Origin: Marsupella aquatica
Lineage: Eukaryota > Plantae > Marchantiophyta
DNA length: 64,000 nucleotides
Reading direction: 5' to 3'
Assembly: GCA_973895155.1 (NCBI GenBank)
Contig: OZ316897.1
Location: forward strand, 22,171,455-22,235,454
Shown here: one piece after another, positions 1 to 64,000 of the stretch
How the letters are laid out: each line of letters starts with the position of its first letter
How positions within the stretch are numbered: the first letter of the stretch is position 1
Made by a program: the position numbers and the translations under genes
Notes under the pieces: model-generated
Seen by the model: the letters and a program-made list of their open reading frames with translations, nothing else
What the model was told of the DNA's origin: nothing
The model's database searches: none

Positions 1-5
1 GGACA

Positions 6-3000
6 ATGAGGCTAGCAAATGGAGCAAGAGTGCTACCGGTGGGGACTCTTACTCAAGTACCTACTCTCATTGGGGGGCAGGAGTTCTTGTTGAATTACTT
101 GGTGATGAGACCAGCAAGGCCATCTACTTACCCAATCTTGATTGGGAGGCCTTGGCTATATGGAGCCAAAGTAGTGTCTGATTGGGGCAAGAAGGAGTTT
201 AGGTTTGGCAAACCAGCCACTTCAGTTTCATGGGGTCATGACAAGCATCAAGGAGAGACTACTGATGAGTTGGATGAATATGATTCTGAACTTTCCGATG
301 AGTTGAGTACCAAATCTGAATCTGATGAGGATGAGGTATACATGTTGAACATGGTGAGCCAATGGACTGAAGAAGAAGTGTTTGGAGAGGAGCAAGAGCA
401 GGAGGCTCTTACCAGCCATTCACCTCTGCCCAGTCTCAGTGAAGTGACCAGTCTCGAGGAGGTGAAGCAGGCTGAGACCTCAGCCAAGGAGAGCAACCAA
501 GAAGACACTATCACAATGGCTCAGGAGGTTGATCAGACCAGCAAGGGTGCTGCCCAAGTTGAGATCAAGACAAGGAGTAATGACCAGAGTTTAAAGGCTA
601 AGCACTTAGCCTTGTTAAAGCTCAAGATAAAGGAGCTAGAGGACCAATTGAAGGCTGCAAACTCAGAGGAGGATGAGACTCAGGAAGACCAGCATTCAAG
701 CAAGGAGAAGGAGGAGTTAAGTGCTGAAAATGCACCCGTCTATGGAGGCATGAGGTTGGCACAACTTGAGGGCACTTTTGACTCCACAATGAGGAACAAG
801 ATGGAGGTGATTCGAGCTGAGCAGTACAGAACCATCTCTGTCCAGCAAGACAAGACCTTCAACTTGGGAAATGCCCTGGGATCAGGTGAAGAGAAAACTA
901 TCCAAGATTTGCTAGGTGAATATGTGGATGTGTTTGCTTGGAGTCACTTGGATCTTACTGGTGTAAACCCTGAACTTGGTGAGCATAGAATCGACTTGAT
1001 GCTAGGAGCTTCACCTGTGAGACAAAGGCAATATCGGATGAATCCCAAGTACTCCTTGATGGTGAAGGAAGAGATAGACAAATTGCTGGAAGCAGGTTTC
1101 ATCTATCCTGTGTTGAATAGTGAGTGGGTTTCTCCAATTGTCATAGTACCAAAGAAACCAGGCTTGGATGGTAAGCCTAAGATCCGAGTTTGCCAAGACT
1201 TTAGGAAACTCAATGAGGCCACTAAGAAGGACCACTATCCCATTCCATTTACTGATATGGTACTTGATTTAGTAGCTGGTTGGGAAGTGTATAGCTTCCT
1301 AGATGGGTACTCAGGTTACAACCAGATTTGGATAAGGAAGGAGGACCAGTTGAAGACAGCCTTTACTACTGAGTGGGGGATTTATGCCTTTCGGAGGATG
1401 CCTTTTGGTCTTTGTAATGCCCCTGGTATGTTCCAAAGGTTGATGATGAATATCTTTCATGACTACTTGAGAAAGTTCTTGGAAGTATTCATAGATGACT
1501 TTGCTGTTTTTGGAAGGGGGAAGGACCATGTTGAACATTTGAGGATGACCTTCCAAAGATGTAGGGAAGTTGGTTTGAAGCTTCACCCAGGGAAGTGCTT
1601 CTTTGGTGTGGAAGAAGGGATACTACTTGGCCACAAGGTATCCAAGAAGGGCATAGAAGTGGACCAAGAGAAGGTTGCTGTTTGGATGGCTGTCAAGTTT
1701 CCAACTTCAGTGACAGAGTTGAGGGGATTCTTGGGATGTTTAAACTACTATAGAAGGTTCATTAAGGACTTTGCTAAAGTAGCTTTACCCCTAACCAGCA
1801 TGCTTAAGAAGGGGGCTGAGGTTGAACCCTCAGTTGAGAGGCTAGCAAGTTTTCAGGAGTTGAAGAACAGGTTGGTTGAAGCCCCTATCTTGATAGCACC
1901 AGATTGGAGTAGAGAATTTCATGTGTATGTGGATGTGTCTGGCTTTTGTATTGGTGTGGTGCTTAGTCAACTTGATGACCAGAATAGGGATCACCCTATC
2001 TACTTTGCAAGTAGACTATTGGCACCAGCTGAAAAGAATTACTCACCAACCGATAGAGAAGCTCTAGGAATCATCTACTCTTGTAAGAAGTTTAGGCACT
2101 ACTTGTTGGGCTATAAGGTGGTCTTTCATACTGATCACAATGCTCTCAAGTATATGGTGAATAAACCTGATGTAACTGGTAGAGTGGCAAGGTGGATCTT
2201 GTTGCTCCAAGAGTTTGATTATGAGGTGAGGGTCAGGCCTGGTAAGAAGCATGGGAATGCAGACTTCTTCTCAAGGATTGAAGGAGAAGAGGACTTGAAG
2301 GAGGTGGATGATCAGTTTCCAGATGAAGACCTCTTTCATGTGGGAAGTGGAGGAGATACATGGTATTTGGATATCATCCAATTTCTTCTCACAACCCGGC
2401 TACCAAGAGATTTGAACCAAGAGGAGGCTGCTGTTTTCCTGAGAAAAATCAGACCTTACTTATTGGTGAAGGGTGTCCTTCACAAGGAAGGAGTTGATGG
2501 GAGACTAAGGAGGTGTTTGGAGAAGAAGGAAATCTCCATTGTGATGAGAGCTATGCATGAGGAGGAGGCTGGTGGCCATTATGCAAGTGCAACAACAGCA
2601 AGGAAAATTCTTGATGCAGGGTATTGGTGGCCAACACTTCATAAGGATGTAAGTCTTTTTGTGAGGGGATGTGACCCTTGCCAAAGGACAGGTAAGCCAG
2701 CTCACTCAAGGCATCACCCTCTTACCACCATCTTACCTCTTGCACCTTTTGAGAAGTGGGGTATAGATTTCATAGGTCCCATCACTCCTGTGACCAGGTC
2801 TAGAAGGAATCGATACATCCTTCTTGCAACTGATTATGCTACTAAGTGGGTAGAGGCAAGACCAACCAGCAAGGATAATGCTCTCACAGTAGCAAGGTTC
2901 ATGTATCAACAGATTTTTACCAGATTTGGGCCACCTCTAGAGCTGGTTAGTGATAGGGGGACTCACTTCTTGAATGAAGTTGTGGAGGAGCTCACTAACC

Positions 3001-3620
3001 ATTACTTGATTAAGCATAGGAAGACCACCCCCTATCACCCCAAGGCCAATGGATTAACGGAGAGAGCTAATGGCATCATTGGCAAGATCTTGAACAAAAC
3101 CGTGGCGGCACACAAGACTGATTGGGATGACAAATTATACTCAGCTGTGTACTCCTACAACCTTGCTTTCAAGACCACAACCGGCCATAGTCCTTTCTAC
3201 CTAGTATTTGGACAACACTCCCTTGTACCTGTTGAGTTTGAAGTGCCTACTTTGAGGGTAAGTGTGGAGGAGAGAATGGAGGCTGACCAGAGTTTAATGG
3301 AGAGAGCTTACCAGCTGGAGGAGTTGGAGGAAATCCGGGAAGAGGCAAGCAAGCAAGTGAAGAAGAAGCAAGCTCAAGTGAAGCAACATCATGACAAGAA
3401 GTTGAAGAAGCCAACTTCTTTACTTGCTGGACAACTGGTATTACTCTATGACAGTAGGTATGCTCATTTTCCAGGCAAGTTGCATACTCGGTGGTTGGGT
3501 CCTTATGTTGTTCACCAGGTTTATGCTAATGGGTCAATTCAGCTTGCTACTCTTGAAGGAGAGGTGTTCCCTACTAGAGTGCATCATGATAGGTTGAAAA
3601 GGTACTTTAATCAGGAATAA
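6..3620 (+). CDS. pol: Ty3/gypsy Pol polyprotein (protease tail, RT, RNase H, integrase), 5'-partial, uninterrupted
   Basis: ILIGRPWL protease tail, RMPFGLCNAP and VFIDDF (RT), DVS...TDH (RNase H), H-H-CDPC zinc finger, GIDF/SDRG/TER DDE triad, WLGPY motif; no chromodomain seen. Confidence 0.96.
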   Translation: MRLANGARVLPVGTLTQVPTLIGGQEFLLNYLVMRPARPSTYPILIGRPWLYGAKVVSDWGKKEFRFGKPATSVSWGHDKHQGETTDELDEYDSELSDELSTKSESDEDEVYMLNMVSQWTEEEVFGEEQEQEALTSHSPLPSLSEVTSLEEVKQAETSAKESNQEDTITMAQEVDQTSKGAAQVEIKTRSNDQSLKAKHLALLKLKIKELEDQLKAANSEEDETQEDQHSSKEKEELSAENAPVYGGMRLAQLEGTFDSTMRNKMEVIRAEQYRTISVQQDKTFNLGNALGSGEEKTIQDLLGEYVDVFAWSHLDLTGVNPELGEHRIDLMLGASPVRQRQYRMNPKYSLMVKEEIDKLLEAGFIYPVLNSEWVSPIVIVPKKPGLDGKPKIRVCQDFRKLNEATKKDHYPIPFTDMVLDLVAGWEVYSFLDGYSGYNQIWIRKEDQLKTAFTTEWGIYAFRRMPFGLCNAPGMFQRLMMNIFHDYLRKFLEVFIDDFAVFGRGKDHVEHLRMTFQRCREVGLKLHPGKCFFGVEEGILLGHKVSKKGIEVDQEKVAVWMAVKFPTSVTELRGFLGCLNYYRRFIKDFAKVALPLTSMLKKGAEVEPSVERLASFQELKNRLVEAPILIAPDWSREFHVYVDVSGFCIGVVLSQLDDQNRDHPIYFASRLLAPAEKNYSPTDREALGIIYSCKKFRHYLLGYKVVFHTDHNALKYMVNKPDVTGRVARWILLLQEFDYEVRVRPGKKHGNADFFSRIEGEEDLKEVDDQFPDEDLFHVGSGGDTWYLDIIQFLLTTRLPRDLNQEEAAVFLRKIRPYLLVKGVLHKEGVDGRLRRCLEKKEISIVMRAMHEEEAGGHYASATTARKILDAGYWWPTLHKDVSLFVRGCDPCQRTGKPAHSRHHPLTTILPLAPFEKWGIDFIGPITPVTRSRRNRYILLATDYATKWVEARPTSKDNALTVARFMYQQIFTRFGPPLELVSDRGTHFLNEVVEELTNHYLIKHRKTTPYHPKANGLTERANGIIGKILNKTVAAHKTDWDDKLYSAVYSYNLAFKTTTGHSPFYLVFGQHSLVPVEFEVPTLRVSVEERMEADQSLMERAYQLEELEEIREEASKQVKKKQAQVKQHHDKKLKKPTSLLAGQLVLLYDSRYAHFPGKLHTRWLGPYVVHQVYANGSIQLATLEGEVFPTRVHHDRLKRYFNQE

Positions 3621-3660
3621 GTGTGTTTGCGGGGACGCTGCACACTTAAGTAGGGGGCTA

Positions 3661-6600
3661 TGTGGGATGGCTCAGTGTCAGCTAGTGTAGAGAAACATGA
3701 CATTCTTTCGTTTAGAAGAGGAAATAGTTAGGGAAAAAGTTTTAGTGCTATCAGAGTAGCTAGGTTTAGGGCACTTAAGTAAGAAGGGAAGCTTAGTAGA
3801 GGTAAGAGGGAATTTAGTTATGCAAAGTTATCTAGGGGTAAGCAAGTTACTATAGGAGGGGCAGGAAACTAGTCCGTCCTTAGTTATAATAGGCGACTAA
3901 GTCGGGACCGAAAAATGACCCGACACCGGACATCTTATTTTTTGGCTGATATTTCTCCCATGGGTGCTGGGAGGTCCCTAGGGAACCCTGAAAAAGTATG
4001 AAGTCAAGTGGGGTCTTAACCTAGGAGTTATAAGTATTTTGGCAAAAATCAAAGTTACCAAATAGCGGGTCCCGGGAAAAATAGCTGATGGGTAAATGTA
4101 GGGGTTCCAAGTTTGGAAGTGGGTTAAGTATGGTCCCCTCTATCCCTAGAAACTTGTGGGACAACTTTGTCACACTTGGTTACTTTTTGGGAGCATCTCA
4201 AAGTTGAGAAGAATTTTGGAAGACATAAAGACTTGACCCTCTTTGCCTAATTTTAGAAAAGTTGTTATAGGGTTTTGTTTATATCTTAGTAAACCCGGAC
4301 ATAGTCCTATGTCCATAGAATCAGTGGAGCTACTCAGAAGTCCTTTTGGACTTATGTGTGAGTTTTGGAGGGGGGTCCAAAATCGCCCCAAAATGCTGTT
4401 TTTCCAAAAAAAAAATGTATTTTTTTCTAAGTGTAAACCGCGTGGGCGACGATCACGCGGCGAGCACGAGGCAAGGAGGAGCGAGCACGAGGCAAGGAGG
4501 AGCAAGCACGAGGCTGGTGAGGACGTCAAGCACCGGGAGGCTGTCCAAAGGTGCTGCATGATTACTTGAGGAATCAATTGAGCACAAGGGCGGCTGAATT
4601 GAAGGAAGGGCGGCTGAATTGAAATGGCTGCTGCTGATTGAAGAAGCAAGGGCTGTTGCTGATTGAAGAAGCTATGGCTGCTGAGAAGGAAAAGAGCTAT
4701 GGCTGCAAATTAGGATCGCTGCTGGCTTTGAATTGGGAAGGCTGCTTGCTGCTATGACAGCTGCACACTAGATTAGAGGTGCTCCTACTAATCAGGCACG
4801 AGATGCTCATGAGAATTGGCTGGCTGCTGCCTTGATGCTGCTGAATTGAATGATGCTGCTGCTAGCTGCGAAATTGCAAAGGTGGGCAGCTACGAAATTG
4901 AGAAGAGAGACCTGCTTGACTGAGAAGGAATCAAGCTATGGTTGCTGCTGCTGTGCTTCAAATCTGCTGTTGTTGTGCTGTAAATGCGCTGATGTGACTG
5001 TGCTGCTAGCTGCGAAATTGACTGTGCTGCTAGCTGCGAAATTGACTGTGTTGCTAGCGGCAAAATTGAAGAGGTGGGCTAGCTGCGAAATTGACTAGGC
5101 TGGCTGTGAGCTATGGTGGCTGTGAAATTGAGGGGCTGGCGGCTGATCAGCTGGACTGCTGCACAAGAAAGAATCCAATAGAGAATGCTGTGGTTTTAGA
5201 TTGAATTCACGAGAGAGAAATGGCTGCAAACATTGCTGTCCTTACAATTTCTTCATAAGAAACATGAGTATAATGAGAGTGCTCTCCCCTCATGACACGT
5301 GGAATCCCCATAAGGGGCATGTAAGGTAAGTGTAATCGGGCCGCCGCTTACACCCGCTTTACACCAAAAACAGGCCTTGGGAGAATGGGCATAACTTTGG
5401 CTAGAGGTATCCGTTGGGGCCCAAATTTTTTTGTGCTGAGTTAGGGGAAGATAAGGCACCCCCTGGTGAAGGTGGAACCCCAGAAAAGTAATCACTCAAA
5501 TATATTTTTAACCGAGGCCACGAGGGAGTCCCGACAACTTGCAAACCAAAGTCGGCATAGGGGAATGAATACCAGATTTAGGGGCTGACCTTTCTTGCAC
5601 CCATACCACTTGAGTTAGGCTCTAGAGAAGGGTACTTACCTTTGGCCAAAGGTGTAAGGCCATCAAGTTAAGAAAAGTAAATATAGGGGGTAGTTTACTT
5701 AGGGTAGTAAAGGGGTTACAAGTAAAATAAGGCCAACTTTGACTAGGCACAACTTGAGACTCACTCACTCTTTTTGCGAGCTTTCAAGTGGGTTGGTAAG
5801 CTGGTGAGGAGGACCATAAGTGGGAGTAGGTTTGGAAGTCAAAGCATACCACTCATGTGTGGCATATTCCAGGGCTTGGAAGGAGGCAAAATAGCAAGTA
5901 GTAGGGTGGGCTATGAACTATAGAGTTGGACTTTGTGTGTTAGGAGGACTTGGGGGAGGTATAGTTGGACCCCAGGTCAAGCTTGGTGTGATGTGGAAGG
6001 AGATAGTATATAAGGAGGAAGTTTTCATTTGTTAGGGACCGGGAGTCTCATCTCTTAAGTGAAATCTCTACCTTGCCAAGGTAGGGCTAAGCTTGAGAAA
6101 GGAGAGGTGGTCCATGCTTAGTGTGGAGAATGTGTAGTGAACTTTTGTTGTAAAGGTGATGCAATAAAAGGAGACTTACCAATCTTCATTGTGACCATTA
6201 AGTGTGAGTGCATTTGAAGTATATGAGAGCAAGAGAAGAGTCCATGCTATGGTATAATCTTGGTCTAAGCTTGAAGGGGATGTGCTAGTACAAAACCAAG
6301 GCCAAGGAGGCAAGGTTAAGGTATAGCATTACTTTGAGACTTAGAGAGGATTATAGCTTGAGGGTGGAAAGTACTTTGCTTGGTGTGTGGTGTTAACAAG
6401 AAGTAAGAACAAGAGGAAGAGTCCTTAGATAGAGGAGCCTTCTCTAGGGCTCAAAGGGGATGTGTGGACCCAAACCAAGGCCAGGGGGGCAAGGTTGAGG
6501 GGTAACACTACTTTGAGGGTCTTGAGGAGACTTAAGCTTGAAGAGGAAAGTACTTTGGGTTCTTGGGTGTTTGTGTGAGAATCTACTCTAAGGTGACAGC

Positions 6601-6849
6601 TTGGAGCGGAGATCCCCCTTGCTGATCCTTGGAGTAGAGGAGAGGGGAAGGGGTGAGTACAAAAGTAGTCAAGGGGACTACCTCTCTAGAAGTGGAGAGT
6701 TGAAACTACTTATGTATGGAGTGATTGGACATTGTAAGCACACTTCAGAAGTTTTGTCAATCCTTTGTGACCCTGGTATGACATGGAGCAGGTATTAGGT
6801 AGTCTTTTGGGGAGAAAAGCCGCTTAAGCTCCTTGGCAAGTGTTTGACA
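3661..6849 (+). repeat. 3' LTR of gypsy copy 1 (~3.2 kb), with internal 24-bp repeats (~4997-5070) and a ~180-bp duplication (~6230-6580)
   Basis: TGT...ACA ends directly after the PPT; the right boundary is inferred because the 5' LTR and TSD are outside the window. Confidence 0.7.
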
Positions 6850-7344
6850 ATTGACATTAGAGTTAGTCATTTATGGCAGAAGTCCATAATGACAATATGT
6901 TGTTGTAAACACTGATACATTCTCATTTTCAGATTGACCCTAAATTTTGTCATTTAACACCGTTGGTTAAAATGACGATAATACATTTTTTGTCATTTAT
7001 CACCGTTGTCCAAAATGATCCAAATAGATTTTTAGTCATTTCAGTCATTGTCAAGAGTGACTATAATGTTGCTAAACACTGATTTATCATTTTTGTTATT
7101 AATTGTGTCATTTAAGACATGTGTCTAAATTGACCATTTAGGGAAATTGGGTCATTTTGGTCGCATCAGTCATTATAGACATTATACAAAATGACGAAAA
7201 AATTAACATTTTGTCATTTCAGTCTATTGGTCATTGTGGACAGTCATTCCCCTGTCATTCTTTTTGTGTCATTAAAACTTTTGGTCATTTATTCATCTCT
7301 GTCATTGGGTGATTGGTCATAAAGGGCCCTGTTTTCTTCTAGTG
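6850..7344. mobile_element. Right end of a CACTA/EnSpm DNA transposon (TIR + subterminal repeats)
   Basis: Ends in ...GGGCCCTGTTTTCTTCTAGTG, i.e. CACTAGAAGAAAACAG on the reverse strand; many GTCATT/AATGAC subterminal motifs in both orientations; cuts off the MTase frame (the ORF tail TRRKQGPL is TIR-derived). Confidence 0.85.
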
Positions 7345-10300
7345 TTCACGACTTCAATAGTGAAAGTCAAAGTCCCCAATGTTCCCAATTGGCCTCCAAT
7401 CGGTGGTTGAATCTCTAGACCTTTGCCGCCTTGCCCTTCAATCTGTGCTTCATCATATAAATTCCAGTTTGACTTTAGAGTCATAATCCGATGTCTCACA
7501 AAATCAATCTGCGCAGCACTTTTATCAACCGCACAACCCTGGCGAGAATTGAGAAGAGCCGCAGCTAACATGGATCCGGTTCCGCAACAAAGATCCATAA
7601 CCCAGTCATTTTTCTCCGAGAAATGAGTAACAAACCAAGCACCCAAACCAACAGGCTTTTGGTACGGGTTCACAACATAGCCCAACGGATCAACAGACTT
7701 TTTGGTTACACATGGAACCTTAATGATATTGATGTGAGACTCATCCGGTTGGAAATTGTACATGTTCATGTTTCGGATGCCTTCCTCGCTGTAGAATCCC
7801 ATCGACCAGTTTTTGAAACCCCACGCCAATCGAGCACCGGCGGGACGCTCATGAATGTTGACCTTCTCCCAAATTCCAGACTCAACCCCACAGTTGCACA
7901 CAATCTCGAGCGCAAACATGACCATATTTGTTCCTGTAATGAATGGATCACAACAAACCTCCACTGCTTAGCAGCTGTCATGTTCGAAAAACTTCTCACT
8001 ATATCTACAACGTCCTTTTCCGTGAAGGACACTTCATCAAACTCCGAACCAGGCGCATTAAAACCATACGGAATGTCGGCAACGGCAAGAGTGTAAGGTT
8101 TTCCCTCCACAAAAGAATCCAAAATTCAAACATCCCCAACATGGAGATAGTAAGAGAAAGAATCTCCGTTAGCATTTTTCCATATTTGCTCCACGACTTC
8201 TCGTGCATCCTCGCCTAGCGTCTGGAGCCGGTTGTACCGATCAATTGCAGCAAGCACAAAATTCTTGAACACATACGGGATGTCAGCGGAGGGAACAATA
8301 ACCTCCCCCGCCGAATTATATTGCACAGGCGGAAGAACTTTATTTTTCCGCTTCGACCCAATCTTCAGCTGTAACAAAGGTCGCACAGAATTCCAATCAG
8401 AATGAAATTGCTTAACGAATATGAAAGCCGTTAAAAATCTTGGGAATGAAACGAGTTATGCAAAAATGTACTGATGGAATGGCAAGGCCGATAAAAATCT
8501 CGCGATGATTTTTGAATGGAACGAGGAATGCAAAAATCTACTAATGGAATGGCAAGGCCGATAAAAATCTCGGGGAGAGACAGGTGCTTACCGCTTCGCT
8601 CAAGTTCTCTGCCCATGTTCCTAGGACGGAAACATCCATCTCATTTGGAAACATTTCTCTGCACGTTGCCCAGTCGGGCTGCCCAGATATTTGCAAGAAT
8701 AATTTCTTCACCTTGGAAAGTTTTTTCAGCTTTTCCCCTTCCTTGTGCATTTGATCCAAGGTGATCACTTTCCCAATGACCCTATTCAAGAGCTGCTTAA
8801 CATGCTCCTTAGTTGACTGTCCTTGAAGACCTCAAAAAGTATTTAAATTGAGGTCACCTGCAAGTTTATTCATTTTAATCTCTTTCAGTGTTAAAGGTTT
8901 AACCTTTCCCTTTGCATTTGTTGTTGCCAAGATCTTTTTGGGTTGTCCCAAGACAGTCCCCTTCTCCCACATCTGGAAAACTTTCTCATGAAGATCCCAA
9001 ATTTCACCCGTTCAAAAAGCAATCTGGAATGTTGGGACATGTTTGGCCATGTTGTCACAAACACCGGGAGTGTATTGCAACATACATTCCTAACAACAAG
9101 CTTTGCGAACATCCTTGTTTGATCCTACATCCATTTCAACAAAGATATTGTGGCACGCACGAACTCTATCGATAAGAGTCATGTTCTTCCTATACTCCTG
9201 GTCATAATTGTGCTGGAAGCCCAACTTCTGGACCTCCGACTTGGTAAGTCTTGCATATACCCAAGCTTCCAGCTCACCATAAATCTGCTTCCCATACATT
9301 TTATACAACTCGGCCTTTGCCCGAGCACCATGATTTCCTCCAGTAATTCTATACTTCCATACTCTGGACTTTAGAATGTCCCAATCCTTGATTGTGGGAC
9401 AATCCTCCGGATCCACACACAGCACAAACGGTGCGCTAAAGTTAGTGGGGTTTTTCCTTAGAAGAATCTTGATATTCTCCACATGCAATTTTTCCACTGG
9501 TCTGATCAAAGTTGACTTCTCTCCAGCTTCATCAAAAATTAAATTGTTGACATGCAATAGGACAGTTGTCCTTTGAACCCTTCGCTGCATCAGCAGACTG
9601 AGCTCCGCTTTGATGGCATCAGTCTCATACATCGAAAGAGCAGTCTCCTCCTCTTCATCAATCTAGAAAATGCCGTTTGAAATTAGATTACGAAAGAAAC
9701 AGCAAGATTTTTATCGGAATCCTCTTTCGTCAATAGAAAATCAAAGTTTGGTAGCACTTACCGATGGAACCTCGGCTTGTATATCTGAACGAGGCAAACG
9801 CTCATCAAGCACCGGAGGCTCCATATTGATCGGGGCTTCCACTCCTTCCGGGGCTGTGGATAAACTCCAGCCTGTTCTCTTTCTCTTAACGCAGACTCCA
9901 GAACCAAATGGCCCCGATCCCTCAGATCCTCTACTCTCGCTTACATTTATGTAAGGCGCTTCCGAAATGCCTAAACCTGCACCGGCTGCACGACCTCGAC
10001 GATTGCCGCTGCCCCTTCTCCCGCCCTTGGAGGGACCAGCAACATCTTCCTTGATGTTCCCTCTCCCTCTCCCTTTCCCCCTCCCCCTTCCCTTCCTCGA
10101 ACCACTTTTGGGCTCGTCCAAAGCCGTACCTCCAGCGCTTTTTGCCGATGAAGCTCCACTCCCGTTAGAACCAGGCCTCTTAATAACTATTTTCCGGATG
10201 GGTCTGAATTCTTCACCTGTGAGCCTCTTGTACTCTGCGTTCACCCTTGGTAGCATGATGAGATCACAATCTTGGACAAACTGGCACACCCAAGCTGGGC

Positions 10301-10360
10301 CCATAAGATTCATTACTTTTGCTGACCTAACTTCCGCGACAAGCGCGTCTTCAGGGTAAC
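7345..10360 (-). pseudogene. Gene A, 3' portion: ParB/Srx-like domain + beta-class N6A/N4C DNA methyltransferase (element Y)
   Basis: ParB-like YRITGGNHGARA; MTase motif IV-like LAVADIPYG, then NPYQKP and motif I-like VMDLCCGTGS (PF01555-type order); phase-0 GT-AG introns at 9663-9761 and 8369-8591 join the ORF pieces in frame; several in-frame TAG/TGA stops and a frameshift near 7930. Confidence 0.85.
8427..8572. repeat. Three copies (60-70 bp spacing) of GCCGATAAAAATCTCG, a variant of the Y palindrome, inside an intron of gene A
   Basis: Copies at ~8427, 8487 and 8557; the last two lie in a ~70-bp tandem duplication. Confidence 0.7.
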
Positions 10361-10385
10361 ATCACCCTATTCATTAAAACTGGAA
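10361..10385 (+). repeat. Left TIR of element X
   Basis: 23/25 match to the reverse complement of 28384-28408. Confidence 0.88.
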
Positions 10386-11073
10386 TTTCTCTAGTCCAAA
10401 AGTTGACGTTTAAATCTATTATTTTACACCCCAAAATTCTATAACTTTGTCCCCAAAATCATACATTTTCGTGGCCAAATGTACACTTTTTAAAGTCTAA
10501 ATTTACAATTGTAATGCTCAAATTATTAAATAACTAAGTTATTAATTATAAATATTATTAATTAAAATATAAACATATACAAATATAGAATAAGACAATA
10601 TAAGTTTGACAATACAATAAATTCAAATGATAACATTAAAAATGACACACTCTAACCAAGGGTCATGAACACGGAACTCCAGGAAAACAAGTGATGTATT
10701 ATAAAATTATAAAACCTATTTTTACAGGGTCGAGATCACATTGACCCCTATATAGGGTCCAGATGGTTCTGACCGGTTGTTGAATGCATATCTGTAAAAA
10801 TCTATATGATGACCATCTCGACCCAAATGGAGGGTTCACATAATTTTGACCCGTTGTTGAATGTATATCTTTAACTTACTATTCTTTCTGTACAGGGTTA
10901 AGACCCGAATAGACTAGCCTTTTTATGAGTATATATCTATAAGTAAAACCCTATTTCTTCAGTAGAGGGTCAAGAACATTTAGACCCAAATGGATGTTAC
11001 GGTAAGCTTCACGCTTTCCTACAAACATATACCCCTAACTAATAATCAGTGTTTGGTGTAGGGTCGAGATCAT

Positions 11074-12333
11074 CTAGACCCAAATCTCATGATCCTCCTC
11101 CCCGCAGAATTCATTTGAGCAAGTAAATCTAGACCCTGACGGGTCATATTTCATATCGCGATTGCAAAAATCCAGAGGCTTTCTATTCCAAAACTTAGTC
11201 GTGAGGTCTCTAGTCCTCAGAACTTCCGAAACAAATGCCAGATGATTGTCTCTATAGGGTCTTGTATACTGATCCCCAATTAATGTCCTTATAAGGTCCT
11301 CGATCGCCTCCTCCGTCAATTCCTCAATTGGTGGCAATTGTTGCACTTCATTCTTGATATCCCAGGAAATTTTGTCCGCTGTAACATCCAAGACTGTATG
11401 GATAACAGTGGGAACCCATACCATACTACCCCACCTCTCCGACAACAGCGCATAAATGGCAGCCTGTTGATCACTATCCGATAAAACATTGATCATAGAC
11501 CACTTTGGTTGATTGATAAATAGGTAGTGTTGAAGATTGAAGGCATGATACAATTTCCTCAGCAGAGGCCACAGTATTTCGGGAAAGAAAGTATCATCCG
11601 TGGAGTGATGCAAAAATGAAGAAGGGAACAACCCACAATTCTCTGGATTTGCAAACGCCTTCATTGGAGAGTCATCAAGGAGGAGTGTATTAGTCTCATC
11701 GTATAATAAACCATAACGTTTCCAAACAACCCTCAAATCCTTCAAAAGAATATTTGCATTTCCGTCGGTGACGTCAGGCCTCTGGATTCCAGTGTCAAAT
11801 GTATCTTCTTGCGTCAGAATAAACTTGAATTGCTCTTGCTCTTCTTGAGTGAAGATCAAATGAATCATTTCATTTGCCCTGGGCTTTCTCGCACAAGTCC
11901 AGATGGCAACATCAAATATAGCAAAAGTTGCGATTAAGAACTCGTGAAGATGGGGACGCTCAACATACATAAAGTTAAATCCTCCACGTCTCCCCCAATG
12001 AACACCCTTGACACTTGTGGCACTTCGGCGCGGAGTTCTAACAGAATCCCAACACATTTTGTTGAGGTCAAGAATCAATAGCTTCCGTCTGATTGGACCG
12101 TGAAGTGGAGGCAAGGGTCCTGCAAACAAGAGACACCTATATTAGAATTGTGTGAGACAGAATAAAGGTAGGCTAGAGATGATCTCAAGCATGAACAGTA
12201 AATGAACAACAGTGCGCGACAAACCTGCAATTGGCAGAAGGGCAGATGTCAAAGAATGTGGAAAGCTTCGGAGACTATTGTCGACGCAATCCACAACTGG
12301 TAATGGCCCGCCTATCTCTGTGAAGGTAGACAT
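11074..12333 (-). CDS. FCP1/SCP (NIF)-like HAD phosphatase-domain protein; exons 12333-12225 and 12119-11074
   Basis: RKLLILDLN, ERPHLHEFL, FDVAIWT, LLKDLRVVW and NTLLLDDSPMKAFANPEN match the NIF fold signature; a phase-1 GT-AG intron (12120-12224) joins the 63-aa and 351-aa ORFs; motif I reads DLN instead of DxD. Confidence 0.8.
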
Positions 12334-12339
12334 AATAAT

Positions 12340-15300
12340 TTAGATGGCTGAATTTGAGGACTGAAGGTAGCTTGGGTTTCAACGTCACTTGCTGAAAGAC
12401 CCAAATTCATCTAGAAGGTTATCTCCTAATTGGTTTTGGATGTCCAAATTGATCCCTCCAGGAAGCGTTTCAACAAGAGCTGGCTCAGACTAGACTGGCA
12501 CTAATTTGAACTTATTTTTCCTATAATCCCTGGAACGCATAATCTTCTCAGCCTGATCTACACTGACTTGTTCGCCTTTTGATGGACCATGAATCCACAC
12601 ATAATGAGTAGCATTAGCTTTGAGAGATTTGTAACCAGTTCTACCAATTTCAACACCAGGTTTCCTAACAAAAGGGAGAATTACGGGGCTTCCAGTAGAA
12701 GAATCTATGAAAACAAGCTTATCCTCTTAAGCGCAAAACATTTGGTCCAAGGGAGAGGACGATGCACCTGCCTCGTCCTGAGGGGGAGTTGTGGCAGGGG
12801 AGCGACAAGCTTTCTTGGTTGAAAGGATCTCATCGAGTCGAGGTGGGCTAGGAATTGGGTGGCTGGCAGCGTCCTGCAAGGTGGTTTCCCAACCAACATC
12901 CAAGTTCGAAGACTGTTGCTCACGTTGTGCATCCTCTGCATGAAATGCGTCCCTCGAAGAAGGTACACCAGGAAGCTCGAGATCATCTCGACCATCATTT
13001 ACCTCATTAAATTTGGGCAATATTTCACCCTCCTCTTCCATGTAGCTTGGGATTTTGGGGCCCTCTATTTTGCGATGCTCCAAATTCTCCGCAAAAACTT
13101 CCTCAGAAACACTCGCCTCAACTGGAGCTGGAATCGAGGCCACTTCTTCCAAAACAGTAAGGGGACCGGCTTCAATGGCCTCAGATGGCAACGACTCTGG
13201 GGGTGGAATATATAAAACATGGCGGTTGTCATGGAGGCTCGCGCATAAGCTTTGATGAATTCCATCTCTTGAGCTGTGTCAGAATAAACAAAACAATCCC
13301 GACCAACAATGACGCAAGCTTTGAGGGTCTGCCCTCCGGAGAAGAAGTCAAGCACTGTGTGACCAGTGCTGGAGAAATAATCAACAAGATGCTTTGTCAT
13401 TCGTATAGGTTTAGCTTTGGGGTTTACAAAGCCCCCTCTCCAACCGACCATCTCATAAGACGGGGCCATCTTCTCCAATACTTCGACATCAACTCCAACT
13501 TCATCCTGCTTCTCTTTCCCTCTTTGTTGATCCTTGCTTTTCCCAGCGGAAGACCTCATCGGTAAGACGGTGAAGTCTTTGTCGTACTTAGCACTGTAAT
13601 TCCAGAACGCATAAAAATCATCGAAGAAAATTTGGGACCAGTCAGGCTCTTCATCACAACAAACTCCCCCAAAAATGATAGTGTCCCGTGCTCCTATGAG
13701 AAAGTCACCTTCCTCCTTGGGTACATCTTCACGGTAGTAACTACCGTACTCGAGCTTAGTGTGGACTTTCTTCTCATGACGGAACTTCTCGAAGGCACTC
13801 TGAATCTGGCCTATTAAAGGGCCCTGACGGACAAAAATAATTGCCAAAAACTCGGTTGAGTTAGACATCTCCACACAATATTCCAACAAGACAAAAATCT
13901 CAGCATCTGTCCACTGATGTTGTCGAATACGACCAAAGTCGACAAGGGCAAGTGCGCACGTATTATGAAAGGGTCCAACTGATTCCGGCTTCATCGTCCT
14001 CATAAGATTGTCGCTTAAAAAACTGCGATAAGGAGTATCCACCATAGCAGGAGTCCCACCAAACGTCTTGCAGTATATCTGCTCAAGCTTCACAATGAGA
14101 CTTTGCAGAAATGGTTCTTTGGCCCTATTTCTCTTTAGGAGATTGGACAGCCAAACCTCCCCAGCGAGCTGTCTCAGTTTTGGCAATTCACCGTGATCTA
14201 AAAATGCTGGCAAAAATTGAGTTAGCTCAAACCAAGTAAGTGAATCGGAAAAATGTTCGGGATACTTTAAAACGTAGTACTCCACAATTTTTTCCCTCAG
14301 CTTTGTCATGACTTTAAACGTGTGGGCCATGTCACTCATTGATTGAACATCAGATTTGTTCGCTGGGTCTTTCTTCAATAGAACCTTCTGATGATGAACG
14401 GCGGTGAACACCTTTAGAATGTCCTCACTACTGAGGTCCCCTTCAAAGCATCTAAACAATGCCGGTGTAATCATTTTTGTTGTCCGGCTTTTCCCATTCG
14501 TTTTTTAACCTAACTCACCAAGTCCATCAGGAAGAAGCCCCTTGACCCAATCGATGCACATTAGTCTCCAAGACTGGAACAGTTTCTCTTCCGAAAACAA
14601 CAACCAAAAAATATTCCTCAGGTCGGATTTTCTAATCGTTATTTTGGCCAAAGCCATGAAATCCTGATCCAAAGATAACAACAAAAGTCTGAGGCTCGAG
14701 ATGGTCTAGAGGTAGAATGAAGAAACTATGTTGAAATTTATTGAAAAAGACTTGAATACAAAAAATTGACCTCGAGGCTCGAGACAATCTCGAGCTAGAA
14801 GTGGATTTGAGTTCAAATATACCTGGAACTTTTGATGATCCATTAGTCTATTGGACCCAATCACGGGTCTCTTCATACGGCCACACTCGTCAAACTGTTG
14901 AGGGCATGGACCATAGTATCAAGAAAATAGGACTCATACTCCATTGTCTTGTTAACTGCATTTGCCCTTTATGAGTGTTGAGCAAGTATTGTTCTTGGAG
15001 TTTTGTCCGAAAGAATTCATGACTTTCGAAGCTGAAGACTCTTGGCGACCTCCTTCAACTTTGCATTGCTCTTAGACCAACCAATGATCCAAACTGCTGC
15101 CTTGGCCAAGTGTTGTCCACTAATTGCAAGGAATTGCACCTTCTTATTCTTCACACCCCACTCGAACTCCTTTCGATCCTCAGGAGTATTATCATAATGG
15201 AGCAACTGCGAACTCTCTCTTGAATACGGAATTAAATCCGCCACAGTTGGTACCATTCCAGGGTTTCTAACCATGGATTTTGCGATCTCCATGGCATGGT

Positions 15301-17787
15301 CCTTATTGAACATCCTATATACCAAAACTGCAGAAGGTGAATCTATACTAGTGACAGGAATGTCAAAAGTTTCATTCATGCCAAATGTGTAATACTCCTC
15401 AATCTCCTTAAGAACTTTGGCTCCTTCTTTAACGCTCTTTTCACCCGGAGCATCTCCTGGAGTGCCATCATCATCGGTATGTGCAATCACACTCGAAGAA
15501 GATGTCGGAATGAGATCTACCTTTACAGGCGCAAACTTTTTCTTAGGCGGAGCCTTCTTCGAAGCGCTTTCAGGTTTCTCAACCCTTTTCCTCTTTTGCA
15601 CCACCTTTGCCTCCTTCTTGTCCGAGCTTGACATCTTATCTCCTGAAGCTCCTGATTTCCCTTTACCTGTTTGTCTCCGATGACACAACACCCACTTCTT
15701 ACACCCTTCCTCGTCAAATTCACCAGCTCCAAAAACAAAATCAGGGGAAATGGATTGAAACTCTCCCACCTTGGAATCTGACATTATTCTCAAAACCTTC
15801 CAAGTGAAAGGAGTCGTGAATTCATTGTCATGATCAAAACCGTATTTCCGGCAATACAAGAATCCAAAAATTATATCTGCCCCAGTCATTTTGGACTCTT
15901 CCAACAGATTACTGGCAGTAAATCCATCGGGGAAGAATCCCATTGGTATCACGCTCAGTTGTTTCCTAGGAGCACATTCAATATTAAGATCGCACGAGTA
16001 GTTCTTGGAGTGAAGCCTAATGAGAGCCCATTTCCCACTCTCATGGTTCTCCACCGTCAAGACCATGTCCTTACCATTACTTGTGACAATGGAAACAACA
16101 GGCCCAAGTAAGCTGCAAACTAGAGGTTCGGTAGATGGAGACCTCGTCTTCAAACAAATAACTGACCCCTCCATCTCCTCAATTTCAGCTAGCTCAATGG
16201 CCCAACAAAATCCTATATCAGTTTGTCCAAGGCACAAAACCTCAAGGGCATGTTCATCTTCAACAATCAAATTGGGCAATCCCAATTTTGCACCTGGAAA
16301 AAATGAAAAATAGACCAATTGTCAGAATCACAGAAACGAGAAATCCCGTAAGAGGCTCGAGACGATCTCGAGCTTCCCTCACCCATTAACATAGTTGAAC
16401 TCAAATAAGTACAAAACCGTTGTTTCATGGCCAGATGTATTTGGGGGGAGGAATTGATTCTAAAATATCATAAACCCACCTACCAATCACCTTTTCGAAC
16501 CCCAATCATCAATGGAAACAAGTTGGAGGGTATTTCACAATCTATAGATGGCAAGCATGGAATACAATGGAAGCTCGAGATGATCTCGACCCTAAATTCA
16601 TGAACAATACTTTAGAAATAGAATACAGGAAGAGTCAATCGTGGCTAAACAGTCAACATTATCTAAATCTTTGCATTGTCATATTTTGTCATAGGAAAAC
16701 ATTGATTCTCAATTATGAGAATCTCCATCGAATACGAACATCATACTCAAAAGTTGACCAAGTTTACGTCTAACACCGACTTCAAAAACTCTCTAACTCG
16801 GGATGATTTCCATGATCAGAATGAGTTGGAGAGTACAGAAGTCGTTGACAGAAGCAAGCTTGGTCAACTTTTGATAGGATGTTGGTTTTCGACAGACGTG
16901 GTCTTCCATACACAAAAAATCTGACAAGGCAAAAATTTAGTACATTGTTGATGAATTGGATATTTTAATACTTGGGTCAAGATGATCTCGACCCAAGTCT
17001 CTAAAAGTTAGAATACAGAGACTCACAATTGGCATTGGTTCACCGTTAACTAAATCTTTGCATTATCATGTTTCTTCACTGAAGACATTGATTCGCAAAT
17101 ATGAGAATGTCGATCGAATACGAACAACATACTCAAAAGTTGTCCAAGTTTACCTCTAGCAAAGGCTTCAAAAACTCTCTAACTCGGGATGATTTCCATG
17201 ATCAGAACAAGTTGGAGAGTACAGAAGTCGTTTTCAGAAGCAAGCTTGGCCGACTTTTGATATGATGTTGGTTTCCAAAGGAGATTGTTTTCCATCGGAA
17301 ATAACAAAACATCCGTCAAATACGAACAACATATTCAATAGGAATCTAAATCTGCCTTTTCCATAATCCCTTTTGGATATGCTGTTAGTATTTGACAGAT
17401 ATAGCATGACAGATACATCAACATGAAAATGACAGAAACCTCTTAACTTTGTGGATATTAGGCTCGAGACGATCTCGAGCCTAATCTCAGTTACAAACGA
17501 TAAACTTGTTCACTTTGAAGCCACCTCTTGAAGCAAAGTAATGCAAAAAATATCAATCGGCTCGAGATGATCTCGACCCTCAAGTGGATCAAAAACCAAG
17601 TATGATTTGAAGCTTGAGATGATCTCGAGCCAAACCTCCATCTAACAATGAGAAAAGATAATATATTACGTTTGATTGTGCGGTGGATGTTCTGCGATGA
17701 ATCTAGAAGGGTCTGAAGCTCCATCGCTACAGTTGATGCGTCGTACTCGGCGAAGTTATCCTTGGAGAAATCTACAACGGTCGACAT
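12340..17787 (-). pseudogene. Gene C: second ParB-like + MTase-like gene with degenerate catalytic motif (element X)
   Basis: ParB-like VQFLAISGQHLAKA in ORF 15017-16318; MTase C-terminal half NPKAKP...FSSTGHTVLDFFSGG in ORF 13065-14474; LALVDFGR at the apparent DPPY position; phase-0 intron 14664-14822; probable first exon from ATG 17787; several stops and frameshifts; both ends approximate. Confidence 0.72.
16570..17290. repeat. ~390-bp tandem duplication, each unit starting at an X palindrome
   Basis: Shared blocks such as TTCAAAAACTCTCTAACTCGGGATGATTTCCATGATCAGAA at ~16781 and ~17167. Confidence 0.8.
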
Positions 17788-17999
17788 GGCTACTGGATAG
17801 TGGATACTAGATCTGGGTGATATAAGAAAAATATTATCTCGAGGCTCACAGGAAAATCTTGATCCAAACGGCTATAAAATATCTTGAGGCTCAAAGGGGA
17901 TCTTGACCCTAAACAAGTCTCGAGGAAAAAATGACGATCTAGAGGCAAAAGCGACGAAATATCTAGAGGCAATAAGCAAGAGGCGAGTGAGGCGCGGAG

Positions 18000-18290
18000 G
18001 GGAGGTAGGCAGGGAGGCGAATGTGCAAATGAGGGTGGCGACGTTGTGAATGTGGACTATAAGCCGCTCGGTCGGCCCTGAGTCAGGCTAGGGTGCCCGG
18101 CGACGGATGCCTGGCCACGTGTAGGATGCCACGCGCCCATGCGTGGGAGTGAATCTTGAGTTGAGTCATGATGACGGTGCTGTCACACGTACTGTCATTA
18201 TTGCGGTCCGTACTTCACCCTGCCGCTAGTTCATCCCTGCCATTGGTTTGACAGAGCCATCTGGTCAGGCAGGATTTTATATATTGCTCG
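18000..18290. promoter_or_regulatory. Probable divergent promoter between gene C (-) and the transposase-like gene (+)
   Basis: GC-rich island with CACGTG (18116) and TATA-like TTTATATA (~18276), followed by a pyrimidine-rich 5' UTR-like tract; the flanking genes point away from it. Confidence 0.4.
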
Positions 18291-18942
18291 TTTTTCCTCC
18301 CCACCGGGTCATTCTTCAGATATCATTTCATTGCTCGCTTCCTGCTCCCCTCATTCTCTCTCTTATCCCTCTTCCTGCCCCTGCCTCTCGCTCCCTGTTC
18401 TCTGGCTCTAGATTTTTTCTCGAATCCCTTTCTCTCTCAGTTGTTTATTTGGTTTTGGAGACATTCTCATTTGAAGCCATGAAGTTGGTCTAAAATAATT
18501 GAACCCATACCTTTTAGAATACCAAACCATTTATGCTTAAAACATTGCCACTCAGAATCCATTTGTGATCCTTTTCTCTTTTTTTTGAAGCTATTTCTCA
18601 TTAGTCTTCTATAAGCCTACTTTATGTATTTCAATGTCAAACTTTTACCTCTAGATCATCTAGAGCTCCTCAATCATAACAACATATTTTTCAATTAGAG
18701 TGCCATTTGTGGCTCGAGATCGTCTCGAGCTTTAGGTATCTTCCTGGGAATTGTCTATTTTTGTTTCTAGCTCCTTTAAATCCACAAGTATTTAAGTATC
18801 TTTCCTTCTCTTGCGTGAGTTCATGCTTCTCTGAGGAGTTATTATGAGCTGTTGTTTCTATGCACTTCATAGTTCTTCTTCTAGGGTGGATTATTGATTG
18901 TTGGAAGTATAGAATTCCCTCTTCATGTGGATTTTATATTCT

Positions 18943-19176
18943 ACCTCGAGATTGTCTCGAGCTGAAGACTTTGTTAATCTATATCTCATGGTTTTTGTGG
19001 TCCATTCTTTACCTCGAGATCGTCTCGAGCTGAAGACTTTGTTAATCTATATCTCGTGGTTTTTGTGGTCCATTCTTTACCTCGAGATTGTCTTGAGCTG
19101 AAGACTTTGTTAGTCTATATCTCGTGGTTTTTGTGGTCCATTCTTTACCTCGAGATCGTCTCGAGCTAAAGACTTC
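18943..19176. repeat. 68-bp tandem repeat (~3.4 copies), each with a CTCGAGA-N3-TCTCGAG palindrome
   Basis: Units start at 18943, 19011, 19079 and 19147. Confidence 0.92.
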
Positions 19177-19260
19177 TTAATCTGTTACTGCTAGTTCAGT
19201 TGGTTTATTTTTGCTAGTCACTTTACCTCAAGATCATCTCGAGGTACAACAGCTTCCTAT

Positions 19261-20480
19261 TTGGAACATCTTTTCCAAATGGGGATATTCTTTCGAGGAG
19301 ACGAGGTTTCCCTCTTACTTGACGGAGTTGAAGTTGCCTCTGGAACAGTCCTTAAGGTTGACCTTGGTGACTCAGTGCGTAACGTTGATTTGGGTATTAA
19401 TCGTATAGGAGTTCTTATTGAGAGGTGCTATGATGGATCTCGAGAAATTCCATTCCCATTGCCACCGATCAGGACACTTTTTGATGTTGTAGACTCCTGC
19501 ATTATTTGGGATGCCTCTTTTGCATATTTGAGGTCACAGTCAACTCCAGTGATGACACAAGTGGATGCTACATGTTCTACAAATGATACATTTCCCAATT
19601 GCTTACCTGAAAAATCTGCGGTGGGAAGTTTGGGAGACTCAATTATGGATGGCAATGAAGTGGAGCTCTCGATTGGAAATCAGATTGTGTGTCAAGGATT
19701 TGTATTCAAGACGAAACCCGATGAGACTTGTCACAATGAAAGACTTGGCCCTGATAGGATTAGTGTGAAGATATGTGAAGTTGTTCAAGGAATGGAGAGG
19801 TTACCCTTTCCGCACGCTGGAGCCGATACCGTTCAGGAAGGATTGGACAGTTTTGTAATCTGGAATTTAAGGAATGTTCATCGGAGGAGTTCTTCCCATG
19901 ATTTACTAGATGAGCCGTCCGCACAGGATGTTTTTGGAAATTATAATTTCAAAGATTATAGTTTGCGTTCGAACTGGATGGCGGAGGAAGTGGAATTGTA
20001 TGTTGATGATAATCGGACCAAGGTCGGGCTTGGCATCATCACATTCCTTTCGAGTCTGGTGCCATTGATGATGAGGTTCTTGGGCCAAATCACGTTGGGG
20101 TTGTTGTCACACACGTGATTGACCCTCAATTTTTCCTGAATATCTCCCCCGGAGTGCCGGGTCTTGTTAGGTGGGCCATCCGTTCACTTGTGCTGATATC
20201 AAGGGGGATTTTTCTTCTGGATCTCATTGGAGAGGTTTCTCCCGAGCCAATTATTGATGGTCGAGATTGTCTAGAGGTAGATATGAATGGTCACACTAAG
20301 TTTTCAAAACGGCCTTATAATTTCATCAAGAGAATGAAGGGAAACCCTGATGAAAAAAGGAAGAAGCACCTGGAGTCGAGGGCAATTCTGAAAATCACAG
20401 AGGAGGAAATTGATTCCATCCAAAGAGAAGGTTGTTGTAAGTTGAAGTGTTGCCTCAACATGCCGAGAGAAGACCTTATG
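19261..20480 (+). pseudogene. 5' part of the element X transposase-like gene: three tandem Tnp1/En-Spm (TnpA C-terminal)-like domains followed by a CCxxxCC segment
   Basis: Repeated EVxL...V(A/C)xGxV...LGxxR(I)xV...LPFP...W units; frameshift near 20070; GCCKLKCCLNMPRE resembles, from memory, the N-terminal region of DUF7869-type bryophyte transposase-like proteins; fused directly to gypsy protease sequence at ~20481. Confidence 0.55.
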
Positions 20481-23400
20481 GGGAGGAGACGTAGAAGAAG
20501 GTTACCCAAAGTTGGGATTGACCCCATACAAGTCAATTGGGTCACAGAGGATTTGGGTGCCCCAGAACTCACAATAGACATCAACGGATGTGCAATACGG
20601 TTTGTACCGATGGATGGTGGTTCGGGAATCAACATCATGACTGAGGAGACAACCAATCAATTGGGGTATACGGAGTTAGAGCCACCGGCACGTGCCATGA
20701 GGCTGGCTGATGGGGCACGGGTGGTGCCGCTGGGGTGTCTCACCAAGATTCCAACAATGATTGGGGGAAAATCTTTTCCCCTCAACTATTTGGTGATGCG
20801 ACCCGTTCGGCCGTACGGTTTTCCCATCTTAATTGGCAGGCCATGGTTGTATCTGGCCAAAGTGACGAGCGATTGGGGCAAACGGCAGTTTCGGTTTGGA
20901 ACCCCCACTATTATCATTCCCTGGTCAGCGGAGTCACCTCAAGGGGAGACTACCTCTATGGAAGAGCAATATGATTCAGAGGTCACCTCAGAGGAAGATG
21001 AGGATGAAGTATACATGGTGAAGCTGATTTCTCATCTAACGGAGGAAGATGTCTTTGGTCCACAAGCTGCTACCTTTGAGGAGGGAATTATGGAAGTACC
21101 ACTTGACCAGAGTTGTGTTGTGCAGAGGAAAACCAAGGAAGAGCCACCTACACCACCCCTGGCCCAGCTTATTGATACTCAAGAGCAGGAACAAACGGAG
21201 GAGGAGGGGCAGGAAGCTCAAGCCATTCTGTTTGACAATGAACGAAGGGAGGAGTGGCTGAATGACCTCTTAGATGAAGAATTTAGAGAGGAGCTACTGT
21301 CACATTACAAAGAATCTGACGTGGAAGAAATGATGGCCCATGTGGCAAAAGACCCACCCCCAACTCGGCCAGACCAGGAGGAGAGTGATGCACCTGTGTA
21401 TGGAGGGATGAGGCTTGCACGGCTGGAGGAGACCTTTGATGAGGAGACACGCAACAAGCTGGACGTGATCAGGCCGGAGCAATACACAAAGGTGGAGGTG
21501 GGTGAAGGCAAGACACTCAACATTGGCAGCAAGTTGGATGCTACGGAGCAACACACCATTCAGAATACCAAGACGTATTTGCGTGGAGCCACCAAGATTT
21601 GAAGGGAGTGCCACCTGAGTTTGGTGAGCATAGCATTGACTTGATGTCAGGAGCCCGGCCGGTGAGGCAACGCCAATACCGTCTCAATCCCAAGTACTCA
21701 CTCATGGTGAAGGAGGAGATTGACCGTTTGTTGGATGCAGGCTTCATTTATCCTGTCATGCACAGTGAGTGGGTATCACCCATCGTGATTGTGCCCAAGA
21801 AGAAAGGGGCAGACGGTAAGGTGAAGATACGGGTGTGCTAAGATTTCCGGAAGCTGAATGACGCCACCAAGAAGGATCACTATCCACTGCTGTTTACTGA
21901 CATTGTGTTAGATATGGTGGCCGGTTGGGAGATTTACAGCTTCCTAGATGGTTACTCTGGATACAATCAAATCTGGATACGGGAGGAGGATCAACTCAAG
22001 ACGGTTTTCACCACGGAGTGGGGGATTTTTGTATTCCGTAGAATGCCTTTTGGGTTGTGCAATGCCCCTGGCATGTTTCAACGACTCATGATGAATATAT
22101 TTCATGACTTTTTACGGAGGTTCTTGGAGATCTTTATTGATGACTTTGCTGTCTACGGCAAACAAATCAAGCACCCTAAACACTTACGGTTGACTTTTCA
22201 GCGGTGCCAGGAGACTTGCTTGAAGCTACATCTTGAAAAATGTTTTTTTGGAATTGAGGAGGGGACCCTATTGGGCCACAAGGTGTCGGCTCGTGGAATT
22301 GAAGTTGATCGTGAGAAGGTAGCCGTGTGGGTAGCAGTCTCGTTTCCCAAAAACGTGAAGGAAGTGAGAGGGTTCTTGGGGTGCGTTGGCTACTACCGCC
22401 GCTTCATCAAGGACTTTGCCAAGGTAGCCATGCCACTCACATCCATGTTGAAGAAGGGAAGTGAATTTGAACCTACTCCTTCCCGTCAAGCTGCTTTTGA
22501 TGAACTAAAGAAACGTTTGCTAGAGGCTCCCGTACTCATCACGCCTAATTGGAATAAGGAGTTTCACGTTTACGTAGACGTATCCGGGTTTTGCATCGGT
22601 GCCGTCTTGAGTCAGTTGGATGAGGATGGGAGGGATCATCCCATCTACTTTGCCAGTAGGCAGTTGGCCCCGGCAGAGAAGAACTACTCACCCACCGATA
22701 GGGAGGCTCTTGGTATCATTTACGCTTGTAAGAAGTATCGTCATTATTTGTTGGGTTACAAGGTTGTGTTCCACACGGATCACAACAGTTTGAAATACAT
22801 GGTTAACAAGCCAGATCTGTCTGGGAGAATTGCACGATGGGTCCTCTTATTACAGGAGTTCAACTATGAGGTGAGGGTGAGATCCGGGAAGAGTCACAGC
22901 AATGCTGACTTCTTCTCCCGTATTGAGGGACCATCTGACTCTCAAGAGATTGATGATCGTTTTCCCGATGAAGAAGTCTTCAAGGTGACTACAGAGGCCA
23001 CTACTTGGTATGGAGAAATTCTTGAATTTCTCCGTACGGCCAGGATTCCATTACGATTGGGTCCGGAACATGCAGCAGTGTTCTTACGTAAGACGGGGCC
23101 CTACTTGCTTGTGAAGGGAGTACTTCACAAATACGGCATGGATGGACGCCTTCGTTGTTGTTTGGAGGAGGCTGAGATACGTACAGTCATGGCGGCACTA
23201 CATGAGGAAGAAGCTGGTGGCCACTTTGCACGGGAAACCACCGCTAGGAAGATACTGGATGCGGGATATTGGTGGCCCACACTTTTCCGGGATGTGCACA
23301 GGTACATCCAGAGATGTGACCCCTGCCAACGCCAAGGCAGACCAGGGCCCTCCTCCCGGCACCCATTGGTGCCCATACTTCCCCTTGCACCATTCGAGAA

Positions 23401-24340
23401 ATGGGGGGTTGATTTCATTGGTCCCTTTACTCCCATTACACGGAGGGGGAGGAAGCGCTATATCATATTGGCCACGGACTATGCCACCAAGTGGGTGGAG
23501 GCCAGGGCAACAGCAAAGGATGATGCCAACACCACTGCACGGTTCTTGTACGAGCAGATTTTCACACGGTTTGGGCCACCCTTGGAGCTTGTGAGTGACA
23601 GGGGTACTCACTTTCTCAATCATACGATTGAGCGTTTGACGGAGAACTACTTGATCTCACATAGGAAAACCACTCCGTACCATCCACGAGCCAATGGGCT
23701 CACAGAGAGAGCAAATGGGATCATGGGCAAGATCCTTAATAAGACGGTATCAGCTCACAAGACAGATTGGGATTTGAAGTTGCTGGCTGCTACGTACGCC
23801 TACAACCTGGCTCACAAGACCACCACTGGCCACAGCCCCTACTTCCTTGTGTTTGGTCAACACTCTCTTGTGCCGGTGGAATTTGAGGTTCCCACCATTC
23901 GAATCTTAACACGAGAAAGGGAAGGGGAAGAAAGTAGTGTAGCTGCACGGATCCAACAGTTGGAGCAACTTACAGAGGTACGAGAGGAGGCTTTGACGAG
24001 CACGGAGCAACAGCAAGGCAAACAGAAGTTACACTACGATTCCCATCTCCGCCGTGTGTCCATTGAGGAGGGAGATTTGGTGCTCCTCTATGACAGTCGT
24101 TTCATGCATTTCCCGGGGAAGCTACATACACGTTGGATGGGGCCCTACATTGTCGATGCAGTCTACTCCAATGGGTCAGTTCAGCTCAAGACGCTGGAAG
24201 GGCAACTACTCAACACATGGATTAATCAAGAACGCCTGAAGAAGTACTACACGGAGGAGGAGTATGGTGCTCGCGGGGGCGCTTCGCAATTAAGAGAGGA
24301 GCTATGTGACGGGGTCCCCGTCTCGAAAGGTCATCATTAG
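20481..24340 (+). pseudogene. pol: pol of gypsy copy 2 (frameshifting deletion at ~21563, TAA at 21839)
   Basis: ORFs 20115-21602 (3' part), 21599-21841 and 21905-24340 are collinear with copy 1 Pol. Confidence 0.92.
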
Positions 24341-27018
24341 GAGTTATTGGCAAGATGCATGTAAATAAATAAGCCAATATACATAATAGTTTTTCAATTT
24401 TTTTTAATTTCTTAAAAGTTAATCATCCCGGTGTGTGTTCATGTTGCTCTGGAGGGCCGGAGCTATTTGAACCCGGGAGGAACTATTTTTTTAATTGACC
24501 TTTTGCTCTCTTGGGTCTTGTCGTTGTGGGAGAAGAAAATTAGGCATCTTAAGGGGATACCACTCATTAATATTTGGAGACCCCGGCAGTTTTTCTTGGC
24601 CCCGGTATAATATGGCAGAGGAGCCCACGAGCCGTGGGGCGCGAGACGGAGGGTCGCCCTGCGAGTAGGCGGAGCCCCGAAAGGGTCTTCCAGGGCGTAA
24701 GCGAGGGGCAGCCGGGAAGGAGGAGCCCACGAGCCATGGGGCGCGAGACGGAGGGTCGCCCCGCGAGTAGGCGGAGCCCCGAAAGGGTATTCCGGGGCGC
24801 AAGCGAGGGGCAGCCGGGAAGGAGGAGCCCGCGAGCCGTGGGGCGCGAGATGGAGGGTCACCCCGCGAGTAGGCGGAGCCCCGAAAGGGTCTTCCGGGGC
24901 GTAAGCGAGGGGCAGCCGGGGAGGAGGAGCCCGCGAGCCGTGGGGCGCGAGACGGAGGGTCGCCCCGCGAGTAGGCGGAGCCCCGAAAGGGTCTGCCGGG
25001 GCGTAAGTGAGGTGGCAGCCGCATGGAAGTTGACTATGGGTAACACGGGGAGGATTGGGAATTCCCTACCCTTTGTTTTTTTTCTTTGGTTTTTTTTTGT
25101 TTCTTTGCTTCCTTCTCCGCGCGTGCAACTCCTTTCTTGGCCGAAGCACTCTGCCCTCATTTCCGAAAGCAATTTCCCCAAAGTCGGAAGCTCTCTACCA
25201 GCTCTTACACTTATTTTCGAAGCTCTTTCTCATGGTCAATTGTTGGGGCTTGTGGGCATGATTCTTCCGGGCATTAGCGGCAGCAGCACGGAGTGGCTTC
25301 TGAGGGAATTGAGGGTAATTGATTGATCGGGATACGGGGGCCGTTTCGGGCCAGGGGATTGACATTGCTACGGGTGACGGGATTTGGTGATTGAGGATTT
25401 GATTTCTGGATGCATGGATGCTGGATCAACCGGAGTTTAGTGCGGCACGCGTTCGGAGATACAAGGCTGCTTACCGTGACTACATTGAGACATTGATTGC
25501 AAGAGCTTAGAGAAGAAGCTCAGGGAGGTACATAAATCGTTACGAGAAGCTCAGGTCAACACGGGGATCCCGGGGATGCCACCCCGATCTGTCACCCCTG
25601 GGACTCCCATGGCCACCGGGCAAGTTTTACCGTTGGAGTTGTGGTCCAGTGAAGAGGCGGCCTTATGGAAGGACACCATTGGTGACGGGTACATTAAGGC
25701 GTGGCAAGCCTTGGCCAATTTGAGGAAGCAGGGGAGCACTAGCACAAGGAGTACCCCGGTGAAGAAGAAGAGGAGTGAAGTGGCACTCACTCCAGTGGAG
25801 AGTGATGAGGAGGCCCACTCACGGGGCTCAAGCCAAGGCACCGTGAGTGAAGAGGAGGAGGATTAGAGTGGTCGTACGGACGTGGTTGTACGGCCCCTTG
25901 ACTTTTCAACTTTTTTGTGAGGGGTCACTCACGGGCTTGTTGGAAAGAGCTCGCGGAGCTGATTCCAACAAGAGGCGGCGCTCCTCAAACGGAGCCAGGA
26001 TGAGCAGGTTAGGGCCCGACGAAGTTGGGTTTATGGGATACTAAAACGGCCATAACTTGGTCCTCCGATGTCCGTTTCAAGAGCGGTTGAGTGATTCATG
26101 ATCAGGGGGAGCAAGGCTACCCAGGGGTGAGCTCAGAGGTGAAATCATAGTGACACCTAGTTTTGGCAATTGTGGGGTCCCTTGCATTTTCACGGTTCAC
26201 GGAGCGACGTTGGGGCGCCGTCGAAGGCACCGTCGGCCCCATTTTTAGTTTAGGGTTTTAGGAGCATGTGTGTGCCGCATGCTTTAGGATTAGGGATTCC
26301 TCATGGACGGTTTTAGCGGCGCCGCTAGGTAGCCGCCACCTTTGTGACCCCGTGAGGGGGCTTTGGTGTGTTTGTTTCTAGTATTTAGGGGGAGAGCCCC
26401 GGAGTAGTGAGGGGGGAACTCAGCGTAGTGCTTTGATGCTTTTGAGTAGCTTTTGTGAGTAGCGCACCGATTAGGTGAAGTTCAAGCCAGAGTAGTGAGG
26501 TGGAGAACGTAGCACTTGTCCTAGGGAGGCAGGAGTTGGGCAGACGGCAGGAGGCCGGATTGCCCTTGCATGTGTTACGGGAAACACCAAGAGATATGGA
26601 TTTGGCTTGAGGTTCCAATATTTTGTGTGTCACTTGTTGTTGCTTGTGTTGTTTGTTTTCCTCCCCTAGTGCATGTGGTCGGTTTCGTTATGGAAACATT
26701 TGCCCTTGTCACTAGTGTTCAAACCTTATTGTAAACGTTTGTATGCTTGCCCATGAGAGGGGGGTGGTGACAGCACTCACCCGATGGGCATGAGTTGTAG
26801 ATGGTAGGACCAGTCCCTTGGACTTGATCAAAAACGGAGAGACCAGTCGGTAGACTTGATCAAAAAGTACACTTCTGGGAGTGGAATCAAACATACTCAT
26901 CCTTAGGTATGAAAATCCTTCAAATAGCGTCCCTCCACGACCCCGTAATACGATACCAACGGTTTAAGCGAAGAAAAGTACGATTTGCACGTATTAATCG
27001 TTGGATAGGCAAGTGATA
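24305..27018 (+). repeat. 3' LTR of gypsy copy 2 (2714 bp) with an internally deleted LTR-ORF remnant (~25434-25866)
   Basis: Homologous to 38884-43223; MPPRSVTPGTPMATGQVLPLEL... is shared with the 617-aa ORF. Confidence 0.88.
24619..25010 (+). repeat. 102-bp GC-rich tandem repeat (~3.9 copies) in the LTR
   Basis: AGGAGCCC starts at 24619, 24721, 24823 and 24925. Confidence 0.92.
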
Positions 27019-27022
27019 ATAG

Positions 27023-27688
27023 TTGGCATTGACATATGAGTTTTGGCCAAAAACCAACCACGGAACTGGTTACAAGGTGAATAGTACAGGAACCTCTGAA
27101 CCATTGGGGGAACCTAGTAGTAGTACACAGAATCCAGAAATGGTGGAGCTTCAGAATGAGTACCTTGAAGAGATGGAGGATCAAACTGCACCATTTGTTG
27201 GCACTCGACACGAGCAAGAACTTGCCCGTTGGATTCCTCTCCAGGACATTCAAGAGGGCCACTTTGTATTTCTTCGTCCAGAGGATGAATGGGAAAAGAA
27301 GAATGGCAAAGAACTTTTTTGGTTGGTGAGAGCTTTGGGTGTTGTGGACCCAAACCATGAAATCCCTTCAGGAGACTTGCAATGCAATAACAATATTTCT
27401 ACTAGTACAAGGTATGCTCCTATGTTCCAAGTGCAATGGTGGAGGCCTAAACATGGTAAACATGATGCACCGGATCATGTGCGATATTCACGTTGCTTTC
27501 AGACCACTAAGACTTGGGAGATGGATCCTGGGTTTGATAGTGTCACTGAACGTTGGCAATTTGCTAATTCTACTATGTATGGATTCAAGTCACGCTCTAG
27601 AGAAGAAAATATAATTGATAGAGGTTTGACCATTCCCAAGAATGTTTTGAAAACACTCAAAACCTACATGGAAGGGATTGTTCATTAA
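27023..27688 (+). pseudogene. 3' part of the element X transposase-like gene
   Basis: FWP...IQEGHFVFLRP...FWLVRA...FQVQWWRP resembles, from memory, the C-terminal domain of DUF7869-type bryophyte proteins; same strand as 19261-20480 and resumes right after the LTR end. Confidence 0.5.
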
Positions 27689-28383
27689 GTCAAATTAAAG
27701 TTTTCTAGTAGTCAGAGTGAGGGAGTCTAAGTATGTCAATTGGTTTGTAATGTCTTAGTTTACGTACTAGTTGGTTACTAGTGAATCTAAGTAACTTTTA
27801 TAATATTTTGGGAGACTAGTTTGAATAGGTGGGCAGGAGGTATTAATTGGACTTGGCCGGATACCTTTATATTAATTGCTTTAATTATAATTACATAATA
27901 CTATCTGACTATATTACAAGAAGTAATATTCGTGATGGGATGTGACTGCCTCTAGTAAACCTTAGTTTCAACTCGAGTTGCTTACTGTAGAATGTACTAA
28001 CAAATTAGTTAGTTACTTGAATTAATATGGATAGATACCATTCTGACAAGTTTATAAATTAATGCTTTCATTTATTACGTAGAAGGTTTAGCTAGGGTCG
28101 AGATCATATTGAAGTTAGCTTTAGTTATATTATATTACTTACTTACTAGTTAGTCAGATTGAATCAATTTTCTACTTCTTATCCAACATATTTTACATTA
28201 TTATCACCCAAATGTTTTTCTTTAGAATCCAAATTAATATTTCATTTTCCCCTATATACAATCTTGATTCCCCAAATGTACATGATCTTGTGCCCAAATA
28301 TACAACTTTCACTGCCCAAATGTACAATTCTTGTACCCAAAAGTATATATTTTGGTGCCCAAATGTCCAAAGATCAAAGAATT

Positions 28384-28408
28384 TTCCAGTTTTAATGAAT
28401 AGACTGAT
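28384..28408 (-). repeat. Right TIR of element X
   Basis: Reverse complement matches 10361-10385; followed by TSD TAAC. Confidence 0.88.
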
Positions 28409-28790
28409 TAACTCTCAAGGGATTTCTCAAGAAAGTTCTCCATGGTGACAATGACAGAGGTGAATCCCTTGCCTCCACACATTGTCAAGAAACTCAGACC
28501 CTCTTTCAACACTTTTGCCTCTCCCTGGCTAATCAAGTACTCACAGATCGCCACACCAACAACGGGGCCAAACGAGAGAGTAACCTTTGCGGATTTTTGC
28601 ATCTGGACATAAAGGATAGGAGACTCACAGTCTGCCATATCCTTGGATTGTAACCTGGTGTTGCGGAGTACCACTGTTTCTTGATGAACTTGACCTCTTC
28701 ACAAATGTCTTTGCTTGTCCAAATCGCGTTCGTGAGGCTTGTCATGAGACTTTCAGCCTCGGCAGATCCACCCTTCCCACTAGGACCCAT
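28409..28790 (-). pseudogene. Gene A, 5' portion (probable start MGPSGKGG..., frameshift near 28650)
   Basis: ORF 28408-28674 joins in frame to the sequence below 10360 once X and one TSD copy are removed; a TTTTCAG acceptor lies just upstream of ATG 28790. Confidence 0.7.
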
Positions 28791-29128
28791 GATGACAAAG
28801 TCTGAAAATTTGAATGCAAGGAGCAATAAATTTATCGCTCTGACAAACCCAAAAACCAAAAACCGGCATGCAAACATCGATACAATGAACTCAAAAAGTC
28901 CTCATTCACGTACAAGCATTAGGTCATTCCACGAGCGATACCAACTCCGATAAAATTATCGCAAACAAATATGAGCACGATATAAATTGACGGCCGAGAT
29001 TACATTATCGTACGTGTCAACATCTAAAAATGAGACCAACACCAATAAAATTATCGCAAAAGTGGTCCAAACAAAAAGTGAGCCTTCTTTAAATTGACAA
29101 CCGAGTGTACATGTGATAATGTGCCTAA

Positions 29129-29708
29129 TCAATCATCCCACCCAAGATCAAACCGCGCTACAGCAAAGCGAGAGATTAGCTTCTTGGGCCATTGGGGTAT
29201 ATGAGTGATCCTATGATCATAGGCCCATAGCCAATGAAAATCTGTGGCACCGGTCTCAGGATTAACTACAGCTACTGAATAGCCGCGTGACGGAACGTCA
29301 CAACAGGCATTTGTGCAACACTGACACATCTCACCATTGTCAAGGACATTTGTCCATAAACAAGATACATAAGTTAACCTAAATAACGGACAAAGAGGCC
29401 TAGGGGGGAGTTGATGAGTCCTATACGAATATAACTTCCCACCAGTGTCAATCAAAAACTCGGTAGCAAGAGGATTGTCCAGCTGGTCAATCACATCCTG
29501 AATCTCATCAAATGCTCTACGTCTGTTGTGGGCATAGAATTCTGGTTCATAGGCAGGATTGCCCTTCACAACATGACAGCAGTGCAGTATAAAATGTTTT
29601 ACTGCACCGGTTTTAAGAAAAAGCAGGATAATACTTCTAGAAAATGCAGCATATCTATCCCACCGGATATAAATTTCTCCCCCTACCTGGTCTACGTAGA
29701 AGTGATAT
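29129..29708 (-). pseudogene. Unknown gene of element Y, split by the solo LTR (5' part from 34323 to ~34360-34469)
   Basis: Frame stays open from the TSD to 29129 (YHFYVDQVGGEIYIRW...CQCCTNACC...); no recognised domain. Confidence 0.45.
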
Positions 29709-32700
29709 TGTGATGCCTAGCCAGGAATCATTCGGCCAGTTAAGTGGGTAAAGCAGGAATGCACCCTAGAAACACCTTAGTATAGGGACAAAACAAGGAA
29801 AATATAAACAATTAGGGGCGACTATGGAACCCAGGCCGAGGCCGGAGGTAAGGACGCTGGGGGTGAAAACTCGATTAGGGTTACGGCACGCTAAGCGTCG
29901 GCGGCTAGGAAGGATCAACGGGAGGAAGGACCGGAAGAGGAGAGGGGTAAGGAGCGCTTGCAGGAGATGGTGGCTCATTTGCGAGCATGAACTAGGCAGA
30001 CGACTACGGGAGGCCAACTACTGTCAGCTGCTTAGGCAAGCACTCGGGGAGAGAGTAGATACCGACGATCGACCTAAGGAGGGTATGAGCAACGTCAATC
30101 AAGCGGCACATTTCTGGGGATGCCTGTTCGAACGGGCAACTGAGTACATCAAGACTTACGAGGACAAAGAATCAGAAAGGGCAGCTCGAGAACGACAAGA
30201 GCTCGCTCGATTGTGGGAGCTGTAGAAGACGGCTTTCTTAGGAGGTGAACTCATCAAGGCCGAGTTCTTGTGGACTCCTACTTCCAATCAGCTCGACGAT
30301 CTTCTGTTTTGTGAAGACAGAATCATCGGCATTCGAGAGGCCATCAAGAACTGCAACGACATACACTGGGAATTGAAGGGTAGCACGGAAGGGTGGACCC
30401 AGGCAACGGTGCTAGGAGAAACCTCCACGGCAGCCGAGATGAAGAGGAAGGGAGCCGTCAACGATGAAGCCACCCCGGCAAAAAGAACGAGGTCGGCGGC
30501 ACCAAAGAAGCCAGCCGAGCAGCAGAGCAGGAGGCAGGGAGAAGCCGAAGAGGAGGAGGTTGATCCCATTAATGCCATTCCAACCATGGATGACACCTGG
30601 AAAGGCTGGGCGACAACCCTACCAGCGGAGGTGCAACTACATTTTGCACGGGAGGAGGATGCATGCTTTACGGCCATGCAGACCAAGAAGTACCAAGGCT
30701 TCATGGCCGGATCCGGCTTAGAGGCCTTTGTAAGATTACCATGGCTGAAGCCGGAGGTACCGGATTCAGACCTATTAGAATTCATGGGGTCATGGGAACC
30801 CGAGACCAATTGCACGAGGATATATGGGAAGGATTTCTATCTTACTCCCAAGGTGATTGCCGAAGTGTTTGGCTTGCCAATAGGCAATAAGACCAAAGTT
30901 GATACCAGGAAGACCTTGCCTGACAAGGAGTTCCGGTCGTTCCCCGGGCCATCAACAAAGAATGGCTTCTTCCGGAACACCTGCACCAACCCGCACATAG
31001 GAGAGATGATCGACTTCTTGCGGGTGACCATGCATTGTAACTTGCCGAGGGCAGAGATCGGCAAGGCACAGGTCTATCTGGCAGAGAGGCCAGACCCAAG
31101 CCGGGACTACAACGGGTACCTCCTCAACCAATTGAAGAAGATCTTAAAGGAGGAGCAGCAGGTAATCGGCATGGGGAGCGTGTCACGGCTTGGCTATCAC
31201 ATGCCGCTATTGTGCCGGTATGCCAGAGGTCAGACCTTTGCCCCAGTACTTCCCCTGCAGGTAAGGGTACCCGAGGAAGCTCCAGCACCGAGGCCGGTAG
31301 CAGAGAAGCCTCAACCACCTGTTAGCCCTACGATTGAGCAGGTGTTTAGGCCAAGGAAGGAAGACTTGCCAATGCAGCAACCAAGCATGCAGAATCTGCT
31401 GAAAATGCTGGAGAAGGAAAAGACGGCACCGGCACCGGCTTCGGCAGCAGCACCAATACAGGACACTGCCCCAGAGGTCAACCTAAGCAGAATCAGGCCA
31501 GAATCCAAGCCGGGTGTTCGAATGTACGTGGGAGTCTCAAGCTCTGAATCTGAGGCAGAATTGCCTGAAGCTCCTACCGGCGAAGAGGAGAGGGAGAAGC
31601 CGGAAGTCCAAGAGGTGGAGGAGGCAGTGGAGGACTGCAGCCATGATAACTCCGGCTATGGGTTGGACCATCACGTTCCAGGAGTAAGGACCTGTGGCCG
31701 GTTTATCCCCACACTTCCAAGGGTAGTTCGAGGGGACCCCAACCAGTAGAGTAGCCCCGAGTCTCCCCCACCAGATGTTGCTCCCCCGAGCTTTGACGGC
31801 ATAAAACAGACGGTGCAGGAATTTCAGGAGCAAATCAGGCAGGAAGAGGAGGTAGCCCTGGCTAGGGAAAAGGATTTTCCAGGAGGAGATTGGCCGGAGG
31901 ACATCAGGCGGCTAGCCAAAAAAGGAAGCAAACCTCTAGCCACGATTGAAGAGATCCACAAGACGGCTTGGGAGCAGAGGCCGCGATGGACGATGCCGAT
32001 CACTTCTACTTACTCCACCTACGCTAAGAATAGAGCCATGGAGTATGGTGAGATATTTGGGGAACTTGCGCTCGGCATCTTTGGGGAGGAGTTGGAGGTA
32101 GGACCCTTTTTCCATAGGGAGCAGTTGGAGAAGCACCAATTAGAAGAAGCGGTGGCTTTAGAGAGAAGCAAGAAGGACGAGGTCATCCGGCGGCTTAGGA
32201 GGATGGAAGCCAAGATTGAAGATCTAAGGGCGGCCAAGAAAGCCCAAGATGAACTGCGGATTAAGCGGCATGAGCTGAACATCATGCAGGGGCAGTTGGA
32301 CACAGCGCAGGCTGATAATCAGATTATCAAGGATAAACTGACTCAGACCCAGGGAGAATTGGCCGACGCAATCAAGGACAGGGAGAAATGGAAGAAGGAG
32401 CTGAGAAACGCAGAGGAGGCCCATATATCAGTCAACAACCGGGTCACGGCGGAGACTCAGAGAAGGGAGAGGGCGCTGAAGGGAGAGCTCGAGGTCATCC
32501 GCAGAGTCCTTGAGCAGAAGGAGGCCGAGTTAGGGAAATCCTATCAAGGGATTATTGCGCTACAGCAGGAGCTTGCGTCCCTGACGGCCAGCTTCAAGGC
32601 CGACCTGCGGGAGAAGGATGCCCAGCTCGACCAGACTTATGCCAAGATGAATAACATGGAGTCTGAGGTCGTAGCGGAGCTCGACAAGGAGCTAAGAGCA

Positions 32701-34322
32701 ACCCAGGAGGAGAGGGCTACCACCAAGAAGGAATTGGAGGAAGCCCACAGGGAATTGGAGGAAGCCAAAAACGAGTTGGAGGAGGCACGTAAGGACCTGC
32801 ATGAGACCCAGGAAGAGTTGGAGGAAATCACGAGGAAGATGGAGAACCTACAGCGGCGGGCCGACAACCAAACTGAGCGGCTGAAGAAACAAGCCGCAGT
32901 ATTTAAATGCTTAGCTGCATCAGGTCCATCTCCCGTTGGGGCAAACCAGTTACCAGGGGTGGTAATTGCCGAAGGACCAGCCGTGACACACGGCCCGGTG
33001 CCGGACATTGGCGGCAAAGGGAAGGAACCGGCTGTGGAGATAGTGAAGAAGAAGAAGCGGAAACCTTCGGGGCCCGGAGGTTATTCGACCCCTCAAGCCG
33101 TACTCAAACCGGCACCAACCTCCGGCATGAACACGGCAATAGATCCCGCTATCACCAAAGGTGGGGATGGCGCGGCCCAAGCCGAACTACTCAGTAATGA
33201 GGCCGGTATCCCAGATCCGCCTCTTGAGCAGGCCGGGGAGACCGTAGCCGAGAATGATTCCCGAGCCGATGCCGATGCCGATGGTGGACCCAGTCAGGCC
33301 GATGGAGAGTTGACTCAGTCACGGGTAGGTAATCTATCAGAGAACGAACCTACGGCAGTGGCTGAGGAGGAAGCGTTGGGGTCGTCCATTGAGGATCCAC
33401 CACCGGTGTCGTGACGGTGCAAGGGCGCCGTTCCTTTTAGGAAGGGCGGACGTGGAGGTAGGAGGCGTGAGTGGGCAGGGCGGGCGCTGATCTCCAAGTT
33501 TAGGATTAGGATCAGGACCAGGAGGCGGCCCTGACACTTAGCTTAGTGGAATTGCGGTTCCACTGGCAGGAGCAACACTTGTGCTCCTACCTTGTTGTAC
33601 ATAGGTAGATTCGGGCAGGTAGATTACTGTTAGGTAGATTAGGCTTACGCTGCAAAGAATTAGGCGGATCCACTACCAGGATAAGTACCTGGGCAGTGGG
33701 GAGCTCAGCGCCTCTTCTTTAGCAAGTTTTTAGTTTGCACCAGCCGGGCTGGGATCAAGTAGTAAGAGAAGCTCTCGGTTAGTCATACCGTGACCTTGTG
33801 TATATTCATGTTTCCTCATGCCTAAGAGCTGAATAGAGTTGGCCTCACGGCTTAGTTCGCAGAGCTTGTGTATGAGATGTACTGTTTGTATGGCAAGTGC
33901 ATGGTATGACTCAGTCAGAAGGAGTCATTTTGCTATTTGTGTGTCGCATTAACTTGTGTGAAGAGTGCCCACATCAACCAGAAGGGAGGAAAGTAAGCAA
34001 GGGAGTGAGAGTTGGATGTGTCGAGCTGAAAGAGGTCTTAGCGGCTTAACCAAGCCTATTGGGGATCATTCCGGCGGCGGAATCCAAACATACCTAACCA
34101 GAAGGAGAGGAAGACAAGGGAAGGCCTAGATTAGGCCGGCTACGTATCTCATGACCCGATGAAGGATCTGTCCAGTATATGTGTGTAAAAGGCTAATAGT
34201 AATAGTAGAAGGAGGTTAGCAACGTCCCATGCCGCTAAGCCGCGGAAATGGCCTCGCCAAGCCGCGGGAATCGGCTTGAGCTGGGGGTTTCTTGGGTTTA
34301 GGGAGCCATGGGACGCACCACA
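29709..34322 (+). mobile_element. Apparent solo LTR (4614 bp) of a long-LTR gypsy family, containing a ~1195-codon frame
   Basis: Ends TGTGATGC...GCACCACA (7/8 inverted repeat); 5-bp TSD GATAT at 29704-29708 and 34323-34327; no gag/pol. Confidence 0.82.
29824..33414 (+). pseudogene. LTR-encoded protein: PMD/Transposase_32-like segment + long coiled coil; one frame with two TAG stops (30223, 31747)
   Basis: ORFs 29824-30225, 30268-31749 and 31813-33414 share one frame and the gaps between them are open; LLEFMGSW...IYGKDFYLTPKVIAEVFGLP resembles plant gypsy accessory ORFs; ELEEA heptad repeats. Confidence 0.72.
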
Positions 34323-34799
34323 GATATGCGTTATTATAAAATGGTTTGCTACCAGCCTGCAAATCTTTAAAATTAGTGATTCATCCAGCTTCCTTAGCTG
34401 GTCCATCAGGGCACCATCCCCCCATTTCGGAGGATCCACAAAGGGTACAAAAATGCGTCGCTCGAGCATGACCTGATCAGCGAATAGAAATCAGGAATAC
34501 ATTTTGGAGAACATACTCATTACAATTCTACAAGTTTCATTCAACTTTATAGTACCTTGTATAACGGGCTGTGAAGCCAATGCACTTGTTAGCTAATTGT
34601 CTGTAGAAGCGCAAAAAACTACACTCTGGACCACACAACCCGAAGTCAGGCGAGGCAGGGTCATTTATATTCAAAGTGTTTTTTTACAAGCTCTTCTCGA
34701 GCAAACCTTAGATCACCCAAAACAATTGACTACTAAATTGACCAGAGGAATGAGGAGTGCGATAAATTTATCGAATGTTCGCAGCAATGCCTCATCCAC

Positions 34800-35348
34800 T
34801 CAGACTTGTCCATGCCATGCAAGAATTGTCCGCTTCCCGCTTTCTCCAAGATTCACCCAAACTCTAAGAAACGCATCTAATCGGTCATACGAGAAGCACC
34901 CAAGCATATCTATGGGAGGGAGGAAATGAGTTTCCTCTCGGAAGACCCTAGCAATATGTAGGTTTGAGAGAAGGTCGGCATTAGGAATGCTTGCGAGCAT
35001 TTGGTTTATGTCATTAATCTCACGGACTGCATATTTCAGTAAAGCCCAAAATCGTGTACCAACAACAAGATGGTTCCATTTCTTCGAGGTGGCTCCAAGA
35101 CAAATGATTGTTCTCATTTGAGCCAGTCGTTCTTCGGGTAAAAGTTTTAGGTCAAGGCCAAGGTGTTCATCTTGTGTGCAAGACAACGCCAAGAGAGGCC
35201 AAATGTGAGATTCAACGAGTTGATCAGGAAGTCCATTCAACAGACTTCCGCATTCCACACCAGGCACTTTTCCTTGAATATATTTCCTACGCTCGTGGGC
35301 TAATACGGATGCCATCTTAGCAACGATTAGGTTCTCCGACGCAGCCAT
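34800..35348 (-). CDS. F-box-like domain protein (cargo of element Y)
   Basis: LLNGLPDQLVESHIWPLL ... CLGATSKKWNHLV resembles a split F-box; ATG start; flanked by Y palindromes. Confidence 0.5.
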   Translation of the reverse strand: MAASENLIVAKMASVLAHERRKYIQGKVPGVECGSLLNGLPDQLVESHIWPLLALSCTQDEHLGLDLKLLPEERLAQMRTIICLGATSKKWNHLVVGTRFWALLKYAVREINDINQMLASIPNADLLSNLHIARVFREETHFLPPIDMLGCFSYDRLDAFLRVWVNLGESGKRTILAWHGQV

Positions 35349-35388
35349 GAAGCAGAGCTACCAAAACCACCAATAAAAGTACCTTCAA

Positions 35389-35872
35389 TCACCAGGTGTA
35401 ACCAAAGACATCCACAGTACCAACCCTGCACGACAATTTAAAGATTAGGACTCGGACCATATTGTATTCGGTGCACATGGGTAGGACTTGTTTACTTAAA
35501 TGTGTCCTTACAAAACACGCCTCAATGTGAAGGTCGCAACACTCATCGTGAAAGGTTGACCCAAGGGTCCTTGTTCCAAATCTGACAACATAAGTATGCC
35601 AATTTATGGTACTTGTTGTCAAGAGGACGACAACAATAGTTACAAGAAAACTCCAAAGAATGGAGACACGATGTTAACATCAACCTCGAACGGATTGGAA
35701 CTCCTGCACCATTCATTCCGTAGAACTCAATCCGGAGAGGATTCTGCCTATCTCCGGGATCAGTACCACCCATCCACAACGGTCCTACACCAATGGGGAG
35801 AACTTTACGTTGCACGAGTTTCTTGTACAACCGGCGTGCACGTTTGACACGATTTTGAATTAAGACAGCCAT
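35389..35872 (-). pseudogene. Unknown small gene (ORFs 35543-35872 and 35389-35622, possibly frameshifted)
   Basis: ATG-start ORF co-oriented with the other Y genes; no recognised domain. Confidence 0.3.
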
Positions 35873-36060
35873 TTGTCACTATACCTTTGATCCACCAAGT
35901 CCAATCGACCTTTCGTTGTGCCTCCTAAACCCTGCAGCACTGCGACATCATAGAGGAAGATGAGTCTCCAAACAAAACAGAGGAAGATGAGTCTCACAGG
36001 AGGGTGCGATAACTTTATCGCACCTCGCATTCATCTTGAAGACATGACTCCCTCACACAC

Positions 36061-36393
36061 TCAAGCAATCTTCAATCAATCACAGGAATGGAAACTCCGA
36101 TAAATTTATCGGAGTCTCAAGCAATCTTCAATCAATCACAGGAATGGAAACTCCAATAAATTTATCGGATTCTCAAGCAATCTTCAATCAATCACAAGAA
36201 TGGAAACTCCGATAAATTTATCGGATTCTCAAGCAATCTTCAATCAATCACAGGAATGGAAACTCTGATAAATTTATCGGAGTCTCAAGCAATCTTCAAT
36301 CAATCACAGGAATGGAAACTCCGATAAATTTATCAGAGTCTCAAGCAATCTTCAATCAATGACAGGAATGGATACTTCGATAAATTTATCGGA
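36061..36393. repeat. 56-bp tandem repeat x6, each with the palindrome CCGATAAATTTATCGG or a near variant
   Basis: Units start at 36061, 36117, 36173, 36229, 36285 and 36341. Confidence 0.95.
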
Positions 36394-37635
36394 CCTTGAA
36401 TATAATTTATGGAATGAATGCGCACTGGATCAAAGGAATGCAACAGAGGAATGTAGAATGCGATAAATTTATCGCAATCCTCTCGGATCAGGACATTGAC
36501 ACCAAATGACAAGTCAACCTTACATGGATGATACTCGACTAGAATGGTAGTTCCGATAAATTTATCAGGTTCTCTGGAGAAAGAGTCAAGTCTCTTGGGA
36601 GGAATGCAAGACTTGATAGGAGTTCAGTATTCACTCTGAGTGAGGTGTTGGTCGCTCCGGCGAAAATAAACTTTTTATGGGCAACCCGCTCCTCTTTATA
36701 TAGGGGATGCTCTAACCATGGTAACTTTCCCCCTTAACCATGGTTACTTTCCGCCTTAACCCGGGTTAGTGCGTGGTCGACCCTCGATTACGTGGTTTTG
36801 GACCAAGTTACTCATAGTTCGGACTTTTTCACAGAGCGAATGTAAAACTCAATGCACGTATCGCTCCCTGCATTCCCGCGGCGATGCAATGTAGGCAACT
36901 CATGTTTTTTTGATTTTTTGGCAGTTTTATCGGAGATTGCATTGCCTTAGAAAAAAAATGGAATTGGGCTAAACGAGAAGTGTGTCACACTTCTCGGTCA
37001 GTCCAAAATCGTGTTATTATCTTTCCTAGTAATTTGGTCTCTATCATTTTTACTAGGCTCATTTGACTTCTCTATAGACTGAAATCCAATGAGAACATTG
37101 GCATTTTTCTCTCCTTCAGGTACCTCGCAAATAGATGCATCACTCTCTGTTGAGCTACCATCCTCCATAGATCTCCTCGACGCATTTAGAGGGGCACTAA
37201 AAACGTGACTAAAACTATTCCCTTCTACAGCTCCTTCTAAACATTCAGACACAACTTGTGCTATGATATCGGATTCTCTATCTCCTTCCTGATCTTCGTC
37301 CTCTGATCCACTCGACTCATCTGAAAACACAATTGGACTCCGTGGCTCTCTATACATAACCTGAATGCCACTAAGACCTCTCCTCGACACTTGGAGCCTG
37401 GAACCAATCACAGTCCGCCCTGGAGAACTTGGAGAATCTAGAACTCTCAACGGTGAACTATTCACACGTGCAATCCCAACGACTCCGCAAGCTGCAGGAA
37501 AATTGAGCACTTGTTGACCACGATTCCCACGGACCATTCGGGAAAGGGCCGAGTCTGGACTTTGTAATCCGATTCTGTGACGGGGTCCCTCCACGGTAAG
37601 TCACCATTAGTGTCACGGCGAGAGTTCCCTCACGT

Positions 37636-38907
37636 TTGGGCCCGGAGAGAGCAGCAGTGTTTTTATGTAAGACAGGTCCCTACTTGCTTGTGAAGGGAGT
37701 ACTTCACAAGTACGGCATGGATGGCCGTCTTCGTCGTTGTTTGGAGGAAGCTGAGATACGTATAGTCATGGCAGCATTACATGAGGAAGAAGTTGGTGGC
37801 CACTTTGCACGGGAGACCACCGCAAGGAAAATACTAGATGCTGGATATTGGTGGCCAACTCTCTTTTGAGATGTACACCGGTACATCCAGCGATGTGATC
37901 CGTGCCAGCGTCAAGGCAAACCAGGGCCCTCCTCACGCCACCCATTGGTGCCCATACTTCCTCTTGCACCCTTTGAGAAGTGGGGGGTTGATTTCATTGG
38001 CCCCTTCGCTCCCATCACTAGAAGAGGGGGGAAGCGCTACATCATTCTTGCAACGGACTATGCCACAAAGTGGGTGGAGGCCCGAGCCACTGCCAAGGAT
38101 GATGCCAACACCACGGCACGTTTTTTGTACGAGCAGATTTTTACACGATTTGGTCCCCCATTGGAGCTGGTGAGTGACAGGGGTACTCACTTTCTCAATC
38201 ATACGATTGAACGTCTGACGGAGAACTACCTGATCTCACATAGGAAGACCACTCCGTACCATCCTCGAGCCAATGGGCTCACTGAGAGAGCAAACGGGAT
38301 CATGGGCAAGATTCTTAACAAGACGGTATCAGCTCACAAGACAGATTGGGATTTGAAGTTGTTGGCTGCTACTTACGCCTACAACCTGGCTCACAAGACT
38401 ACCACGGGCCACAGCCCCTATTTCCTTGTGTTTGGACAACACTCTCTTGTGCCGGTGGAATTTGAAGTGCCCACCATTTGGATCCTAACACGGGAAAGGG
38501 AAGGGGAAGAAAGAAGTATAGCTGCACGGATCCAACAGTTGGAGCAACTCACTGAGACACGAGAAGAGGCTTTGACCCGTACAAAGCAGGAGCAAAGCAA
38601 ACGGAAGTCACATTACGATTCCCGTCTCCGTCGTGTGTCCATTGAGGAGGGAGATTTGGTACTCCTCTACGACAGTCGTTTCATGCATTTCCCCGGGAAG
38701 TTGCATACACGTTGGATGGGGCCCTACATAGTAGACGCCGTCTACTCCAACGGCTCAGTTCAACTCAAGACGTTGGAGGGGCAACTACTCAACACATGGA
38801 TCAATCAAGAACGCCTAAAGAAATACTACATGGAGGAAGAGTATGGTGCTCGCGGGGGCGCTTCGCAATTAAGAGAGGAGCTATGTGACGGGGTCCCGCC
38901 ACGGTAA
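37636..38907 (+). pseudogene. pol: Integrase region of pol, copy 3 (TGA at 37867)
   Basis: Nearly identical in protein sequence to copy 2 integrase; zinc finger, DDE and GPY motifs. Confidence 0.93.
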
Positions 38908-41900
38908 GTCACCATTAGTGTCACCAGCAAGACACCTGTAAATGAATAAGCCCATAGACGCGAGTTTTTTTTAATGTTCTTTAAGTTTGTAAAGTTTTTT
39001 AAAGCATCTCGGGATAGTCGGAGACCCCAACAGTTTTGTCTAGACCCGGGTTAATTATGGGGCAAAACCTGGGGGGTATAAAATCGTGACTTTTCGGGAA
39101 GGTAAGGAAGTCCGGGAAATAAGCATTTTTAATTTTTTTGGTAACACCCCTTCTAAAGCAACACTCAGGCAGAGCTGGGGGAGTATGGGGGGTTTAATTA
39201 AACCCCCATTAAATCCTTCCGCGAGTGGGCAGCGAGAGAGCCGGGCCTTAAAGAGTATGAGGGGATCCATAAGGGGCAGCCCTGGAGCTGCCACATGGAA
39301 TCCCCATAAGGGGCACGAAGCCAGCCAAGGCGAAGAAAAAAAAGAACTCCGTGGGGGGAAGCTGCCGCAAGTTAGGGGGGTTTTTTTTAAATCCCTCCCA
39401 AGGAGGGCAGCCGGGCCGTGGCAGAGCCGCGAGTGACCGGGAAGGAGGGCCGCGAGCTCCGCGAGGGCGGGAGCTGCTGCGAGCTGCTGCGAGTAAGGAG
39501 TAGGGGGGTTTTAAAATAAATCCCTCCTAAGGAGGTCCGTGAGCTGCCAAGAGGGCAAGGGCTGCCAGGAGCGCGAGCCCGCACGGATGTGAGCTGCCGC
39601 GCAAGCGGGGGTGTCCACGAGTGAGCCAGGGGGCAAGGAGCCAGCCGGCAGCAGGATTGGGGGATATTAGGGCAGCCGCGTGGCAGGGGGCGAGCGAGCC
39701 CTGCATAGGTCCGTGAGCCACCAGGGAGCTACTAGGTGCGAGGTGCGAGGACGCGAGCTGCGGGAGGAAGAAATTAAAACCCCCTTAAGGGGCTCCGCGA
39801 GTGACTGGGCAGGGGGGCCGCAAGCCCTACATAGGGCCGCGAGCCCGCACGGACGCGAGCTGCGAGGAAGGGGGACTCCCGCGAGTCGGGACAAAGGAGG
39901 GCCCGGGGCGCAAGGCGAAAAGCTGCTCCCAGGAAGGGTTTCGTTGTTTTTTTTTCTCTCCCCTCTTTTCTCCTTTTCACACGACCCTTCTCTTGCCGAA
40001 AGCAAACTCGAGTTTCTCTCTCTTATTGCCGAAAGCTTCCTCCTTATGTTACAATTATTTGAGCTCTCTCTCTAATTCTTCTCAAGGCTCACTCAAGGGG
40101 GATTGCGGGGACTATTCGGGCATTAACGACAGCAACATGGAGTGACGACGGAGGGGATTGAGAGAAATAAATTAATCTGGCTACGGGGGCTGTTTCGGGC
40201 CAGGGAATTGACATTGCTACGGGTGACGGGATTTGGTGGTTGAGGATTTGATTTCGGGATGCATGAATGCTAGATCAACCGGAGTTTAGTGTGGCACGCA
40301 TTCGGAGATACAAGGCTGCTTACCGTGACTACGTGGAGACTTTGATTGCAAGGGAGAGAGAAGAGAGAGAAGCTACGATGAGCACGGGATTGGCAGCAAG
40401 TTCCACACCGGTGGGTAGGAGGATTTTTTGTCGAATTTATCCCAAGACCTCCGCCAAGGTGATGGAGGATTGTCGAAATATTTTCCAAGCCACCGGGGTT
40501 ACAGAATTCATGAAGGTAGAGATTACCATCCCTCCGGGGAAGAGCTGGGACATTGAGGCTGGGATGAAGTTACGAACGGAGGGAATCTACTTTGAATGTC
40601 TCAAACGTGTAGTGCCCCATGTGGAGTTGGCTAGGCTGCTATTTTTGGAGAATCAGAAATTCTCATTCACACCTTGGCACATTAGGGGAGAACTCACGTT
40701 GAAGATGGTGGCCACTTGGGTGATTAATCCCACCTCCACCACTGCCATCCCTCTTTCCGCTGTCAAGGATGTTGAGTATAAGGGATTCCTGGCCAAGGTT
40801 CATCAACGGGTCCTTGGCAACGTGCAATCCGGGGTGGTGAATGAAGAGCATTTTGTGGTAGCTATGGACATCAAGAACCACCCAGCCCATGTGTACGGAT
40901 GGTGGTACTACGGGTTGAAGAAGCTGTTGGCCGCTGATCCCGGGAGTGTGAAACCAGGTGGGGCTGTACATTTGATGGGGTCATTTGTATTGGCTAGGGC
41001 AGAAGGGTTGATTGGTTCCCCGGGACAGGAAGACACAGGATCATCTCTCACCACGGAGATCCGGAGTATTGCCACTACCATTTTAGGGAAGCTCACGGAG
41101 GAATCATCGTCGGCTGGTGGGGATGACGATAGAGGAGAAGAAAACCAGGATGAGGACTACACGTTGGAGTGGCTTGAATCACTCGTGGGAGATCCAAAAA
41201 AGCCCCTGGTCTACAACATTCCGGATGTTTACCTGGTAGAGCTACAGGATTTCAGAGAGGGAGTCCAAGAGGGACTCAAGCTAGTCCACGCATTGAGAGA
41301 TTCTCTCAAGCACGCCACAGCCAGAGTAGAGACGTTAGAGCAGAGTACCCTGTCTCTGAAGGAGGTGATCAAGGCCAAGGAGGGGACCATTCATGAGAAG
41401 GTTAAGCTTCTCCAAGCAGCTCACGTAGAGATCTCCAACTTAAAGGGAGCCTTGTCCACCAAGGCCAAGGAAGCAGAAGAGGTGGGAGCGTTGAGACAAG
41501 CATTGGCCAAAGAGAAGCAGAATTCTGGAGAAGTGGTGGAGTGGAGAAACCAGGTGGGAGCACTACGGAGTCAGGTGGCCGCCTTTGAGACACGAGCAAA
41601 GAGGAGTGAGGCCTTGAGTCTGGGGAAACGGAAGAGCCCCGGCACACCTAGCTCCACACTTTCCCCGGATTTGATCTCCCAGGCTATTGAGATGGTGGTG
41701 AAGGAGGTTAGTGGGAAGTATGGACCCTTGTTGGATGGAGCCAAGAAGAGTCAGGAGAAGAGCAAGGGCTTGGAGAAGAAGCTCCGAGAGGTACGGAAAT
41801 CGTTACGGGAGGCTCAGGTCAGTACGGGGATGCCACCCAGGTCTGTCACCCCCGGGACTCCCATGGCCACAGGGCAAGTTCTACCGTTGGAGTTGCGGTC

Positions 41901-43223
41901 CGGAGAAGAGGCTACCCTATGGAAGGACACCATTGGTGAGGGGTACATCAAGGCGTGGCAAGCCTTGGCCACTTTGAGGAAGCAAGGGAGCGGCAGCACG
42001 GAGAGTACCCCGGTAAAGAAGAAGAAAAGTGAGGTGGCACTCACTCCCGTGAGTGATGAAGAGGAGGCCCACTCACGGGGCACAAGCCAGGGCACCGAGA
42101 GTGAAGAAGAGGAGGAGTAGATAGTCGTACGGATGTGGTTGTACGGCCTCTGGATTTCCAAATTTTTTGGATGGGGTCACTCACGGGCTTGTTGGAAAGA
42201 GCTCGCGGAGCTGATTCCAACAAGAGGCGGCGCTCCTCAAACGGAGCCAGGATGAGCAAGTTATGGCCCGACGAAATTGTGTTTTCGCGATACGGAAACG
42301 ACCATAACTCAGGCGTCCGATGTCCGTTGCGAGTGCGGCTAAGTGATTCGGGATCAGGAGGAGAAGGGATATCCAAGGGTGAGCTCAAAAGTACAATTGA
42401 TAGGGCACCTAGTTTCGGCCATTGTGGGGTGCCTTGCACTTTCAGGGTTCACGGAGTACAGTTGGGGCACCGTCAAAGGCACCGTCGGCCCCTTGTTTAG
42501 GGTTTAGGGTTTTAGCAGCATGTGTGTGCCGCATGCCTTTTTAGTTTAGGGATTTCTTAGTGCAGGGTTTTAGCGGCGCCGCTAGGGTAGCCCCCATCGT
42601 TGTAACCCCATGAGGGGTGCTTTGGTGTGGTTTTTTGGTATTTAGGGGGAGAGCCCCGGAGTAGTGAGGGGGGGAACTCAGTCTAGTGTTTGTTTGAGGG
42701 AAGTTGTCTAGCAGCCCGAAGAGGGAATCCAGCCAGAGTAGTGAGGTGACAGCATAGTATTGTCCTAGGGAGGCAGGAGTTGGGCAGATGGCAGGAGGCC
42801 GGGTGGTCCTTGCAATGTATACGATTGTTCACCAAAAGATATCGATTTGGTTGGATTCCTGAATTTTGGGTGTGGTGTTCTCTCTCTTGTTGCACGGTTG
42901 TGTTCTTCCCCTAGCATGAATGTTTAGAGAAACTCGTATGGTTTGGTCGACCCTGTGAGTGGGAGAGTGGTGACAACACTTTGCCAAAGACTAGGAGGAG
43001 TAGGAATAGGACAGTCCACGGGACTTGATCAAAAGCGGAGTGCATGTATAGTCGATAGACTTGATCAAAAAATACATTTCCGGGAGCGAAAACGAATCTA
43101 CTCATCCTTAGTGAGAAGTTACTCTGTATAGCGTCCCTCCACGTCCCCGTCATACGATACAAACGATTATTAGTAGAAACTCAACGGTATTTGATGTGTT
43201 AATCGTTTGATAAGCAAGTAACA
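38884..43223 (+). repeat. 3' LTR of copy 3 (4340 bp)
   Basis: PPT AAGAGAGGAG at 38871-38880; start matches the 5' LTR stub; CA end followed by the TSD. Confidence 0.93.
40267..42120 (+). CDS. LTR-encoded 617-aa protein (globular N-half, acidic linker, coiled coil, basic NLS-like and acidic tail), function unknown
   Basis: Uninterrupted ATG-TAG ORF entirely within the LTR; both ends conserved in copy 2. Confidence 0.8.
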   Translation: MLDQPEFSVARIRRYKAAYRDYVETLIAREREEREATMSTGLAASSTPVGRRIFCRIYPKTSAKVMEDCRNIFQATGVTEFMKVEITIPPGKSWDIEAGMKLRTEGIYFECLKRVVPHVELARLLFLENQKFSFTPWHIRGELTLKMVATWVINPTSTTAIPLSAVKDVEYKGFLAKVHQRVLGNVQSGVVNEEHFVVAMDIKNHPAHVYGWWYYGLKKLLAADPGSVKPGGAVHLMGSFVLARAEGLIGSPGQEDTGSSLTTEIRSIATTILGKLTEESSSAGGDDDRGEENQDEDYTLEWLESLVGDPKKPLVYNIPDVYLVELQDFREGVQEGLKLVHALRDSLKHATARVETLEQSTLSLKEVIKAKEGTIHEKVKLLQAAHVEISNLKGALSTKAKEAEEVGALRQALAKEKQNSGEVVEWRNQVGALRSQVAAFETRAKRSEALSLGKRKSPGTPSSTLSPDLISQAIEMVVKEVSGKYGPLLDGAKKSQEKSKGLEKKLREVRKSLREAQVSTGMPPRSVTPGTPMATGQVLPLELRSGEEATLWKDTIGEGYIKAWQALATLRKQGSGSTESTPVKKKKSEVALTPVSDEEEAHSRGTSQGTESEEEEE

Positions 43224-44284
43224 GATTCCCTCGCTTGCTTGCACATCCAGTCTAGGCAATGCAAAGACCAATCGCCGTATCGGTCTTTGTATTTCTACCT
43301 CCTGGTCCTCACCTAGAGACTAAAAGATCCGTTGTTGAACGTGTGTTGAATGTGGCGACTTGAATGCTGAGTGCGATACGCGTATCGGTCGCCGGATACC
43401 CTCTCCATAACCCAGGATGGATGGCCTGAAGCGACGTCTTGGACCTAAACTTGGAATTGTAATTTTCTCACTTCTTGGTGATGGAACGCTCAAGAGACGA
43501 CGCTTCTCAGGTTTACTAGACGCCTGACTAGACGACACATAGTAAGAACTGGGCTCAGGACCAGAACTTGCATCAGAATCCGAATCAACGTCAAATTTTT
43601 TTGGCACTATCTGCTGTGAGAGAGGTAGAGCTTTAAGTATGCAACTTGGCAAGCAACGAGCGACAACATTAGGAGAGGATTCAACTGAACTTGAAGGTGA
43701 ATCTGTGTCTGATTGAGACATGGCTATCTGAGACACTATGGGGCTTTGCATTCCTCCCTCAATCAGGGAAAACGAATGGCTCAACGGACAAAATGTTGCT
43801 CCAAGAACACAACTCCCAAAACTCTACTCTGGATAATGACGCCAAAAACTTATCGGCGGTGGCCCTTTTATAGTGTCTGTTGAGGGGTTGGCCCACATGG
43901 CCACTTTTGATTGGCCGTCTCGCTAAACGACAAAATAGCAGAGAAGGGTATATTCACTAGTACATATTTAGCTGATTTCCAATGCTCAATTTTTGCAAAC
44001 AATCGGCGTCCGATTCTTTTAGAATCGGAAATTCCCATTATCACAAAATGGCAATATGCCATACTCTCGGCTTCGGATATCTTCATTTCTGATGTAATTA
44101 ACAACGGAACCTTTCCGATGCGGTAAAAACGGATCATATCCGTTACAAACTACATCGGATCCCCTAACAAAAAATTTGATTGATATGTCCGATGTTTTTT
44201 GAACCGCAAATGATGTGCGTTTCAATATTGATCGGAAAAGTTCCGTAGTTGATAAGAACGGATATTATATTCGATTGTGGTAAA

Positions 44285-44415
44285 ATGGCAAAGTCCGATG
44301 TTGAGAGAATGGGAAAGTCCGATGCTAAGAGAATGGGAAAGTCCGATGCTGGGAGAATGGGAAAGTCCGATGCTAGTAGAATGGGAAAGTCCGATGCTGG
44401 GAGAATGGGAAATTT
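44285..44415 (+). repeat. 24-bp tandem repeat (~5 copies) GGGAAAGTCCGATGCTGGGAGAAT
   Basis: Visible periodicity; translates as a KSDAGRMG repeat. Confidence 0.9.
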
Positions 44416-45679
44416 TCATTTTGGCAAAACGACAAATTCCTATTGTGTTAGATGGGGCATGTAGTTGCACCGACATACTCTTCCTAGAAAAGAGGATACA
44501 ATCATTCTTGCATGTTTGAATGACTTCATACTTGAGGCAAATGGACTTAATTGAATGTTGTTCTTGCCTCCTTCCAAGACCCCAAAATATTGTTCCCTTT
44601 TGGCAATATTTGCTCAACATGCAAAATCAAAAATTTATCATCTTAAAGGAGATTGCTTGTCCCATGTAGTCTTTGCTGCAAGTCCAACAACAACATAGTT
44701 GATGAAAGATGAGACAATCGGGAGCTGCCCTTGACGCCAAGGCTTTGGAAGGACCAAAATATTAATCTTCCATAACTAATAAACTATAATGATCTCATGT
44801 CAAGTCGGATGGAGGAGGGCTTTACTATTCACGAATGACCCCAAATTTCTATTGATTGCTCCAAGGGAATGTAAGAGGGTAATTGTAATTATAGATCACT
44901 CGATGCAAACATGCAATATCATGATAGAGCAAAACTGGGATTTATTAGTCTAATGCCACACTTTTGTGGCATAATCACTACATTGCCACTCTTTTTCTTG
45001 TATTTATCAGTCTACCACTCGTTTGAGTCATCGGTTAAGAAAAGTAACTCAGGTTAACTACCTAAGATCCGATGTTTGAGATTTCTTTTGGTCTTCCCAT
45101 TGGACGGTCGTCGCTTCCCCCACGGTTACATTTTGAACCCTCAGTATAGTTTGCGGAGGGGTGGGTTGGCTAATCCATTTCTCCTCCCCTCCATTTCTCT
45201 GTCACCATAGTTGAGGCGCACTGGCTGCGTCTTTGCTCCACCCTTGCCACTATCGTTGCATCCTCATTTCCCCGGGCCGGGCTGTGTTGTCGTTGACCCT
45301 GGCTGCCTCTAGCTCGGCCAGGGCTGCATTGTTGCATGTTGCCTGTCGGCCTCTCCCGACTCTGCCCAGCTTAGGTCCAAATTATGGGTCTTAATAAATT
45401 TAGAAGTGTATAAAATCCCTAAACACTCCAAGTCAAACAATAAAAGTGTTAAGCTTGCATGTACATTGTGAGGGATAAGAACTAGAAAGTTAAGCTCATG
45501 TTGGAGGAATAGCAATTGGGATGGGTGACCACTTAGTTGAGGAATGAAGAGTTGAAATGTCAAAGGAGGTGGGCACCTCGCTCGTGGTTGCAAAATGAAA
45601 GTAAATATACAAAGGAAGAGATGGGTGACCTGAGCACCCCGCGTTCGCTCCAATGTGTATCCCATTTTCATTGTTTTAA

Positions 45680-45808
45680 ACTTTCCCATTCTCCCAACAT
45701 CGGACTTTTCCATTCTCCCAACATCGGACTTTCCCATTCTCCCAACATCGGACTTTCCCATTCTCTTAGCATTGGACTTTCCCATTCTTTCAGCATCGGA
45801 CTTTTCGA
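45680..45808 (-). repeat. Inverted copy of the same 24-bp tandem array (~5 copies)
   Basis: CTTTCCCATTCTCCCAACATCGGA units are the reverse complement of the 44285-44415 units. Confidence 0.9.
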
Positions 45809-48800
45809 TATAAGTCCGATTGTCGATATCCGATACTTTTATCATGGCATGTTACGATGCCGACAGAATCGGATGTATGGTTTTTTCATATTTTGTTTTA
45901 CAAAGACGTCCGATGTGGAGAGAATCGGAAAAAAGGAGGTAAAATGTACTAGTGATTTCTTGGATTTCCAATTTGATTCTTACACATGCATCGTGGAGAA
46001 ATTATGTAGTTTTGAAATTTAAGCGATAAATCTATCTGATGTTGGTATTGCAAAAAGCGTTTCCTTCATATGGAAAGTTGTAATTTTGAAATTGCAGCGA
46101 TAAATTTATCTGATGTTGGTATTGCAAAAAGTGTTTTCTTAATATGGATAGTTGCAATTTTGAAATTTAACCGATGAACCAAAGGATCTTAGTATGGTCA
46201 GCAAGTATTTTTGGCATCCGGAGTTGTCGCGATAATTTTATCGGACTGCGCATTGTTGTTGAGACAACGACATGTTGACTATGCATGTATGTGGTTACTA
46301 TGGTCGATTGCAGAGGTAACTGCACTTAAGGTAAGTTTGACAAACTGTGCGGTAATTTCTTATCGACTGTGATGTAAAATAGTTACGGTAAATAACCAAA
46401 AATTGGGAAAATTGAGATTCGGTCGGAACTTTCATGGTTGAAATTCGGAGTCCGATACGGGTATCGGACTTTGTTTGAAAAGTGGATATGGATTTCTAGA
46501 TAAGACATTTCATATATCTTTGGAGAGCGTGAATATGATCGAGGTTCTGGCGAACATTTTTTGGATCTAATTTTTCCTTGATAAATTGAATGTTTGTGAC
46601 CATTAATTTCAGTCGTTCGGACGATTCTTGAATTTCCTGATTCAATCCAAACTCCGATATAGATTACATTATTTCCCCAAAAACCTGTTTTTGATAAAAA
46701 AACCACCAATTTTGCGAGATTTGGCGGAAAATGAAAACACACTTCTCGTTTGCGGAAATAGTTCTCGTTCGGTCGGAAATCATGTTTCCAGAGATGATGA
46801 GGGAGAGGAGAATGGCCCAATAGATAGAGGGCAAAGAAAACACGCCAATGCGGCCAGTAGCCCAATTAGGATTTGGTCTGAATGGAAGCAATCAAGCAAG
46901 CTTCCAAGATTAGGCTAATTGTAGCTTATTACACACTTGGGGGGGTCACTTCCACGGAAGTGGCACATCACGTGCGACGAAGTATAGGCCCATTTAAATG
47001 GGTGTGGCAGAAGACTTCCAAAGTTTGGTGGAAGAACACATAGGGCATGTTTTATGGACTGGTCAACTTTCAAGAACACATAGGCCTATTTAATTGCAAA
47101 AAATACTTTCTTTAAAGTTTTTAGGGGTTTTTTAATAAAAATGACAAAATTTAAAGAAAGAAAGGGCTTTGCAAACAAAAAAATTTCACTTATAAGTTAG
47201 GGGGGTCAAACCCTAAAACATCGCACGCGATGTATGGCCCTCCATATAGTGACCCCCCGAGATTACACATTTTGTAGGACTCGACAAGAGTTTGACGATG
47301 GGCCGCAAAAGCCCTATTTTGTACACATTTTGACAGGCCAATCTGGTCTCTGATCTTATGAATCCAATTTTCCCATTCGGTGTTTCCCACATCAATTTCT
47401 GTGGATTTCAGTGTGCTGCTATGGATCTTATGAATGTGTCAAACCTTTTTGGTTGGAATGTGCTTTCGAGTTCCAATGTCCTGAATGCATTTGCCATCTC
47501 CCGCTACTCGCAGCAATGTGCATTAGCCAGTTATGTCGACTACACAAAATCTGATTCACCAGTTTTGTCGACAATGCTGGACCCAATTTGCCACTTACCA
47601 CGTTCAGGAAAATATTCATTCGCCAGTGGGTTAACCACATCGGGAACCTGGTTTTCCAGTTAAAACTATTGCCCGCCGCACCCAGTAGCCACCTCCCCTA
47701 CCTGAACACTTATGACACTCGCCAGTCTGGCAAAAATTCAAAAACCTTAAAAAATACACTGACCCCGACCCCAACTGAAGTGATTTGGTAAACTATAGAA
47801 CAAAACTACACCTGATGTTGTAAGTTGATGCCAAAAATTGTCTAGCTCTTCCATTTAGAAGAACATCCTGGACAGCTCATTACTAGGGGTCCTAGTAGGT
47901 AACAAGACTGTCATAGGGCCCATCACCTCCAACAGTCCTACCAGCAACTAAATGTAAATAATTGGGCTGCTTTGCCTTTGGGACCCTGTCTCCAAGTCTG
48001 GCATTTTTGTTTGTTTGCATTGTAATATATAAATAATGAATCACTTGTTGTGTGAAATGGCACTCAATTATTAAAGTTATTTTAGTTTCTCTAATTCAAA
48101 ACACCTATCTGGTCAACCAAGAGTAAATTAATAATCACTTGACACTACAGTTAATTAGAGGAAGAAAAAGAACTGTGACCCATCAACAAAAAAACTTTTT
48201 CTTGCCCTCACATACCGAACTTTCCCTTTCCCAACTCTTTTTAAAAACCTCCCACCCCCACACATTGCCCCGGCAACTCTTCCCCAGAAAAAAAGGCTAA
48301 AGAATGGGGAAATTGAAGCCCAAACTGACCCAAACATTTGAGGCATGCCCTGGATAGAACTATGCAACCTGGATGGGCCACCCAAATTCGTGTTGCCTTT
48401 TCAATCAGTATGTTACCTTTGTATTATAATCTATGATTGGGACGTTTTTTTGTCAAAAGTGACCTTGTCCGTCTGGATTGCAAGGTTAGCAGGAGTGATG
48501 CATCCCAGGATTGGGATAAAATGTGTAGCCAAGAAAGAATGGAAAAAATTGGAGAGGCTTGGGAAAGCCTTTTAAAAATGGAAAGAGACAAGAGAAAAAG
48601 AAAGAAGGTAAGCCGTGATGAACTTAGCCACTGAATCATGCAACCCCCATGGACAGTGACACCTTTGCCTTTCCAAAAATGTTTCAACATCAAACATAGA
48701 CGGGCATTTAAGAAGCTCTTTGGAACCATCTTTCAATGAGTCAGTCTAATGTAGCTAGTTTTCCCTGGTAGTTTTCATGAAGAATTGTCAGAATTATACA

Positions 48801-49730
48801 GTTATAAAGTAAGATGAGTCATTCAGTCACTTCATTTCACTTACCTCACCACCTACGTTTTTGAGCATATAGCTACAACAATGAGATAACTGTTAATTTG
48901 TTCAAAAGGAGAAGAGAGAACAGTGTCATGCACTTTCTCTTGGGTCTAGAATTATTAACCATAGTTAGTCTAATTAACCAAAGTCAAGTACTTGGTAATT
49001 AAAAGGTTAGATGTGCAACTAGTTACTAACTATGTTCATTAGCATGACTTAGTTAGTGATTGAATGGGTCTTAGGCTCATTGTCACAAAACCATCTAAGA
49101 GATGGGAGAGTTTAGTATGTCAGTGGAGATGTGGTATAGCAAATGGGCTTAAAGTCCGGCTTAAAGTTTGATAATCTATCTTGTGTGTTCCTGTGGAGAT
49201 ATATAGTCTCTGGAAAAGTGAATCACAATAGATCAATTTTTTAATGGGAAATCACCTTAATAGAAAGTTTTTAGGGTTTGTGTTCAGAATCTCATTGGCA
49301 TTTAAGCCCTTGTAGTCTAATTTACCCTTGGTTAGGCGTTTTGCTTTCAATCTACTATGGCCGAGACTATGGCTAAATTTTCTGAGGCATCATAAAAAGT
49401 AGACATGTACAATGTGCATCAAAAGAACATGGAGATACTGTTGAGGTTTTTTGTGAACACTTGATCTGGAGACTTGGCATTAAATCAAAACCTATTTTTA
49501 CCCCATACAGGCAGAACACAAACCAAGACAAAGTATTTGAGAGAGTTAAAATTAGGGTCTTGGTTTGTGTTCTGGTATTAATAGCATTTTGACTTGATTT
49601 AACACCGAACATATTAGAGAGTTGCAAACTAAGAGTTACTTATAAAAAGTGAATGTGTGTCTTGGTTTGTGGTATGGTATAACATTAAGTGTTGATTTAA
49701 TACCTACCATGTTTCAGAGCTGCAAAGAGT

Positions 49731-49909
49731 GAGAGATATGCTTAGGAGACCCCCTTCTGGAAAAAGTTTGCTTAATCAACCCCCTCAATACTTTTCCACA
49801 ATCTGGACCGTTGATGGACCTTTCGATCTCAGATCTGGACTGCTGATAGACCTCAGGGGGTTGATCAAGTAACAAATTTCATTTTGGGGGTTGATCAAGC
49901 AAATGCCTC
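49731..49909. mobile_element. Mutator-like MITE (~180 bp)
   Basis: Flanking direct repeat TGCAAAGAGT (49721-49730, 49910-49919); G...C ends; internal inverted repeats TTTGCTTAATCAACCCC / GGGGTTGATCAAGCAAA. Confidence 0.65.
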
Positions 49910-51604
49910 TGCAAAGAGTTAAAATGAGTATGTGCCTTGGTTTGTGTTCTGGTACAAAGTTTGCTGACTGTTGAGTTAATGCCAATCGGGTGGTACCCAG
50001 TAGGAGGGGTTGGACTTGTGGGCGCATCATAGCTTAGATAGGAAAAGGATGACTCTCAATGCACAGAACAAATTGGATGAAATTTCACCCGCAAAGTGGC
50101 AGGTTAGGGGCAAGTAGGGTCCCCCTAAAAGGGCATGACAAACAGGGTCTAAAGTGGAGCTACAGCCAAGGACATTGATTACATACTTTTATGGTCAGAC
50201 AAAACTCTTACATGTTTCCTATAGGTGCCCAGTAAGATCATTCGTCCAAATTACTCACAGCCATAAGACCTTGATTATGGTTGATTTTGGCAGAGCCTGG
50301 TAAGGATCAAATGTCCAAATTAATCACAGCCATAAGACCTTGATGTACAATTATGGGGTACTTTGACCCACCCTAATGGAAAGTAGGGTGCAACCTACAC
50401 AAGGATCTCCTAATATTCTGTAAGTTCAGATTGAGTGGTGTGTTTGGCTCCATATATAGGGAAGTTAGGTTGAAACCTACAGATGGAACTTTGAATGTTC
50501 TGTTCAGATTAAGTGGGTACTTACTACCATCTTTCTTGCCCCAAACACAATGCACGGTCTTGTATTCAAATAGTGGGCCATGGGGTGCTCTATTTGAATA
50601 GGGCACCTAGGGCATTGTTGGGGATCTAATAGGACAGCATGACAACAAAGGAACCAACATATAACCGACAAAGAGAGTATGTGGTTCACCCCGTCAAGGC
50701 TACGTCCATGCCAGTGAAAGAAGAATCAATCTGAACGTAACAATAGGGCGTCTCAAAGCTTGGCCTTAACAAGATAAGGCCCTCCCCAAACTCAATTAAG
50801 TATTATGGAATGTCCCATAAAAGTTATGGGAGCCAATCTTTGGCTACCATAAGGAAAGCCCGCGGATTCAACACTTAACCCGTAACGTTCCCGCAACTTT
50901 AGGCAGAAATCCGGAAATCTGGAAGTCCAGACCCCTCCAGACTTGATGCGGGGGAGTCGCAAGGCACATGGGATTTGCTCCTGATGTGGTGATTGCTGCT
51001 GCATTTGAGGCAGCACTGATCAAGAATTGAGGAAACAATATTAATATATGCTATGAGACAGGTGAGGCCTTAATTTCTGCCTTATGGGGCGGGTCAATGT
51101 TACCTCCCCCAGTTTTTAAGAGTCTATAACTGGGTCCCATAACTCTATATACCACAAATCTGTAACTTTCTCTAATGACCGAGCTTTGAGACGCCCTAAT
51201 ATATCCACCATAACCTAGCTCCACAAACTCCCCCGTAAACTCCACTATGACCTGATCTCTCTCACCCTCTAGCCTCTCCACACATAGGACTGAACTCTCA
51301 AATGTGAGCACACATTTGGGTATACCCCATCCCATGGTCTATGGGAGCCTGGAACTCAAATGAGAGCTATCCTAGTAAGTCTGCTAATGCATGACTAGTA
51401 CTACGGAAGTAAATAGGTTATACTAGAGGCATAACCTAGTAACAATCATGTTTTTTCATTTTTTATACTTTTAGAGCGTTGTGTTCACATATTGACTTTA
51501 TATCATATGACTCATGAATTTATTCCTATTTGTGCTCAATGTAGAAAAGTTTAGGGTCATTCCTGAACACGATGTCCAAGTCAAATACAATGCCCAAGCG
51601 CTCT

Positions 51605-51835
51605 GTGTGTTTGAATAAAAAACACTTTTACGGTGTGGAGACTCTAAAAATTCCATTTCCAAACATTGTGTTTGAATAAAAAATACTTTTTGGTGTGGTG
51701 AATCTAAAAATCCCATTTCTAAACATTATGTCTGAATAAAAAATACTTTTTCATGTGGAGACTCTAAAAATTCCATTTCAATCAAGTGTTTTTGAAATAT
51801 AAATACTTTTTCATGTGGAGACTGTAAAAATAAAA
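51605..51835. repeat. ~61-bp AT-rich tandem repeat (~4 copies)
   Basis: TTTGAATAAAAAATACTTTT..TGTGGAGACTCTAAAAATTCCATTTC units. Confidence 0.8.
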
Positions 51836-54677
51836 ATATGTCCTGGCCCAGTTTGGCCTTGATGGGCAAATGAGGGGTGTCATCCGTCACACCCGGTCGT
51901 CCTGACCACCTGGTCCTGACCCCACCCCAACCCCGTCCGGTCTGGACCTGACCCGAGCCCGTCCCATCCCTACCTCGCCCCACCCTGACCCGTCCCATCC
52001 CTACCTCGCCCCACCCAGACCCAGCCCCCGACCCCGAACCCAAACTCTAATCCCTGGCCCGGCCAGGGCCAGGAAAGGGAGAATTCGGGACCTGGCCGGG
52101 CCAAAGGGAGAATTCGGGACGGGTGGGGAATAAGGAGGAATAAGTGTCATTTGGCCCCTTTTGGAGCAGTAATGTGACGTGTTTACGTCTGAGGGGGACA
52201 CGTAAACTCGCCCCTCACACGGGGCGTTCTGGGGAAGACGTAGGATGATACCTTGTGTTCCGTCCAGGTTGCTCATGTAACCTCTCGGTGGGTAATCACT
52301 CATGAAACGTGTACCATTGAGTCTCGTGTCAGGAAGATCGAACGGATATGGAAGTTGATGGGCAAAGGCATGAAACAACAGACATTGAGTTTTCCTCGAA
52401 ATTGCCCTCACCGTCCCGTTAACAAATTTGATTCATAGCGTTTTCAACATTTTCAACTCAGCACAGACAGATTACGTTCGCACAGAATGACTTCCAAGGA
52501 GACCATGAGGTCAAGCCTGATGTACCTACCTGGAAAGATACGTAGTATGAAGGTCAAATGGATTTCCCTTTGTTCCCCATGGGAAATCCAGTTTGTGAAG
52601 GGGTGTTGCGCCAGCCTTCTGATCGGCCACTTCGGGATCTGATTGGGTATCCAGATGCTTCGATACTTTCAAATTTCAGCTACTCCGCAACTCATTCAGC
52701 TCGTAACTATCAGCGTTGGGCCTTTTCTTTGTATCTTTAGTCCTCTCATTTCCTCTACAATTTTTAGTGTCGTCATTCAAATCGACGAGCTTCATTACGT
52801 ACTCCAGCTACTCAGTGTACTCTACGAATTACTCTTAAAACATTCCCTCAGTTCCCCATGGGAGTTGTCAGGTCACAGCTTGACAGTCAAGTAATCGCAT
52901 GCATCTTTAGTAGCCACCTTTGCATTCGGATTGATCGTTTGCTATTTTCTCTTTTCTTTGGCCCAAAGGCACGAGGTGCGACATACCCCTCGGGAACAAT
53001 ACCCTGACTTGTCTTTCAATCCCTGGTCCATGCGTTACTTTTGTGCTCGGACGGCGTTCATTTGTACCAACACACTTCAGGAGGCGGTATGATAGCGGCG
53101 CAGGAATTGCTTGAACCAAAAAGCTGAATCCTTAGCGTATCGCTTCAAACTGTCACTGTGGTCAACATATATAGTTGAGACCAAAGAGATGCGTGTAGCC
53201 AGATATCCACTCATAACAGTCTACTACTCAATACTGCCCAGGCAAATTAGCCCCTTACATCTGCCCCTTCCCTGAACCCAAACAAACACCGGATATCAAA
53301 AGAGATTTAGCAGAGGAAGATTTCACATGGACTCCGAATATCGAAGGAAGCTCGCTTACGATACAACTCAAGCAAACCTTCTCCAGCTCGTGTCACACAA
53401 CTAGTGACAATAACCTCACGAGTTGGGAGGAAACACTTTGCATTGCTTACTGTTAACTTAAACACTCGCTTGCCAGACACTTCACCTGGGTCCATTTCCT
53501 TACTCTGACACATCTCCAAAAATTTCTATTACTCTGCCTAAACTCAGTCCGTAAGTATAGACTGCAACATTCATGAACTCCTTTAATCCTTGATTAACAT
53601 GTGTCGATTGAGTTCAAAGATCCGATTCTTTGATTTTAAAACCTGACACCAGACGATTTCTCATACTTGAGGCCGTCTCATCTTTTTACTCTTTTGCTTC
53701 AGGTCTTCGAGACGTACTCGGGGTCAGTTAATAGATTCTAGTTCTTTGTGCCCCTTCTCTCTGCACCTACTCGTGACATAAGAACCCCATATATATAATG
53801 CCGGTTCAAGCAATTGATCCATGCCCAATCAATGTGAACTCTAGCAATCTGGCCCCTACACTACTGTTGGCGCAGGAAAGTTTAAGATGTAGAGTCAATA
53901 ATGAGATGAAGACCCTTCAGTCCGGCCAAAGAATTGATTTGCCTTTCTAGGTCCCCGCAAACCTTTGACATCTTCAATGTTTAAACATCGGAGCTTTGGC
54001 AATTGGACAAAGAATTTAGTTTAGAAGTAAATGTGTACATTAATTGTTAGATTGTTTTATTGTGAAGAGTTTTCGAAGGCCTCTGGCAGGCTTCGCACCA
54101 CACCAACTGAGTTCAAGATGGCCTAGTTACTATTCGAACTTTTGAAGTAAGTTTTCACAATACCAGAACTTCAAGCGACCAATGCAGACAGCCCCAGAAA
54201 GGTTCGGCCAGGAAGTGAAATTCGTAGCAAGATTCGACTTCAAGGTGAGCTCGGGGGTGAGCTCGACAAGTATCAGTCAGCAAGCTCATTCGCGTAGCCT
54301 CAGCTGTCAATTGAATTCAATTCGTAGAGTCAAATCTGATAGAATGTTCCAAATTGGATACATATATGGTATCATGTTCATGTACATATATCCGTCCAGC
54401 ATTGTCAGCTGCGACTTCAATTCTATTCCCGATAAACGTAAAACTAAATCCGATAGAGGATTACCAAATTGGGCATCAATCTGTCATCATGTCCGTACGT
54501 GTAGTGCATTCAACAGCTTTCGATTGACATTAAGAATGAAGATAGATCTGATAAGAAATGTCTGTCACTGCAATTCTGCAATGATGATGACCTACAAAGA
54601 AGAGTGCCCGGCCTCCTCACATCACGACTATAGACCGACCACTGGCACAGCATTCGATTCTATGACACATTCTGCTC

Positions 54678-55679
54678 TCAAGCCAAACCGACCATCTTTA
54701 ATGAGTCGGTCCACAAGTGATCCTCTTTTTCCTCGTCGTAAGCATGCTCTGCATACCCAGGATCGCTGATCGCACTCCCCTCCTTCACCGGCAGGCTAAC
54801 CTGCACATCCTCCAAATACTTGCCTCCTTTCCCCTCCCACTCCTTCCCCACAGCCGCCCAAACGGTCGTCGCAGCCCCCTGCTCCGTGCTCTTCATAACA
54901 GCATTAATCTCGGGCGAGTTCAAGGCTTCCTTCAAGTCCTCTGCCAAATAGTTCATCAGCTGCGTCCGGATGCCCCCCGGGTGCAGGCTCGTCGCGTGGA
55001 GCCCCTGCTGCCCGAAATGCCGATCGATGTGATTGGCCATATAGATGTTTGCCGTCTTGCCTTGCCCATATGCGAGCATGGGATTGTAGTCTCCTGTTTT
55101 GAAATTGTAGTCCTCGAAGCGGATGCCACTAAAGCGATGGCCGGATGATGCGACTGTGACGACGCGCGAGTTGAACTCCGGCGTAGAAGAAGCGAGCAGA
55201 CTGGGCTTGAGGAGGTTGAACAGCAGGAAGTGGCCGAGATGATTGGTGGCGAATTGAGTTTCGAATCCGTCCACAGTTGTGGTCCCTGGGGCGGGGATGG
55301 CCATCACGCCTGCGTTGCACACGAGGACGTTGATCGGTTTCTCGGCGGTCTTGGAGAGGAACTCCGCTGCTGCAGCTCGAACGCTCTCCAGGGAGGAGAG
55401 GTCCATGGACAGGAGCTCGACGCGGCCGGGCTCGAGTAAGTCCGCTAGTGCCGTCTTGCCCTTCTCAATGTCTCGTACCCCGCAGTACACCGTCGCTCCT
55501 GTGGTCGCGATGGCACGAGCAGTCTCGACTCCAATTCCTGACGAGCATCCGGTTATTAGGAAGGTTTTGTTCTTTAATTTGCCTTCCAACCCCTCGTCCT
55601 GAATGATTTGCAGAGCGGTAGGACGGGCGTCGCCTGCTCCGTGAGGATTCACATGGACTGCTGCGTATTTGGATGCCAT
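54678..55679 (-). CDS. Short-chain dehydrogenase/reductase (retinol-DH/WWOX-like), 333 aa, intronless, fungal-like
   Basis: TGCSSGIG (TGxxxGxG), CNAG, FATNHLGHF and YGQGK (YxxxK); ATG at 55679 gives MASKYAAVH... Confidence 0.93.
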   Translation of the reverse strand: MASKYAAVHVNPHGAGDARPTALQIIQDEGLEGKLKNKTFLITGCSSGIGVETARAIATTGATVYCGVRDIEKGKTALADLLEPGRVELLSMDLSSLESVRAAAAEFLSKTAEKPINVLVCNAGVMAIPAPGTTTVDGFETQFATNHLGHFLLFNLLKPSLLASSTPEFNSRVVTVASSGHRFSGIRFEDYNFKTGDYNPMLAYGQGKTANIYMANHIDRHFGQQGLHATSLHPGGIRTQLMNYLAEDLKEALNSPEINAVMKSTEQGAATTVWAAVGKEWEGKGGKYLEDVQVSLPVKEGSAISDPGYAEHAYDEEKEDHLWTDSLKMVGLA

Positions 55680-57669
55680 TGTCGGAGAACGAACCCGAAG
55701 CGTAGCTAGGAGCGCGTGGAGTGGGCGAAGTTTACGGTATGCTTGCTCCGTGTTTGGCGCTGTGATGGTATTCTGAGTGTGGACTTGTGGAGATTGCAGA
55801 AAGATCCAAGGAATGTTTATACTGTCTCGATCTGCCAACTCTTGTTTAGAGGTTTGGTGTGGAGGAAGGTTCGTTTGAGACTTCGAAAAAAATAAAACGA
55901 AGAAATGGACCACGACGTTTCGCCATCATTGTGTCCGGGCAGGGTAGGAATTCGTACTTTCTGTTCTTTCCATGCGTAAGATTTCGGTGTTCGTGTCTTC
56001 CTTAGAGGTCTACTGCAATTTGGGTGTATGTAGGACGGATTTTCATCGGAAGTTTCTGAAACAAAAGAGTTTTCCGTAAAAGCAGCCCATGGAAAGACGC
56101 GCCATTCACCCTGTAATTCTAAAAGGCTAGTTACCGTGAAAGTAGAGCATGAACAGACTTTTTTGTCAAAACTCAAGGTGAAGTCCTACAGCTAATGATT
56201 TCTAGGGCAAGTCTCGACTCTCGTGAGCATTTGTGACATTGCACTCTTGCTTTGCTTTATGGTGGTTCACTACTGTAGCTCTTCCAAATATTCTTCGTGT
56301 TATTCTTCTTGTTGCTCTGCCAAATGTAAGATCTAATTGATGTTGCATGCTCGTTGCGCCTGCTTCACTGCTCGCTGCTGGTAGTTCCGCCCCTGCTCGC
56401 TGCTGCTAGTTGCTGCCCACATGAAGATTACAGGGTGACTTAGACATTGCCACCCCCGAAGATCACTTTCCCGTTTTCGCCCTGGATTTTACTCTGGTGT
56501 ATTTGAGTACCGCTGCCAAACGCTAACTCACCCTGTGTAAATCATAAACCTGCTTTCACCCTGTGAACTCACCCCTTAAGTGTGCTTTTACAGAAAACTC
56601 TAAAAGCTCAAAAACCTTAATTTATCCAGAATCACATTTCACGGAAATATCGTCCGCTAGATTACCTTTGGGCACTTCAAGGCAAAGAAGCTTCAGCTAG
56701 ATTACCCTCGAGCAAGGACTCCTTGAACGCACCGTTGATTTGCACACCAAGACACCCCGGCCCACAGAAACTACAGCAGATCAAGCGAGCTGCTACCTGG
56801 CCACTTCGGGTATCGAGGTGATTACGTATGCAACAGACTGCAGACTTATACTGTAATGATAGGTCTCAGCCTACCGTCGTTGCAGCTAGGGAAGAGCCAC
56901 CCGGTGGTCATCCGGTTCTCTATCTAAGCTTTTCTAAAGTATCAAGTCCGATACAAAACAATTCTTCAAGATTTTGTTTTCGGTGTCGATTTCTTCAAGC
57001 TCTGCTCCGTCCTGGTCTCTTGCTTTCAGGACTTCTTGGATGACGGAAAACACTCCTTAGACCGTCGAACCGACCAGCAAACTTAACCGTAAAGCTCGCT
57101 TATCGCTCTGTTTTGGCATTCGCCAACTCCTGCACCTTATTCATGTCTCTCCTCCAGCTGAAATAAGACTTTGAAGGTGAAAGTTAACCTGCCATAGTCG
57201 ACGACGTGCACACGGACCTGTTTGTAATAGTTAAAGCCACCCCTAATCGTCCAAACTTCTGGATTGTGGAGTTCGCGACGAATCAAGCAGGATCCAAAAC
57301 TTGCCTTCACTGTAAAGTTCATGTCAGCTGTGTTAGCAATTAGATTTTCATCTTTGGAAGAATTGTCGTAGAAACTTTTCATTTGGTTCTTTCGAGTCAA
57401 TTTTTTTTAAAAAAATTGTCGTAGAAACTGTTCTCTTTGTTTGTTTAGTCGGGCCTAAAAATCGTCATTGTTCAAGGATAAGGGTTGGGAAATCCACTTC
57501 TGCAGCGGCTCTCAGTAACATGTCCTTTGACTATGGTACATGGGCTGGACTGTGGGAAGTACATGAGTAAATTCTGCAAGTGCCACCTCTCTCCCCATGA
57601 CCCCCATGAGCGTCCTTCCTTTTCGGGAGTTGAAGTGACACTGCAGGCTTGACTCATACTATTGTTATT

Positions 57670-57938
57670 ATCGGGGACCCACTCTTAGGTACCGCGCCCG
57701 GTTCCTTTTCACTGGCCGGTCTTTTGGAGTTCTGCCTCTCCTGTTGTAGTGGTTAAATTTCTAGTTTAGCTTCCTTCTTTTGGAGTCTACTTCTCTCTTG
57801 GTTTCCGGCCCACCCAGTTTTTGGCTACATGACCTTTGGTCCTTCCGGGTGCCAACCCCCTTTTGTGGGCCACCCCTATTGTATGATGGCTTTATGAATG
57901 TAATCCAATTGGTTTTTTCGAGGCAAAAAATAAAAATC
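57670..57938 (+). mobile_element. Possible 3' end of a truncated LINE/SINE
   Basis: Pyrimidine-rich tract ending in a degenerate A-tail (AAAAAATAAAAA); no TSD found. Confidence 0.3.
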
Positions 57939-58089
57939 ATTTTTTAGGTTCTCAGCAATTCGTGTCATGTAGTCCGATTTGAGGCTGTAGTGGACAATAG
58001 CTCATCGCCCTCTTCTATTTGCGTTTGGTGTTGTCCTCTCTGAACTCTGTTTCTTTTAATTGCTACTAGCTCATTACCCGTGTGTTACA

Positions 58090-58520
58090 CAAATGGCGTC
58101 GTGTCGGCCAATATGTGGTTGAGAAAAGAAGATGTCCTGTCGGCCAAGAGGTTGTTGAGAAAAAAGATGTTCTGTCGGCCAAGAGATTGTGAAGAGAAGA
58201 GATGTAATGTTGGCCAAGAGGTCGTTAAGAAAAAAAGATGTCGTGTCAGCCAAGACATCATTGAGAAAAAAGATGTCGTGTCGGCAAAGACGTCGTTGAG
58301 GGAAAATACCCGTGCATTGTACAAGATGTTGTTAAGAAAAAATATGGTGTGTCGCCCAAGATGTTGTTATGTGAAAGATGTCATGAAGTAAAAAGATACA
58401 AAAATCATTTTGCCAAAGATGTCATTATATGAAAGATGTTGTTAAGAAGAAGGTGTCATTTTGCCAAAGATATTGTGAAGTAAAAGATGTTATAAGGAAA
58501 AAAGGATCGTTATGAAGTAA
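58090..58520 (+). repeat. Degenerate ~20-bp periodic repeat built on AAAAGATGTC(G/A)T
   Basis: Many AAGATGT/AAGACAT motifs; also recurs at ~58740-59000. Confidence 0.65.
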
Positions 58521-61447
58521 AAAGTCAAGGAGAGAAGGAGAGAGTCTTTGTGTTTCTATCCAACATGCCTGGCTACCCTTTTGTTTTTCTACCCAAAATG
58601 CCCCTGCATTTGAATGACGACCACTCTATGAATTGGCGCAATGTTATATTATCGGTTTCAGGTTTAGGGTGTTAGGGTGTTAGGGCTTAGCAAAGATGAC
58701 CATTCTATTGTTATCCTTTCAATCCCCCTGCATTGCATAAAAAATGTTGTTTGGTTAAAGATGTTGTTGAGAAATAGATCGTGATGCAAAAGACATCGTT
58801 GAATATATAAATAAATAAAAATTATTAAAATGTATTATTGCATAAAAACTTTTGTTGAATGAAAGATATCATTGTGCAAAATACTGGTTATGGCAGCCAC
58901 AAAAGTTCCCTTTGCAGTTTTTTTCTCCTTGCACAACAAAATTCTTGAATAAAAGATGTCATTGCACAAAAGACTGGCTATGACACCACAAAAGTATAAC
59001 AAAATGAGAAGTTTTTTCCCTTTTTTTCCACCTTCCTTTTTAACCAATTTTCTCTTATGTTCCTTTTGAACCTTAACCTCCCCTTTTGTCCCATTCCCCT
59101 GTTTTTGGTCTTCTCTTTTTCTCATTCACCATCACTCCACTCGCTCGCCGCACCCCCCCTCCCCACCCATGCGAGACTGGAGCCCTTCGAGGGGCTGCCC
59201 TACATTGTGAGTGTGCCCTTTGCCCGACACCTTGCGATCAATGCCCATGCCATGCGCTTCACTATGTCTTTGGGCCTTGTTTCTTTGTTTTTTGGCATTG
59301 AAAATGACAGTGCAAATGACTATAAAAATCAACACAAATATTGGGAGAACCTTTTTTTATTGATCTAGTGCCTAAAATATTATTAGCAATTAAACTCCAC
59401 TTGCCAGTATTATACAAAACTATGCTGCACACAATATTGAATAAGTACAATACTTATTTGCATGGATCATGAGTATCCTCCTTTATCCTTGTGCATTGAT
59501 ACTCATCATTGTGTTAAAATCTTTCACTGTTTTTGGTGTCTTGTGTGATTATTTTTGCTTGTCTTGGACAATGGTGCAACTTTTTGTGAGTCACATTAAA
59601 CTCAATTCACACTTTGGCTTTATTACTTACCTTTGACCAGATTTTTAAATTTTTGTGCCCTGCAAATTTGAATGAGCCATCACTGTCTCTAAAAAGTGGT
59701 GCAACTGTACATTATAAGAGTTAATGTACTAACTTCAATTGTTTGGTTTTTTTGTAAATTGGTCAGCTTCCCTGTTTAGTGCCCTTTTCTTAACTCATTT
59801 GTTTCAGCAAGCCATGAATTGGCTATTGAATAGACTTGACCAGTTCCAAAACCCTAATGGAGTGGGTATTGTATACATTTTAAAATCACAAATTACTAAT
59901 AAAAGAAAAGTGCAATCATTACTTTGGCCTTAGTTAAGTATTAAATAGATCTTTGATATTCATGAACTCCCGAAGGTGCACGAGGGGCTTGGTAGTTAGT
60001 CCTTCCTTTGCACTACAAAAGGGGCCCTATCAATACGGCACATGTTCATTTCCATGGGTGACCAGCAGACTTGTCCTGTTCACTTAAGTGAACAAATACC
60101 CCTCACTATATTTTGAGCCATAGATTGTCCACAGTGGTAAATTAATGAGATGAGATTGATTTATGAATTGGAAGGATTCTAATGTAGCTATAGTAGTTTC
60201 CATGAAGAATTGAAATAGCTATAAATTTGTAAAGATTAGTCACTCAGTCACTTCACTTCACTCTCCACACTTAGTATTTTCAGAAGTTCATTTTTTAGCA
60301 TATAACTACGACAAAAAAGAAATCATAAGGTATATCCTGAGAGGAGGTAACAGACAGAAGCGATGTCTAGCTCGCTGCATATATGGACATCATTCAATCC
60401 TTGAGTTGAATTCCAAAGCCCGAACTTGGATCCGTAGACAATCGCACTCCCAATTATGGAGAGATACATTGATCCAGATCTATTTGGCGAGCAAACTCCC
60501 GCTGCACACAAATTCATACTTCTAATGTATGTGTTCATTTCCATACATTGGACATATTTAAGACATGCTTAAATGAGAGTTATGAAAATTCGCAACAAAC
60601 AATGTCGATGAGCTGTGGAGCTCTGAAAATATAGAAACTAATGCAAAGAACAAAAGGTGCCACAGAGGGAGACAGGATCCGGAAGGCAACAAACCCCAAG
60701 AAACCAAATGATGGAGGGAAACACTTAGGCGAACAACACAGGAAGGCAGAAGAGCCAAAACGCCCAAGAATCCGCAGCAACTGGCTAAAGAATAAAAACT
60801 AGATTGAACCCTAATGAGCAAAAAACCGAAGCTCCTACAACCAGGCAGAATTATTGTAGCGTAGATCGAAGAAATGCCATTTTTCTCAGGTCTCCGGCAG
60901 CAGCCTTACATTTATAATTGCTAAGTACTGCCCAGATTGAGGAATTCTTTCACTCGAGGGTCTCACTATATGGGGATCTCCCTATCGCCTGCGACGTTTG
61001 TAGACCTTGGACCTCCTAAAATATAAGAAATAATTTTTATTTTTAAATCTATATAAAATTAGAATATTTTTAGAATATTTCAAAAATTAGATTAAAAAGG
61101 ATTTAATGTTCTTATAAATCTCAAAATTAAATTTAAAATACCTTATTATTTTTTACAAAAATTCTTAAATTTTCCCTTGCAATACCCTATCTTTCGTAGC
61201 ACTATGTGCCTTGTGAAAGTGAAACCCCCTAGTTACTTTCCTTGCTGAGTCTAGCATGGCATTTTCACAATATATTCAGGCTTGAAACCAAATGCCTGTA
61301 CGAGAATATAGAGCCCCCAAGTTCGAACGAAGTGCATCTACAGAAAGCTTCACTACAGACTATGAGAATTTGCGAATCCGTCTTTCGGCCAATGCTCAAG
61401 ACAGTAGCTCGTTCGTGAATTGTGTAACATTAACCAGATTCAATCCA

Positions 61448-62280
61448 CTACCATGCTAACGTGACGTTGTTCCTCATCGCAACGGACTGCTTGACCTGGT
61501 CTATTTCCTGGTTGTTACCATTGACACCGAAGGCCGTGCTGAGAACATTGTCGGGGAGACCTTTGCCACCGGCGGTGAAGAGAGCTTTGGCAATTAGGAG
61601 CGTTCCGGGGTTCTCACTGGAGAGCGCAGAGAAGCCTGAAGCCGGTGTCTTACCATTATTGCGCTGCCAGTGCAAAGTACCCTTGGGAAACACAAAGATG
61701 TCGCCCGCCTGCACGGTTGTCTCGAATAGCTCGTTTGCAGTATCGACAAATCCCACGTCAAGTGCCCCTGGAACAAAAATAAACCACAAGAATCACCAAT
61801 TCAGTCCTCAGTATAATGATCACGGGGGAACCAGGATTCTCAATGCTTGGACGTACCGAAGCATATTTTCTCTAGCACGATGGCACGAGCAGCTCGTAAC
61901 GTCATGTAACGATCCTAATGAAACACAGGTTAGATCCATTACTTGCAGTGTCATAGCGATTTTTTCGGAACTGTACCTGAAAGAACGTAGAACACTTCGG
62001 TTGCGCGAGGATGAGTATGGGGATCAATCTGCGACTCTGCGCCGAACTCGAACAGCACAGCTGCAAGGCCCAGCCCGCTGAGTCCTCTGATGGCGGCTCC
62101 GGTGGGCGCCGCTATTCCCTTGCCTAGCGTCTGAGGGTTGCGGAATCCCTTGAAAGTAAAGTCGTCCACGGTCGGGTTGGTGACATTGAAATCGGTGGTG
62201 AGGTCGGGGTCACTCGCAAGAACTGTGTGCACCATCAGTGTGAACACCAGCAGTCCCAAAATGAACACAAATTTCGCCAT
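61448..62280 (-). CDS. Germin-like protein (cupin), 207 aa, signal peptide; exons 62280-61977 and 61767-61448
   Basis: Germin box PHTHPRATE, GDIFVFPKGTLHWQ; phase-1 GT-AG intron 61768-61976; hydrophobic N-terminus ending in LA-SDPD. Confidence 0.95.
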
Positions 62281-62512
62281 GGTGTATCGGTAGATTGGAT
62301 GCCCACCTGTTGTTCTAATTCCGTTCGCTCCAATGTGATCAGGATTCAATTAACTGCACGTCGTGGATAGTTTCGGCAGGCTAGTAAAGAAGCACTCAGA
62401 CTGTACGCAAGTCCGAATGCTTTCAGTGAGGTGTTCACAGACTAGATTTGGGAAGTCTAATACCCAAGTCTAATACCTGGTTCCGGTTGAATCATTTGAA
62501 CAAGGACAACGG

Positions 62513-62520
62513 TATTTATA
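62513..62520 (-). promoter_or_regulatory. TATA box of the germin-like gene
   Basis: CCTATAAATACC on the minus strand, ~235 bp upstream of the ATG. Confidence 0.55.
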
Positions 62521-64000
62521 GGAATTGAACGAGTAAATTAGCTGAGGGAATTGGCTGAGTGCAGTTCCTTGTAGAGAAAGGCAAGTCTGTTTGACAAAGT
62601 CAACAATTGGAAACACGGTTAGAAGGAAGGCCCGACGGCTCTCCATTAACACTCCTCCCGCCCGGCCGACAGGCCCGGTCTTGTCTGTGCTGGGTCATGA
62701 CTTCGTGAACTGACGAGCATGAGGAAGTCGGCTTGGAAGGTCAGGCTGGCTGATCGACCACTTCGGACTTTGTACAACTAACGGCATTACACATTGTACA
62801 CTTGGCTGGAACGATATTACTCATGAAGGGGTCCGTGCCTCCTTGGCTTCTGAAGCGAGTACAAAAAATAATTAAGTGGCTAGCAGATCAAATTTACAAG
62901 TGAAAGTACATAAACGGAGCCTATTTGCGATACAAATTAAACTGCACGCCGTATATGCATTGTATATCATTACGTACATATATGGAACGTGGGAGTGTTC
63001 ATTGTGCTGTGCATCTATATATGCTGCAGTGAGATGTATTTGATAAAATGGCCCGAGAATAAATAAAGCAGTGGAATAGTTTCATGCTTGTTAGACCCGA
63101 ACGTGGTGCCAAGTGGTGTTGCTGGGACGTTCACAAGGGTCAGTCTACCGTTCTAGTCCTTCTGTACCAAAAGCCTTTGGGAAGATCAGACTTAGTGTGA
63201 TTTGTTCAACTCGTTTTTGTGAATGAGAATTGGGATAGAGACAGGTGGTGAGAAAGACCACCGCTTACCAACAGTCGATAACTCCGAGATAACTCCGAGT
63301 CAGTCACTCATTGACGAAGTTCACTTACGTGTATCAGTCCGATTTCACAATAGAGGCCAGGTCCCTCCGGAAGTGGCTATTTCAGATCAATCAGGGATGC
63401 ACGTACGCTTATCGCGTGAGGCTGGATTGCATAAGCTTAGTCTTTGATCCATGGTTAATGAATAATTGAAGGCGAGTCAAGCTGACTATTTCTTCTTGCG
63501 ATGTCGAATTGCCGCCAACGAACCCGGAGAAAACATTCAATCTCCTACTTCGTTTGAACGAAACGCTATATTGGAACAACCCACAGCAGCAATCTTGACT
63601 AGGATGTTCTAGGCGATGAGTAAGCATACGAACTGACCAACAAATACGAATAATCAGCATACCAGCTGAAACTTTTACTATCAAGCTGTACGTTGGAAGC
63701 TTCAGTTCAATGAAATTATATTTCCTGTCCAGTCTGATATTTCCTGTCCAGTCTGATAATTATATGGGCTTTCAATGTTGGACGTGACAACTTGCATGTA
63801 GTGAGTAAACCGGCAAACCCGAGACACCTCTTGAACTCTCCGCCTTCATAGAACAAGCTAGGTTTCTGGATGTAGATAAGTTTCGGTCCCTTTGACTTCG
63901 TGTAGCAGAAAGTTAATTGCCAATCACATAGCCATGCAATGAAGGAATGACAGAGAAGTTCAGAATCACTGATGCAGTCAGTAGGATGACAAAATTTGGC

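Follow-up and report, generated by a model that had tools for sequence, protein, structure and literature searches.

Two nested, decayed liverwort transposons with ParB-methylase-like genes and family-specific palindromes that may be their binding sites

Transposon cargo combining ParB with a methylase has already been published (a brown-algal Sola1 element), as has ParB cargo lying by inverted repeats (red algae). Sola1-1_Ec32 of Ectocarpus is described as a giant DNA transposon with a 4-bp target-site duplication (TSD), whose transposase and accessory gene lie on opposite strands; the accessory gene combines a ParB-like domain with an N4/N6 methylase, and the authors propose that its protein both binds and modifies its own element (PMC12477816). 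In Bostrychia, a Plavaka element encodes the ParB-like accessory protein PAG3 and has tandem arrays of inverted repeats beside the gene; with parS and VANDAL as models, PAG3 is proposed to bind the element that carries it (10.1101/2025.02.11.637652). The idea pursued here is not new in kind, since it was proposed for both of these seaweeds in 2025 (PMC12477816; 10.1101/2025.02.11.637652). What is new is the land-plant case and the defined pairs of protein and site, with a differing word for each family; a literature search found no report of ParB-methylase/palindrome transposons in land plants, just as the earlier note on this DNA had known of none.

More distant parallels exist. VANDAL/VANC, Spm TnpA and AtMu1 of Arabidopsis have a demonstrated anti-silencing function and, as far as these sources describe them, share with our elements short, family-specific motifs that are non-coding and multiplied in tandem, but the proteins are unrelated, the motifs are non-palindromic and a methylase domain is absent (PMC5735166; 10.64898/2026.08.24.746577). 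With bacterial ParB, Noc and KorB (6sdk, 7ng0, 8qa8) our system shares a ParB/Srx domain, a probable helical DNA-binding region after it, and a short dyad site; it differs in the low identity of 10-14%, in having GGNH, in lacking ParA, and in its fused methylase and introns. The domesticated bdelloid amino-methylase N4CMT (PMC8885841) and MpDN4MT1 of Marchantia (10.1101/2021.02.12.428880) are, like the methylases here, beta-class amino-methylases of bacterial origin that act on eukaryotic DNA, but both are host genes, neither text mentions ParB, and the motif of MpDN4MT1 is TSPPY where our gene A has DIPY.

The window that we analysed is a stretch of 64,000 nucleotides from the liverwort Marsupella aquatica, and it holds an inner element, X, nested in an outer element, Y. 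X (10361..28408; 18,048 bp with a 6.5-kb retroelement remnant counted in) is a Sola-like DNA transposon with terminal inverted repeats (TIRs) at 10361..10385 (plus strand) and 28384..28408 (minus strand), both located by inverted-repeat search, whose arms of 25 nt are 92% complementary. It has inserted into coding exon 1 of gene A of Y, is flanked by the 4-bp TSD TAAC, and its empty site, a joint of 10356 to 28409 with 4 shared letters, is present in four of four public runs, so that the nested insertion seen in the earlier note is genuine. The transposase is divergent from gene C, the cargo gene of X, and its N-terminal part (19279..20490, plus strand) is 33% and 46% identical to residues 5-417 of P0144, a DUF7869 protein of 1230 aa from Calypogeia fissa, while the C-terminal part (27015..27688, plus strand) is 62% identical to residues 1022-1228. 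DUF7869 proteins we take to be Sola transposases. The catalytic core, equivalent to residues 418-1021 of P0144, is deleted, and between the two parts lies a remnant of an LTR retrotransposon (20491..27014, ends approximate, plus strand; RT, RNase H and integrase), which in a self-BLAST of the window matches 37615-43219. A target preference for AWWT/AWDT has been called a hallmark of Sola1 (PMC3845634), and since the single TSD seen, TAAC, departs from it we class X as Sola-like, not as Sola1; Sola1-1_Ec32 is likewise off this preference, its TSD being described as biased to end in A (PMC12477816). Going by that description, X resembles Sola1-1_Ec32 in its 4-bp TSD and in having a ParB-methylase-like gene on the strand opposite to the transposase, and the combination of a ParB-like region and an N4/N6 methylase in one gene is found in gene A and, weakly, in gene C. 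The differences are that Sola1-1_Ec32 is from a brown alga, that its main text does not mention palindromes and the passages on the accessory gene give no binding word and no phosphatase-like tail, such as gene C has (PMC12477816), and that here two families with different words are nested in a land plant. PAG3 stands further off. It is a red-algal protein from an EnSpm/Plavaka host, its ParB part is joined to a 2OG oxygenase, the methylase is encoded by another gene, PAG2, and the repeats are described as adjacent arrays; the passages that describe it give neither family-specific words nor covariation, which the supplements could hold (10.1101/2025.02.11.637652).

Gene A is split by X. Its 3' part (7345..10360, minus strand; profiles and structure model) is broken, and comprises the end of exon 1, an intron at about 9663-9761, the ParB exon (8592-9662) with three in-frame stops, an intron (8369-8591) and a methylase exon with one stop and one frameshift, where DIPY precedes DLCCGTGS, i.e. 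the beta-class order of the catalytic-position motif before the SAM-binding motif. The 5' part of exon 1 (28409..28790, minus strand, frameshifted) joins 10360 once X is removed, and is homologous to the N-terminus of the protein of a related metagenome locus, L001. DIPY is shared by gene A and two further loci, L005 and L008, and other homologs have DPPY, DFPY, DAPY, DVPY, DIPH or DMPQ/K; the C-terminal domain of one homolog, P0023, has fold matches to CcrM, M1.HpyAVI and M.BceJIV, and N4CMT is also among its matches. The model of the ParB exon (pLDDT 90) matches Noc/ParB in Foldseek over 273-304 columns (E 1e-5 to 1e-4), and with VIA it matches PadC, of the ParB/Srx fold (Z 10.1, rmsd 3.1, 100 aligned), and KorB (Z 8.9, rmsd 9.2, 186 aligned, model 32-315). 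The DNA-binding domain of KorB by itself gives Z 4.4 (rmsd 3.8, 101 aligned), and Pfam HTH_ParB matches 2 of 89 family members (best E 3e-4). Matches to this domain alone are weak, with Z of 3-4 being common among helical bundles. The modelled fold suggests that the gene A protein keeps a ParB-type DNA-binding region, and the description of gene A as ParB-like plus amino-methylase is borne out by profiles and structural matches. The CTP motif of ParB is the arginine-rich GxxRxxA. At its place this family has GGNH, GGGH, GGTH, GGQH or ISGQH, and neither the arginine-rich motif nor a conserved arginine patch was found across the family, and for these reasons we call the protein ParB-like and not a ParB CTPase, and regard CTP clamping as doubtful.

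Gene C (11074..16291, minus strand; frames, splice sites and profile matches) is also broken. An N-terminus of no assigned kind is followed by a ParB-like region (ISGQH near 15100), a helical region, an amino-methylase-like region, a low-complexity linker and an FCP1/NIF-like phosphatase exon (11074-12119), with introns at about 14664-14822 and 12120-12224. The domain matches are N6_N4_Mtase (E 1.6e-4) and NIF (E 1.6e-17), and judging from frames and splice sites the methylase region appears to be fused to the phosphatase-like one. Family HMMs find ParB (iE 0.005) and the C-terminal half of the methylase (iE 1.2e-7), the methylase scoring in that half only; hhalign against the family gives probabilities of 24%, 10% and 3% for three parts, and in the family tree gene C sits on a branch of length 4.69, so that by every test it is a distant and weak homolog of gene A. 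No catalytic motif (D/N/S)PP(Y/F) is recognisable, and by eye VDFG stands where one would be expected (ORF 13065-14504). The methylase thus looks dead. A search for relatives of gene C, in which its motif could be compared, found none. The earlier reading of gene C as a homologous ParB-methylase-like gene stands for the distant homology, with both regions weakly matched, but not for catalysis, which speaks against deposition of 6mA/4mC by both proteins.

The palindromes are far more numerous than expected. TCGAGA-N3-TCTCGA occurs 10 times exactly and at 17 sites with at most one mismatch, all within X (11064-20275), against a mean of 0.05 and a largest value of 1 in 100 shuffles. For Y, the 16-mer of the earlier note, CCGATAAATTTATCGG, occurs exactly only twice, but its core CGATA(A/C)-N2-(T/G)TATCG has 18 sites at up to one mismatch (0.11 expected), none of them in X. 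Thirteen lie at 28824..36567, upstream of gene A, in intergenic DNA and in a tandem array (56 bp x 6, 36060-36393), and weaker ones lie in the introns of gene A at 8489 and 8559 (2 mismatches) and 9703 (3). Most X sites are intronic or surround the divergent promoter, and four lie in a 68-bp tandem array (18942-19183). None is subterminal, the distance to the nearest X TIR being 703-5527 bp. Confinement of each word to its own element was claimed before, and at the ends of X it is exclusive, with neither word in the other element at up to two mismatches, although 5 of the 18 Y-type sites fall beyond 36985. That the sites are mainly non-coding agrees with our counts: at up to two mismatches 18 of 20 X sites and all 17 Y sites left of 36985, which are not independent of one another, lie outside the by-eye exons that cover 59% of X and 69% of Y left of 36985. 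In both words the spacer varies while the arms are fixed, and CpG transitions make up 11 of the 15 single mismatches among the window sites.

Among 22 related metagenome loci that we compared, three have repeated palindromes of their own (expected 0.00-0.04), placed upstream and in introns of the ParB-methylase gene: L001, whose protein is 55-58% identical to gene A, has three CGAGAC-GG-GTATCG sites, L005 has five TCATGA-NN-TCATGA sites and L008 three TCATGC-TA-GCATGA sites. At L001 the three sites have common flanks, and one position departs from perfect symmetry. The words track the protein tree, in which gene A and L001 form a clade (100/100) and L005 and L008 are sisters (99/92), and in an intron orthologous between the latter two the site is equally placed, with both arms changed and the symmetry kept, a compensatory double change. 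The proposed covariation with the protein phylogeny is seen in these relatives, but the other 19 loci (two clades) have no dispersed repeated palindrome; 15 of them are one low-GC, CpG-depleted group (O/E 0.13-0.46), and four are short and nearly all coding, and still count as misses. With two sister pairs, co-evolution with the ParB-methylase would look the same as shared descent of the whole element, and the sequences cannot separate the two.

We think that the sites are very probably selected protein-binding sites and that the ParB-fusion is probably what binds them; if it is, activation or protection seems a good deal likelier than repression. As a whole, the reading that these are decayed cargo transposons whose ParB-methylase binds its own palindrome and would keep or mark the chromatin of its family active has about an even chance. 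The accessory protein would grip the palindrome as a dimer, with each half-site read by the helical domain that comes next to the ParB/Srx fold on its C-terminal side, in the manner of ParB, Noc and KorB, and a family would act on its own copies, so that the nested neighbour gets no help. Proteins of the A type, which keep D-x-P-Y, may place an amino-methyl mark near the loading sites, 6mA being likelier than 4mC; for the X type, whose methylase looks dead, the effect would instead come from DNA binding as such or from the phosphatase-like domain attached to it. The least secure step is CTP-driven sliding. The family-specific self-recognition of the earlier note is favoured by the recurrence in three of 22 loci and by the ParB-type fold; methylation by both proteins is made less likely by the missing catalytic motif of gene C and by GGNH or ISGQH at the place of the arginine-rich motif. 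The system no longer works in the two copies seen here: neither gene is intact, and CpG transitions are eroding the sites.

It is unlikely, though it has precedent, that the transposase or a TnpA-like part binds the palindromes and activates or assembles its own family, with the ParB-methylase as a passenger. AtMu1 transposase and Spm TnpA are described as binding family motifs and activating cognate copies (10.64898/2026.08.24.746577), a weak TNP1/En/Spm match (PF03017, E 5.5e-5) lies towards the N-terminus of the X transposase's full-length relative, and the promoter that also serves the transposase has many X sites around it. TnpA and VANC motifs are, however, given as non-palindromic words of 8-10 bp (10.64898/2026.08.24.746577; PMC5735166), our sites are not subterminal and lie within introns of the ParB gene in five of five elements that have them, and in Y no transposase was recognised by profile scan or comparison with transposase relatives. 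Slightly less likely still is self-restraint, by which the ParB-fusion, with or without methylation, would repress its own gene and the transposase as KorB does at operators. The plasmid repressor KorB is among the best full-length structural matches and sites are concentrated in front of the accessory gene and over the divergent promoter, but the intronic and intergenic sites, up to several kb from promoters, and the tandem arrays resemble the activating VANC targets as described (PMC5735166). We consider it very improbable that the palindromes bind nothing and arose neutrally, through local duplication or hairpin-driven conversion. Tandem arrays, the upstream context common to ten Y sites and the 19 relatives without palindromes would fit, and multiplication by tandem duplication, as claimed before, does occur, but it explains only a minority of the X sites: flanks place the 20 X sites in 17 groups (24 Y-type sites in 14), thus being unrelated for 17 of 20, the spacer varies with fixed arms, the two-arm change between L005 and L008 recurs at non-homologous sites, and the retroelements nested in X and Y have no site at up to one mismatch. 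Weakest, and hardly credible, is a role of the sites as parS-like handles by which the element, once excised, is tethered or compacted until it is pasted in again, serving mobility and not chromatin, since despite the ParB/Noc fold and a 14-15-bp dyad scattered over a large element there is no ParA-like gene among 26 ORFs scanned, and the fused methylase and phosphatase-like domains suggest chromatin or transcription.

Returning to binding by the ParB-fusion, the window and its relatives supply candidate words down to the letter, and nature provides a swap pair, the TCATGA and TCATGC half-sites on proteins that differ little, and the proposal is therefore testable by a single binding assay. 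If true, a bacterial segregation module became a tool of family-specific self-recognition in eukaryotes, and land plants have a transposon source of 6mA or 4mC; it could also yield sliding DNA modifiers of a new, programmable sort. A bolder version, which we hold to be unlikely, is that giant transposons of eukaryotes as far apart as liverworts and sea animals employ a captured ParB clamp and a parS-like code: in each family the protein loads on its own palindrome, spreads along the element and marks self against 5mC silencing by the host, writing 6mA/4mC or, in the X type, bringing the phosphatase-like domain; the five protein-site pairs here would then be the first readable entries of that code.

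The extent of Y is less certain than that of X. Position 7345 was earlier taken as its left end, but what ends there is a separate CACTA-type element with subterminal repeats (6945..7344, minus strand; terminus CACTAGAAG on the minus strand at 7344), which truncates gene A. To the right of gene A, an ORF scan gives three further cargo-like ORFs (29129..35875, minus strand), at 35875-35389, at 35345-34800 (faintly F-box-like) and at 34470-34323 plus 29703-29129, the last split by a retroelement (29704..34322, plus strand; 5-bp TSD) whose joint 29703 to 34323 is in three of four runs. An inverted-repeat search finds a perfect 10-bp pair, GAGAAGTGTG-T-CACACTTCTC, at 36975..36995, a candidate for the right end of Y or for an internal motif, and no contig among those listed spans it by at least 31 letters. 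The ends of Y are unproven, because the five Y-type sites beyond 36985 lie at 43374, 45831, 46098, 46230 and 46453, and either Y extends further right or a sister element adjoins it. This stretch (36985..46933, minus strand) has a split ORF (43751-43224 plus 37570-36998) and contains two insertions, a retroelement at 37571-43223 and a 2-kb insert with CACTA ends at 43952-45954, inside which the site at 45831 lies; the joints 37570 to 43224 and 43951 to 45955 are in four of four runs and 46933 to 47267 in three of four. CACACTTCTCGTTT is found again at 46738.

When gapped palindromes were counted de novo in the window, exactly two words came out as the top classes, TCGAGA-N3-TCTCGA in the inner element X and CGATA(A/C)-NN-(T/G)TATCG in the outer cargo region Y, and the palindromes are a real feature, well above chance. 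The X word has 17 sites at one mismatch or fewer against 0.05 expected, every one of them in X, and the Y word has 18 sites against 0.11 expected, of which 13 lie to the left of 36985, 4 are between 36985 and 46933, and the last is within a CACTA insert. Position six of the Y word was broadened to A/C once L001, a related metagenome locus, had been seen, but two C-type sites of the window were already in the de novo count. An earlier note had described each palindrome as confined to its own element, which holds between X and Y: neither word is found in the other element at two mismatches, and the three nested retroelements contain zero sites at one mismatch. The 16-mer that it proposed for Y is exact only twice, although the palindrome class is real in the 18 sites of the core word. 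The sites are also mostly non-coding, as it had said, since 18 of 20 X sites and all 17 left-hand Y sites (two mismatches or fewer) fall outside exons drawn by eye. Tandem duplication, which it thought had often multiplied the sites, is seen in arrays of 68 bp x 3.6 and 56 bp x 6, but by their flanks the 20 X sites sort into 17 groups and the 24 sites of Y type into 14, so that the arrays explain only a part. CpG transitions make up 11 of the 15 single mismatches in sites, which suggests that the present copies of X and Y were once 5mC-methylated. The CpG observed/expected ratio, 0.62 in X and 0.76 in Y, was counted as equal to that of the nested retroelements (0.66-0.68), and there is thus no sign of protection.

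One metagenome scan returned 22 related loci, and in three of them, L001, L005 and L008, a repeated palindrome exceeds every shuffle. L001 has three sites of CGAGAC-GG-GTATCG: two are in its first intron and the third lies upstream of the start. The equivalent intron of gene A, the broken ParB-like gene of Y, has a weak site at 9703. L005 has five sites of TCATGA-NN-TCATGA and L008 three of TCATGC-TA-GCATGA; in their orthologous methylase intron the site has kept its position and its symmetry while both arms have changed. When the four words are set against 25 sequences the cross-table is diagonal, except for three single strays at one mismatch. In a tree of 30 rows (20 of 129 protein matches, 8 of the 22 loci, gene A and gene C) L001 groups with A in one 100/100 clade, L005 and L008 are sisters, and gene C, the broken distant homolog in X, is a long unplaced branch. 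The words of L001, L005 and L008 follow the tree, in line with the expected covariation of palindrome and ParB-methyltransferase lineage, but the remaining 19 of 22 loci have no repeated word: 15 of these form one group of low-GC, CpG-depleted loci, and 4 short coding loci another. Pooling the low-GC loci yielded nothing but homologous coding positions, and a threefold palindrome in L018 is the product of a tandem repeat of about 584 bp and was left uncounted. Two sister pairs are compatible both with co-evolution with the ParB protein and with shared descent of the element. In L005 a divergent ORF (1-700, minus strand) upstream of the ParB-methylase gene holds two of the five sites, a layout like the divergent one of X; it does not match the DUF7869 transposases.

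Gene A is predicted to encode a ParB-like protein with an amino-methylase, as the earlier note had it, judging from the folds matched by its exon model, from the motif DIPY followed by DLCCGTGS, and from the C-terminal domain of a full-length homolog, P0023, which matches beta-class N6-adenine methylases. The exon model (pLDDT 90) was matched to Noc and ParB across 273-304 columns, and in VIA its top ranks went to PadC at Z 10.1 and to KorB, whose Z of 8.9 covers model residues 32-315, while the DNA-binding domain alone reached a Z of only 3-4. A family profile HMM had no real match among PDB sequences, so the ParB link stands on the folds. The ParB motif is arginine-rich; this family has GGNH and no such motif, and CTP clamping is therefore not to be assumed. 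With three stops read as unspecified residues (X), a phmmer search of the ParB exon against 1.84 billion representatives gave 129 matches at E up to 0.001, at least one of which is spurious (P0045, a repeat protein). Looking up 28 of the 129 put organism names on 16 clusters: Chara (3), Riccia (4), Adiantum (2), Ginkgo, Holothuria, Ptychodera, Branchiostoma, Haliotis, Mercenaria and Clastostelium. A word-based search of the exon against longer proteins, insensitive considering the 129 phmmer matches, found nothing, and A-type alignments found no relatives in viral contigs or GTDB genomes. The Ginkgo gene model P0049 shares a segment with the 15 low-GC loci (L002-L018 except L005 and L008) in which DIPH or DIPR replaces DIPY, and this group may represent a seed-plant lineage that is old or has been domesticated. 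In the ESM Atlas the second-best feature match (0.96) of window 9093-9662 (minus strand) is to a fungal cluster, 31% of whose members have DUF3723, a domain named in the Starship literature; the DUF3723 proteins of Starship cargo may be ParB-like.

Element X (10361-28408) is a TIR DNA transposon with 25-nt TIRs and a TAAC duplication. A joint from 10356 to 28409 with four shared letters is present in contigs of all four public runs, which contain 39-48% of the words sampled from X, and this empty site makes X a true insertion in exon 1 of gene A. Gene C is on the minus strand and the transposase is divergent from it; the latter aligns to a DUF7869 protein of 1230 aa, with its N-terminal part at residues 5-417 and its C-terminal part at 1022-1228, and its core has been replaced by a retroelement remnant. 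The transposase is 62-64% identical to proteins of Calypogeia fissa. The window is eukaryotic and repeat-rich, and this identity, along with a germin-like cupin gene split by an intron, points to a land plant and probably to a bryophyte. Summed contig depth, which is not copy number and was therefore set aside, is far lower in the non-coding middle of X (16337-19004) than in its coding parts. The homology of gene C to gene A holds in part: three collinear pieces align with the family, each weakly, but by eye the methylase region has VDFG where the catalytic motif is expected. A word-based protein search with its methylase ORF, again an insensitive method, gave nothing, and neither gene C nor the transposase has relatives in the viral contigs or GTDB genomes searched. 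Both A and C are pseudogenes in the present copy. An FCP1/NIF-like phosphatase ORF (11074-12141, minus strand; PF03031, E 1.6e-17), apparently the final exon of gene C, has DLNK and not DxDxT; this domain may have lost its activity or belong to a variant class.

The anatomy of Y is less clear than the extent 7345-36985 once claimed for it, and the left edge is the end of a separate CACTA-type element that cuts gene A. Rightward joints excise a 4.6-kb retroelement (three of four runs) and a 5.7-kb retroelement (all four), and further joints excise a 333-bp insert (three of four) and a 2-kb CACTA-ended non-autonomous insert (all four; 43952-45954), which has a 3-bp TSD, inverted 24-bp subterminal arrays and one Y-type site at 45831. 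At 36975-36995 there is a 10-bp inverted pair spanned by none of the contigs listed; the contig 36677-36997 extends only 12 letters beyond 36985 and does not bridge it. The word CACACTTCTCG forms a head-to-head pair at 36975-36995, with one more copy 9.7 kb away at 46738-46751, and these copies may be ends of elements or may constitute another binding motif. A right end near 47763 was rejected, because its likeness to the X TIR (13 of 17 letters) is equalled by a chance site at 8776; contigs stop at 47756 and depth falls nearby, which is only a hint. No transposase was recognised in Y, and we therefore leave it as a multi-copy cargo region with neither superfamily label nor fixed ends.

Systems of this kind have been proposed in algae. 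In Ectocarpus, Sola1-1_Ec32 carries a gene for ParB with an N4/N6 methylase opposite its transposase and has a 4-bp TSD, both of which X shares in having an accessory gene so placed and a TSD of that length; its authors propose self-binding and self-modification, and cite Iyer et al. 2011 for green-algal cases (PMC12477816). A ParB-2OG gene adjoins tandem inverted repeats in Plavaka of Bostrychia, for which the analogy to parS and VANDAL is explicit (10.1101/2025.02.11.637652) and the supplements may list the repeats, and algal ParB-linked methylases are given a phage origin (PMC4738411). The earlier note knew of no precedent in land plants, and our literature searches gave no land-plant report among the matches listed. 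The Marsupella case is of the kind proposed in 2025, now extended to land plants, and what it adds is the private word of each family and the shift of words in step with protein lineages in the few testable loci.

The palindrome would be read by a dimeric protein, as its dyad symmetry, its free spacer and the change of both arms argue. We think that the putative binder is probably the ParB-fusion and not the transposase, since sites lie away from the TIRs and recur within the ParB gene's introns. By analogy with VANC (PMC5735166), our first choice is that binding would lead to activation or protection, and self-methylation is plausible solely for the D-x-P-Y clade. The second choice, modelled on KorB, is that the bound ParB-fusion would repress its own gene. 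That the transposase reads the palindromes, a rival resting on 10.64898/2026.08.24.746577, fits less well with the same intronic and TIR-distant placement.

Paired CGATAA-NN-TTATCG words 38 bp apart, inside longer inverted repeats, also occur in three phage contigs (L023 5001-5052, L024 977-1028 and L025 5001-5052), with no match to the ParB-methylase family HMM near them. Elsewhere in the window, an intronless short-chain dehydrogenase ORF (54678-55925, minus strand; adh_short E 1.6e-21) is GC- and CpG-rich and by eye looks foreign and fungal-like, and a germin-like cupin gene (61451-62280, minus strand) has two exons split by an intron and a start that resembles a signal peptide.

Follow-up and report, generated by a model that had tools for sequence, protein, structure and literature searches.

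The 64,000-nucleotide stretch of Marsupella aquatica DNA analyzed here (the window) carries on its minus strand the remains of a spliced gene, gene 1, that we read, with reasonable though not strong confidence, as a dead accessory gene of a giant Sola-like transposon (element 1). The intact form of the protein would likely bind palindromes of its own element through a ParB-like half and methylate that element, probably at N6-adenine.

All four motifs named in an earlier sequence-only reading, GGNH (9341), DIPY (8077), NPYQKP (7670) and DLCCGTG (7595), were found on the minus strand at the places given there. A second DIPY was seen in the linker, at 8284. Exon 3 (7317..8368, minus strand) holds the last three of these motifs and encodes a predicted beta-class amino-methyltransferase, and exon 2 (8592..9662, minus strand) holds GGNH within a ParB/sulfiredoxin (Srx)-fold domain, together with a helical region. 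Intron 1 (9663..9761, 99 nt) and intron 2 (8369..8591, 223 nt), both on the minus strand, are GT–AG introns in phase 0, and the frame is preserved across both when the three exons are joined, so that the proposal of two clean spliceosomal introns held. Their positions recur among six close loci recovered by a metagenome scan (L001–L006, 57–66% identity to gene 1): that of intron 2 is common to all five loci covering the spot, and the intron 1 acceptor to 3/3. The copy is interrupted by four stop codons (9092, 9014 and 8834 in exon 2, and 8128 in exon 3) and by at least two frameshifts, near 7930 and near 28665. The three TGA stops align with Arg in every aligned relative and the TAG stop aligns with Gln in relative P0003, and this placement at Arg and Gln codons agrees with decay through C-to-T change at CG and CHG sites. 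The gene 1 copy in the window is dead, as had already been judged, and has no likely function.

Although gene 1 had been placed at 7345..10360, and exon 2, nearly all of exon 3 and the 3′ part of exon 1 (9762..10360, minus strand; the end of an N-terminal domain and a low-complexity linker) do lie there, its beginning is at 28790 and not at 10360. The 5′ part of exon 1 (28413..28790, minus strand, ATG at 28790, frameshift near 28665) encodes an N-terminal domain without assigned function and was located by tblastn and continuous alignment; its first ~125 codons (28790–28413) lie beyond an 18-kb insertion. The N-terminal ends of L001 and L002 align to 28763–28417 and resume at 10358 (tblastn, E about 1e-12), and across the empty site 284 codons were open and the alignment was unbroken.

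The insertion, element 2 (10361..28408, 18,048 bp), is an inserted terminal inverted repeat (TIR) element with 25-bp inverted ends (23/25 identical), ATCA termini and TAAC at both 10357–10360 and 28409–28412. Among 217 inverted 25-mer pairs, these ends were the sole pair with identical 4-nt flanks. Sola transposons are described as producing a 4-bp target-site duplication in the accessible text of PMC10741241, and the TIRs and TAAC duplication of element 2 agree with this. A 2-bp AT duplication was rejected by eye, because AT did not restore the frame and the homologous length and TAAC did. The interior of element 2 at about 20.5–26.9 kb is LTR-retrotransposon sequence. The gene 1 copy was broken both when element 2 inserted into exon 1 and by its stops. 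The sequence-only reading did not include this nested element of 18 kb, the other methyltransferase gene inside it, the palindromes described below or the algal precedent.

For the C-terminal part of gene 1, a match to the N6_N4_Mtase profile had been put forward as a check. The window piece gave E 3.5e-5 and 24.3 bits against PF01555, under the 26.7-bit cut-off, but intact relatives cleared the cut-off at 33.6–36.8 bits, and PF01555 was matched at E ≤ 0.01 by 23/43 family members (best 7.6e-18). The motif order on the minus strand is that of the beta class, with catalytic motif IV (DIPY, 8077) before the SAM-binding motif I (DLCCGTG, 7595). A profile of 43 family sequences ranked the N6-adenine (N6A) enzymes M1.HpyAVI, MboIIA, RsrI, CcrM and BceJIV first (E 2e-16 to 2e-12), followed by N4CMT at 7e-6 and PvuII at 0.019. 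The structure model of the full-length relative P0017 gave the same ranking of N6A enzymes over N4CMT and PvuII, with smaller gaps, and N4C-annotated viral enzymes also stood high by structure. In 44 family calls of motif IV, with near-duplicates counted, the first residue was D in 42, N in two and S in none. This part of gene 1 is classed as a beta-class amino-methyltransferase, with N6-adenine enzymes as its closest kin. The motif tally makes N6-adenine the probable target, with the proviso, already attached to the DIPY motif in the sequence-only reading, that D at motif IV does not fix the base. Some relatives were seen to be without the catalytic motif.

A different product, N4-methylcytosine (4mC), for instance at the palindromes' CG, where it would block host 5mC in the manner of Marchantia DN4MT1 or bdelloid N4CMT, appears unlikely. 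It would draw on the presence of CG in both palindromes, on the structural matches to N4CMT and to the N4C-annotated viral enzymes, and on an observed/expected CpG ratio of 1.27 in the gene 1 introns versus 0.66 in the exons, a value that comes from only 322 nt of intron. However, SPPY, the N4C motif of the DN4MT1/N4CMT type, was absent among the family matches, D stands first at motif IV in 42/44 calls, and, in the text available to us of PMC8885841, SPPY is typical of most bacterial N4C enzymes and DPPY of N6A enzymes. The special link to the bdelloid and Marchantia 4mC enzymes suggested earlier found no support.

We also considered that the protein binds DNA and is catalytically inactive, acting as a shield or being an RNA-directed enzyme. 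Most plant members do carry D-[IVFAL]-P-Y at motif IV and not DPPY, and C replaces F in motif I. Against this, DLPY is also used by phage beta enzymes, and the D, P and Y of motif IV, NPYQKP and GxG are kept despite saturated synonymous sites. Exon 3 of L004 and L005 differs with dN 0.065 and dS 0.88; for the remaining 14 pairs of exon 3 sequences pS was saturated and pN was 0.14–0.33, and D[IV]PY was invariant among the compared copies. Purifying selection acts on this catalytic motif, and inactivity is judged unlikely, slightly more so than the 4mC alternative. L001, L004 and L005 each carry one defect or more, and L002 is stop-free through three exons.

For the ParB-like half, a structure model of window positions 9090–9662 was obtained at pLDDT 88.7. 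This exon 2 piece matched ParB, Noc, PadC and KorB by Foldseek (E 2.7e-4 to 8e-4 for ParB, Noc and PadC), and PadC superposed on the model with VIA Z 9.5 and rmsd 3.3 over 100 aligned residues. The window piece matched no ParB family in Pfam, NCBIfam, PHROGs or a PDB profile search, and only the fold search matched; the domain assignment made earlier therefore stands at the level of fold and not as a Pfam ParB match. As a lead, the Atlas cluster was labelled ParB_N (0.93), with that family on 32% of its members. HTH_ParB was matched in L002 only among the relatives, at E 8.6e-4, under the cut-off. The ParB CTP motif is given as GxxRxxA (PMC11229316, in the part accessible), and this CTPase motif is missing from the family, which has G-G-[NTSG]-H-[SGCT]-x-x-A, with H in 34/35 and Arg absent from the motif position. 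With GxxRxxA replaced by GGNH-x-x-x-A, a ParB/Srx fold is supported for the modelled N-terminal part of gene 1 and a CTP clamp is not.

Relatives were collected by HMMER from 1.84 billion representatives, giving 250 matches, of which the best 150 were analyzed; neither exon 2 nor gene 2 (the methyltransferase gene of element 2) gave a match in word-index searches. Most family matches were exon-sized fragments. By blastp, the ParB part was found in 63 and the methyltransferase part in 77 of these 150 listed matches, and both parts in order within one ORF in 13, which upholds the claim of a fused protein over separate genes. A higher count of 28 fused ORFs was set aside, as the HMM behind it was contaminated by misaligned Haliotis rows, and the stricter blastp count was kept. 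Named members, from 29 matched proteins that were looked up, belong to Chara braunii, Riccia sorocarpa, Adiantum nelumboides, Ginkgo biloba and the amoeba Clastostelium. The Haliotis members have the ParB half only.

A quick IQ-TREE phylogeny of 59 rows with a small prokaryotic sample, from which nine near-duplicate or partial rows had been dropped beforehand and in which MpDN4MT1 and N4CMT were not among the rows, grouped gene 1 with the metagenomic copies (support 100) within a eukaryote-associated radiation. Outside this radiation (support 91) fell 17/18 rows of prokaryotic or phage origin, all except the long-branch row L045; gene 2 also formed a long branch. Prokaryotic genomes and phages gave partial matches only (23–46% identity), no close relative of gene 1 was found in viral contigs, and no close phage relative of the ParB half was found. 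Viral proteins that align structurally over both halves do exist (ranks 1, 3 and 10). Of the earlier proposal of a prokaryote-derived methyltransferase, the prokaryotic type of the enzyme was supported by fold and motif order, whereas a recent prokaryote-to-plant transfer was not seen in the 59-row tree; the phylogeny that had been suggested as a check placed gene 1 but named no donor. Fold and motif order support a prokaryotic origin that is old, and the gene 1 family, likewise old, is distributed among transposons of eukaryotes.

In four of the six close loci (L002, L003, L004 and L006), a DUF7869 transposase gene (E 8.9e-50) was found tail-to-tail with the methyltransferase gene; L001 and L005 stop within about 360 nt of the gene's stop codon and are too short to reach a transposase. 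This transposase, of the GHTHxxIDQ type, we take to be Sola1; no literature naming DUF7869 as Sola1 was found. In Riccia, the locus tags of a transposase (R1sor_022315) and of a ParB-like half (R1sor_022317) differ by two. The transposase clusters were seen to be rich in Streptophyta. Searches of the window with tblastn, HMM and hhalign yielded no element 1 transposase, and LTR sequence takes up the place expected for it. Element 1 ends were not found there either, the related loci being too short to show them; Sola membership of this copy thus rests on relatives at 48–67% identity. The conserved introns and strong purifying selection would also be expected of a host-domesticated gene that decayed later. 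However, a transposase is linked in 4/6 loci, a single metagenome assembly holds several divergent copies, a number of copies are broken and gene 1 lies among dense repeats, all of which renders domestication highly improbable. Gene 1 is read as transposon cargo; of the phrase "domesticated by a plant transposon", carriage by a transposon was retained and a domesticated host gene was not.

Candidate binding sites for the ParB-like half were found as palindromes of 14–16 bp; the parS site bound by the HTH of a ParB clamp is 16 bp long. The element 1 palindrome, CGAK-N6-MTCG, occurs 14 times in the window versus 1.4 expected, a pattern defined after inspection of the sequence and a count in which tandem-array copies are not independent. 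Intron 2 has two of the 14 sites (exact, at 8489 and 8559), and one precedes the gene start; six more are at 34.8–36.5 kb and three at 43–46 kb, with single sites inside the insertion and at 60 kb. Intron 1 also holds a near-match, at 9703. The region upstream of the gene 1 start (28820..29060) has one exact and three one-mismatch palindromes. The sites at 34760..36570, which include a 56-bp tandem array at 36004–36449, are provisionally assigned to element 1, and the three at 43374..46466 could be part of element 1 or of some other element. In L001–L006, non-coding sequence (6.1 kb of introns, upstream regions and the spacer toward the transposase) holds 48 of the 51 exact CGAK-N6-MTCG sites and coding sequence (15.8 kb) holds 3, and shuffled versions of these loci gave 0.03–0.33 sites per locus. 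Sub-families were apparent, with GCGAGAC-NN-GTCTCGC in five loci and CCGAT-N6-ATCGG in L002. Element 2 has a palindrome of its own, TCGAGAYNRTCTCGA (TCGAG-N5-CTCGA), for which 17 matches with up to one mismatch were observed versus 0.03 expected in the window, again for a pattern chosen after inspection; every copy lies within the insertion, at 11064..20275.

These palindromes could instead be binding sites of the transposase, comparable with CACTA subterminal motifs, with the methyltransferase as independent cargo lacking site targeting. Sites and transposase do co-occur in the same elements, including in the spacer between the two genes, and only one relative has a Pfam HTH match, a weak one. 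Sites are also found in each of the two introns and 5′ of the methyltransferase gene, not just near ends, and palindrome arrays adjoin ParB genes where the transposase is unrelated, as far as the available account of the Plavaka elements (below) goes. We regard transposase binding as rather unlikely, if the foremost of the alternatives weighed here, and prefer binding by the ParB-like half.

Element 2 contains gene 2 (12226..17787, minus strand), a divergent, spliced and broken methyltransferase gene with ORFs at 16321–15017 and 14504–13065 and a match to PF01555 (E 1.6e-4). Its motifs are ISGQH, VDTPY, NPKAKP and DFFSGG, and hhalign matched it to the methyltransferase family at 95%; an N-terminal ParB-like reading was not confirmed (14% probability). 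The splice model is a putative one. A NIF/FCP1-like HAD phosphatase domain with DLN at the catalytic position (11074..12141, minus strand; PF03031 E 1.7e-17, TIGR02245 E 8e-12) is possibly the last exon of gene 2, through a predicted splice join. Near the right end of element 2, a truncated ORF (26960..27688, plus strand) was picked by eye as a candidate transposase tail; it gave no match in Pfam or with a 73-sequence transposase HMM, and 0.2% by hhalign against the transposase of the related loci. ORFs at 19195..20480 (plus strand), interrupted by LTR sequence, are a candidate transposase-associated gene, an association not confirmed by Pfam or the same HMM. No recognizable DDD transposase core was found in element 2 by hhalign, Pfam or HMM; LTR sequence fills its middle.

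In the mechanism that we favor, the ParB-like and helical half of the intact protein would bind family palindromes dispersed in its own element, and the beta domain would methylate element DNA, probably at N6-adenine. Such methylation might mark the DNA as self, keeping the element transcribed or resisting host 5mC silencing. A bolder version, which we offer tentatively and think more doubtful than probable, is that streptophyte giant transposons possess private ParB–parS-like self-recognition, in which the ParB-methyltransferase of each family recognizes that family's palindrome (with an N6 spacer in element 1 and an N5 spacer in element 2), extends from there along the element and deposits 6mA or 4mC, a self mark that counters silencing, the element 2 enzyme being fused to the FCP1-like phosphatase domain. 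If this were true, that domain could act on RNA polymerase II, and transposons would provide sequence-addressed amino-methylation in land plants, a plant source of 6mA. The gene 1 family could in any case supply plant DNA with amino-methyl marks from transposons; in land plants, few N6A methyltransferases were counted by a 2016 review (Iyer et al., PMC4738411, from the portion accessible).

Among known enzymes, M1.HpyAVI, M.MboIIA, M.RsrI, CcrM, M.BceJIV and phage ParB-methyltransferase fusions share with gene 1 the fold and the order of motif IV before motif I, but at ~15–30% identity, and gene 1 is spliced and has an extra N-terminal domain. MpDN4MT1 (bioRxiv 10.1101/2021.02.12.428880) and bdelloid N4CMT (PMC8885841) are likewise prokaryote-type beta amino-methyltransferases in eukaryotes; unlike gene 1 they are described, in the sections available, as host genes with a (T)SPPY motif that make 4mC, and those of the Marchantia preprint do not mention ParB. 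The chlorophyte-type Dam with a ParB-type HTH is also a fusion of a ParB-related domain to an N6A methyltransferase in eukaryotes, but, in the accessible part of Iyer et al. (PMC4738411), it belongs to Group 2 (M.EcoKI/M.TaqI type), is not permuted, and is found in chlorophytes and chytrids.

The closest parallels are algal. In the literature searched, with incomplete coverage, no land-plant report of ParB-methyltransferase transposon cargo was found. In Bostrychia, the Plavaka accessory genes PAG2 and PAG3 are transposon cargo encoding a PF01555 methylase and a protein that is ParB-like, with inverted-repeat arrays adjoining the ParB gene (bioRxiv 10.1101/2025.02.11.637652, available text). 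There the functions are divided between two genes (methylase plus SET, and ParB plus 2OG oxygenase) beside an EnSpm-type transposase, whereas the gene 1 family is a fusion with palindromes in its introns. Ectocarpus Sola1-1_Ec32 is described in the available text of PMC12477816 as a giant element with a 4-bp duplication that encodes, opposite its transposase, a 1104-aa ParB plus N4C/N6A methyltransferase proposed to bind and modify its own element. It comes from a brown alga, its termini are AACCG–CGGTT with a 282-bp TIR versus ATCA and 25 bp in element 2, that text does not mention palindromes, and the likeness to gene 1 is one of described architecture. Transposon ParB-methyltransferase cargo has thus, on the accessible accounts, already been published for algae; gene 1 is a further member, and with its family the design reaches streptophytes (Chara, liverwort, fern and Ginkgo). 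The idea of a self-binding, self-modifying cargo, put forward as a proposal in the algal accounts as available, is made testable by the gene 1 family, which offers apparently intact enzymes under selection, sub-family-specific candidate binding sites and two nested elements with different spacers.

Both the putative Sola-like transposon carrying gene 1, the dead ParB-fold and beta-class methyltransferase gene (element 1), and the TIR insertion that splits this gene (element 2) are interrupted by pieces of Ty3-type LTR retrotransposons. These pieces lie at 1–6800, 20500–26900, 29800–34200 and 37600–42500 of the window and are mutually related (64–89% identical); CpG o/e in the leftmost is 0.21. 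LTR sequence at ~29.8–34.2 kb separates two broken coding stretches 5' of gene 1 (34330–35900 and 29129–29716, both (−) strand), one of which gave a weak F-box-like match (E 0.069). Both remnants are possibly additional element 1 cargo. Copies of AACCATGGT sit upstream of the palindrome arrays in the window (36713–36760) and in L001, a related metagenomic locus (1–40), and by eye precede a TATA-like box in both.

Within element 2, a NIF/FCP1-like phosphatase domain was located at 11074–12141 (−), in which DxD is replaced by DLN. Gene 2, the broken methyltransferase gene of this element, may be joined to the phosphatase domain via a candidate GT-AG intron (~12224–12120), which bears a palindrome. 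A further ORF (19195–20260, (+)) is cut by LTR sequence and had no match in Pfam; it encodes three short domains that resemble one another, with a CCxxxCC motif after them.

Immediately 3' of the gene 1 stop, a cluster of GTCATT/AATGAC repeats (6860–7317), different from the palindromes of both elements, is perhaps another small element. Inverted arms of ~130 nt, 1.2 kb apart and built from 24-bp tandem units, give 44272–45809 the look of a small non-autonomous element, and degenerate tandem repeats of 17, 35 and 71 bp occupy 58084–58880.

An intact, intronless short-chain dehydrogenase ORF of high GC was also observed at 54678–55925 (−). It is PRK06196-like by profile match (E 2.8e-87), and exact-sequence look-up found no identical product in the protein collection. 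Its presumed resemblance to ascomycete SDRs means that it may have been acquired from a fungus or may be a contaminant.

Among the protein relatives, four abalone species (Haliotis) have conserved proteins (P0064 and P0158–P0160) that comprise the ParB-like half with its GGNH motif and lack the methyltransferase, possibly representing a domesticated derivative.

Follow-up and report, generated by a model that had tools for sequence, protein, structure and literature searches.

A Large Cut-and-Paste Transposon of Probable Sola Affiliation in the Liverwort Marsupella aquatica, with a Conserved Accessory Module and Its Own Palindromes

Anatomy of the element and its ends

We analyzed a 64,000-nucleotide stretch of Marsupella aquatica contig OZ316897.1 (the window), in which an 18,048-bp element lies at 10361-28408. 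Between its terminal inverted repeats (TIRs) are a phosphatase-like ORF, a long accessory gene, a palindrome-rich intergenic region and the two ends of a transposase gene separated by a nested Ty3/gypsy fragment. The left TIR (10361-10385, plus strand) starts with ATCA and the right TIR (28384-28408, minus strand) terminates with TGAT; the pair, recognized by its inverted-repeat match, is 25 nt on each side and 23/25 complementary (92%). A target-site duplication (TSD) of TAAC is present on the left at 10357-10360 and on the right at 28409-28412, as seen in the sequence and in empty-site contigs; the border between the left copy and the element is also set by the flanks of other insertions.

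The element interrupts a minus-strand host gene (7317-10360, resuming at 28409-28800) that is part of another repeat, one with its own ParB-like and amino-methyltransferase-like gene (with DIPY and DLCCGTGS motifs). When the element and one TAAC were excised in silico, 28408-28698 was fused with 9741-10361 into a single open minus-strand frame. Contigs of 4/4 public runs contained the empty-site joint, from 10356 to 28409, with a skip of 18,052, that is, 18,048 + 4. Because the interrupted host is itself repetitive, this empty site may be a paralogous empty copy and not an allele. The left part of the element was partly present in five of the six public runs listed.

To locate the terminus, we compared the left-end contigs of these runs. 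Among the 35 listed, an unrelated flank started exactly at 10361 in 27, whereas 7 broke at 10358-10360 and one at 10347; flanks of other insertions beginning at 10361 were seen in 4/4 runs. The seven contigs that share one to three extra letters are roughly at chance level. The left-flank contigs agreed poorly with each other (0.45-0.58), and such diverse flanks breaking at one position indicate that the family has many insertions and that its terminus is ATCA. With the terminus fixed at 10361 and a symmetric right end, the duplication is 4 bp, as measured on this one copy. The multi-contig flank consensuses, at the same level of agreement, end in ATAG, AAAT, TAAA and TTAG, which is AT-rich with no clear AWWT.

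The sequence at the locus also permits a Harbinger-like 3-bp TAA duplication with a left end of C-ATCA, which we rejected given the left-end contig breaks at 10361. CMC (EnSpm/Chapaev) elements have CA...TG termini. Such ends, which the first-pass annotation of this DNA had raised as a possibility for other copies, were rejected as well, since the first letter of ATCA is the breakpoint in the same 27 of the 35 listed loose-end contigs. In metagenome contigs, scanning for the TIR pattern gave 0 matches, and a search for transposase loci gave 142 pattern matches, none of which was confirmed.

The nested gypsy fragment (20491-27018, plus strand), identified with Pfam, retains the protease region, reverse transcriptase, RNase H, integrase and the 3' part, whereas its 5' end is gone; its boundary was set by a second gypsy copy at 37615-43219. 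Subtracting it leaves 11,520 bp. On either side lie the remains of the transposase gene, also on the plus strand. The N-terminal part (19279-20480) corresponds to residues 1-438 of P0005, a relative of 1,250 aa, and contains repeated barrel domains, a Cys-rich CCxxxCC motif and one frameshift near 20050-20100. The C-terminal part (27023-27688) is 62-63% identical to the DUF7869 proteins P0001 and P0002 (Calypogeia fissa), and 51-63% identical to a set of four DUF7869 proteins, one of them from Calypogeia fissa. The window matches residues 1-438 and 1046-1246 of P0005 with no match in between, and therefore about 600 codons are missing. From the 11,520-bp remainder and these missing codons, an intact element would be about 13 kb. 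The simplest history is a gypsy insertion followed by a deletion that took the gypsy 5' end together with the transposase core.

Taken together, these data show a genuine, though broken, copy of a large, multi-copy cut-and-paste transposon. The first-pass annotation had described 25-bp TIRs, TAAC on both flanks, restoration of the host frame upon excision, about 11.5 kb outside the gypsy and a deleted transposase core, and each of these descriptions was reproduced here; its proposal of a large cut-and-paste family with a 4-bp TSD was borne out by the empty site and the many other insertions.

The transposase and its superfamily

A profile search recovered 31 longer relatives of the transposase, among them 15 named from Riccia sorocarpa. 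These relatives match DUF7869 only, and no CMC Pfam family. They keep CxxC, HDxMD, QxDNxxKxNKN and GHTHExVD motifs, of which the last three are near-invariant. In the model of P0008 (pLDDT 80), residues ~500-760 align to integrases and to Mos1 with middling but consistent scores (Z 7-8). In the relatives, conserved Asp residues in HDxMD, QxDN and GHTHExVD give a DDD triad in an RNase H fold; this core is deleted in the present copy. The transposase profile had no match among PDB sequences, and Foldseek with the transposase model found nothing at E<=0.001. The N-terminal barrels gave weak Tudor/KOW-like matches (Z about 6-7), which we treat as leads only.

We then compared these features with the Sola superfamily, which is described as having a DDD enzyme, a 4-bp TSD and variable ends, and as occurring in Physcomitrella (PMC10741241, PMC9033089). 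The 4-bp TSD is found here, and the 25-bp TIR falls inside the 11-1,124 bp given for Sola, whose termini are reported to be very variable (PMC10741241). The D-x6-KN and H-x5-D spacing of the relatives, compared by eye, equals that in a published Sola2 alignment (PMC3627910, supplement S10), although the context of the first Asp differs. The Sola2 motifs DF(S/A)ENY and SHGKxxCDG are absent from the transposase relatives, which have HDxMD and GHTHExVD instead. The TAAC duplication does not fit the AWWT/AWDT targets quoted as a Sola1 hallmark (AWWT in PMC3845634). Ginger/GingerRoot elements, for which termini of TG...CA or TA...TA are reported (PMC6839031) and which have a transposase resembling an integrase, were rejected by their termini; the integrase in the window is that of the nested gypsy.

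These comparisons suggest that the element belongs to Sola and most likely to Sola1, the latter reached by exclusion and by analogy. We therefore regard it not as a new superfamily but as a land-plant version of a known kind of element. Sola had been named in the first-pass annotation as a candidate for a 4-bp TSD, and this lead was correct; the description "poorly classified" was, however, overstated. The ATCA termini noted there were confirmed, but calling them unusual was not justified, because Sola termini are very variable (PMC10741241) and those of the Ectocarpus element Sola1-1_Ec32 also start with A (PMC12477816).

The accessory module and the palindromes

Left of the intergenic region, on the minus strand, lies an accessory gene of about 1,300 codons (12387-16321) that carries stops and frameshifts in this copy. 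It is collinear with the single proteins P0116 (1,009 aa) and P0036 (901 aa), which show that its pieces are one protein. Its order is an unknown N-terminal part, a probable ParB-like domain, a helical linker, a methyltransferase fold, a low-complexity stretch and a conserved C-terminal domain. Most of the contig depth in public runs lacks two of the stops as well as the break near 14901. Next to this gene, on the same strand, is an FCP1/NIF (HAD) phosphatase-like ORF (11074-12141; 355 aa from stop to stop; Pfam NIF, E 1.7e-17).

The domain at 14900-15460 (minus strand), which bears an ISGQH motif and is conserved in P0116 and P0078, is probably ParB/Srx-like, an assignment based on this motif and on an algal precedent. 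Sequence and fold searches gave no ParB match for this domain, and pLDDT was <50 across most of the region in the P0116 model. A match to Crov588 in the ParB tests proved to be a repeat artefact.

By profile, model and alignment, the region at 13236-14030 (minus strand) has a beta-class amino-methyltransferase fold, in which DFFSGG represents motif I and DFxR replaces DPPY/SPPY at the inferred motif IV. The accessory profile matched beta-class methylases (M.RsrI, E 2.5e-11). The P0116 model was confident across the methylase region and adopted the permuted amino-methyltransferase fold, aligning to CcrM with Z 17.9 (rmsd 3.6 over 221 residues), to PvuII with Z 15.9 and to rotifer N4CMT with Z 15.6; with RsrI included, all four lay at Z 15-18. 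A word-based homolog search with the methylase ORF found nothing, whereas a full phmmer scan with the piece at 13068-14504 found 78 relatives at E<=0.001. Among the 24 representatives examined, all named ones were from Riccia or Calypogeia. The relatives are only 20-47% identical, yet they keep the SAM-binding motif and the motif-IV Asp.

At motif I, DFFS stands in 25 of 32 alignment rows; as DFFSG(G), the motif is one residue shorter than the DFFAGSG of M.RsrI. Motif IV was placed by strand order in the model and by a weak alignment to the DIPY region of the host gene (E 0.14); at that position, the catalytic (D/N/S)PP(Y/F), including DPPY and SPPY, occurred in 0/27 aligned rows, whereas Asp occurred in 27/27 (28 rows minus one misaligned row). 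The model and alignment thus point to an accessory methyltransferase that has largely kept its SAM-binding motif and is probably catalytically dead.

The cargo is linked to the transposon family in Riccia, where the tags and accessions of the transposase R1sor_018196 and the methylase-like R1sor_018197 follow each other directly on one contig. Among the Riccia tags listed, this is the one of eight methylase-like tags that adjoins any of the 16 transposase tags, the other seven having no such neighbour; for 16 x 8 tags, chance would give about 0.01 adjacent pairs. Another Riccia protein, R1sor_016354, fuses a methylase-like domain to a NIF phosphatase. Contig depth across the cargo genes was as high as across the transposase, with summed depth not taken as copy number.

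The divergent intergenic region between the accessory gene and the transposase (16322-19278) contains a 68-bp tandem repeat and 13 of the 21 copies of a 17-bp palindrome, CTCGAGAT-N-ATCTCGAG. Allowing at most 2 mismatches, we counted 19 copies, against a shuffle mean of 0.11. At <=3 mismatches, 21 copies lay inside the element, and neither the gypsy nor the remaining 45,952 bp of the window contained any; as these same copies had served to define the pattern, this confinement is the meaningful control. Two palindromes lie near the ends, at 10729 (~370 bp away) and at 28097 (~310 bp away). In the left part of the element, the tetranucleotide TCGA has a density of 6.3 per kb, versus 0.9-2.5 elsewhere. 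We predict that the accessory protein would likely bind the element's own 17-bp palindromes.

These data indicate that the probable ParB-like domain, the methyltransferase fold and the NIF phosphatase make up a conserved accessory module with an associated palindrome set. The first-pass annotation had spoken of chromatin/transcription-related cargo; cargo is indeed present, but that wording was too vague, as it missed the probable ParB-like domain, the amino-methyltransferase fold, the NIF phosphatase and the palindromes.

The interrupted host repeat has a different palindrome, in 19 copies. It had no match to the DUF7869 transposase, no TIR pair was found for it, and none of 35 small ORFs in the right part of this repeat had a Pfam match.

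Proposed role, alternatives and significance

We are highly confident of the identity and anatomy of the element. We also favour, with rather less assurance, the explanation as a whole: a core-deleted, likely Sola1-type element whose accessory methyltransferase fold lacks DPPY/SPPY and is predicted to bind palindromes rather than to methylate DNA. In the proposed mechanism, a DDD transposase supplied in trans by intact copies would cut at the ATCA ends, with AT-rich targets, and the gypsy insertion and deletion would have taken out the transposase core of the present copy. The ParB-like domain may load onto the clustered parS-like palindromes of the divergent promoter region, where the SAM-binding, probably inactive methyltransferase fold would grip or mask the palindrome sites. 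In this way, perhaps with the NIF phosphatase, the element might stay expressed or be protected from host silencing, in the manner of VANC in VANDAL. This anti-silencing role, with the accessory protein as a non-catalytic shield or activator, is put forward tentatively.

The palindromes could instead be binding sites of the transposase, serving as internal transposition enhancers or in autoregulation, with the accessory gene having an unrelated role. Many transposases bind subterminal motifs, and the two palindromes near the ends, no more than about 370 and 310 bp inward, would suit such a function. We consider this improbable, as 13 of the 21 copies are central and intergenic, far from the ends, and as a separate palindrome set is present in the host repeat, whose accessory gene is related but which lacks a DUF7869 match. 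A somewhat better, though still unlikely, alternative is that the accessory protein does have amino-methyltransferase activity, through a non-canonical active site, and writes 4mC/6mA on the element's TCGA-rich palindromes. The complete beta-class fold of the model, the conservation of the SAM-binding motif and the motif-IV Asp in such divergent relatives and the TCGA enrichment in the left part of the element all favour activity, and TCGA is reported to be targeted by bacterial relatives of rotifer N4CMT (PMC8885841). Against it stand the absence of PPY from all 27 aligned sequences, the reported loss of rotifer N4CMT activity when its SPPY is replaced (PMC8885841) and the precedent for pseudo-enzymes given by the inactive amino-methylase domains described in DIRS1 retrotransposons (PMC4738411).

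It is very improbable that the element is of Chapaev/EnSpm (CMC) type, or that it represents a new superfamily that picked up host genes passively (Pack-type). The 4-bp TSD and the Cys-rich transposase would be compatible with this, and CMC Plavaka elements of red algae are described with similar accessory genes (bioRxiv 10.1101/2025.02.11.637652); however, the terminus is ATCA and not CA, the Pfam matches of the relatives are to DUF7869 and to no CMC family, and the conserved cargo shows linkage to the transposase in Riccia.

The closest known system is Sola1-1_Ec32 of the brown alga Ectocarpus (PMC12477816), described as a giant Sola-1 element (21.5 kb) with a 4-bp TSD, an A-starting terminus and an opposite-strand gene (1,104 aa in Ec32) with ParB-like and N4/N6 methyltransferase domains; the present element shares these features, the Sola1 placement and the ParB-like domain with probability. 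It differs in its 282-bp TIR and AACCG ends, compared with 25 bp and ATCA here. Its description, by which alone the two were compared, mentions in the available text neither a NIF phosphatase nor a set of palindromes nor a loss of catalysis, and reports that Ectocarpus Sola1 targets are biased to end in A (PMC12477816). Sola1 of Physcomitrella, and Sola in general, resemble the element in a DDD transposase, a 4-bp TSD and variable termini, in that some elements are >15 kb, and in their presence in a moss, whereas Sola1 targets are given as AWWT/AWDT and not TAAC, and no accessory gene is mentioned in the available text (PMC10741241, PMC9033089, PMC3845634). Plavaka PAG3 of Bostrychia likewise has inverted-repeat arrays beside a ParB gene (bioRxiv 10.1101/2025.02.11.637652), but Plavaka belongs to the EnSpm superfamily and has its ParB and methylase in separate genes (PAG2/PAG3), with a 2OG oxygenase fused to the ParB and a SET domain to the methylase. 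Given these Ectocarpus and Bostrychia precedents, the design is already known.

A bacterial-type beta-class fold in a eukaryote is also seen in MpDN4MT1 of Marchantia (bioRxiv 10.1101/2021.02.12.428880) and in rotifer N4CMT (PMC8885841), though these are described as host genes with intact SPPY and shown 4mC activity. VANDAL/VANC is our working analogy for a transposon accessory protein acting on its own element (cited in bioRxiv 10.1101/2025.02.11.637652); it is of the Mutator superfamily and the protein is unrelated, and its function was shown there, whereas it is predicted here. According to the same preprint, only for VANDAL is it known functionally that a transposon binds and modifies its own DNA. 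A literature search, conducted outside most subscription journals and Repbase Reports, did not find this design in land plants, a family-wide loss of the catalytic motif or a NIF partner.

So far, the ParB-plus-methylase accessory gene has been proposed for elements of algae, which are difficult to work with genetically, and liverworts are plants with established 4mC. The presence of the gene in a land plant, the 17-bp candidate site, the motif loss and the neighbouring lineage with a DPPY-like motif make the question testable in Marchantia. A broader scenario, to which we give little weight, is that liverworts harbor several giant DNA transposon lineages, each equipped with a ParB-parS-like system of its own and with an amino-methylase of bacterial type. 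The methylase of the present lineage would then be a dead reader or shield of its own palindromes, and that of the host repeat (DIPY) may still write 4mC/6mA. If true, these lineages would give land plants a second self-targeting anti-silencing system besides VANDAL, and they could be a mobile reservoir that gave rise to the 4mC methyltransferase of liverwort sperm.

The host repeat around the element

The repeat interrupted by the element occupies 7317-10360 and 28409 to about 46300, and carries a gene of its own with a ParB-like region (9090-9662) and an amino-methylase-like region containing DIPY (7766-8125) and a motif I (7317-7967). This repeat may be the catalytically competent counterpart of the element. 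We looked within the window for the ends of the host repeat and for a transposase of its own, and found neither. Its own palindrome, CGATAAATTTATCG, is present in 19 copies from 8489 to 46230, and a 56-bp tandem array at 36004-36449 is part of this set.

Other repeats and genes in the window

Further LTR-retrotransposon pieces were located at 1-6870, 29770-34500 and 37615-43219; they comprise two gypsy copies related to the one nested in the element and a long, uncharacterised coiled-coil ORF (30226-33414). At 44248-45809, a 24-bp unit forms two arrays that are inverted relative to each other and separated by about 1.26 kb; together they are probably a non-autonomous TIR element of small size. 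An intronless short-chain dehydrogenase ORF (54678-55925, minus strand; Pfam adh_short, E 1.6e-21) gave us the impression of a possible candidate for horizontal acquisition, and a two-exon germin-like cupin gene (Pfam Cupin_1) lies at 61450-62350 on the minus strand. The GC content of the dehydrogenase ORF is above that of its flanks.

Transposase, cargo and possible subfamilies of the element

Repeated SH3-like barrels were found at the transposase N-terminus (window 19279-20100; aa 22-114 in the model of its relative P0008). Their Tudor/KOW/PWWP matches in the P0008 model were weak (Z about 6-7), and the barrels may be chromatin-reading targeting domains. In the distant DUF7869 transposases P0031 and P0034, the transposase is joined to either a UCH fragment or a PhyH-type 2OG oxygenase; these may be further accessory modules, or else fusions created by annotation.

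In public runs, summed contig depth over the genes (11168-16239 and 19410-20480) was many times that over the intergenic region (16240-19409), and contigs reading off the element's left end comprised several sub-terminal variants, suggesting that the family consists of several diverged subfamilies with a common TIR. Because the Riccia protein P0099 (R1sor_016354) is annotated as a methylase-like domain and an FCP1/NIF phosphatase in a single protein, the NIF cargo is shared between liverwort lineages.

Follow-up and report, generated by a model that had tools for sequence, protein, structure and literature searches.

Dispersed palindromes in a liverwort giant DNA transposon as putative binding sites for a protein encoded by the element

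Element X, a cut-and-paste DNA transposon in the window (the whole 64-kb stretch of liverwort DNA that was analysed), carries dispersed copies of a long palindrome that look like maintained sites for a dimeric, element-encoded protein whose binding is putative. This reading is supported by the symmetry of the sites, their information content of about 28 bits, their independent flanks, their non-coding placement, the lack of co-variation between their arms and the presence of a second, exclusive motif in a neighbouring element, Y. From these comparisons, the palindromes are probably sites at which the accessory protein of the element, the product of gene C, binds in a family-specific manner, and they likely serve self-recognition or anti-silencing; binding by gene C, its dimeric state and its anti-silencing role are what we infer. 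Each twofold-symmetric site would be occupied by a gene C dimer, which would thereby mark the element's own copies, and the marking would most likely keep these copies transcribable or regulate them, in the manner of VANC in VANDAL transposons. Local tandem duplication would have spread the sites, after which selection would keep them while their flanks drift, and a sister element whose protein is of a different version would keep another palindrome. The features of both elements are listed in Table 1.

Table 1. Features of elements X and Y in the window (positions of the 64-kb stretch)
Feature	Position	Strand	Basis
3' part of the Y gene with ParB-like and amino-methyltransferase domains, into which X is inserted	7317..10356	-	stops and a frameshift
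Left target-site duplication TAAC	10357..10360	.	sequence, empty-site joint
Element X, cut-and-paste DNA transposon, 18,048 bp (~11.5 kb when the nested Gypsy is left out)	10361..28408	.	empty site, TIRs
Left 25-bp TIR and 22-bp subterminal repeats (CCCAAATGTACA type)	10361..10510	+	TIR 92% complementary
Palindromes 10728, 10968 (both weak, with 3 mismatches) and 11062, the last overlapping the stop codon that ends the FCP1-like frame	10728..11080	.	19-mer scan
FCP1/NIF-like phosphatase exon, likely end of gene C	11074..12121	-	Pfam NIF E 1.7e-17; splice signals
Palindrome in predicted gene C intron 12122-12226	12172..12190	.	19-mer scan, splice signals
Main exons of gene C, covering the ParB-like region (~15020-15440), a helical domain and a beta-class amino-methyltransferase-like domain	12227..16295	-	tblastn of P0085
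Perfect palindrome in coding linker of gene C	12975..12993	.	19-mer scan
Two palindromes (14694, 14777) in gene C intron 14664-14823	14694..14795	.	19-mer scan, GT-AG
Six palindromes (16355, 16573, 16975, 17462, 17560, 17612) in predicted gene C first intron	16355..17630	.	
Seven palindromes upstream of transposase frame (18648, 18712, 68-bp tandem array 18944/19012/19080/19148, 19226)	18648..19244	.	
Transposase N-terminal part (likely)	19195..20510	+	three repeated domains by eye, then CC..CC cluster
Palindrome in coding linker of transposase N-terminal part	20259..20277	.	19-mer scan
Nested Gypsy retrotransposon remnant, approximate borders	20511..27020	+	RT/RNaseH/integrase Pfam matches
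C-terminal part of DUF7869 (Sola-like) transposase	27023..27688	+	62% identity, Calypogeia fissa PF25273 protein
Weak palindrome about 300 bp inside right end, near-identical to outermost left copy	28096..28114	.	
Right 22-bp subterminal repeats and TIR	28254..28408	-	repeat and TIR comparison
Right target-site duplication TAAC	28409..28412	.	sequence, empty-site joint
Element Y continuation with its own palindrome CGATAAATTTATCG	28413..36567	.	repeat and motif scans
CGATAAATTTATCG copies	28824, 28948, 29043, 34760, 36007, 56-bp array 36098-36378, 36461, 36554		
CGATAAATTTATCG, degenerate copies in Y intron	8489, 8559		
CGATAAATTTATCG, more copies	46024-46230		

Element X and its palindromes

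Element X shows the terminal inverted repeats, the target-site duplication and the empty site of a cut-and-paste transposon. The empty-site joint, which runs from 10356 to 28409 and skips 18052 nt and has 4 nt that fit on either side, is present in all four public runs from two studies, the best of which may be the window's own source. Its 4-bp duplication is of the length required in the Sola superfamily, and its transposase is called Sola-like on a link between DUF7869 and Sola that we assume; a literature search for DUF7869 gave no match. The C-terminal 221 residues of the transposase account for the identity to the Calypogeia fissa protein given in Table 1. No Pfam match was obtained for the N-terminal part, the place of what the earlier note had called TnpA-like domains. 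The catalytic core is missing where the Gypsy remnant sits, P0002 matches only with residues 260-466, and the transposase gene of this copy is broken. The 22-bp tandem repeats at 10412-10460 match those of the right end; they are distinct from the palindrome and are likely candidate sites for the transposase.

Ten exact copies of TCGAGA-N3-TCTCGA are found in the 64-kb window where 0.02 are expected, which confirms the earlier note's account of about 20 copies of a real palindrome. With up to two mismatches there are 22 copies against 1.97 expected, 20 of them in X proper, one in the nested Gypsy and one outside X. The full site covers about 19-21 bp, (R)SSTCGAGA-YNR-TCTCGASS(Y), amounts to about 28 bits and has twofold symmetry; its arms lie about one helical turn apart, a geometry that would suit a dimer. 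When the 19-mer SSTCGAGA-N3-TCTCGASS is scanned, the 19 copies with 0-2 mismatches in the window are all located in X, so that the confinement claimed earlier is true within these 64 kb. The X core with at most one mismatch has no match in the window outside X. Three further 19-mer copies in X (10728, 10968 and 28096) have three mismatches and are counted as weak, because matches of this grade also occur outside X, at 30184 and 53705. The outermost of them are nevertheless alike, 10726-10744 and 28094-28112 being identical at 18 of 19 positions. A scan that ignores the CG columns gives 19 matches in 64 kb, again all in X, and the same pattern averages 0.0 matches over 200 Markov shuffles of the left part of X. 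The X palindrome and the Y palindrome are the most frequent spaced palindromes of the window. All 20 positions listed earlier were recovered within 0-2 nt of a 19-mer match, and those at 12172 and 18648 were added.

The sites avoid coding sequence. Inferred coding exons make up 60% of X, and 20 of the 22 sites are non-coding (binomial p 8e-7), or 17 of 19 when the tandem array is collapsed (p 1e-5), in a tally that takes the first exon of gene C (~17669-17790) as a guess. Nine sites are located in predicted introns of gene C, including the two previously reported from one intron (14664-14823), which does have GT-AG junctions; seven are upstream of the transposase, four near the ends or the gene C stop, and two are coding. 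A likely divergent promoter lies at ~18000-18400, near non-coding sites.

This distribution bears on the possibility that the transposase itself, for instance through its repeated N-terminal domains, binds the sites for expression control or for assembly of the transposition complex over a long element. Seven sites do cluster just upstream of the transposase frame, two near-identical weak copies lie ~300-370 bp inside each end, and sequence-specific activation by a transposase has been reported (10.64898/2026.08.24.746577, available in part). However, the ends already have 22-bp repeats of their own, the nine intronic sites are far from the ends, and element Y places its different motif in introns of its own ParB-like/methyltransferase gene. 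Binding by the transposase is therefore considered unlikely.

The flanks of the sites mostly differ, as had been noted before. Ungapped flank identity is 33% compared with 29% at random positions (171 pairs, the tandem array taken as one copy), and a gapped comparison divides the 22 sites into 15 groups. The 68-bp array at 18944-19148 is the only recent set of tandem copies. The sites at 16573 and 16975 are paralogues within an old duplication of ~400 bp, in which 17 of 19 positions of the site are preserved and the adjoining bases carry indels. A single recent tandem origin of all copies is ruled out by the 15 flank groups.

Between the arms of the half-sites no excess complementarity is seen (100 of 114, with 98.4 under the null), and the half-sites vary independently; the outer SS positions show a slight excess (28 of 38, p 0.02 uncorrected). 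Such variation is expected where a protein recognizes double-stranded DNA, and arms without co-variation argue against hairpins. That the palindromes act as hairpins of RNA or single-stranded DNA, or are neutral remnants of a short repeat, is thus highly improbable. The arms of a perfect site can pair into an 8-bp stem around a 3-nt loop, the intron fold has a z-score of -2.16, and four copies do form a recent tandem array. Against this, compensatory variation is absent from arms, CG columns and flanks, no Rfam match was obtained, the z-score of the intron is what its two palindromes alone would presumably give, and the diversity of flank groups does not fit a neutral repeat. In run X4, deep joints 14728->16570 and 16375->18928 start or end beside sites; their sides are 20-22 nt long, and they are not counted as evidence.

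Gene C and its domains

Gene C is located on the minus strand, opposite the plus-strand transposase, and this copy is broken by several stops and frameshifts. It matches the 1009-amino-acid relative P0085 over three stretches in tblastn, and 78 relatives were found in a search of 1.84 billion representatives. Two GT-AG introns, 14664-14823 and 12122-12226, are recognized, and three homologous ORFs end close to one point, consistent with a shared position of the former. A domain of the N6_N4_Mtase family (beta class) lies opposite the transposase, as in algal giant transposons. The Pfam match of gene C to this family (PF01555) has an E of 1.6e-4, below the gathering cut-off. The structure model of P0085 is confident for the helical domain and for a beta-class amino-methyltransferase fold; Foldseek finds PvuII with E 1.6e-6, and CcrM is matched with Z 17.1 and rmsd 3.4 over 216 aligned residues. 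The helical region (residues 258-456) is modelled well, while the fold matches are dominated by the methylase domain.

The methylase-like domain of gene C has degenerate motifs IV and I. Active amino-methyltransferases carry (D/N/S)PP(Y/F/W) as motif IV and FxGxG as motif I, neither of which is found in the X clade. At the DPPY position all 25 covering rows of a 58-row alignment read D/E-F/L-x-R/K/Q/W, motif I reads DFFSGG, and a DPPY-like motif is present in none of the 78 gene C relatives. From these motifs, therefore, the methylase of the X clade is most likely a conserved pseudo-enzyme.

The sites contain TCGA and often GATC, which the earlier note had described as targets of amino-methyltransferases, and they could in principle be methylated by an N4/N6 methyltransferase of the element, the mark protecting or labelling it. 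The beta-class fold would suit this, the Y enzyme retains DIPY and DLCCGTGS, and the CG of the arms is kept in 22 of 32 half-sites (array collapsed), the others reading CT (5), CA or TG (4) and AG (1). The X domain, however, has D-F-x-R in place of DPPY, within a clade in which this loss is general; a 4-bp target does not need a 19-bp palindrome; and 5 of the 32 arms read TCTAGA, which destroys TCGA. The proposal that the sites are methylation targets is accordingly the least probable of those considered, and for X the earlier claim is not supported.

CpG content was compared around the sites. It had been suggested that CpGs are kept in the sites amid decay of their surroundings; they are indeed frequent in the arms, but X is not more decayed than most of its neighbours. 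CpG observed/expected is 0.5-0.7 in X and 0.31 at its right end, and the strongly depleted parts of the window are a Gypsy at 1-3620 (0.10) and positions 4000-6800 (0.31). Within 50 nt of the sites the ratio is 0.39, lower than the 0.57-0.73 at 50-800 nt, so that a CpG-rich halo is ruled out and protection of the surroundings is not borne out. The absence of a halo, which an anti-methylation role might leave, counts against such a role.

The FCP1-like domain is likely joined to the methylase-like domain of gene C. In R1sor_016354 of Riccia sorocarpa, methyltransferase-like and NIF domains are fused, and P0005 and P0085 stop short of the FCP1/NIF-like domain. With Calypogeia and Riccia as its named relatives, X probably has a liverwort as host.

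The region labelled ParB-like owes its name to SGQH, a G-Q/N-H motif seen by eye, and to an Atlas similarity (0.94) to fungal DUF3723, described in the accessible part of its source as a conserved cargo family of Starships (10.1101/2021.12.13.472469). Searches of the ParB-like regions gave nothing significant in Pfam, PHROGs, NCBIfam, PADLOC, PDB sequences or phage and plasmid tblastn, and a homologue search among longer proteins found the region in 0 of 554 candidates. The structure model of this region has a pLDDT of 35 and is unusable for fold searches. In bacterial ParB, the CTP box corresponds to Box II, GERRxRA (PMC10653881, section 8, from the portion available). In all seven rows of alignment A4 this position reads SGQH, and the arginine patch of a CTP-clamp ParB is thus absent from X; in Y it is replaced by GGNH. 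The proposal of operator- or parS-like sites for a dimeric protein therefore stands as far as maintained candidate sites are concerned, but not in the strict parS sense, as ParB itself was not recovered.

Element Y as an internal control

X is inserted in the ParB-like/methylase gene of another element, Y, which is likely related to X. The Y methylase domain is homologous to that of the X clade (hhalign probability 91%) and its motifs are near-canonical, DIPY and DLCCGTGS, while the ParB-like regions of X and Y give no significant alignment. No ends and no transposase of Y were found in the window. Y carries a palindrome of its own, CGATAAATTTATCG, with 16 copies at up to two mismatches, none of which lies in X. 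The X and Y motifs are thus mutually exclusive between these two elements of one window, and it is on the same two elements that the pairing of motif and protein rests. The Y palindrome sits in predicted introns of the ParB-like/methylase gene and in a tandem array, that is, in places similar to those of the X sites.

The second motif also helps to judge whether the sites were captured from the host, as binding sites of a host transcription factor that act as enhancers for the element. Their non-coding placement near the likely divergent promoter would fit such an origin, as would the AGAT and GATC words of the core, which we take to resemble plant factor motifs. For a host factor, however, about 28 bits with rigid spacing make a long site, the other 46 kb of the window lack the motif, and the neighbouring element has a different palindrome; capture from the host is regarded as very unlikely.

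Sites read by the gene C protein remain the preferred explanation, and a wider version of it can be sketched with considerable doubt. The ParB-like/methylase protein of each liverwort giant-transposon family might read its own palindrome, as in a lock-and-key code. The X protein would then be a dead reader or scaffold with an FCP1-like phosphatase acting on the host transcription machinery, and Y might still write 4mC or 6mA. Such a code, convergent with VANDAL/VANC, would be made of bacterial parts.

Comparison with known systems

A similar design has already been published for algal giant transposons. Two algal genome papers, in the parts available, propose that ParB-methylase proteins bind and modify their own transposon, and name no defined motif (PMC12477816, 10.1101/2025.02.11.637652). 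Sola1-1_Ec32 of Ectocarpus is a giant DDE transposon of 21.5 kb with a 4-bp target-site duplication and a 282-bp TIR, and its accessory gene, encoding ParB-like and N4/N6 methyltransferase domains, is proposed to bind and modify the element (PMC12477816, in the text available). By description it resembles X in the duplication and in the ParB-like/methyltransferase gene opposite the transposase; no binding motif is described in the available text, and the string 'palindrom' never occurs in its main text (PMC12477816). X differs from it in its land-plant host, its degenerate methylase motifs, its likely fused FCP1-like domain and its 25-bp TIR.

The red algal Plavaka giants, 17-19 kb in length, carry a ParB-domain accessory gene and a PF01555 methylase gene (PAG2/PAG3), and inverted-repeat arrays beside the ParB-domain PAG3 are proposed as its binding sites (10.1101/2025.02.11.637652, as far as available). 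Unlike X, they have an EnSpm/Plavaka transposase, a ParB domain fused to a 2OG oxygenase and a separate methylase gene; their repeats are tandem arrays beside the gene, whereas the X sites are mostly dispersed singles with unrelated flanks (10.1101/2025.02.11.637652, in the same part).

In Arabidopsis, the motifs bound by VANC lie in the introns, the spacers and the tandem repeats of VANDAL elements and differ between families (PMC5735166, from the text accessible). X is similar in that family-specific short motifs are enriched in its own introns, spacers and tandem repeats, and VANC is an element-encoded binder, as gene C would be. VANDAL elements are Mutator-like, however, with non-palindromic motifs of 8-9 bp, and the methylation effect of VANC is proven (PMC5735166, same portion); that of X is putative. 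No Pfam family common to VANC and gene C was seen.

Among ParB/parS systems and ParB-like regulators, the ParB-family protein VirB is an anti-silencer (PMC10653881, part available), and the geometry of the X sites would suit a dimer. They differ from X in Box II; no ParA partner was seen for X, and any HTH in its protein would be putative. X resembles these systems yet lacks the motifs of an active methylase and of a CTP-clamp ParB.

As far as the literature search shows, the land-plant host, the defined dispersed sites, the pseudo-methylase to which an FCP1-like domain is likely joined, and the nested elements with mutually exclusive motifs are new. The search, outside subscription papers and bioRxiv supplements, found no account of sites of this kind in transposons of liverworts; repeat motifs may be described in the Bostrychia supplements, which would affect how new these features are. 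Element X is described in none of the available parts of PMC4738411, PMC8885841, 10.1101/2021.02.12.428880, PMC4455052 and PMC9033089. The nested elements of this land-plant genome supply a pair of candidate operators, one for each version of the protein, so that the idea is directly testable by cross-binding. If it is true, this would be a second, independently built, sequence-specific system of transposon self-protection after VANC, in which a bacterial methylase fold has found a new use without its chemistry, and DNA-binding modules that are long and orthogonal may be gained from it.

With transposase and gene C as queries, no related loci were found in viral contigs or metagenome contigs. 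The summed contig depth of the coding parts of X, which is not a copy number, greatly exceeds the depth of the bridging contigs and hints that the X family is abundant.

Palindrome and extent of element Y

Element Y, the element into which the transposon X is inserted, has a palindrome of its own, CGATAAATTTATCG, copies of which span 8489-46243 and are often preceded, about 7 nt upstream, by GAATG. The palindrome also recurs in a 74-bp repeat at 46024-46230, so element Y, or an element related to it, may continue beyond 46 kb. Neither the ends of element Y nor a transposase was found within the window. Densely packed GTCATT/AATGAC repeats occupy 6860-7320 and are possibly a subterminal region of this element.

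Additional ORFs and repeats

The remaining features are collected in the table. A family search with the Cys-rich ORF gave no match. The short-chain dehydrogenase ORF, which we take to be fungal-looking, possibly reflects horizontal transfer or mis-assembly.

Additional ORFs and repeats in the window
Feature	Position	Strand	Characteristics
Y-region ORF	29129-29716	-	Cys-rich
Y-region ORF	34800-35357	-	F-box-like (weak, E 0.069)
MITE- or foldback-like element	44272-45809		about 1.5 kb; long inverted arms built from 24-bp repeats with CCGAT
Short-chain dehydrogenase ORF	54678-55913	-	no introns; adh_short, E 1.6e-21
Degenerate tandem repeat array	58084-58879		units of 17, 35 and 71 bp

Gypsy copies and the likeness of gene C

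The Gypsy pol ORF at 1-3620 is uninterrupted across 1204 codons despite a CpG o/e of 0.10, far below the 0.57-0.8 of the related copies that lie at 20.5-27 kb and 37.6-43.2 kb. The Atlas likeness of the ParB-like part of gene C (15020-15460, minus strand), the accessory gene of element X, is to the Starship cargo family DUF3723, and this similarity raises the question of whether Starships too possess family-specific palindromes.

Follow-up and report, generated by a model that had tools for sequence, protein, structure and literature searches.

The outer transposable element of the window, by which we mean the whole 64-kb stretch of DNA that was analysed, carries a family of 16-bp palindromes. 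We consider these, with fair confidence, a candidate binding site for the ParB-type domain of the element's own gene A, whose ParB-methylase would load on the copies of its own family only and methylate them or keep them active in some other way. A second element, X, is nested in this outer element Y, and both the nested and the related elements show different palindromes together with the same type of gene; therefore each likely encodes a protein that recognises only its own copies. Our main reading is that this is likely a VANC-like self-recognition system. A dimer of the predicted ParB-methylase would quite probably read both half-sites, and protein and site may well have drifted together until each family had a private code. 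It is possible, and we put this forward with some reserve, that the sites or their surroundings receive 4mC or 6mA from the methyltransferase, which would thereby counter 5mC silencing by the host; the anti-silencing outcome would be as in VANC, reached by different chemistry. More tentative still is the wider proposal that land-plant transposons carry an address in the style of parS, where a ParB-methylase at private CGA-N7/8-TCG sites writes 4mC or 6mA, possibly while sliding, and escapes 5mC silencing. On that proposal the nested X and Y and their relatives would form an orthogonal set of protein-site pairs, with the private palindromes placed in introns and promoters.

Palindromes and nested insertions of element Y

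With up to three mismatches allowed, the 16-bp motif CCGATAAATTTATCGG matched 17 times in the window; shuffled sequences gave a mean of 0.20 and a maximum of 1. The initial annotation had described a perfect 16-bp palindrome. The motif is real, but the perfect 16-mer accounts for only two of the 17 copies (36097 and 36209), and the Y motif is a degenerate family rather than a single perfect palindrome. Its consensus is SCGATA-N4-TATCGS, with C or G as the outer base and a variable centre, and searching with this pattern added copies at 43373 and 46452 to give 19 in total. The previously listed positions were all recovered (28947, 29042, 34759, 36006, six at 36097-36392, 36460, 36553, 46023, 46097 and 46229), and further copies lie at 28823 and 8558. 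Copies had also been claimed for both introns of gene A. They are present in intron 2 at 8488 and 8558, but in the variant form CCGATA-AAAA-TCTCGS (CCGATAAAAATCTCGS, two copies in a 70-bp tandem duplication at 8488..8573), and the one in intron 1 (9702..9717) is weaker still, being an inverted copy of 8488-8503 (94%). All 19 copies fall inside the 9.8 kb of Y segments (P about 1e-5, each tandem cluster counted once) and every non-Y segment has 0 copies. Within the window the motif thus does mark Y and is absent from X and the LTR inserts, as had been proposed.

Segment 1 of Y (6851..10360) contains the 3' part of gene A and has an LTR retroelement somewhere to its left; 18 short GTCATT/AATGAC repeats occupy 6866-7306 in its left part. 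Three palindromes sit just upstream of gene A (28823..29057), probably in a 5'-UTR intron to judge from an acceptor-like site near 28800. They are followed by open frame C (29129..34560, minus strand, no Pfam match), with one palindrome upstream (34759..34774), and by open frame B (34800..35357, minus strand, weak F-box-like match with E 0.07), with nine palindromes upstream (36006..36568). Six of these nine belong to an array of 56 bp x 6 at 36060-36393, which is reminiscent of sopC. Open frame D (36998..43823, minus strand) is of low complexity and serine-rich, and four palindromes lie upstream of it (46023..46467), two of them in a 74-bp tandem duplication.

Contigs from four public sequencing runs that span sites without insertion provided empty-site joints, and these junctions reveal four nested insertions in Y. 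Besides X, an LTR-like insertion (29709..34322, 5-bp duplication GATAT) splits frame C, with the joint 29703>34323 in two of the four runs. Frame D is split by a truncated Gypsy-type LTR element (37576..43223, plus strand) with an integrase, a long LTR and the 5-bp duplication GATTC. The fourth insertion is a non-autonomous 2-kb CACTA-type element (43955..45954) with CACTAGTAC ends, a 3-bp duplication ATT and 24-bp subterminal repeats. None of these three contains the motif. We tried the CCGAT-containing 24-bp repeats of the CACTA-type insert as relatives of the motif and rejected them (0 CGA-N8-TCG). As contigs join 37570>43224 (three of four runs) and 43951>45955 (all four), the Gypsy-type and CACTA-type elements were inserted in Y. 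The initial annotation had suspected that Y or a relative extends further right; these joints reconnect Y across the inserts and the 46-kb palindromes are therefore part of Y itself. In the comparison of the left repeat field with the right side, where the inverted matches were only 15 bp and at chance level, we did not find the ends of Y, and a profile of 13 DUF7869 proteins gave no transposase match in the window. Y is probably the disrupted copy of a DNA transposon with several genes, which we would place with the Sola type.

Almost all copies of the Y motif are in non-coding DNA, namely introns and 5' regions of Y genes; the copy at 43373, a palindrome in its half-sites only, falls inside frame D. 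The motif multiplied through independent local tandem duplications, and different clusters have unrelated flanking sequence. That many copies lie within tandem duplications, and that slippage is favoured by palindromes, would suit hairpin-forming repeats which have no protein reader and either spread by slippage or act at the RNA level (splicing or small-RNA precursors). We regard this as very improbable: the flanks are unrelated between clusters, for which reason we also rejected a CRISPR or satellite origin, the CG ends keep a constant spacing even though families differ in their cores, the site of the related locus L002 is internally asymmetric and pairs poorly, and an Rfam search of the window returned 0 matches.

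Gene A and its predicted fold

Gene A, on the minus strand and broken in this copy of Y, corresponds to a predicted ParB-N4/N6-methyltransferase fusion. Its first exon is divided by the insertion of X into a 5' part (28413..28790, frameshift near 28667) and a downstream part (9763..10356), which we located by tblastn with exon 1 of L002 and L005, two relatives described below. Exon 2 (8592..9662) contains a ParB/Srx-fold domain with GGNH near 9341 and a predicted ParB-type helical DNA-binding region. It is 81% identical to a gene A relative, P0001, and has stops at 9092, 9014 and near 8834. The last exon (7317..8373) holds the amino-methyltransferase domain with motif IV DIPY near 8077 and motif I DLCCG near 7595; it is disrupted by a frameshift near 7950 as well as a stop at 8128. 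Its match to Pfam N6_N4_Mtase (PF01555) has an E-value of 3.5e-5, which is below the gathering score; the exons of L002 and L003 and the full-length members are above the cut-off. The last exon is 60-66% identical to those of L001-L003. Members from Chara to ferns retain the motif DxPY, as do environmental ones.

A structure model of P0001 reached a pLDDT of 90.9; an earlier model from 12 sequences had reached 53 with weak ParB matches. The top Foldseek matches of the P0001 model were ParB-CDP (E 3e-6), Noc, KorB (target TM 0.62) and ParB-parS. Structural matches for the DNA-binding domain by itself were weak (VIA Z 4.0-5.1, within background), Pfam HTH_ParB was found in four of 115 family members, and searching the PDB by sequence with A3 returned 0 matches. 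The palindrome had been likened to bacterial parS in size and symmetry, not in sequence. This holds, the Y site being unrelated to parS TGTTTCAC-GTGAAACA, and the analogy is strengthened by the predicted ParB/Noc/KorB fold of the gene A family, DNA-binding region included. As a separate observation and a lead only, the atlas neighbours of P0001 are fungal DUF3723 clusters (0.94-0.95).

The whole predicted ParB-like architecture, together with R45, H102, H142 and N143 conserved in the N-terminal pocket, would fit a partition-like use, with the protein clamping at the sites and spreading outward so that element DNA, once excised or extrachromosomal, is tethered, segregated or paired. This is the reading we find hardest to credit, as the methyltransferase is fused and the G-E-R-R-x-R patch described as needed for the CTP response (PMC7053999) reads GGNH followed by S (47%), G (21%) or T (9%) in the family, with positions matched by eye. 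A scan of 29 long frames showed no ParA-like gene, Y being incomplete in the window. With no ParA seen and the arginine patch altered, nothing suggests a role in chromosome or plasmid partitioning.

Element X and the relatives of gene A

Element X is a DNA transposon (10361..28408) inserted in exon 1 of gene A, with a 4-bp target duplication TAAC and a 25-bp terminal inverted repeat with two mismatches. Its empty-site joint 10356>28409, with four shared letters, occurs in three of the four runs. X has its own palindrome, CTCGAGAnnnTCTCGAG, in 19 copies between 11063 and 20276, with a tandem array of 68 bp x 3.6 at 18942-19183. All 19 are confined to X (P about 2e-7, tandem clusters counted once), and a stricter pattern gave 17 copies against 0.19 expected. 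At least three copies fall in open frames, and the right arm has no palindromes; X carries separate subterminal repeats. The only gene that we saw in common between X and Y is the ParB-like/methylase gene. In X this gene is divergent (13065..16321, minus strand, SGQH near 15121). Its methyltransferase-like part matches Pfam N6_N4_Mtase (E 1.6e-4), blastp matched the gene to a Ginkgo member of the family (E 4e-10), and its ParB part is weakly related (pairwise hhalign E 0.003, probability 9.9%). It shares atlas neighbours with P0001; a search for homologues of the methyltransferase frame at near lengths found 0 among 2958 candidates. Read by eye, motif IV of X appears degenerate (DFGR), and methylation would therefore not be the universal output.

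That X keeps 19 palindromes despite this degenerate-looking motif IV is one of the points in favour of an operator, where the same ParB-type protein would regulate the transcription of its element in the manner of KorB and the methyltransferase would be secondary or inactive. Each Y frame has a cluster immediately on its upstream side (28823-29057, 34759, 36006-36568 and 46023-46467), and KorB ranks among the best fold matches; both points lead the same way. Overall we think an operator unlikely, given that L001, L002 and L003 have many copies far inside introns and on the downstream side of the gene, and that DxPY is conserved from Chara to ferns and environmental members.

We compared five metagenome loci with relatives of gene A (L001-L005, four from one assembly). 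Further private versions of a CGA-N8-TCG scaffold occur in four of the five, with 12 copies in L001, 22 in L002, 8 in L003 and 4 in L005, next to 12 in Y; for L002 the mean of 200 shuffles was 1.29. The fifth locus, L004, is a mostly coding stretch of 1.1 kb without the motif. The corresponding scaffold in X is CGA-N7-TCG (11 copies). Against these counts stand about 0.5-1.6 expected copies, and the LTR and CACTA inserts carry 0-1. All 39 strict copies in L001-L005 lie outside homology-based coding intervals. Motif likeness tracks protein likeness: GGAGCGAGAC-NN-GTMTCGCTC is common to L001, L003 and L005 (80-85% identical), and L002 (63-65% identical) and Y (48-57%) differ from them in motif. 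Support for grouping these three loci as a clade is not strong (88/83), and only six motif-bearing elements enter this comparison. The palindrome had been linked to gene A-containing elements in general; the scaffold is indeed shared by the relatives, but the Y motif is private to Y and each relative has another core. Members of the gene family were found in Chara, Riccia, Adiantum, Ginkgo and two marine invertebrates. Pattern scans, which find close relatives only, gave 0 of 31 stretches from viral contigs and 0 of 89 from prokaryote genomes.

Another element-encoded protein, for example a transposase, could also read the palindromes. In L003 a DUF7869 transposase-like gene, whose product we take to be the Sola1 transposase, adjoins the ParB-methylase gene and suggests a DNA transposon. 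X and Y possibly belong to one superfamily; a blastp comparison of the C-terminal frame of L003 with the X frame 27023-27685 was not significant. Transposases and TnpA-type proteins are described as binding family-specific motif clusters and activating cognate copies (10.64898/2026.08.24.746577), and the ParB-methylase gene would then be a passenger. We give such a TnpA-like reader a low probability. The palindromes are internal, the right arm of X lacks them and its own subterminal repeats are separate, the density of the motif is highest within the introns of the very gene for the ParB-methylase, and a two-fold 16-bp site suits a ParB fold.

Several observations weigh against the main reading of self-recognition, among them the weak matches of the DNA-binding domain by itself, the weakly related ParB part and degenerate-looking motif IV of X, and the palindromes that fall in open frames. 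Several motif variants are CG>TG/CA changes, the pattern expected of methylated sites, which we counted against it. The CpG observed/expected ratio was 0.76 for Y, 0.63 for X and 0.66-0.67 for the two nested LTR inserts, and neither CpG nor CHG content showed a sign of protection. As the CpG values of Y and X are not clearly above those of the LTR inserts, we see no footprint such as protection from 5mC would leave.

Comparison with known systems

The closest description of the gene type is Sola1-1_Ec32 of Ectocarpus, a giant DNA transposon (21.5 kb) that duplicates 4 bp of its target and has an accessory gene fusing ParB-like and N4C/N6A methyltransferase parts; the authors propose binding and modification of its own sequence (PMC12477816). 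Compared by description, gene A has the same two domains, and residence in a DNA transposon is seen for X (terminal inverted repeat, 4-bp duplication, empty site). Sola1-1_Ec32 comes from a brown alga, and its main text names no binding site and has 0 matches to 'palindrom', nor do three supplement tables remark on inverted repeats for this family; for Y, X and the relatives we could define candidate sites that differ between families. Sola1 target duplications are reported with an AWWT bias (PMC3845634), outside which TAAC of X falls, whereas the 4-bp duplication and the 25-bp terminal inverted repeat are present. For Plavaka elements of the red alga Bostrychia, the text describes an accessory gene, PAG3, with a ParB-like domain and adjacent tandem inverted-repeat arrays, and proposes self-binding and self-modification with VANDAL as precedent (10.1101/2025.02.11.637652). 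There ParB is fused to a 2OG oxygenase, the methylase is a separate gene (PAG2) and the arrays lie beside the gene, whereas gene A is a ParB-methyltransferase fusion and the Y palindromes spread through introns and 5' regions. The text of that paper, supplements aside, describes no specificity across families.

VANC of Arabidopsis VANDAL elements is a sequence-specific protein encoded by the element, as is proposed for gene A. Its motifs are reported from non-coding DNA of introns, intergenic regions and termini, where they grew by tandem duplication and are not the same in related families (PMC5735166, PMC10398659), and the motifs of Y, X and the relatives are likewise largely non-coding, tandem-duplicated and family-specific. 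They differ in that VANC motifs are 8-9 bp and non-palindromic and VANC, carried on a Mutator-like element, has neither ParB nor methyltransferase, whereas the candidate reader in Y is a ParB-fold methyltransferase fusion. Loss of 5mC is demonstrated for VANC in these two papers; for Y and X a comparable effect is a prediction. Bacterial ParB and Noc recognise their 16-bp palindromes through pairs of DNA-binding domains in two-fold symmetry, with specificity switched by four residues between paralogues (PMC7383237). The gene A family resembles ParB-parS, Noc-NBS, KorB-OB and SopB-sopC in its predicted N-terminal ParB fold and helical DNA-binding domain and in the multiple 16-bp palindromes of Y, and differs in an extra N-terminal domain, a C-terminal methyltransferase, introns, an altered arginine patch and a eukaryotic transposon host. 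Prokaryote-type amino-methyltransferases are also described for Marchantia (MpDN4MT1, a host gene with TSPPY in whose description ParB is not mentioned; 10.1101/2021.02.12.428880) and, in another methyltransferase group, for a ParB-HTH-fused Dam of chlorophytes (PMC4738411); the gene A family has DxPY.

The gene type (Ectocarpus Sola1) and the idea of self-binding (Bostrychia, with inverted-repeat arrays) are thus already in print: two algal genome papers of 2025 propose, for accessory proteins that contain ParB, binding to and modification of the transposon they come from (PMC12477816, 10.1101/2025.02.11.637652), and VANDAL is given as the only proven case of both (10.1101/2025.02.11.637652). 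Our literature search found no paper on a land-plant ParB-methylase transposon and none on these palindromes; the inverted-repeat sequences may already appear in Iyer et al. 2011 or, for the Bostrychia work, in its supplements or journal version. What is new is that X has its own palindrome together with its own ParB-like/methylase gene, and that the relatives have private versions of the scaffold. The locus offers candidate sites that are concrete and specific to each family, in a genome of land-plant type, and built-in controls, with two nested elements whose palindromes are mutually exclusive and relatives with other cores, and the idea of self-binding is therefore directly testable. If true, it would be a further way, derived from prokaryotes, for transposons to steer the chromatin they lie in, and it would be a source of orthogonal site-directed methylases.

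Palindromes of Y and X

The initial annotation described a perfect 16-bp palindrome marking the outer decayed transposon Y. Its occurrence in Y was confirmed: at ≤3 mismatches the 16-mer was found 17 times in the window, compared to a mean of 0.20 and a maximum of 1 in shuffled sequences. Only two of the 17 copies are perfect, and what is present is a degenerate family with the consensus SCGATA-N4-TATCGS and a preference for AATT at the centre. Six copies form a tandem array (56-bp x 6), the others are single or lie inside unrelated 70-bp and 74-bp tandem duplications. The flanks of the clusters do not align with each other, which indicates that the motif was multiplied locally several times and rules out a single satellite or MITE as the source of its spread. 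That the palindromes are neutral or act as hairpins at the RNA level appears very unlikely. The motif is private to its element and absent from X and the LTR elements, as had been claimed: in a window scan all 19 copies lay within segments of Y, with no copy in the LTR and CACTA inserts, in X or in the 16.7 kb on the right (partition P ∼1e-5, with clusters counted once and the outer limits of Y taken from the adjoining LTR and MITE, not independently).

The nested DNA transposon X (10361..28408) has its own palindrome, CTCGAGAnnnTCTCGAG, with a spacer of 7 bases. It emerged from a palindrome survey, and all 19 copies are located in the left 10 kb of X, including a 68-bp tandem array; with a stricter pattern, 17 copies compare to 0.19 expected, and the partition P is ∼2e-7 with clusters counted once. 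X also carries a divergent ParB-like/methyltransferase-like gene, the ParB part of which is weakly recognizable. Read by eye, the motif IV position of the methyltransferase is DFGR, and the enzyme may be dead. Downstream lies a NIF/FCP1-like phosphatase gene (11074-12141, minus strand, E 2e-17), and this CTD-phosphatase-like cargo could act on transcription as well. Subterminal repeats of the CCAAATGTACA type (10430-10490 and 28270-28370) share one orientation at both ends of X, with the termini inverted. A Gypsy-type pol with a long LTR and without a 5' LTR (20470-27014) appears to have taken the place of the greater part of a gene, which starts with a cysteine-rich stretch near 20430 and is possibly the X transposase; no empty-site joint for this insert was among the matches listed. 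X also holds a 257-bp duplication (86%; 16653-16909 and 17040-17295) with an internal inverted repeat in each copy.

Extent of Y and its surroundings

From its GT-AG introns, Gypsy-type pol genes and cupin gene we infer that the window DNA is eukaryotic and land-plant-like. Empty sites were identified as contigs from four public sequencing runs joining across four insertions. The X joint, 10356>28409, was present in three of the four runs (4 shared letters, duplication TAAC), 29703>34323 in two (target duplication GATAT), 37570>43224 in three (GATTC) and 43951>45955 in all four (ATT). As the joints leave ∼9.8 kb of continuous Y sequence without inserts, the palindromes near 46 kb belong to Y, as had been suggested. 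Y contains the open frames D, B and C and gene A, the ParB-like/N4-N6-methyltransferase fusion gene, all on the minus strand. Gene A contains two introns; X, which lies in exon 1, disrupts it, as do two frameshifts and four stops. Exon 1 homologues from two metagenome loci (L002, L005) match both flanks of X, and arithmetic from joint and frame positions gives an uninterrupted frame at the X empty site.

Directly past the gene A stop we observed a dense field of 18 short GTCATT/AATGAC repeats (6866-7306), a density found nowhere else; it may be the subterminal region of Y or a separate MITE. The LTR-like units at 29709-34322 and 38883-43223 are very long (4.3-4.6 kb), with long open frames of coiled-coil character and no domain match; the former shows the highest summed contig depth. 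At 46934-47266 lies a MITE-like insert of 333 bp, its inverted ends being of the GGGGGGTCAC type (empty site in two of the four runs). An intronless, GC-rich short-chain dehydrogenase gene (54678-55680, minus strand, Pfam adh_short E 2e-21) has a base composition unlike its surroundings and could be horizontally acquired. The cupin gene is a germin-like host gene (61434-62349, minus strand).

The ParB-methylase protein and its relatives

We modelled P0001, a protein 81% identical to gene A exon 2, from 115 sequences (pLDDT 90.9, pTM 0.84). Foldseek returned 18 matches at E ≤0.001 (best E 3.4e-6), among the matches listed ParB, Noc or KorB throughout, with a target TM of 0.62 and an rmsd of 5.6 for KorB. 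VIA-align ranked PadC first (Z 9.2, rmsd 3.2, 99 aligned), followed by KorB (Z 8.4, rmsd 12.8, 171 aligned) and a pNOB8-like ParB (Z 8.2, rmsd 4.5, 210 aligned). Residues ∼150-312 reached a Z of just 4.0-5.1 against the DNA-bound domains of KorB, ParB and SopB, and Pfam HTH_ParB matched 4 of 115 family members. We consider it unlikely that the palindromes are KorB-like operators regulating the element genes. The proposed analogy to parS holds for the predicted fold and the symmetry of the site, though the system is not a member of ParB/parS; partition-like tethering via the palindromes is extremely improbable. The C-terminal domain of the family is PF01555 with DxPY preceding motif I, which is the order of a beta-class methyltransferase; DxPY is no discriminator of 6mA and 4mC. 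The N-terminal pocket retains R45, H102, H142 and N143. However, GGNH[S/G/T] replaces the GERRxR patch of ParB described in PMC7053999, which would make CTP-driven sliding doubtful. The nearest atlas neighbours of both ParB-like regions (P0001; X 15020-15530) are fungal DUF3723 clusters. DUF3723 and Starships co-occur in the literature, and Starships might be candidates for private palindromes.

A metagenome scan reduced 293 candidate stretches to five loci (L001-L005), 49-58% identical to the query and four of them from one assembly. CGA-N8-TCG occurs 12, 22, 8 and 4 times in four loci, with 0.5-1.6 expected; L004, a mostly coding stretch of 1.1 kb, has no copy. The strict copies, 39 in total, are without exception non-coding, for intervals hand-drawn from homology, a pattern picked after viewing the loci and copies that are not independent. 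The core GGAGCGAGAC-NN-GTMTCGCTC is common to L001, L003 and L005; L002 has CCGATCCAAACATCGG and Y has SCGATAAATTTATCGS. The former three are mutually 80-85% identical and were grouped with moderate support (88/83) in a protein tree of 28 rows hand-chosen from 193 proteins and the loci, which placed L002 and Y apart and X on a long branch. The convergent neighbour gene in L003 has full-length relatives carrying DUF7869, presumably a Sola-type transposase. That the palindromes are read by a transposase or by some other protein of the element is rather improbable. The profile search gave 306 family representatives at E ≤0.001; named-organism clusters made up 13 of the 20 looked up (Chara braunii, Riccia sorocarpa, Adiantum, Ginkgo, Ptychodera, Holothuria). 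The Ptychodera and Holothuria members are P0092 and P0172.

Proposed function and precedents

The first reading of the palindrome is partly supported and extended. We propose that the ParB-type domain of the element's own protein would bind the palindrome as a dimer, that protein and palindrome would drift together, and that the bound enzyme would mark or protect cognate element copies. This proposal, drawn from few compared elements, is on the whole fairly probable; binding of the candidate sites by the ParB-type domain is likely, and the methylation or anti-silencing step is tentative. Points against it are the CpG content, no higher in Y and X than in the nested LTR inserts, and the possibly dead enzyme of X.

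The gene type and the self-binding idea are already known. Ectocarpus Sola1-1_Ec32 has a ParB and N4/N6-methyltransferase gene, for which binding and modification of its own element was proposed (PMC12477816). The authors of 10.1101/2025.02.11.637652 make the same proposal for Bostrychia Plavaka PAG3, a ParB with a 2OG oxygenase adjoined by tandem inverted-repeat arrays. VANC/VANDAL has the same motif layout, with proven anti-silencing (PMC5735166, PMC10398659); the system described here resembles it in this layout but is not a member. Our literature searches gave no report of land-plant ParB-methylase elements, of palindromes that are family-specific and dispersed in introns, or of a common CGA-N7/8-TCG scaffold; Iyer 2011 and the Bostrychia supplements or journal version may hold part of this. 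With Y, X and their relatives, the published self-binding hypothesis gains protein-site pairs on which it can be tested directly.

Follow-up and report, generated by a model that had tools for sequence, protein, structure and literature searches.

A 4.6-kb unit in Marsupella aquatica is probably a solo LTR of a Ty3/gypsy element, about three quarters of it one broken gene

Plant LTRs are regarded as non-coding, and the formation of solo LTRs is seen as the genome's way of disarming retrotransposons. Both assumptions would be contradicted by a clade whose LTRs measure 3.8-4.6 kb and are 43-78% coding. The 64,000-nt stretch of M. aquatica DNA analysed here (the window) raises this question through a 4.6-kb unit that looks like a solo LTR, in which a single frame takes up most of the length. 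We consider it probable that the unit is a solo LTR of a non-chromovirus Ty3/gypsy element (probably a liverwort one), about three quarters of which is one gene, broken here, with a predicted VANC21-like fold (Table 1).

Table 1. Positions of features in the window and the evidence for each
Feature	Position	Strand	Evidence or remark
Probable solo LTR	29709..34322	+	4614 bp; TG..CA ends, TSD, no internal repeat
Left TSD GATAT	29704..29708		sequence and empty-site contigs
Right TSD GATAT	34323..34327		sequence
5' terminal TGTGATGC	29709..29716	+	inverted match to 3' end, 7/8 bases
TATA-like TATAAA, candidate promoter	29803..29808	+	motif scan, consensus match only; 21 nt before ATG 29824, 282 nt before ATG 30085
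Long frame	29824..33414	+	1196 codons + stop from first ATG; alternative start 30085
First premature TAG, private to this copy	30223..30225	+	other letter in 97-100% of contig depth, 4/4 runs
N-terminal conserved region	30226..30565	+	common to two database proteins: P0126 E 2e-9, P0142 E 5.5e-4
Globular domain, predicted VANC21/DUF1985/PMD-like fold	30571..31248	+	model, fold match, profile match to relatives' LTR ORFs
Second premature TAG	31747..31749	+	absent among the 40 difference rows listed (534 more)
Long predicted coiled coil	32224..32877	+	Pfam ATG16 E 4.9e-5, Filament E 0.002, both below cut-off
Basic KKKKRK stretch, candidate nuclear localisation signal	33046..33063	+	pattern only
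Non-coding 3' part	33415..34322	+	908 bp; stops in all frames; presumed end of U3 + R + U5
Neighbour gypsy element, other family	37576..43223	+	TSD GATTC; most of 5' LTR and gag-pol deleted
Neighbour's 3' LTR	38884..43223	+	4340 bp; directly after purine tract 38871-38880
Intact 617-codon ORF inside neighbour's LTR	40267..42120	+	open reading frame

The TG...CA ends and the GATAT TSD of the sequence-only reading were confirmed by the letters at both edges; the 3' terminus at 34322, GCACCACA, is inverted relative to the 5' terminus at 7/8 bases. Since contigs of the empty site exist in runs X2 and X3, skipping 4619 bases with 5 letters that fit either side, the unit is supported as a real insertion with a 5-bp TSD. 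Contig depth jumps at both edges, sharply in 4/4 runs, and the run contigs contain many other copies that begin at base 29709 with different flanks. The 5' loose ends of the copies are mixed (agreement 0.44-0.51), indicating many insertion sites. In one X6 contig the purine run AAGGGGG stands 2 bases ahead of the unit's TG and resembles the PPT of the clade described below, a hint of a PPT junction. No PBS is visible at the 3' edge, where the loose-end row listed (X5, 4 contigs, agreement 0.58; 1846 more rows) is not PBS-like. The unit has neither an internal direct repeat nor similar DNA elsewhere in the window, and no DNA similarity to the neighbours' LTRs or to the 47 metagenome loci used below. 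As had been claimed, it lacks gag and pol: its 3 ORF pieces had no Pfam match to RT, RNase H, integrase or gag families in a search that matched the neighbouring pol ORFs to them strongly.

The single frame broken by two TAGs was likewise as described, covering 77.8% of the 4614 bp from the ATG at 29824 to the stop at 33412-33414; the only stops in this frame of the unit are at 29767, 30223, 31747 and 33412. The longest stretch with at most two stops spans 1214 codons; 300 base shuffles yielded no more than 535. Every one of the 9 indels listed for the unit lies in 33415-34322, outside the ORF (P = 0.02 even with all 11 unlisted indels placed inside it). Because the codon-position make-up of the first 87 codons is atypical (G 0.41 at codon position 2 vs 0.15-0.22 further on), translation may in fact begin at the next in-frame ATG (30085), which would leave 1110 codons including the stop, 72% of the unit. 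The long coiled coil expected in the frame was recovered through weak Pfam matches only. The idea that the solo LTR had left a complete accessory gene behind does not hold for this copy, which has no complete gene because its first, private stop at 30223 lies upstream of the conserved domain.

The case for a gene inside the LTR comes from relatives of the ORF. Of 47 metagenome loci, 16 (16/47) carry the clade's post-pol PPT, and in 12/16 of these the ORF domain follows that PPT on the pol strand (8 of these had contributed to the profile, 4 had not); the remaining 31 loci gave 0/31 matches to the domain. The query-family profile matched the LTR-ORF profile at 97.7% (E 1.5e-12, 169 columns). 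Used alone, the LTR-ORF profile matched only the unit's ORF (E 2.3e-4) among 91 translated pieces, 90 of them from the window and one a Transposase_32 domain. Locus L038 reads PPT (584-593), TGT (597), ORF (671-3916), CA (5140), PBS (5145); locus L001, a terminally redundant contig, reads pol, PPT (3757), ORF (4213-6447), PBS (7576) and gag with Ty3_capsid. This order would imply LTRs of 3.8-4.5 kb in the two loci. No second copy of the LTR start was found inside L038, and in L003 and L006 the sequence following the PPT and that preceding the PBS form inverted complements of each other. An 18-nt PBS motif starting with TGG is identical in 4 loci, lies 4-6 nt after the CA in three of them, and presumably pairs with tRNA-Asp (Athila-type). 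The spacing between LTR end and PBS agrees with PMC1142308.

The relatives are distant, with only 13-17% identity between their ORFs and that of the unit. A single-sequence match to L038 was obtained (55%, E 1.2e-4); the query-family HMM matched 7 loci at E<0.02, L038 not among them, so the link to this locus runs through other ORFs. Several loci are near kin (L005 and L026; L003, L006 and L008), and the metagenome contigs look like repeats collapsed in assembly rather than genomic copies flanked by TSDs. The relatives' ORF domains proved to be under purifying selection, with dN/dS of 0.12-0.32 in 3/5 pairs and saturation in the other 2; the pol comparison that served as control (343 codons) gave 82 synonymous vs 15 non-synonymous codon differences. 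A quick tree of RT-RH-INT (39 rows, excluding 3 near-duplicate loci and every short locus, and built without labelled references) set a 19-row clade (SH-aLRT 100) apart from the Malus and Rosa rows. Locus searches returned none with the ORF in viral contigs or metagenomes and none with pol in viral contigs. The proposal of a solo LTR with a gene inside is supported through relatives, in which a homologous ORF lies between PPT and PBS, and not through a full-length element of the unit's own family. Judged from this arrangement, the 4.6-kb unit is very probably an LTR with a gene inside.

The neighbouring element at 37576-43223 is an in-genome example of the gene-in-LTR layout, with a genomic TSD. 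The first ~40 nt of its LTR recur at the 5' end of the element, and the ORF inside this LTR has a dN/dS of 0.23 over 118 codons against a copy at 25501-25866. No homology between this ORF and that of the unit was detectable, the scores lying within the shuffle range. Another neighbouring LTR (3661-6849) is without a long ORF, which means that the gene is dispensable in some families. The neighbours' pol lacks aRH and groups with Calypogeia and Riccia proteins.

Athila elements have two PPTs that flank the env-like ORF. On this pattern the unit would have arisen by internal deletion or recombination from an Athila-like element whose LTRs are short and whose extra ORF lies, as usual, between pol and the 3' LTR, the post-pol tract being a central PPT. 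That layout is the known one: ATHILA ORF-1 is sense and 3' of pol in 166/168 matches listed in the available portion of the PMC6317226 supplement. Purine-rich tracts inside the unit at about 33976-34010 and 34096-34125 would also fit, as would the somewhat greater depth of its 3' bins in X3, where depth is not copy number. We nevertheless consider this origin very unlikely. The 5' end of the unit is not repeated inside it, and many copies with different flanks start at 29709, unlike a one-off deletion. The TSD-bounded 5' end of the neighbour is the sequence that follows its post-pol PPT, while the inverted termini of L003 and L006 and the single LTR start of L038 also argue against a central PPT. 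Short LTRs with an internal deletion make the weaker reading because related gypsy elements have the ORF family between their PPT and their PBS. The very high copy number and uniform edges, together with the missing PBS at the 3' edge, could instead indicate that the unit is itself mobile, a transposon of non-autonomous or DNA type that has short inverted TG..CA termini and a 5-bp TSD and was multiplied with no internal region; VANC/PMD-type domains are also carried by DNA transposons, according to the parts of the literature available. However, the unit has no transposase domain, its inverted ends are merely 8 bp, the relatives of its protein are located in gypsy LTRs, and a PPT-like run precedes the TG in one contig. 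We give this explanation only a very small probability.

The region of the frame that had been called PMD/Transposase_32-like retains this likeness in language-model features and fold only; Pfam gives no support, and the best structural match is VANC21. At the curated cut-off, PMD (PF10536), Transposase_32 (PF20167), ATHILA (PF03078) and DUF1985 (PF09331) had no match in the query ORF, 21 homologs, 13 locus ORFs or the 22 rows of alignment A4. Atlas features scored DUF1985 at 0.89 and PMD at 0.87 for the query ORF, and for locus L002 Transposase_32 at 0.92 (24/30 matches), plus ATHILA. The predicted domain model reached pLDDT 86 and pTM 0.84, the pLDDT having risen from 66 once the relatives' LTR ORFs were added to the alignment. 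VANC21 was its top fold match among 48,161 chains (VIA-align Z 8.2, next 2.4) and the only match of 44 in a second VIA-align comparison (Z 8.1), a Z of 8 being the tool's stated background level. The alignment spans 210-211 residues with an rmsd of 4.2-4.3 and 7% identity; Foldseek against VANC21 gave E 1.2 and TM 0.43. As modelled, the predicted domain shares the VANC21/PMD/DUF1985 fold, and a shared fold shows no function. A profile comparison with one Transposase_32 member was not significant, PDB sequence searches gave 0 matches, and fold searches of viral and PDB libraries with the first, weak model gave nothing at E<=0.001. Word-indexed searches found no homologs with the ORF (lengths 657-2093) or with alignment A1 (lengths 1303-3720, an ill-chosen range).

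VANC21 is the anti-silencing protein of VANDAL21 in Arabidopsis (PDB 9lnj/9lnk) and, in the accessible parts of the papers describing it, is predicted to dimerise via a coiled coil (PMC5735166; bioRxiv 2024.04.02.587720, 2024.09.27.615353). Like VANC21, the product of the unit's ORF is transposon-encoded and combines a domain, with the predicted fold over 210 residues, and a coiled coil. In contrast, VANC resides on a Mutator-like DNA transposon and is only 7% identical, and whereas VANC21 is known for target motif arrays, DNA binding and demethylation, the ORF product is likened to it by its predicted fold and coiled coil. From the modelled domain we favour, with some reserve, a DNA-binding regulator; an anti-silencing protein in particular is a tentative suggestion. 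The matched part of VANC21 comes from a DNA-bound structure, and the domain is net basic in 20/22 aligned rows (neutral in 2/22) with three columns rich in K/R. Both points speak against a different role for the gene in the solo LTR, for instance in bringing the integration complex into the nucleus or to its target, in RNA export, or as an env-like protein, and so does the lack of a transmembrane segment in the query (maximum Kyte-Doolittle 19-mer 0.93) and in 5/5 relatives tested (maximum 0.73-1.3). Such a role is rather unlikely in our estimate, even though a Z of 8 at 7% identity speaks to fold and not function and ORFs of the Transposase_32/ATHILA type have been termed env-like. It would also agree with the lack of a clear repeated target motif array in 33415-34322, where the best candidate was a 9-mer with three occurrences (2% of shuffles, with five lengths tried).

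A solo LTR with a regulatory gene could have arisen as follows. Plus-strand synthesis would start at the PPT directly behind pol, so that everything downstream of it, accessory gene included, would become U3 and be copied to both ends. LTR-LTR recombination would then delete gag-pol and retain one copy of the gene. The protein, whose template may be either the 3' portion of the genomic RNA or a transcript initiated at the tip of the LTR, would be a nuclear DNA-binding regulator that dimerises through its coiled coil, likely recognises the LTR of its own family and counters host silencing. A further extension is speculative and, in our view, doubtful: the clade might keep a VANC-like anti-silencing gene in its LTR, each intact solo LTR then uniting promoter, gene and target site in one self-sufficient cassette, and the 'env-like' ORF of Athila might correspond to this regulator, having come to lie outside the LTR when the priming tract shifted. 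If this were true, the host's usual deletion of elements would spare a source of anti-silencing.

A whole protein gene inside an LTR has a parallel in the sag gene of mouse mammary tumour virus (MMTV), whose ORF and LTR are much shorter than those of the unit. The sag ORF lies in the 3' LTR (PMC2191060, PMC2118998, in the text accessible). A gene placed wholly inside an LTR is present twice per element and also in solo LTRs. Unlike the unit's ORF, sag is retroviral and encodes a superantigen acting on host T cells; the likeness is one of layout, and homology is not claimed.

Among plant Ty3/gypsy elements, the accessible text of the literature gives as extra ORFs the Athila ORF2/env-like ORF (PF03078, PF20167), the Ogre PMD ORF and Retand TRP28 (PMC7264820; PMC6317226, PMC11963269, PMC11728184). 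The family described here, taken with its relatives, resembles these in being probably non-chromovirus gypsy, with a putatively Athila-type PBS a few bases past the LTR in the relatives, a sense ORF 3' of pol, Transposase_32/ATHILA/PMD/DUF1985 among the Atlas features of the ORF family and, in the neighbours' pol, no aRH. Unlike those ORFs, which are described in the internal region, the ORF family comes after the PPT and before the PBS and is therefore part of the LTR; the unit's ORF also differs in having no Pfam match and no transmembrane helix. Liverwort 'Tat Z2' and basal 'Tat Z1' clusters lack aRH (PMC13468544), and Phygy/Selgy are non-chromovirus elements of non-seed plants, described as short (PMC6317226). 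The neighbours' pol likewise probably belongs to a non-seed-plant, non-chromovirus group without aRH; the available portions of these two sources mention no LTR-borne ORF for Tat Z1/Tat Z2 or Phygy/Selgy. A literature search covering largely non-subscription papers found no LTR-internal ORF in plant or bryophyte elements; the per-element tables of PMC6317226 could list such ORFs. Our best reading is that the unit comes from a liverwort clade related to Athila/Tat, with an accessory gene in the LTR that is probably regulatory.

These comparisons suggest that the choice of PPT may determine where an accessory gene comes to lie, in the internal region or within the LTR. The link to the VANC21 fold offers a testable role for Athila/Ogre-type extra ORFs, DNA binding and anti-silencing vs envelope. 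Genes borne by LTRs may also be taken for host genes in annotation; the homologs of the ORF include Calypogeia proteins.

The insertion at 29709-34322 is real: the TG...CA ends, the GATAT duplication, the absence of gag or pol domains in a domain search and the single frame with two TAGs, all described in the sequence-only reading, were found in the sequence. Between 29770 and 33414 the plus frame is interrupted only by TAGs at 30223 and 31747, and the unit ORF, starting at the ATG at 29824, comprises 1196 codons (77.8% of the unit). Allowing two stops, the longest run is 1214 codons, compared with ≤ 535 in base shuffles (n = 300). Since codon make-up is unusual in the first 87 codons and the next in-frame ATG is at 30085, the gene may be 1110 codons long (72%). 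The unit contains no internal repeat and has no second copy within the window. We consider it very probably a solo LTR with a gene inside. Coordinates are collected in the table.

Features of the window and of related metagenome loci
Feature	Position	Strand	Remarks
Unit	29709-34322 (4614 bp)		starts TGTGATGC, finishes GCACCACA; GATAT on each side
Candidate promoter TATAAA	29803		predicted
Gypsy element	37576-43223		GATTC on both sides
Intact 617-codon ORF in its 3' LTR	40267-42120		coiled coil; no Pfam match
Second copy of same family, partly deleted	24305-27018 (element ~20500-27018)		start, ORF and end in common
Third gypsy neighbour, same clade	1-6849		intact pol 3-3620; same pre-PPT motif
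Pre-LTR motif	~3625-3660, 24270-24304, 38850-38883		also in L002-L009, L026, L038, L039
L038 (metagenome locus)	PPT 584-593, TGT 597, ORF 671-3916, CA 5140, PBS 5145		pol end precedes PPT
L001 (metagenome locus)	PBS 7576		terminally redundant; pol, PPT, 745-codon ORF, PBS, gag
N6/N4 DNA methylase matches, weak	7317-7967; 13065-14504	-	E 3.5e-5; E 1.6e-4
NIF phosphatase	11074-12141	-	E 1.7e-17
Short-chain dehydrogenase ORF, intron-less	54678-55925	-	adh_short E 1.6e-21

Relatives place this ORF family between PPT and PBS. Searching 1.84 billion representatives gave 21 homologues of the unit ORF, and Calypogeia proteins made up four of the ten homologue clusters looked up. A pol-based scan yielded 47 metagenome loci, from contigs that resemble collapsed repeats and with some loci close kin; in 16, a conserved tract directly after pol ends in a G-rich PPT, mostly followed by TGT, as in the three gypsy neighbours in the window. 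The query-family HMM matched downstream ORFs in seven loci (E < 0.02, 282 frames), with no match to L038, and comparison of the query-family profile with the locus-ORF profile gave 97.7% (E 1.5e-12, 169 columns); direct identity between the unit ORF and locus ORFs is 13-17%. A profile built from eight locus ORFs detected the domain downstream of the PPT in 12 of these 16 (four of them outside the profile set) and in none of the 31 others, and three of the four PPT loci lacking a match have < 350 bases remaining. Its sole match in the window is the unit ORF. The LTR implied by L038 is 4544 bp long and 72% coding, and in both L003 and L006 the sequence that follows the PPT is the inverted complement of the one ahead of the PBS. 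A quick tree, in which five LTR-ORF loci were long enough to be labelled, united these loci with the window pols, Calypogeia and three Riccia proteins in one 19-row clade (SH-aLRT 100), with Malus and Rosa rows outside.

Distant elements share, immediately ahead of the LTR, a strongly conserved motif of ~35 nt (TTCGCGGGGAC...CACA, then the PPT), possibly a packaging or integration signal. Three loci of one sub-branch have TA instead of TG after the PPT, a non-canonical LTR end (L001:3757-3790, L024:854-880, L020:3106-3130).

One family among the gypsy neighbours shows this layout too. The first ~40 bases of the 37576-43223 element recur at 38884, immediately downstream of a purine tract at the pol terminus, which sets its 3' LTR at 38884-43223 (4340 bp); this copy passes from LTR base ~40 straight into integrase. 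In this family pol reads through the PPT and ends inside the LTR. The second copy has lost ~1.4 kb from within the 617-codon ORF, and dN/dS between the two copies is 0.23 (118 codons). Sequence and profile comparisons found no homology between this ORF and the unit ORF. The LTR of the third neighbour measures ~3.2 kb (3661-6849, its 3' end being tentative); it contains GCT-rich repeats and lacks a long ORF. Among named proteins, neighbour pol is nearest to those of Calypogeia fissa (70%, over part of its length) and Riccia sorocarpa (57%). Together with the Calypogeia homologues of the unit ORF, this makes it likely that the host is a liverwort.

In standard reverse transcription the PPT, which primes the plus strand, sets the 5' end of the LTR (PMC7197481, in extract). 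With the PPT directly behind pol, the accessory gene would lie in U3 and be duplicated each round. Recombination between LTRs would then remove gag-pol and keep one copy of the gene. Its expression could draw on the 3' portion of genomic RNA or on a promoter located at the tip of the LTR. In angiosperm Athila elements, one PPT follows pol and a second precedes the LTR. If that two-PPT layout holds, a choice between them would explain why the gene is internal or LTR-borne.

In reviews and surveys, the extra ORFs of plant elements lie in the internal region (PMC7264820; likewise the passages available from PMC6317226, PMC11963269, PMC3485330 and PMC11728184), and the sequence-only reading likewise has those of Athila/Tat/Retand elements normally between the LTRs. 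LTRs of up to ~5 kb are known and, in the portions of these five sources at hand, are not described as coding; extracts of two liverwort accounts (PMC13468544, PMC12885004) do not mention an LTR-borne ORF. A gene within an LTR is already known from MMTV sag (PMC2191060, PMC2118998, both in part). The literature searched, which takes in few subscription journals, yielded no plant case. In the unit an accessory ORF occupies a sag-like position and is predicted to fold like VANC, a new combination of known kinds.

The protein comprises a conserved N-terminal region, a globular domain (30571-31248), a linker that is acidic and rich in proline, the long coiled coil noted previously (predicted), a basic KKKKRK stretch and a tail of low complexity; it shows no membrane segment. 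Pfam named no part of it. The domain model rose from pLDDT 66 to 86 once LTR ORFs were added. Foldseek placed VANC21, the anti-silencing DNA-binding protein of Arabidopsis VANDAL21, second (E 1.2), with TM 0.43 versus ≤ 0.19 in other rows. With VIA-align, 211 residues aligned at Z 8.1, and among 48,161 chains the score was Z 8.2 (210 residues, rmsd 4.2; next row 2.4); Z 8 is close to the tool's background level, and the VANC21 match spans the domain and has no close rival. Language-model leads were DUF1985 (0.89) and PMD (0.87) for the unit protein, and Transposase_32 and ATHILA (0.92) for locus L002. At the level of fold, given these leads and the VANC21 match, the proposed PMD/Transposase_32 label is therefore a reasonable pointer; as family membership it fails, for want of a Pfam match. 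VANC is reported to bear DUF1985, bind short motifs and strip methylation from its own family (PMC5735166, in part), and PMD has been likened to the VANC domain (bioRxiv 2024.04.02.587720, 2024.09.27.615353, in part). Judging from fold and architecture, the protein would most likely act in the nucleus as a DNA-binding factor that regulates its own family, possibly by countering silencing. No clear motif array was found in the non-coding part of the unit.

Copies of this high-copy insertion were compared in contigs of four sequencing runs, out of nine sharing words with the unit. Contig depth jumps at both unit edges in all four. In runs X2 and X3, 29703 is connected directly to 34323 by contigs in which five letters are compatible with both sides, as expected of an empty site; since the flank is itself a repeat, this join may stem from paralogues of the flank. 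Loose 5' ends start at 29707-29709, and in pools of several contigs their agreement is only 0.44-0.51, which points to many different insertion sites. A single contig of run X6 carries AAGGGGG two bases before TG, resembling the relatives' polypurine tracts, which is only a hint; at the 3' edge the single loose-end row among the matches listed is not PBS-like. Position 30223 has another letter in 97-100% of depth in four of four runs, which marks the first stop as private to this copy. Because that stop precedes the domain, this copy is unable to make the domain from either ATG, and the suggestion that a complete accessory gene was left behind does not hold here. Nine of the 12 indels listed (23 in all) lie inside the unit, every one in the non-coding 3' part; P = 0.02 for avoidance of the ORF even if the remaining 11 all fell in it.

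Contigs also link a unit end to internal points 30686, 31733 and 33481, which suggests that the family inserts into its own copies. A different repeat surrounds the unit (~28800-29708 and 34323-36570); it has palindromic subterminal motifs (CGATAAATTTATCG) on either side and also a 56-bp tandem array at 36004-36449. Open frames on the minus strand run towards the unit from either side, which makes it probable that the insertion disrupted a DNA-transposon coding region.

Elsewhere in the window, a minus-strand ORF cluster at 7317-16321 lies among CTCGAG-rich repeats and resembles a large methylase-carrying DNA element. The dehydrogenase ORF, whose exact sequence had no match in the collection searched, gives a fungal impression. 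Inverted arrays of a 24-bp unit at 44272-45809, ~1.25 kb apart, resemble subterminal repeats as found in non-autonomous DNA transposons.
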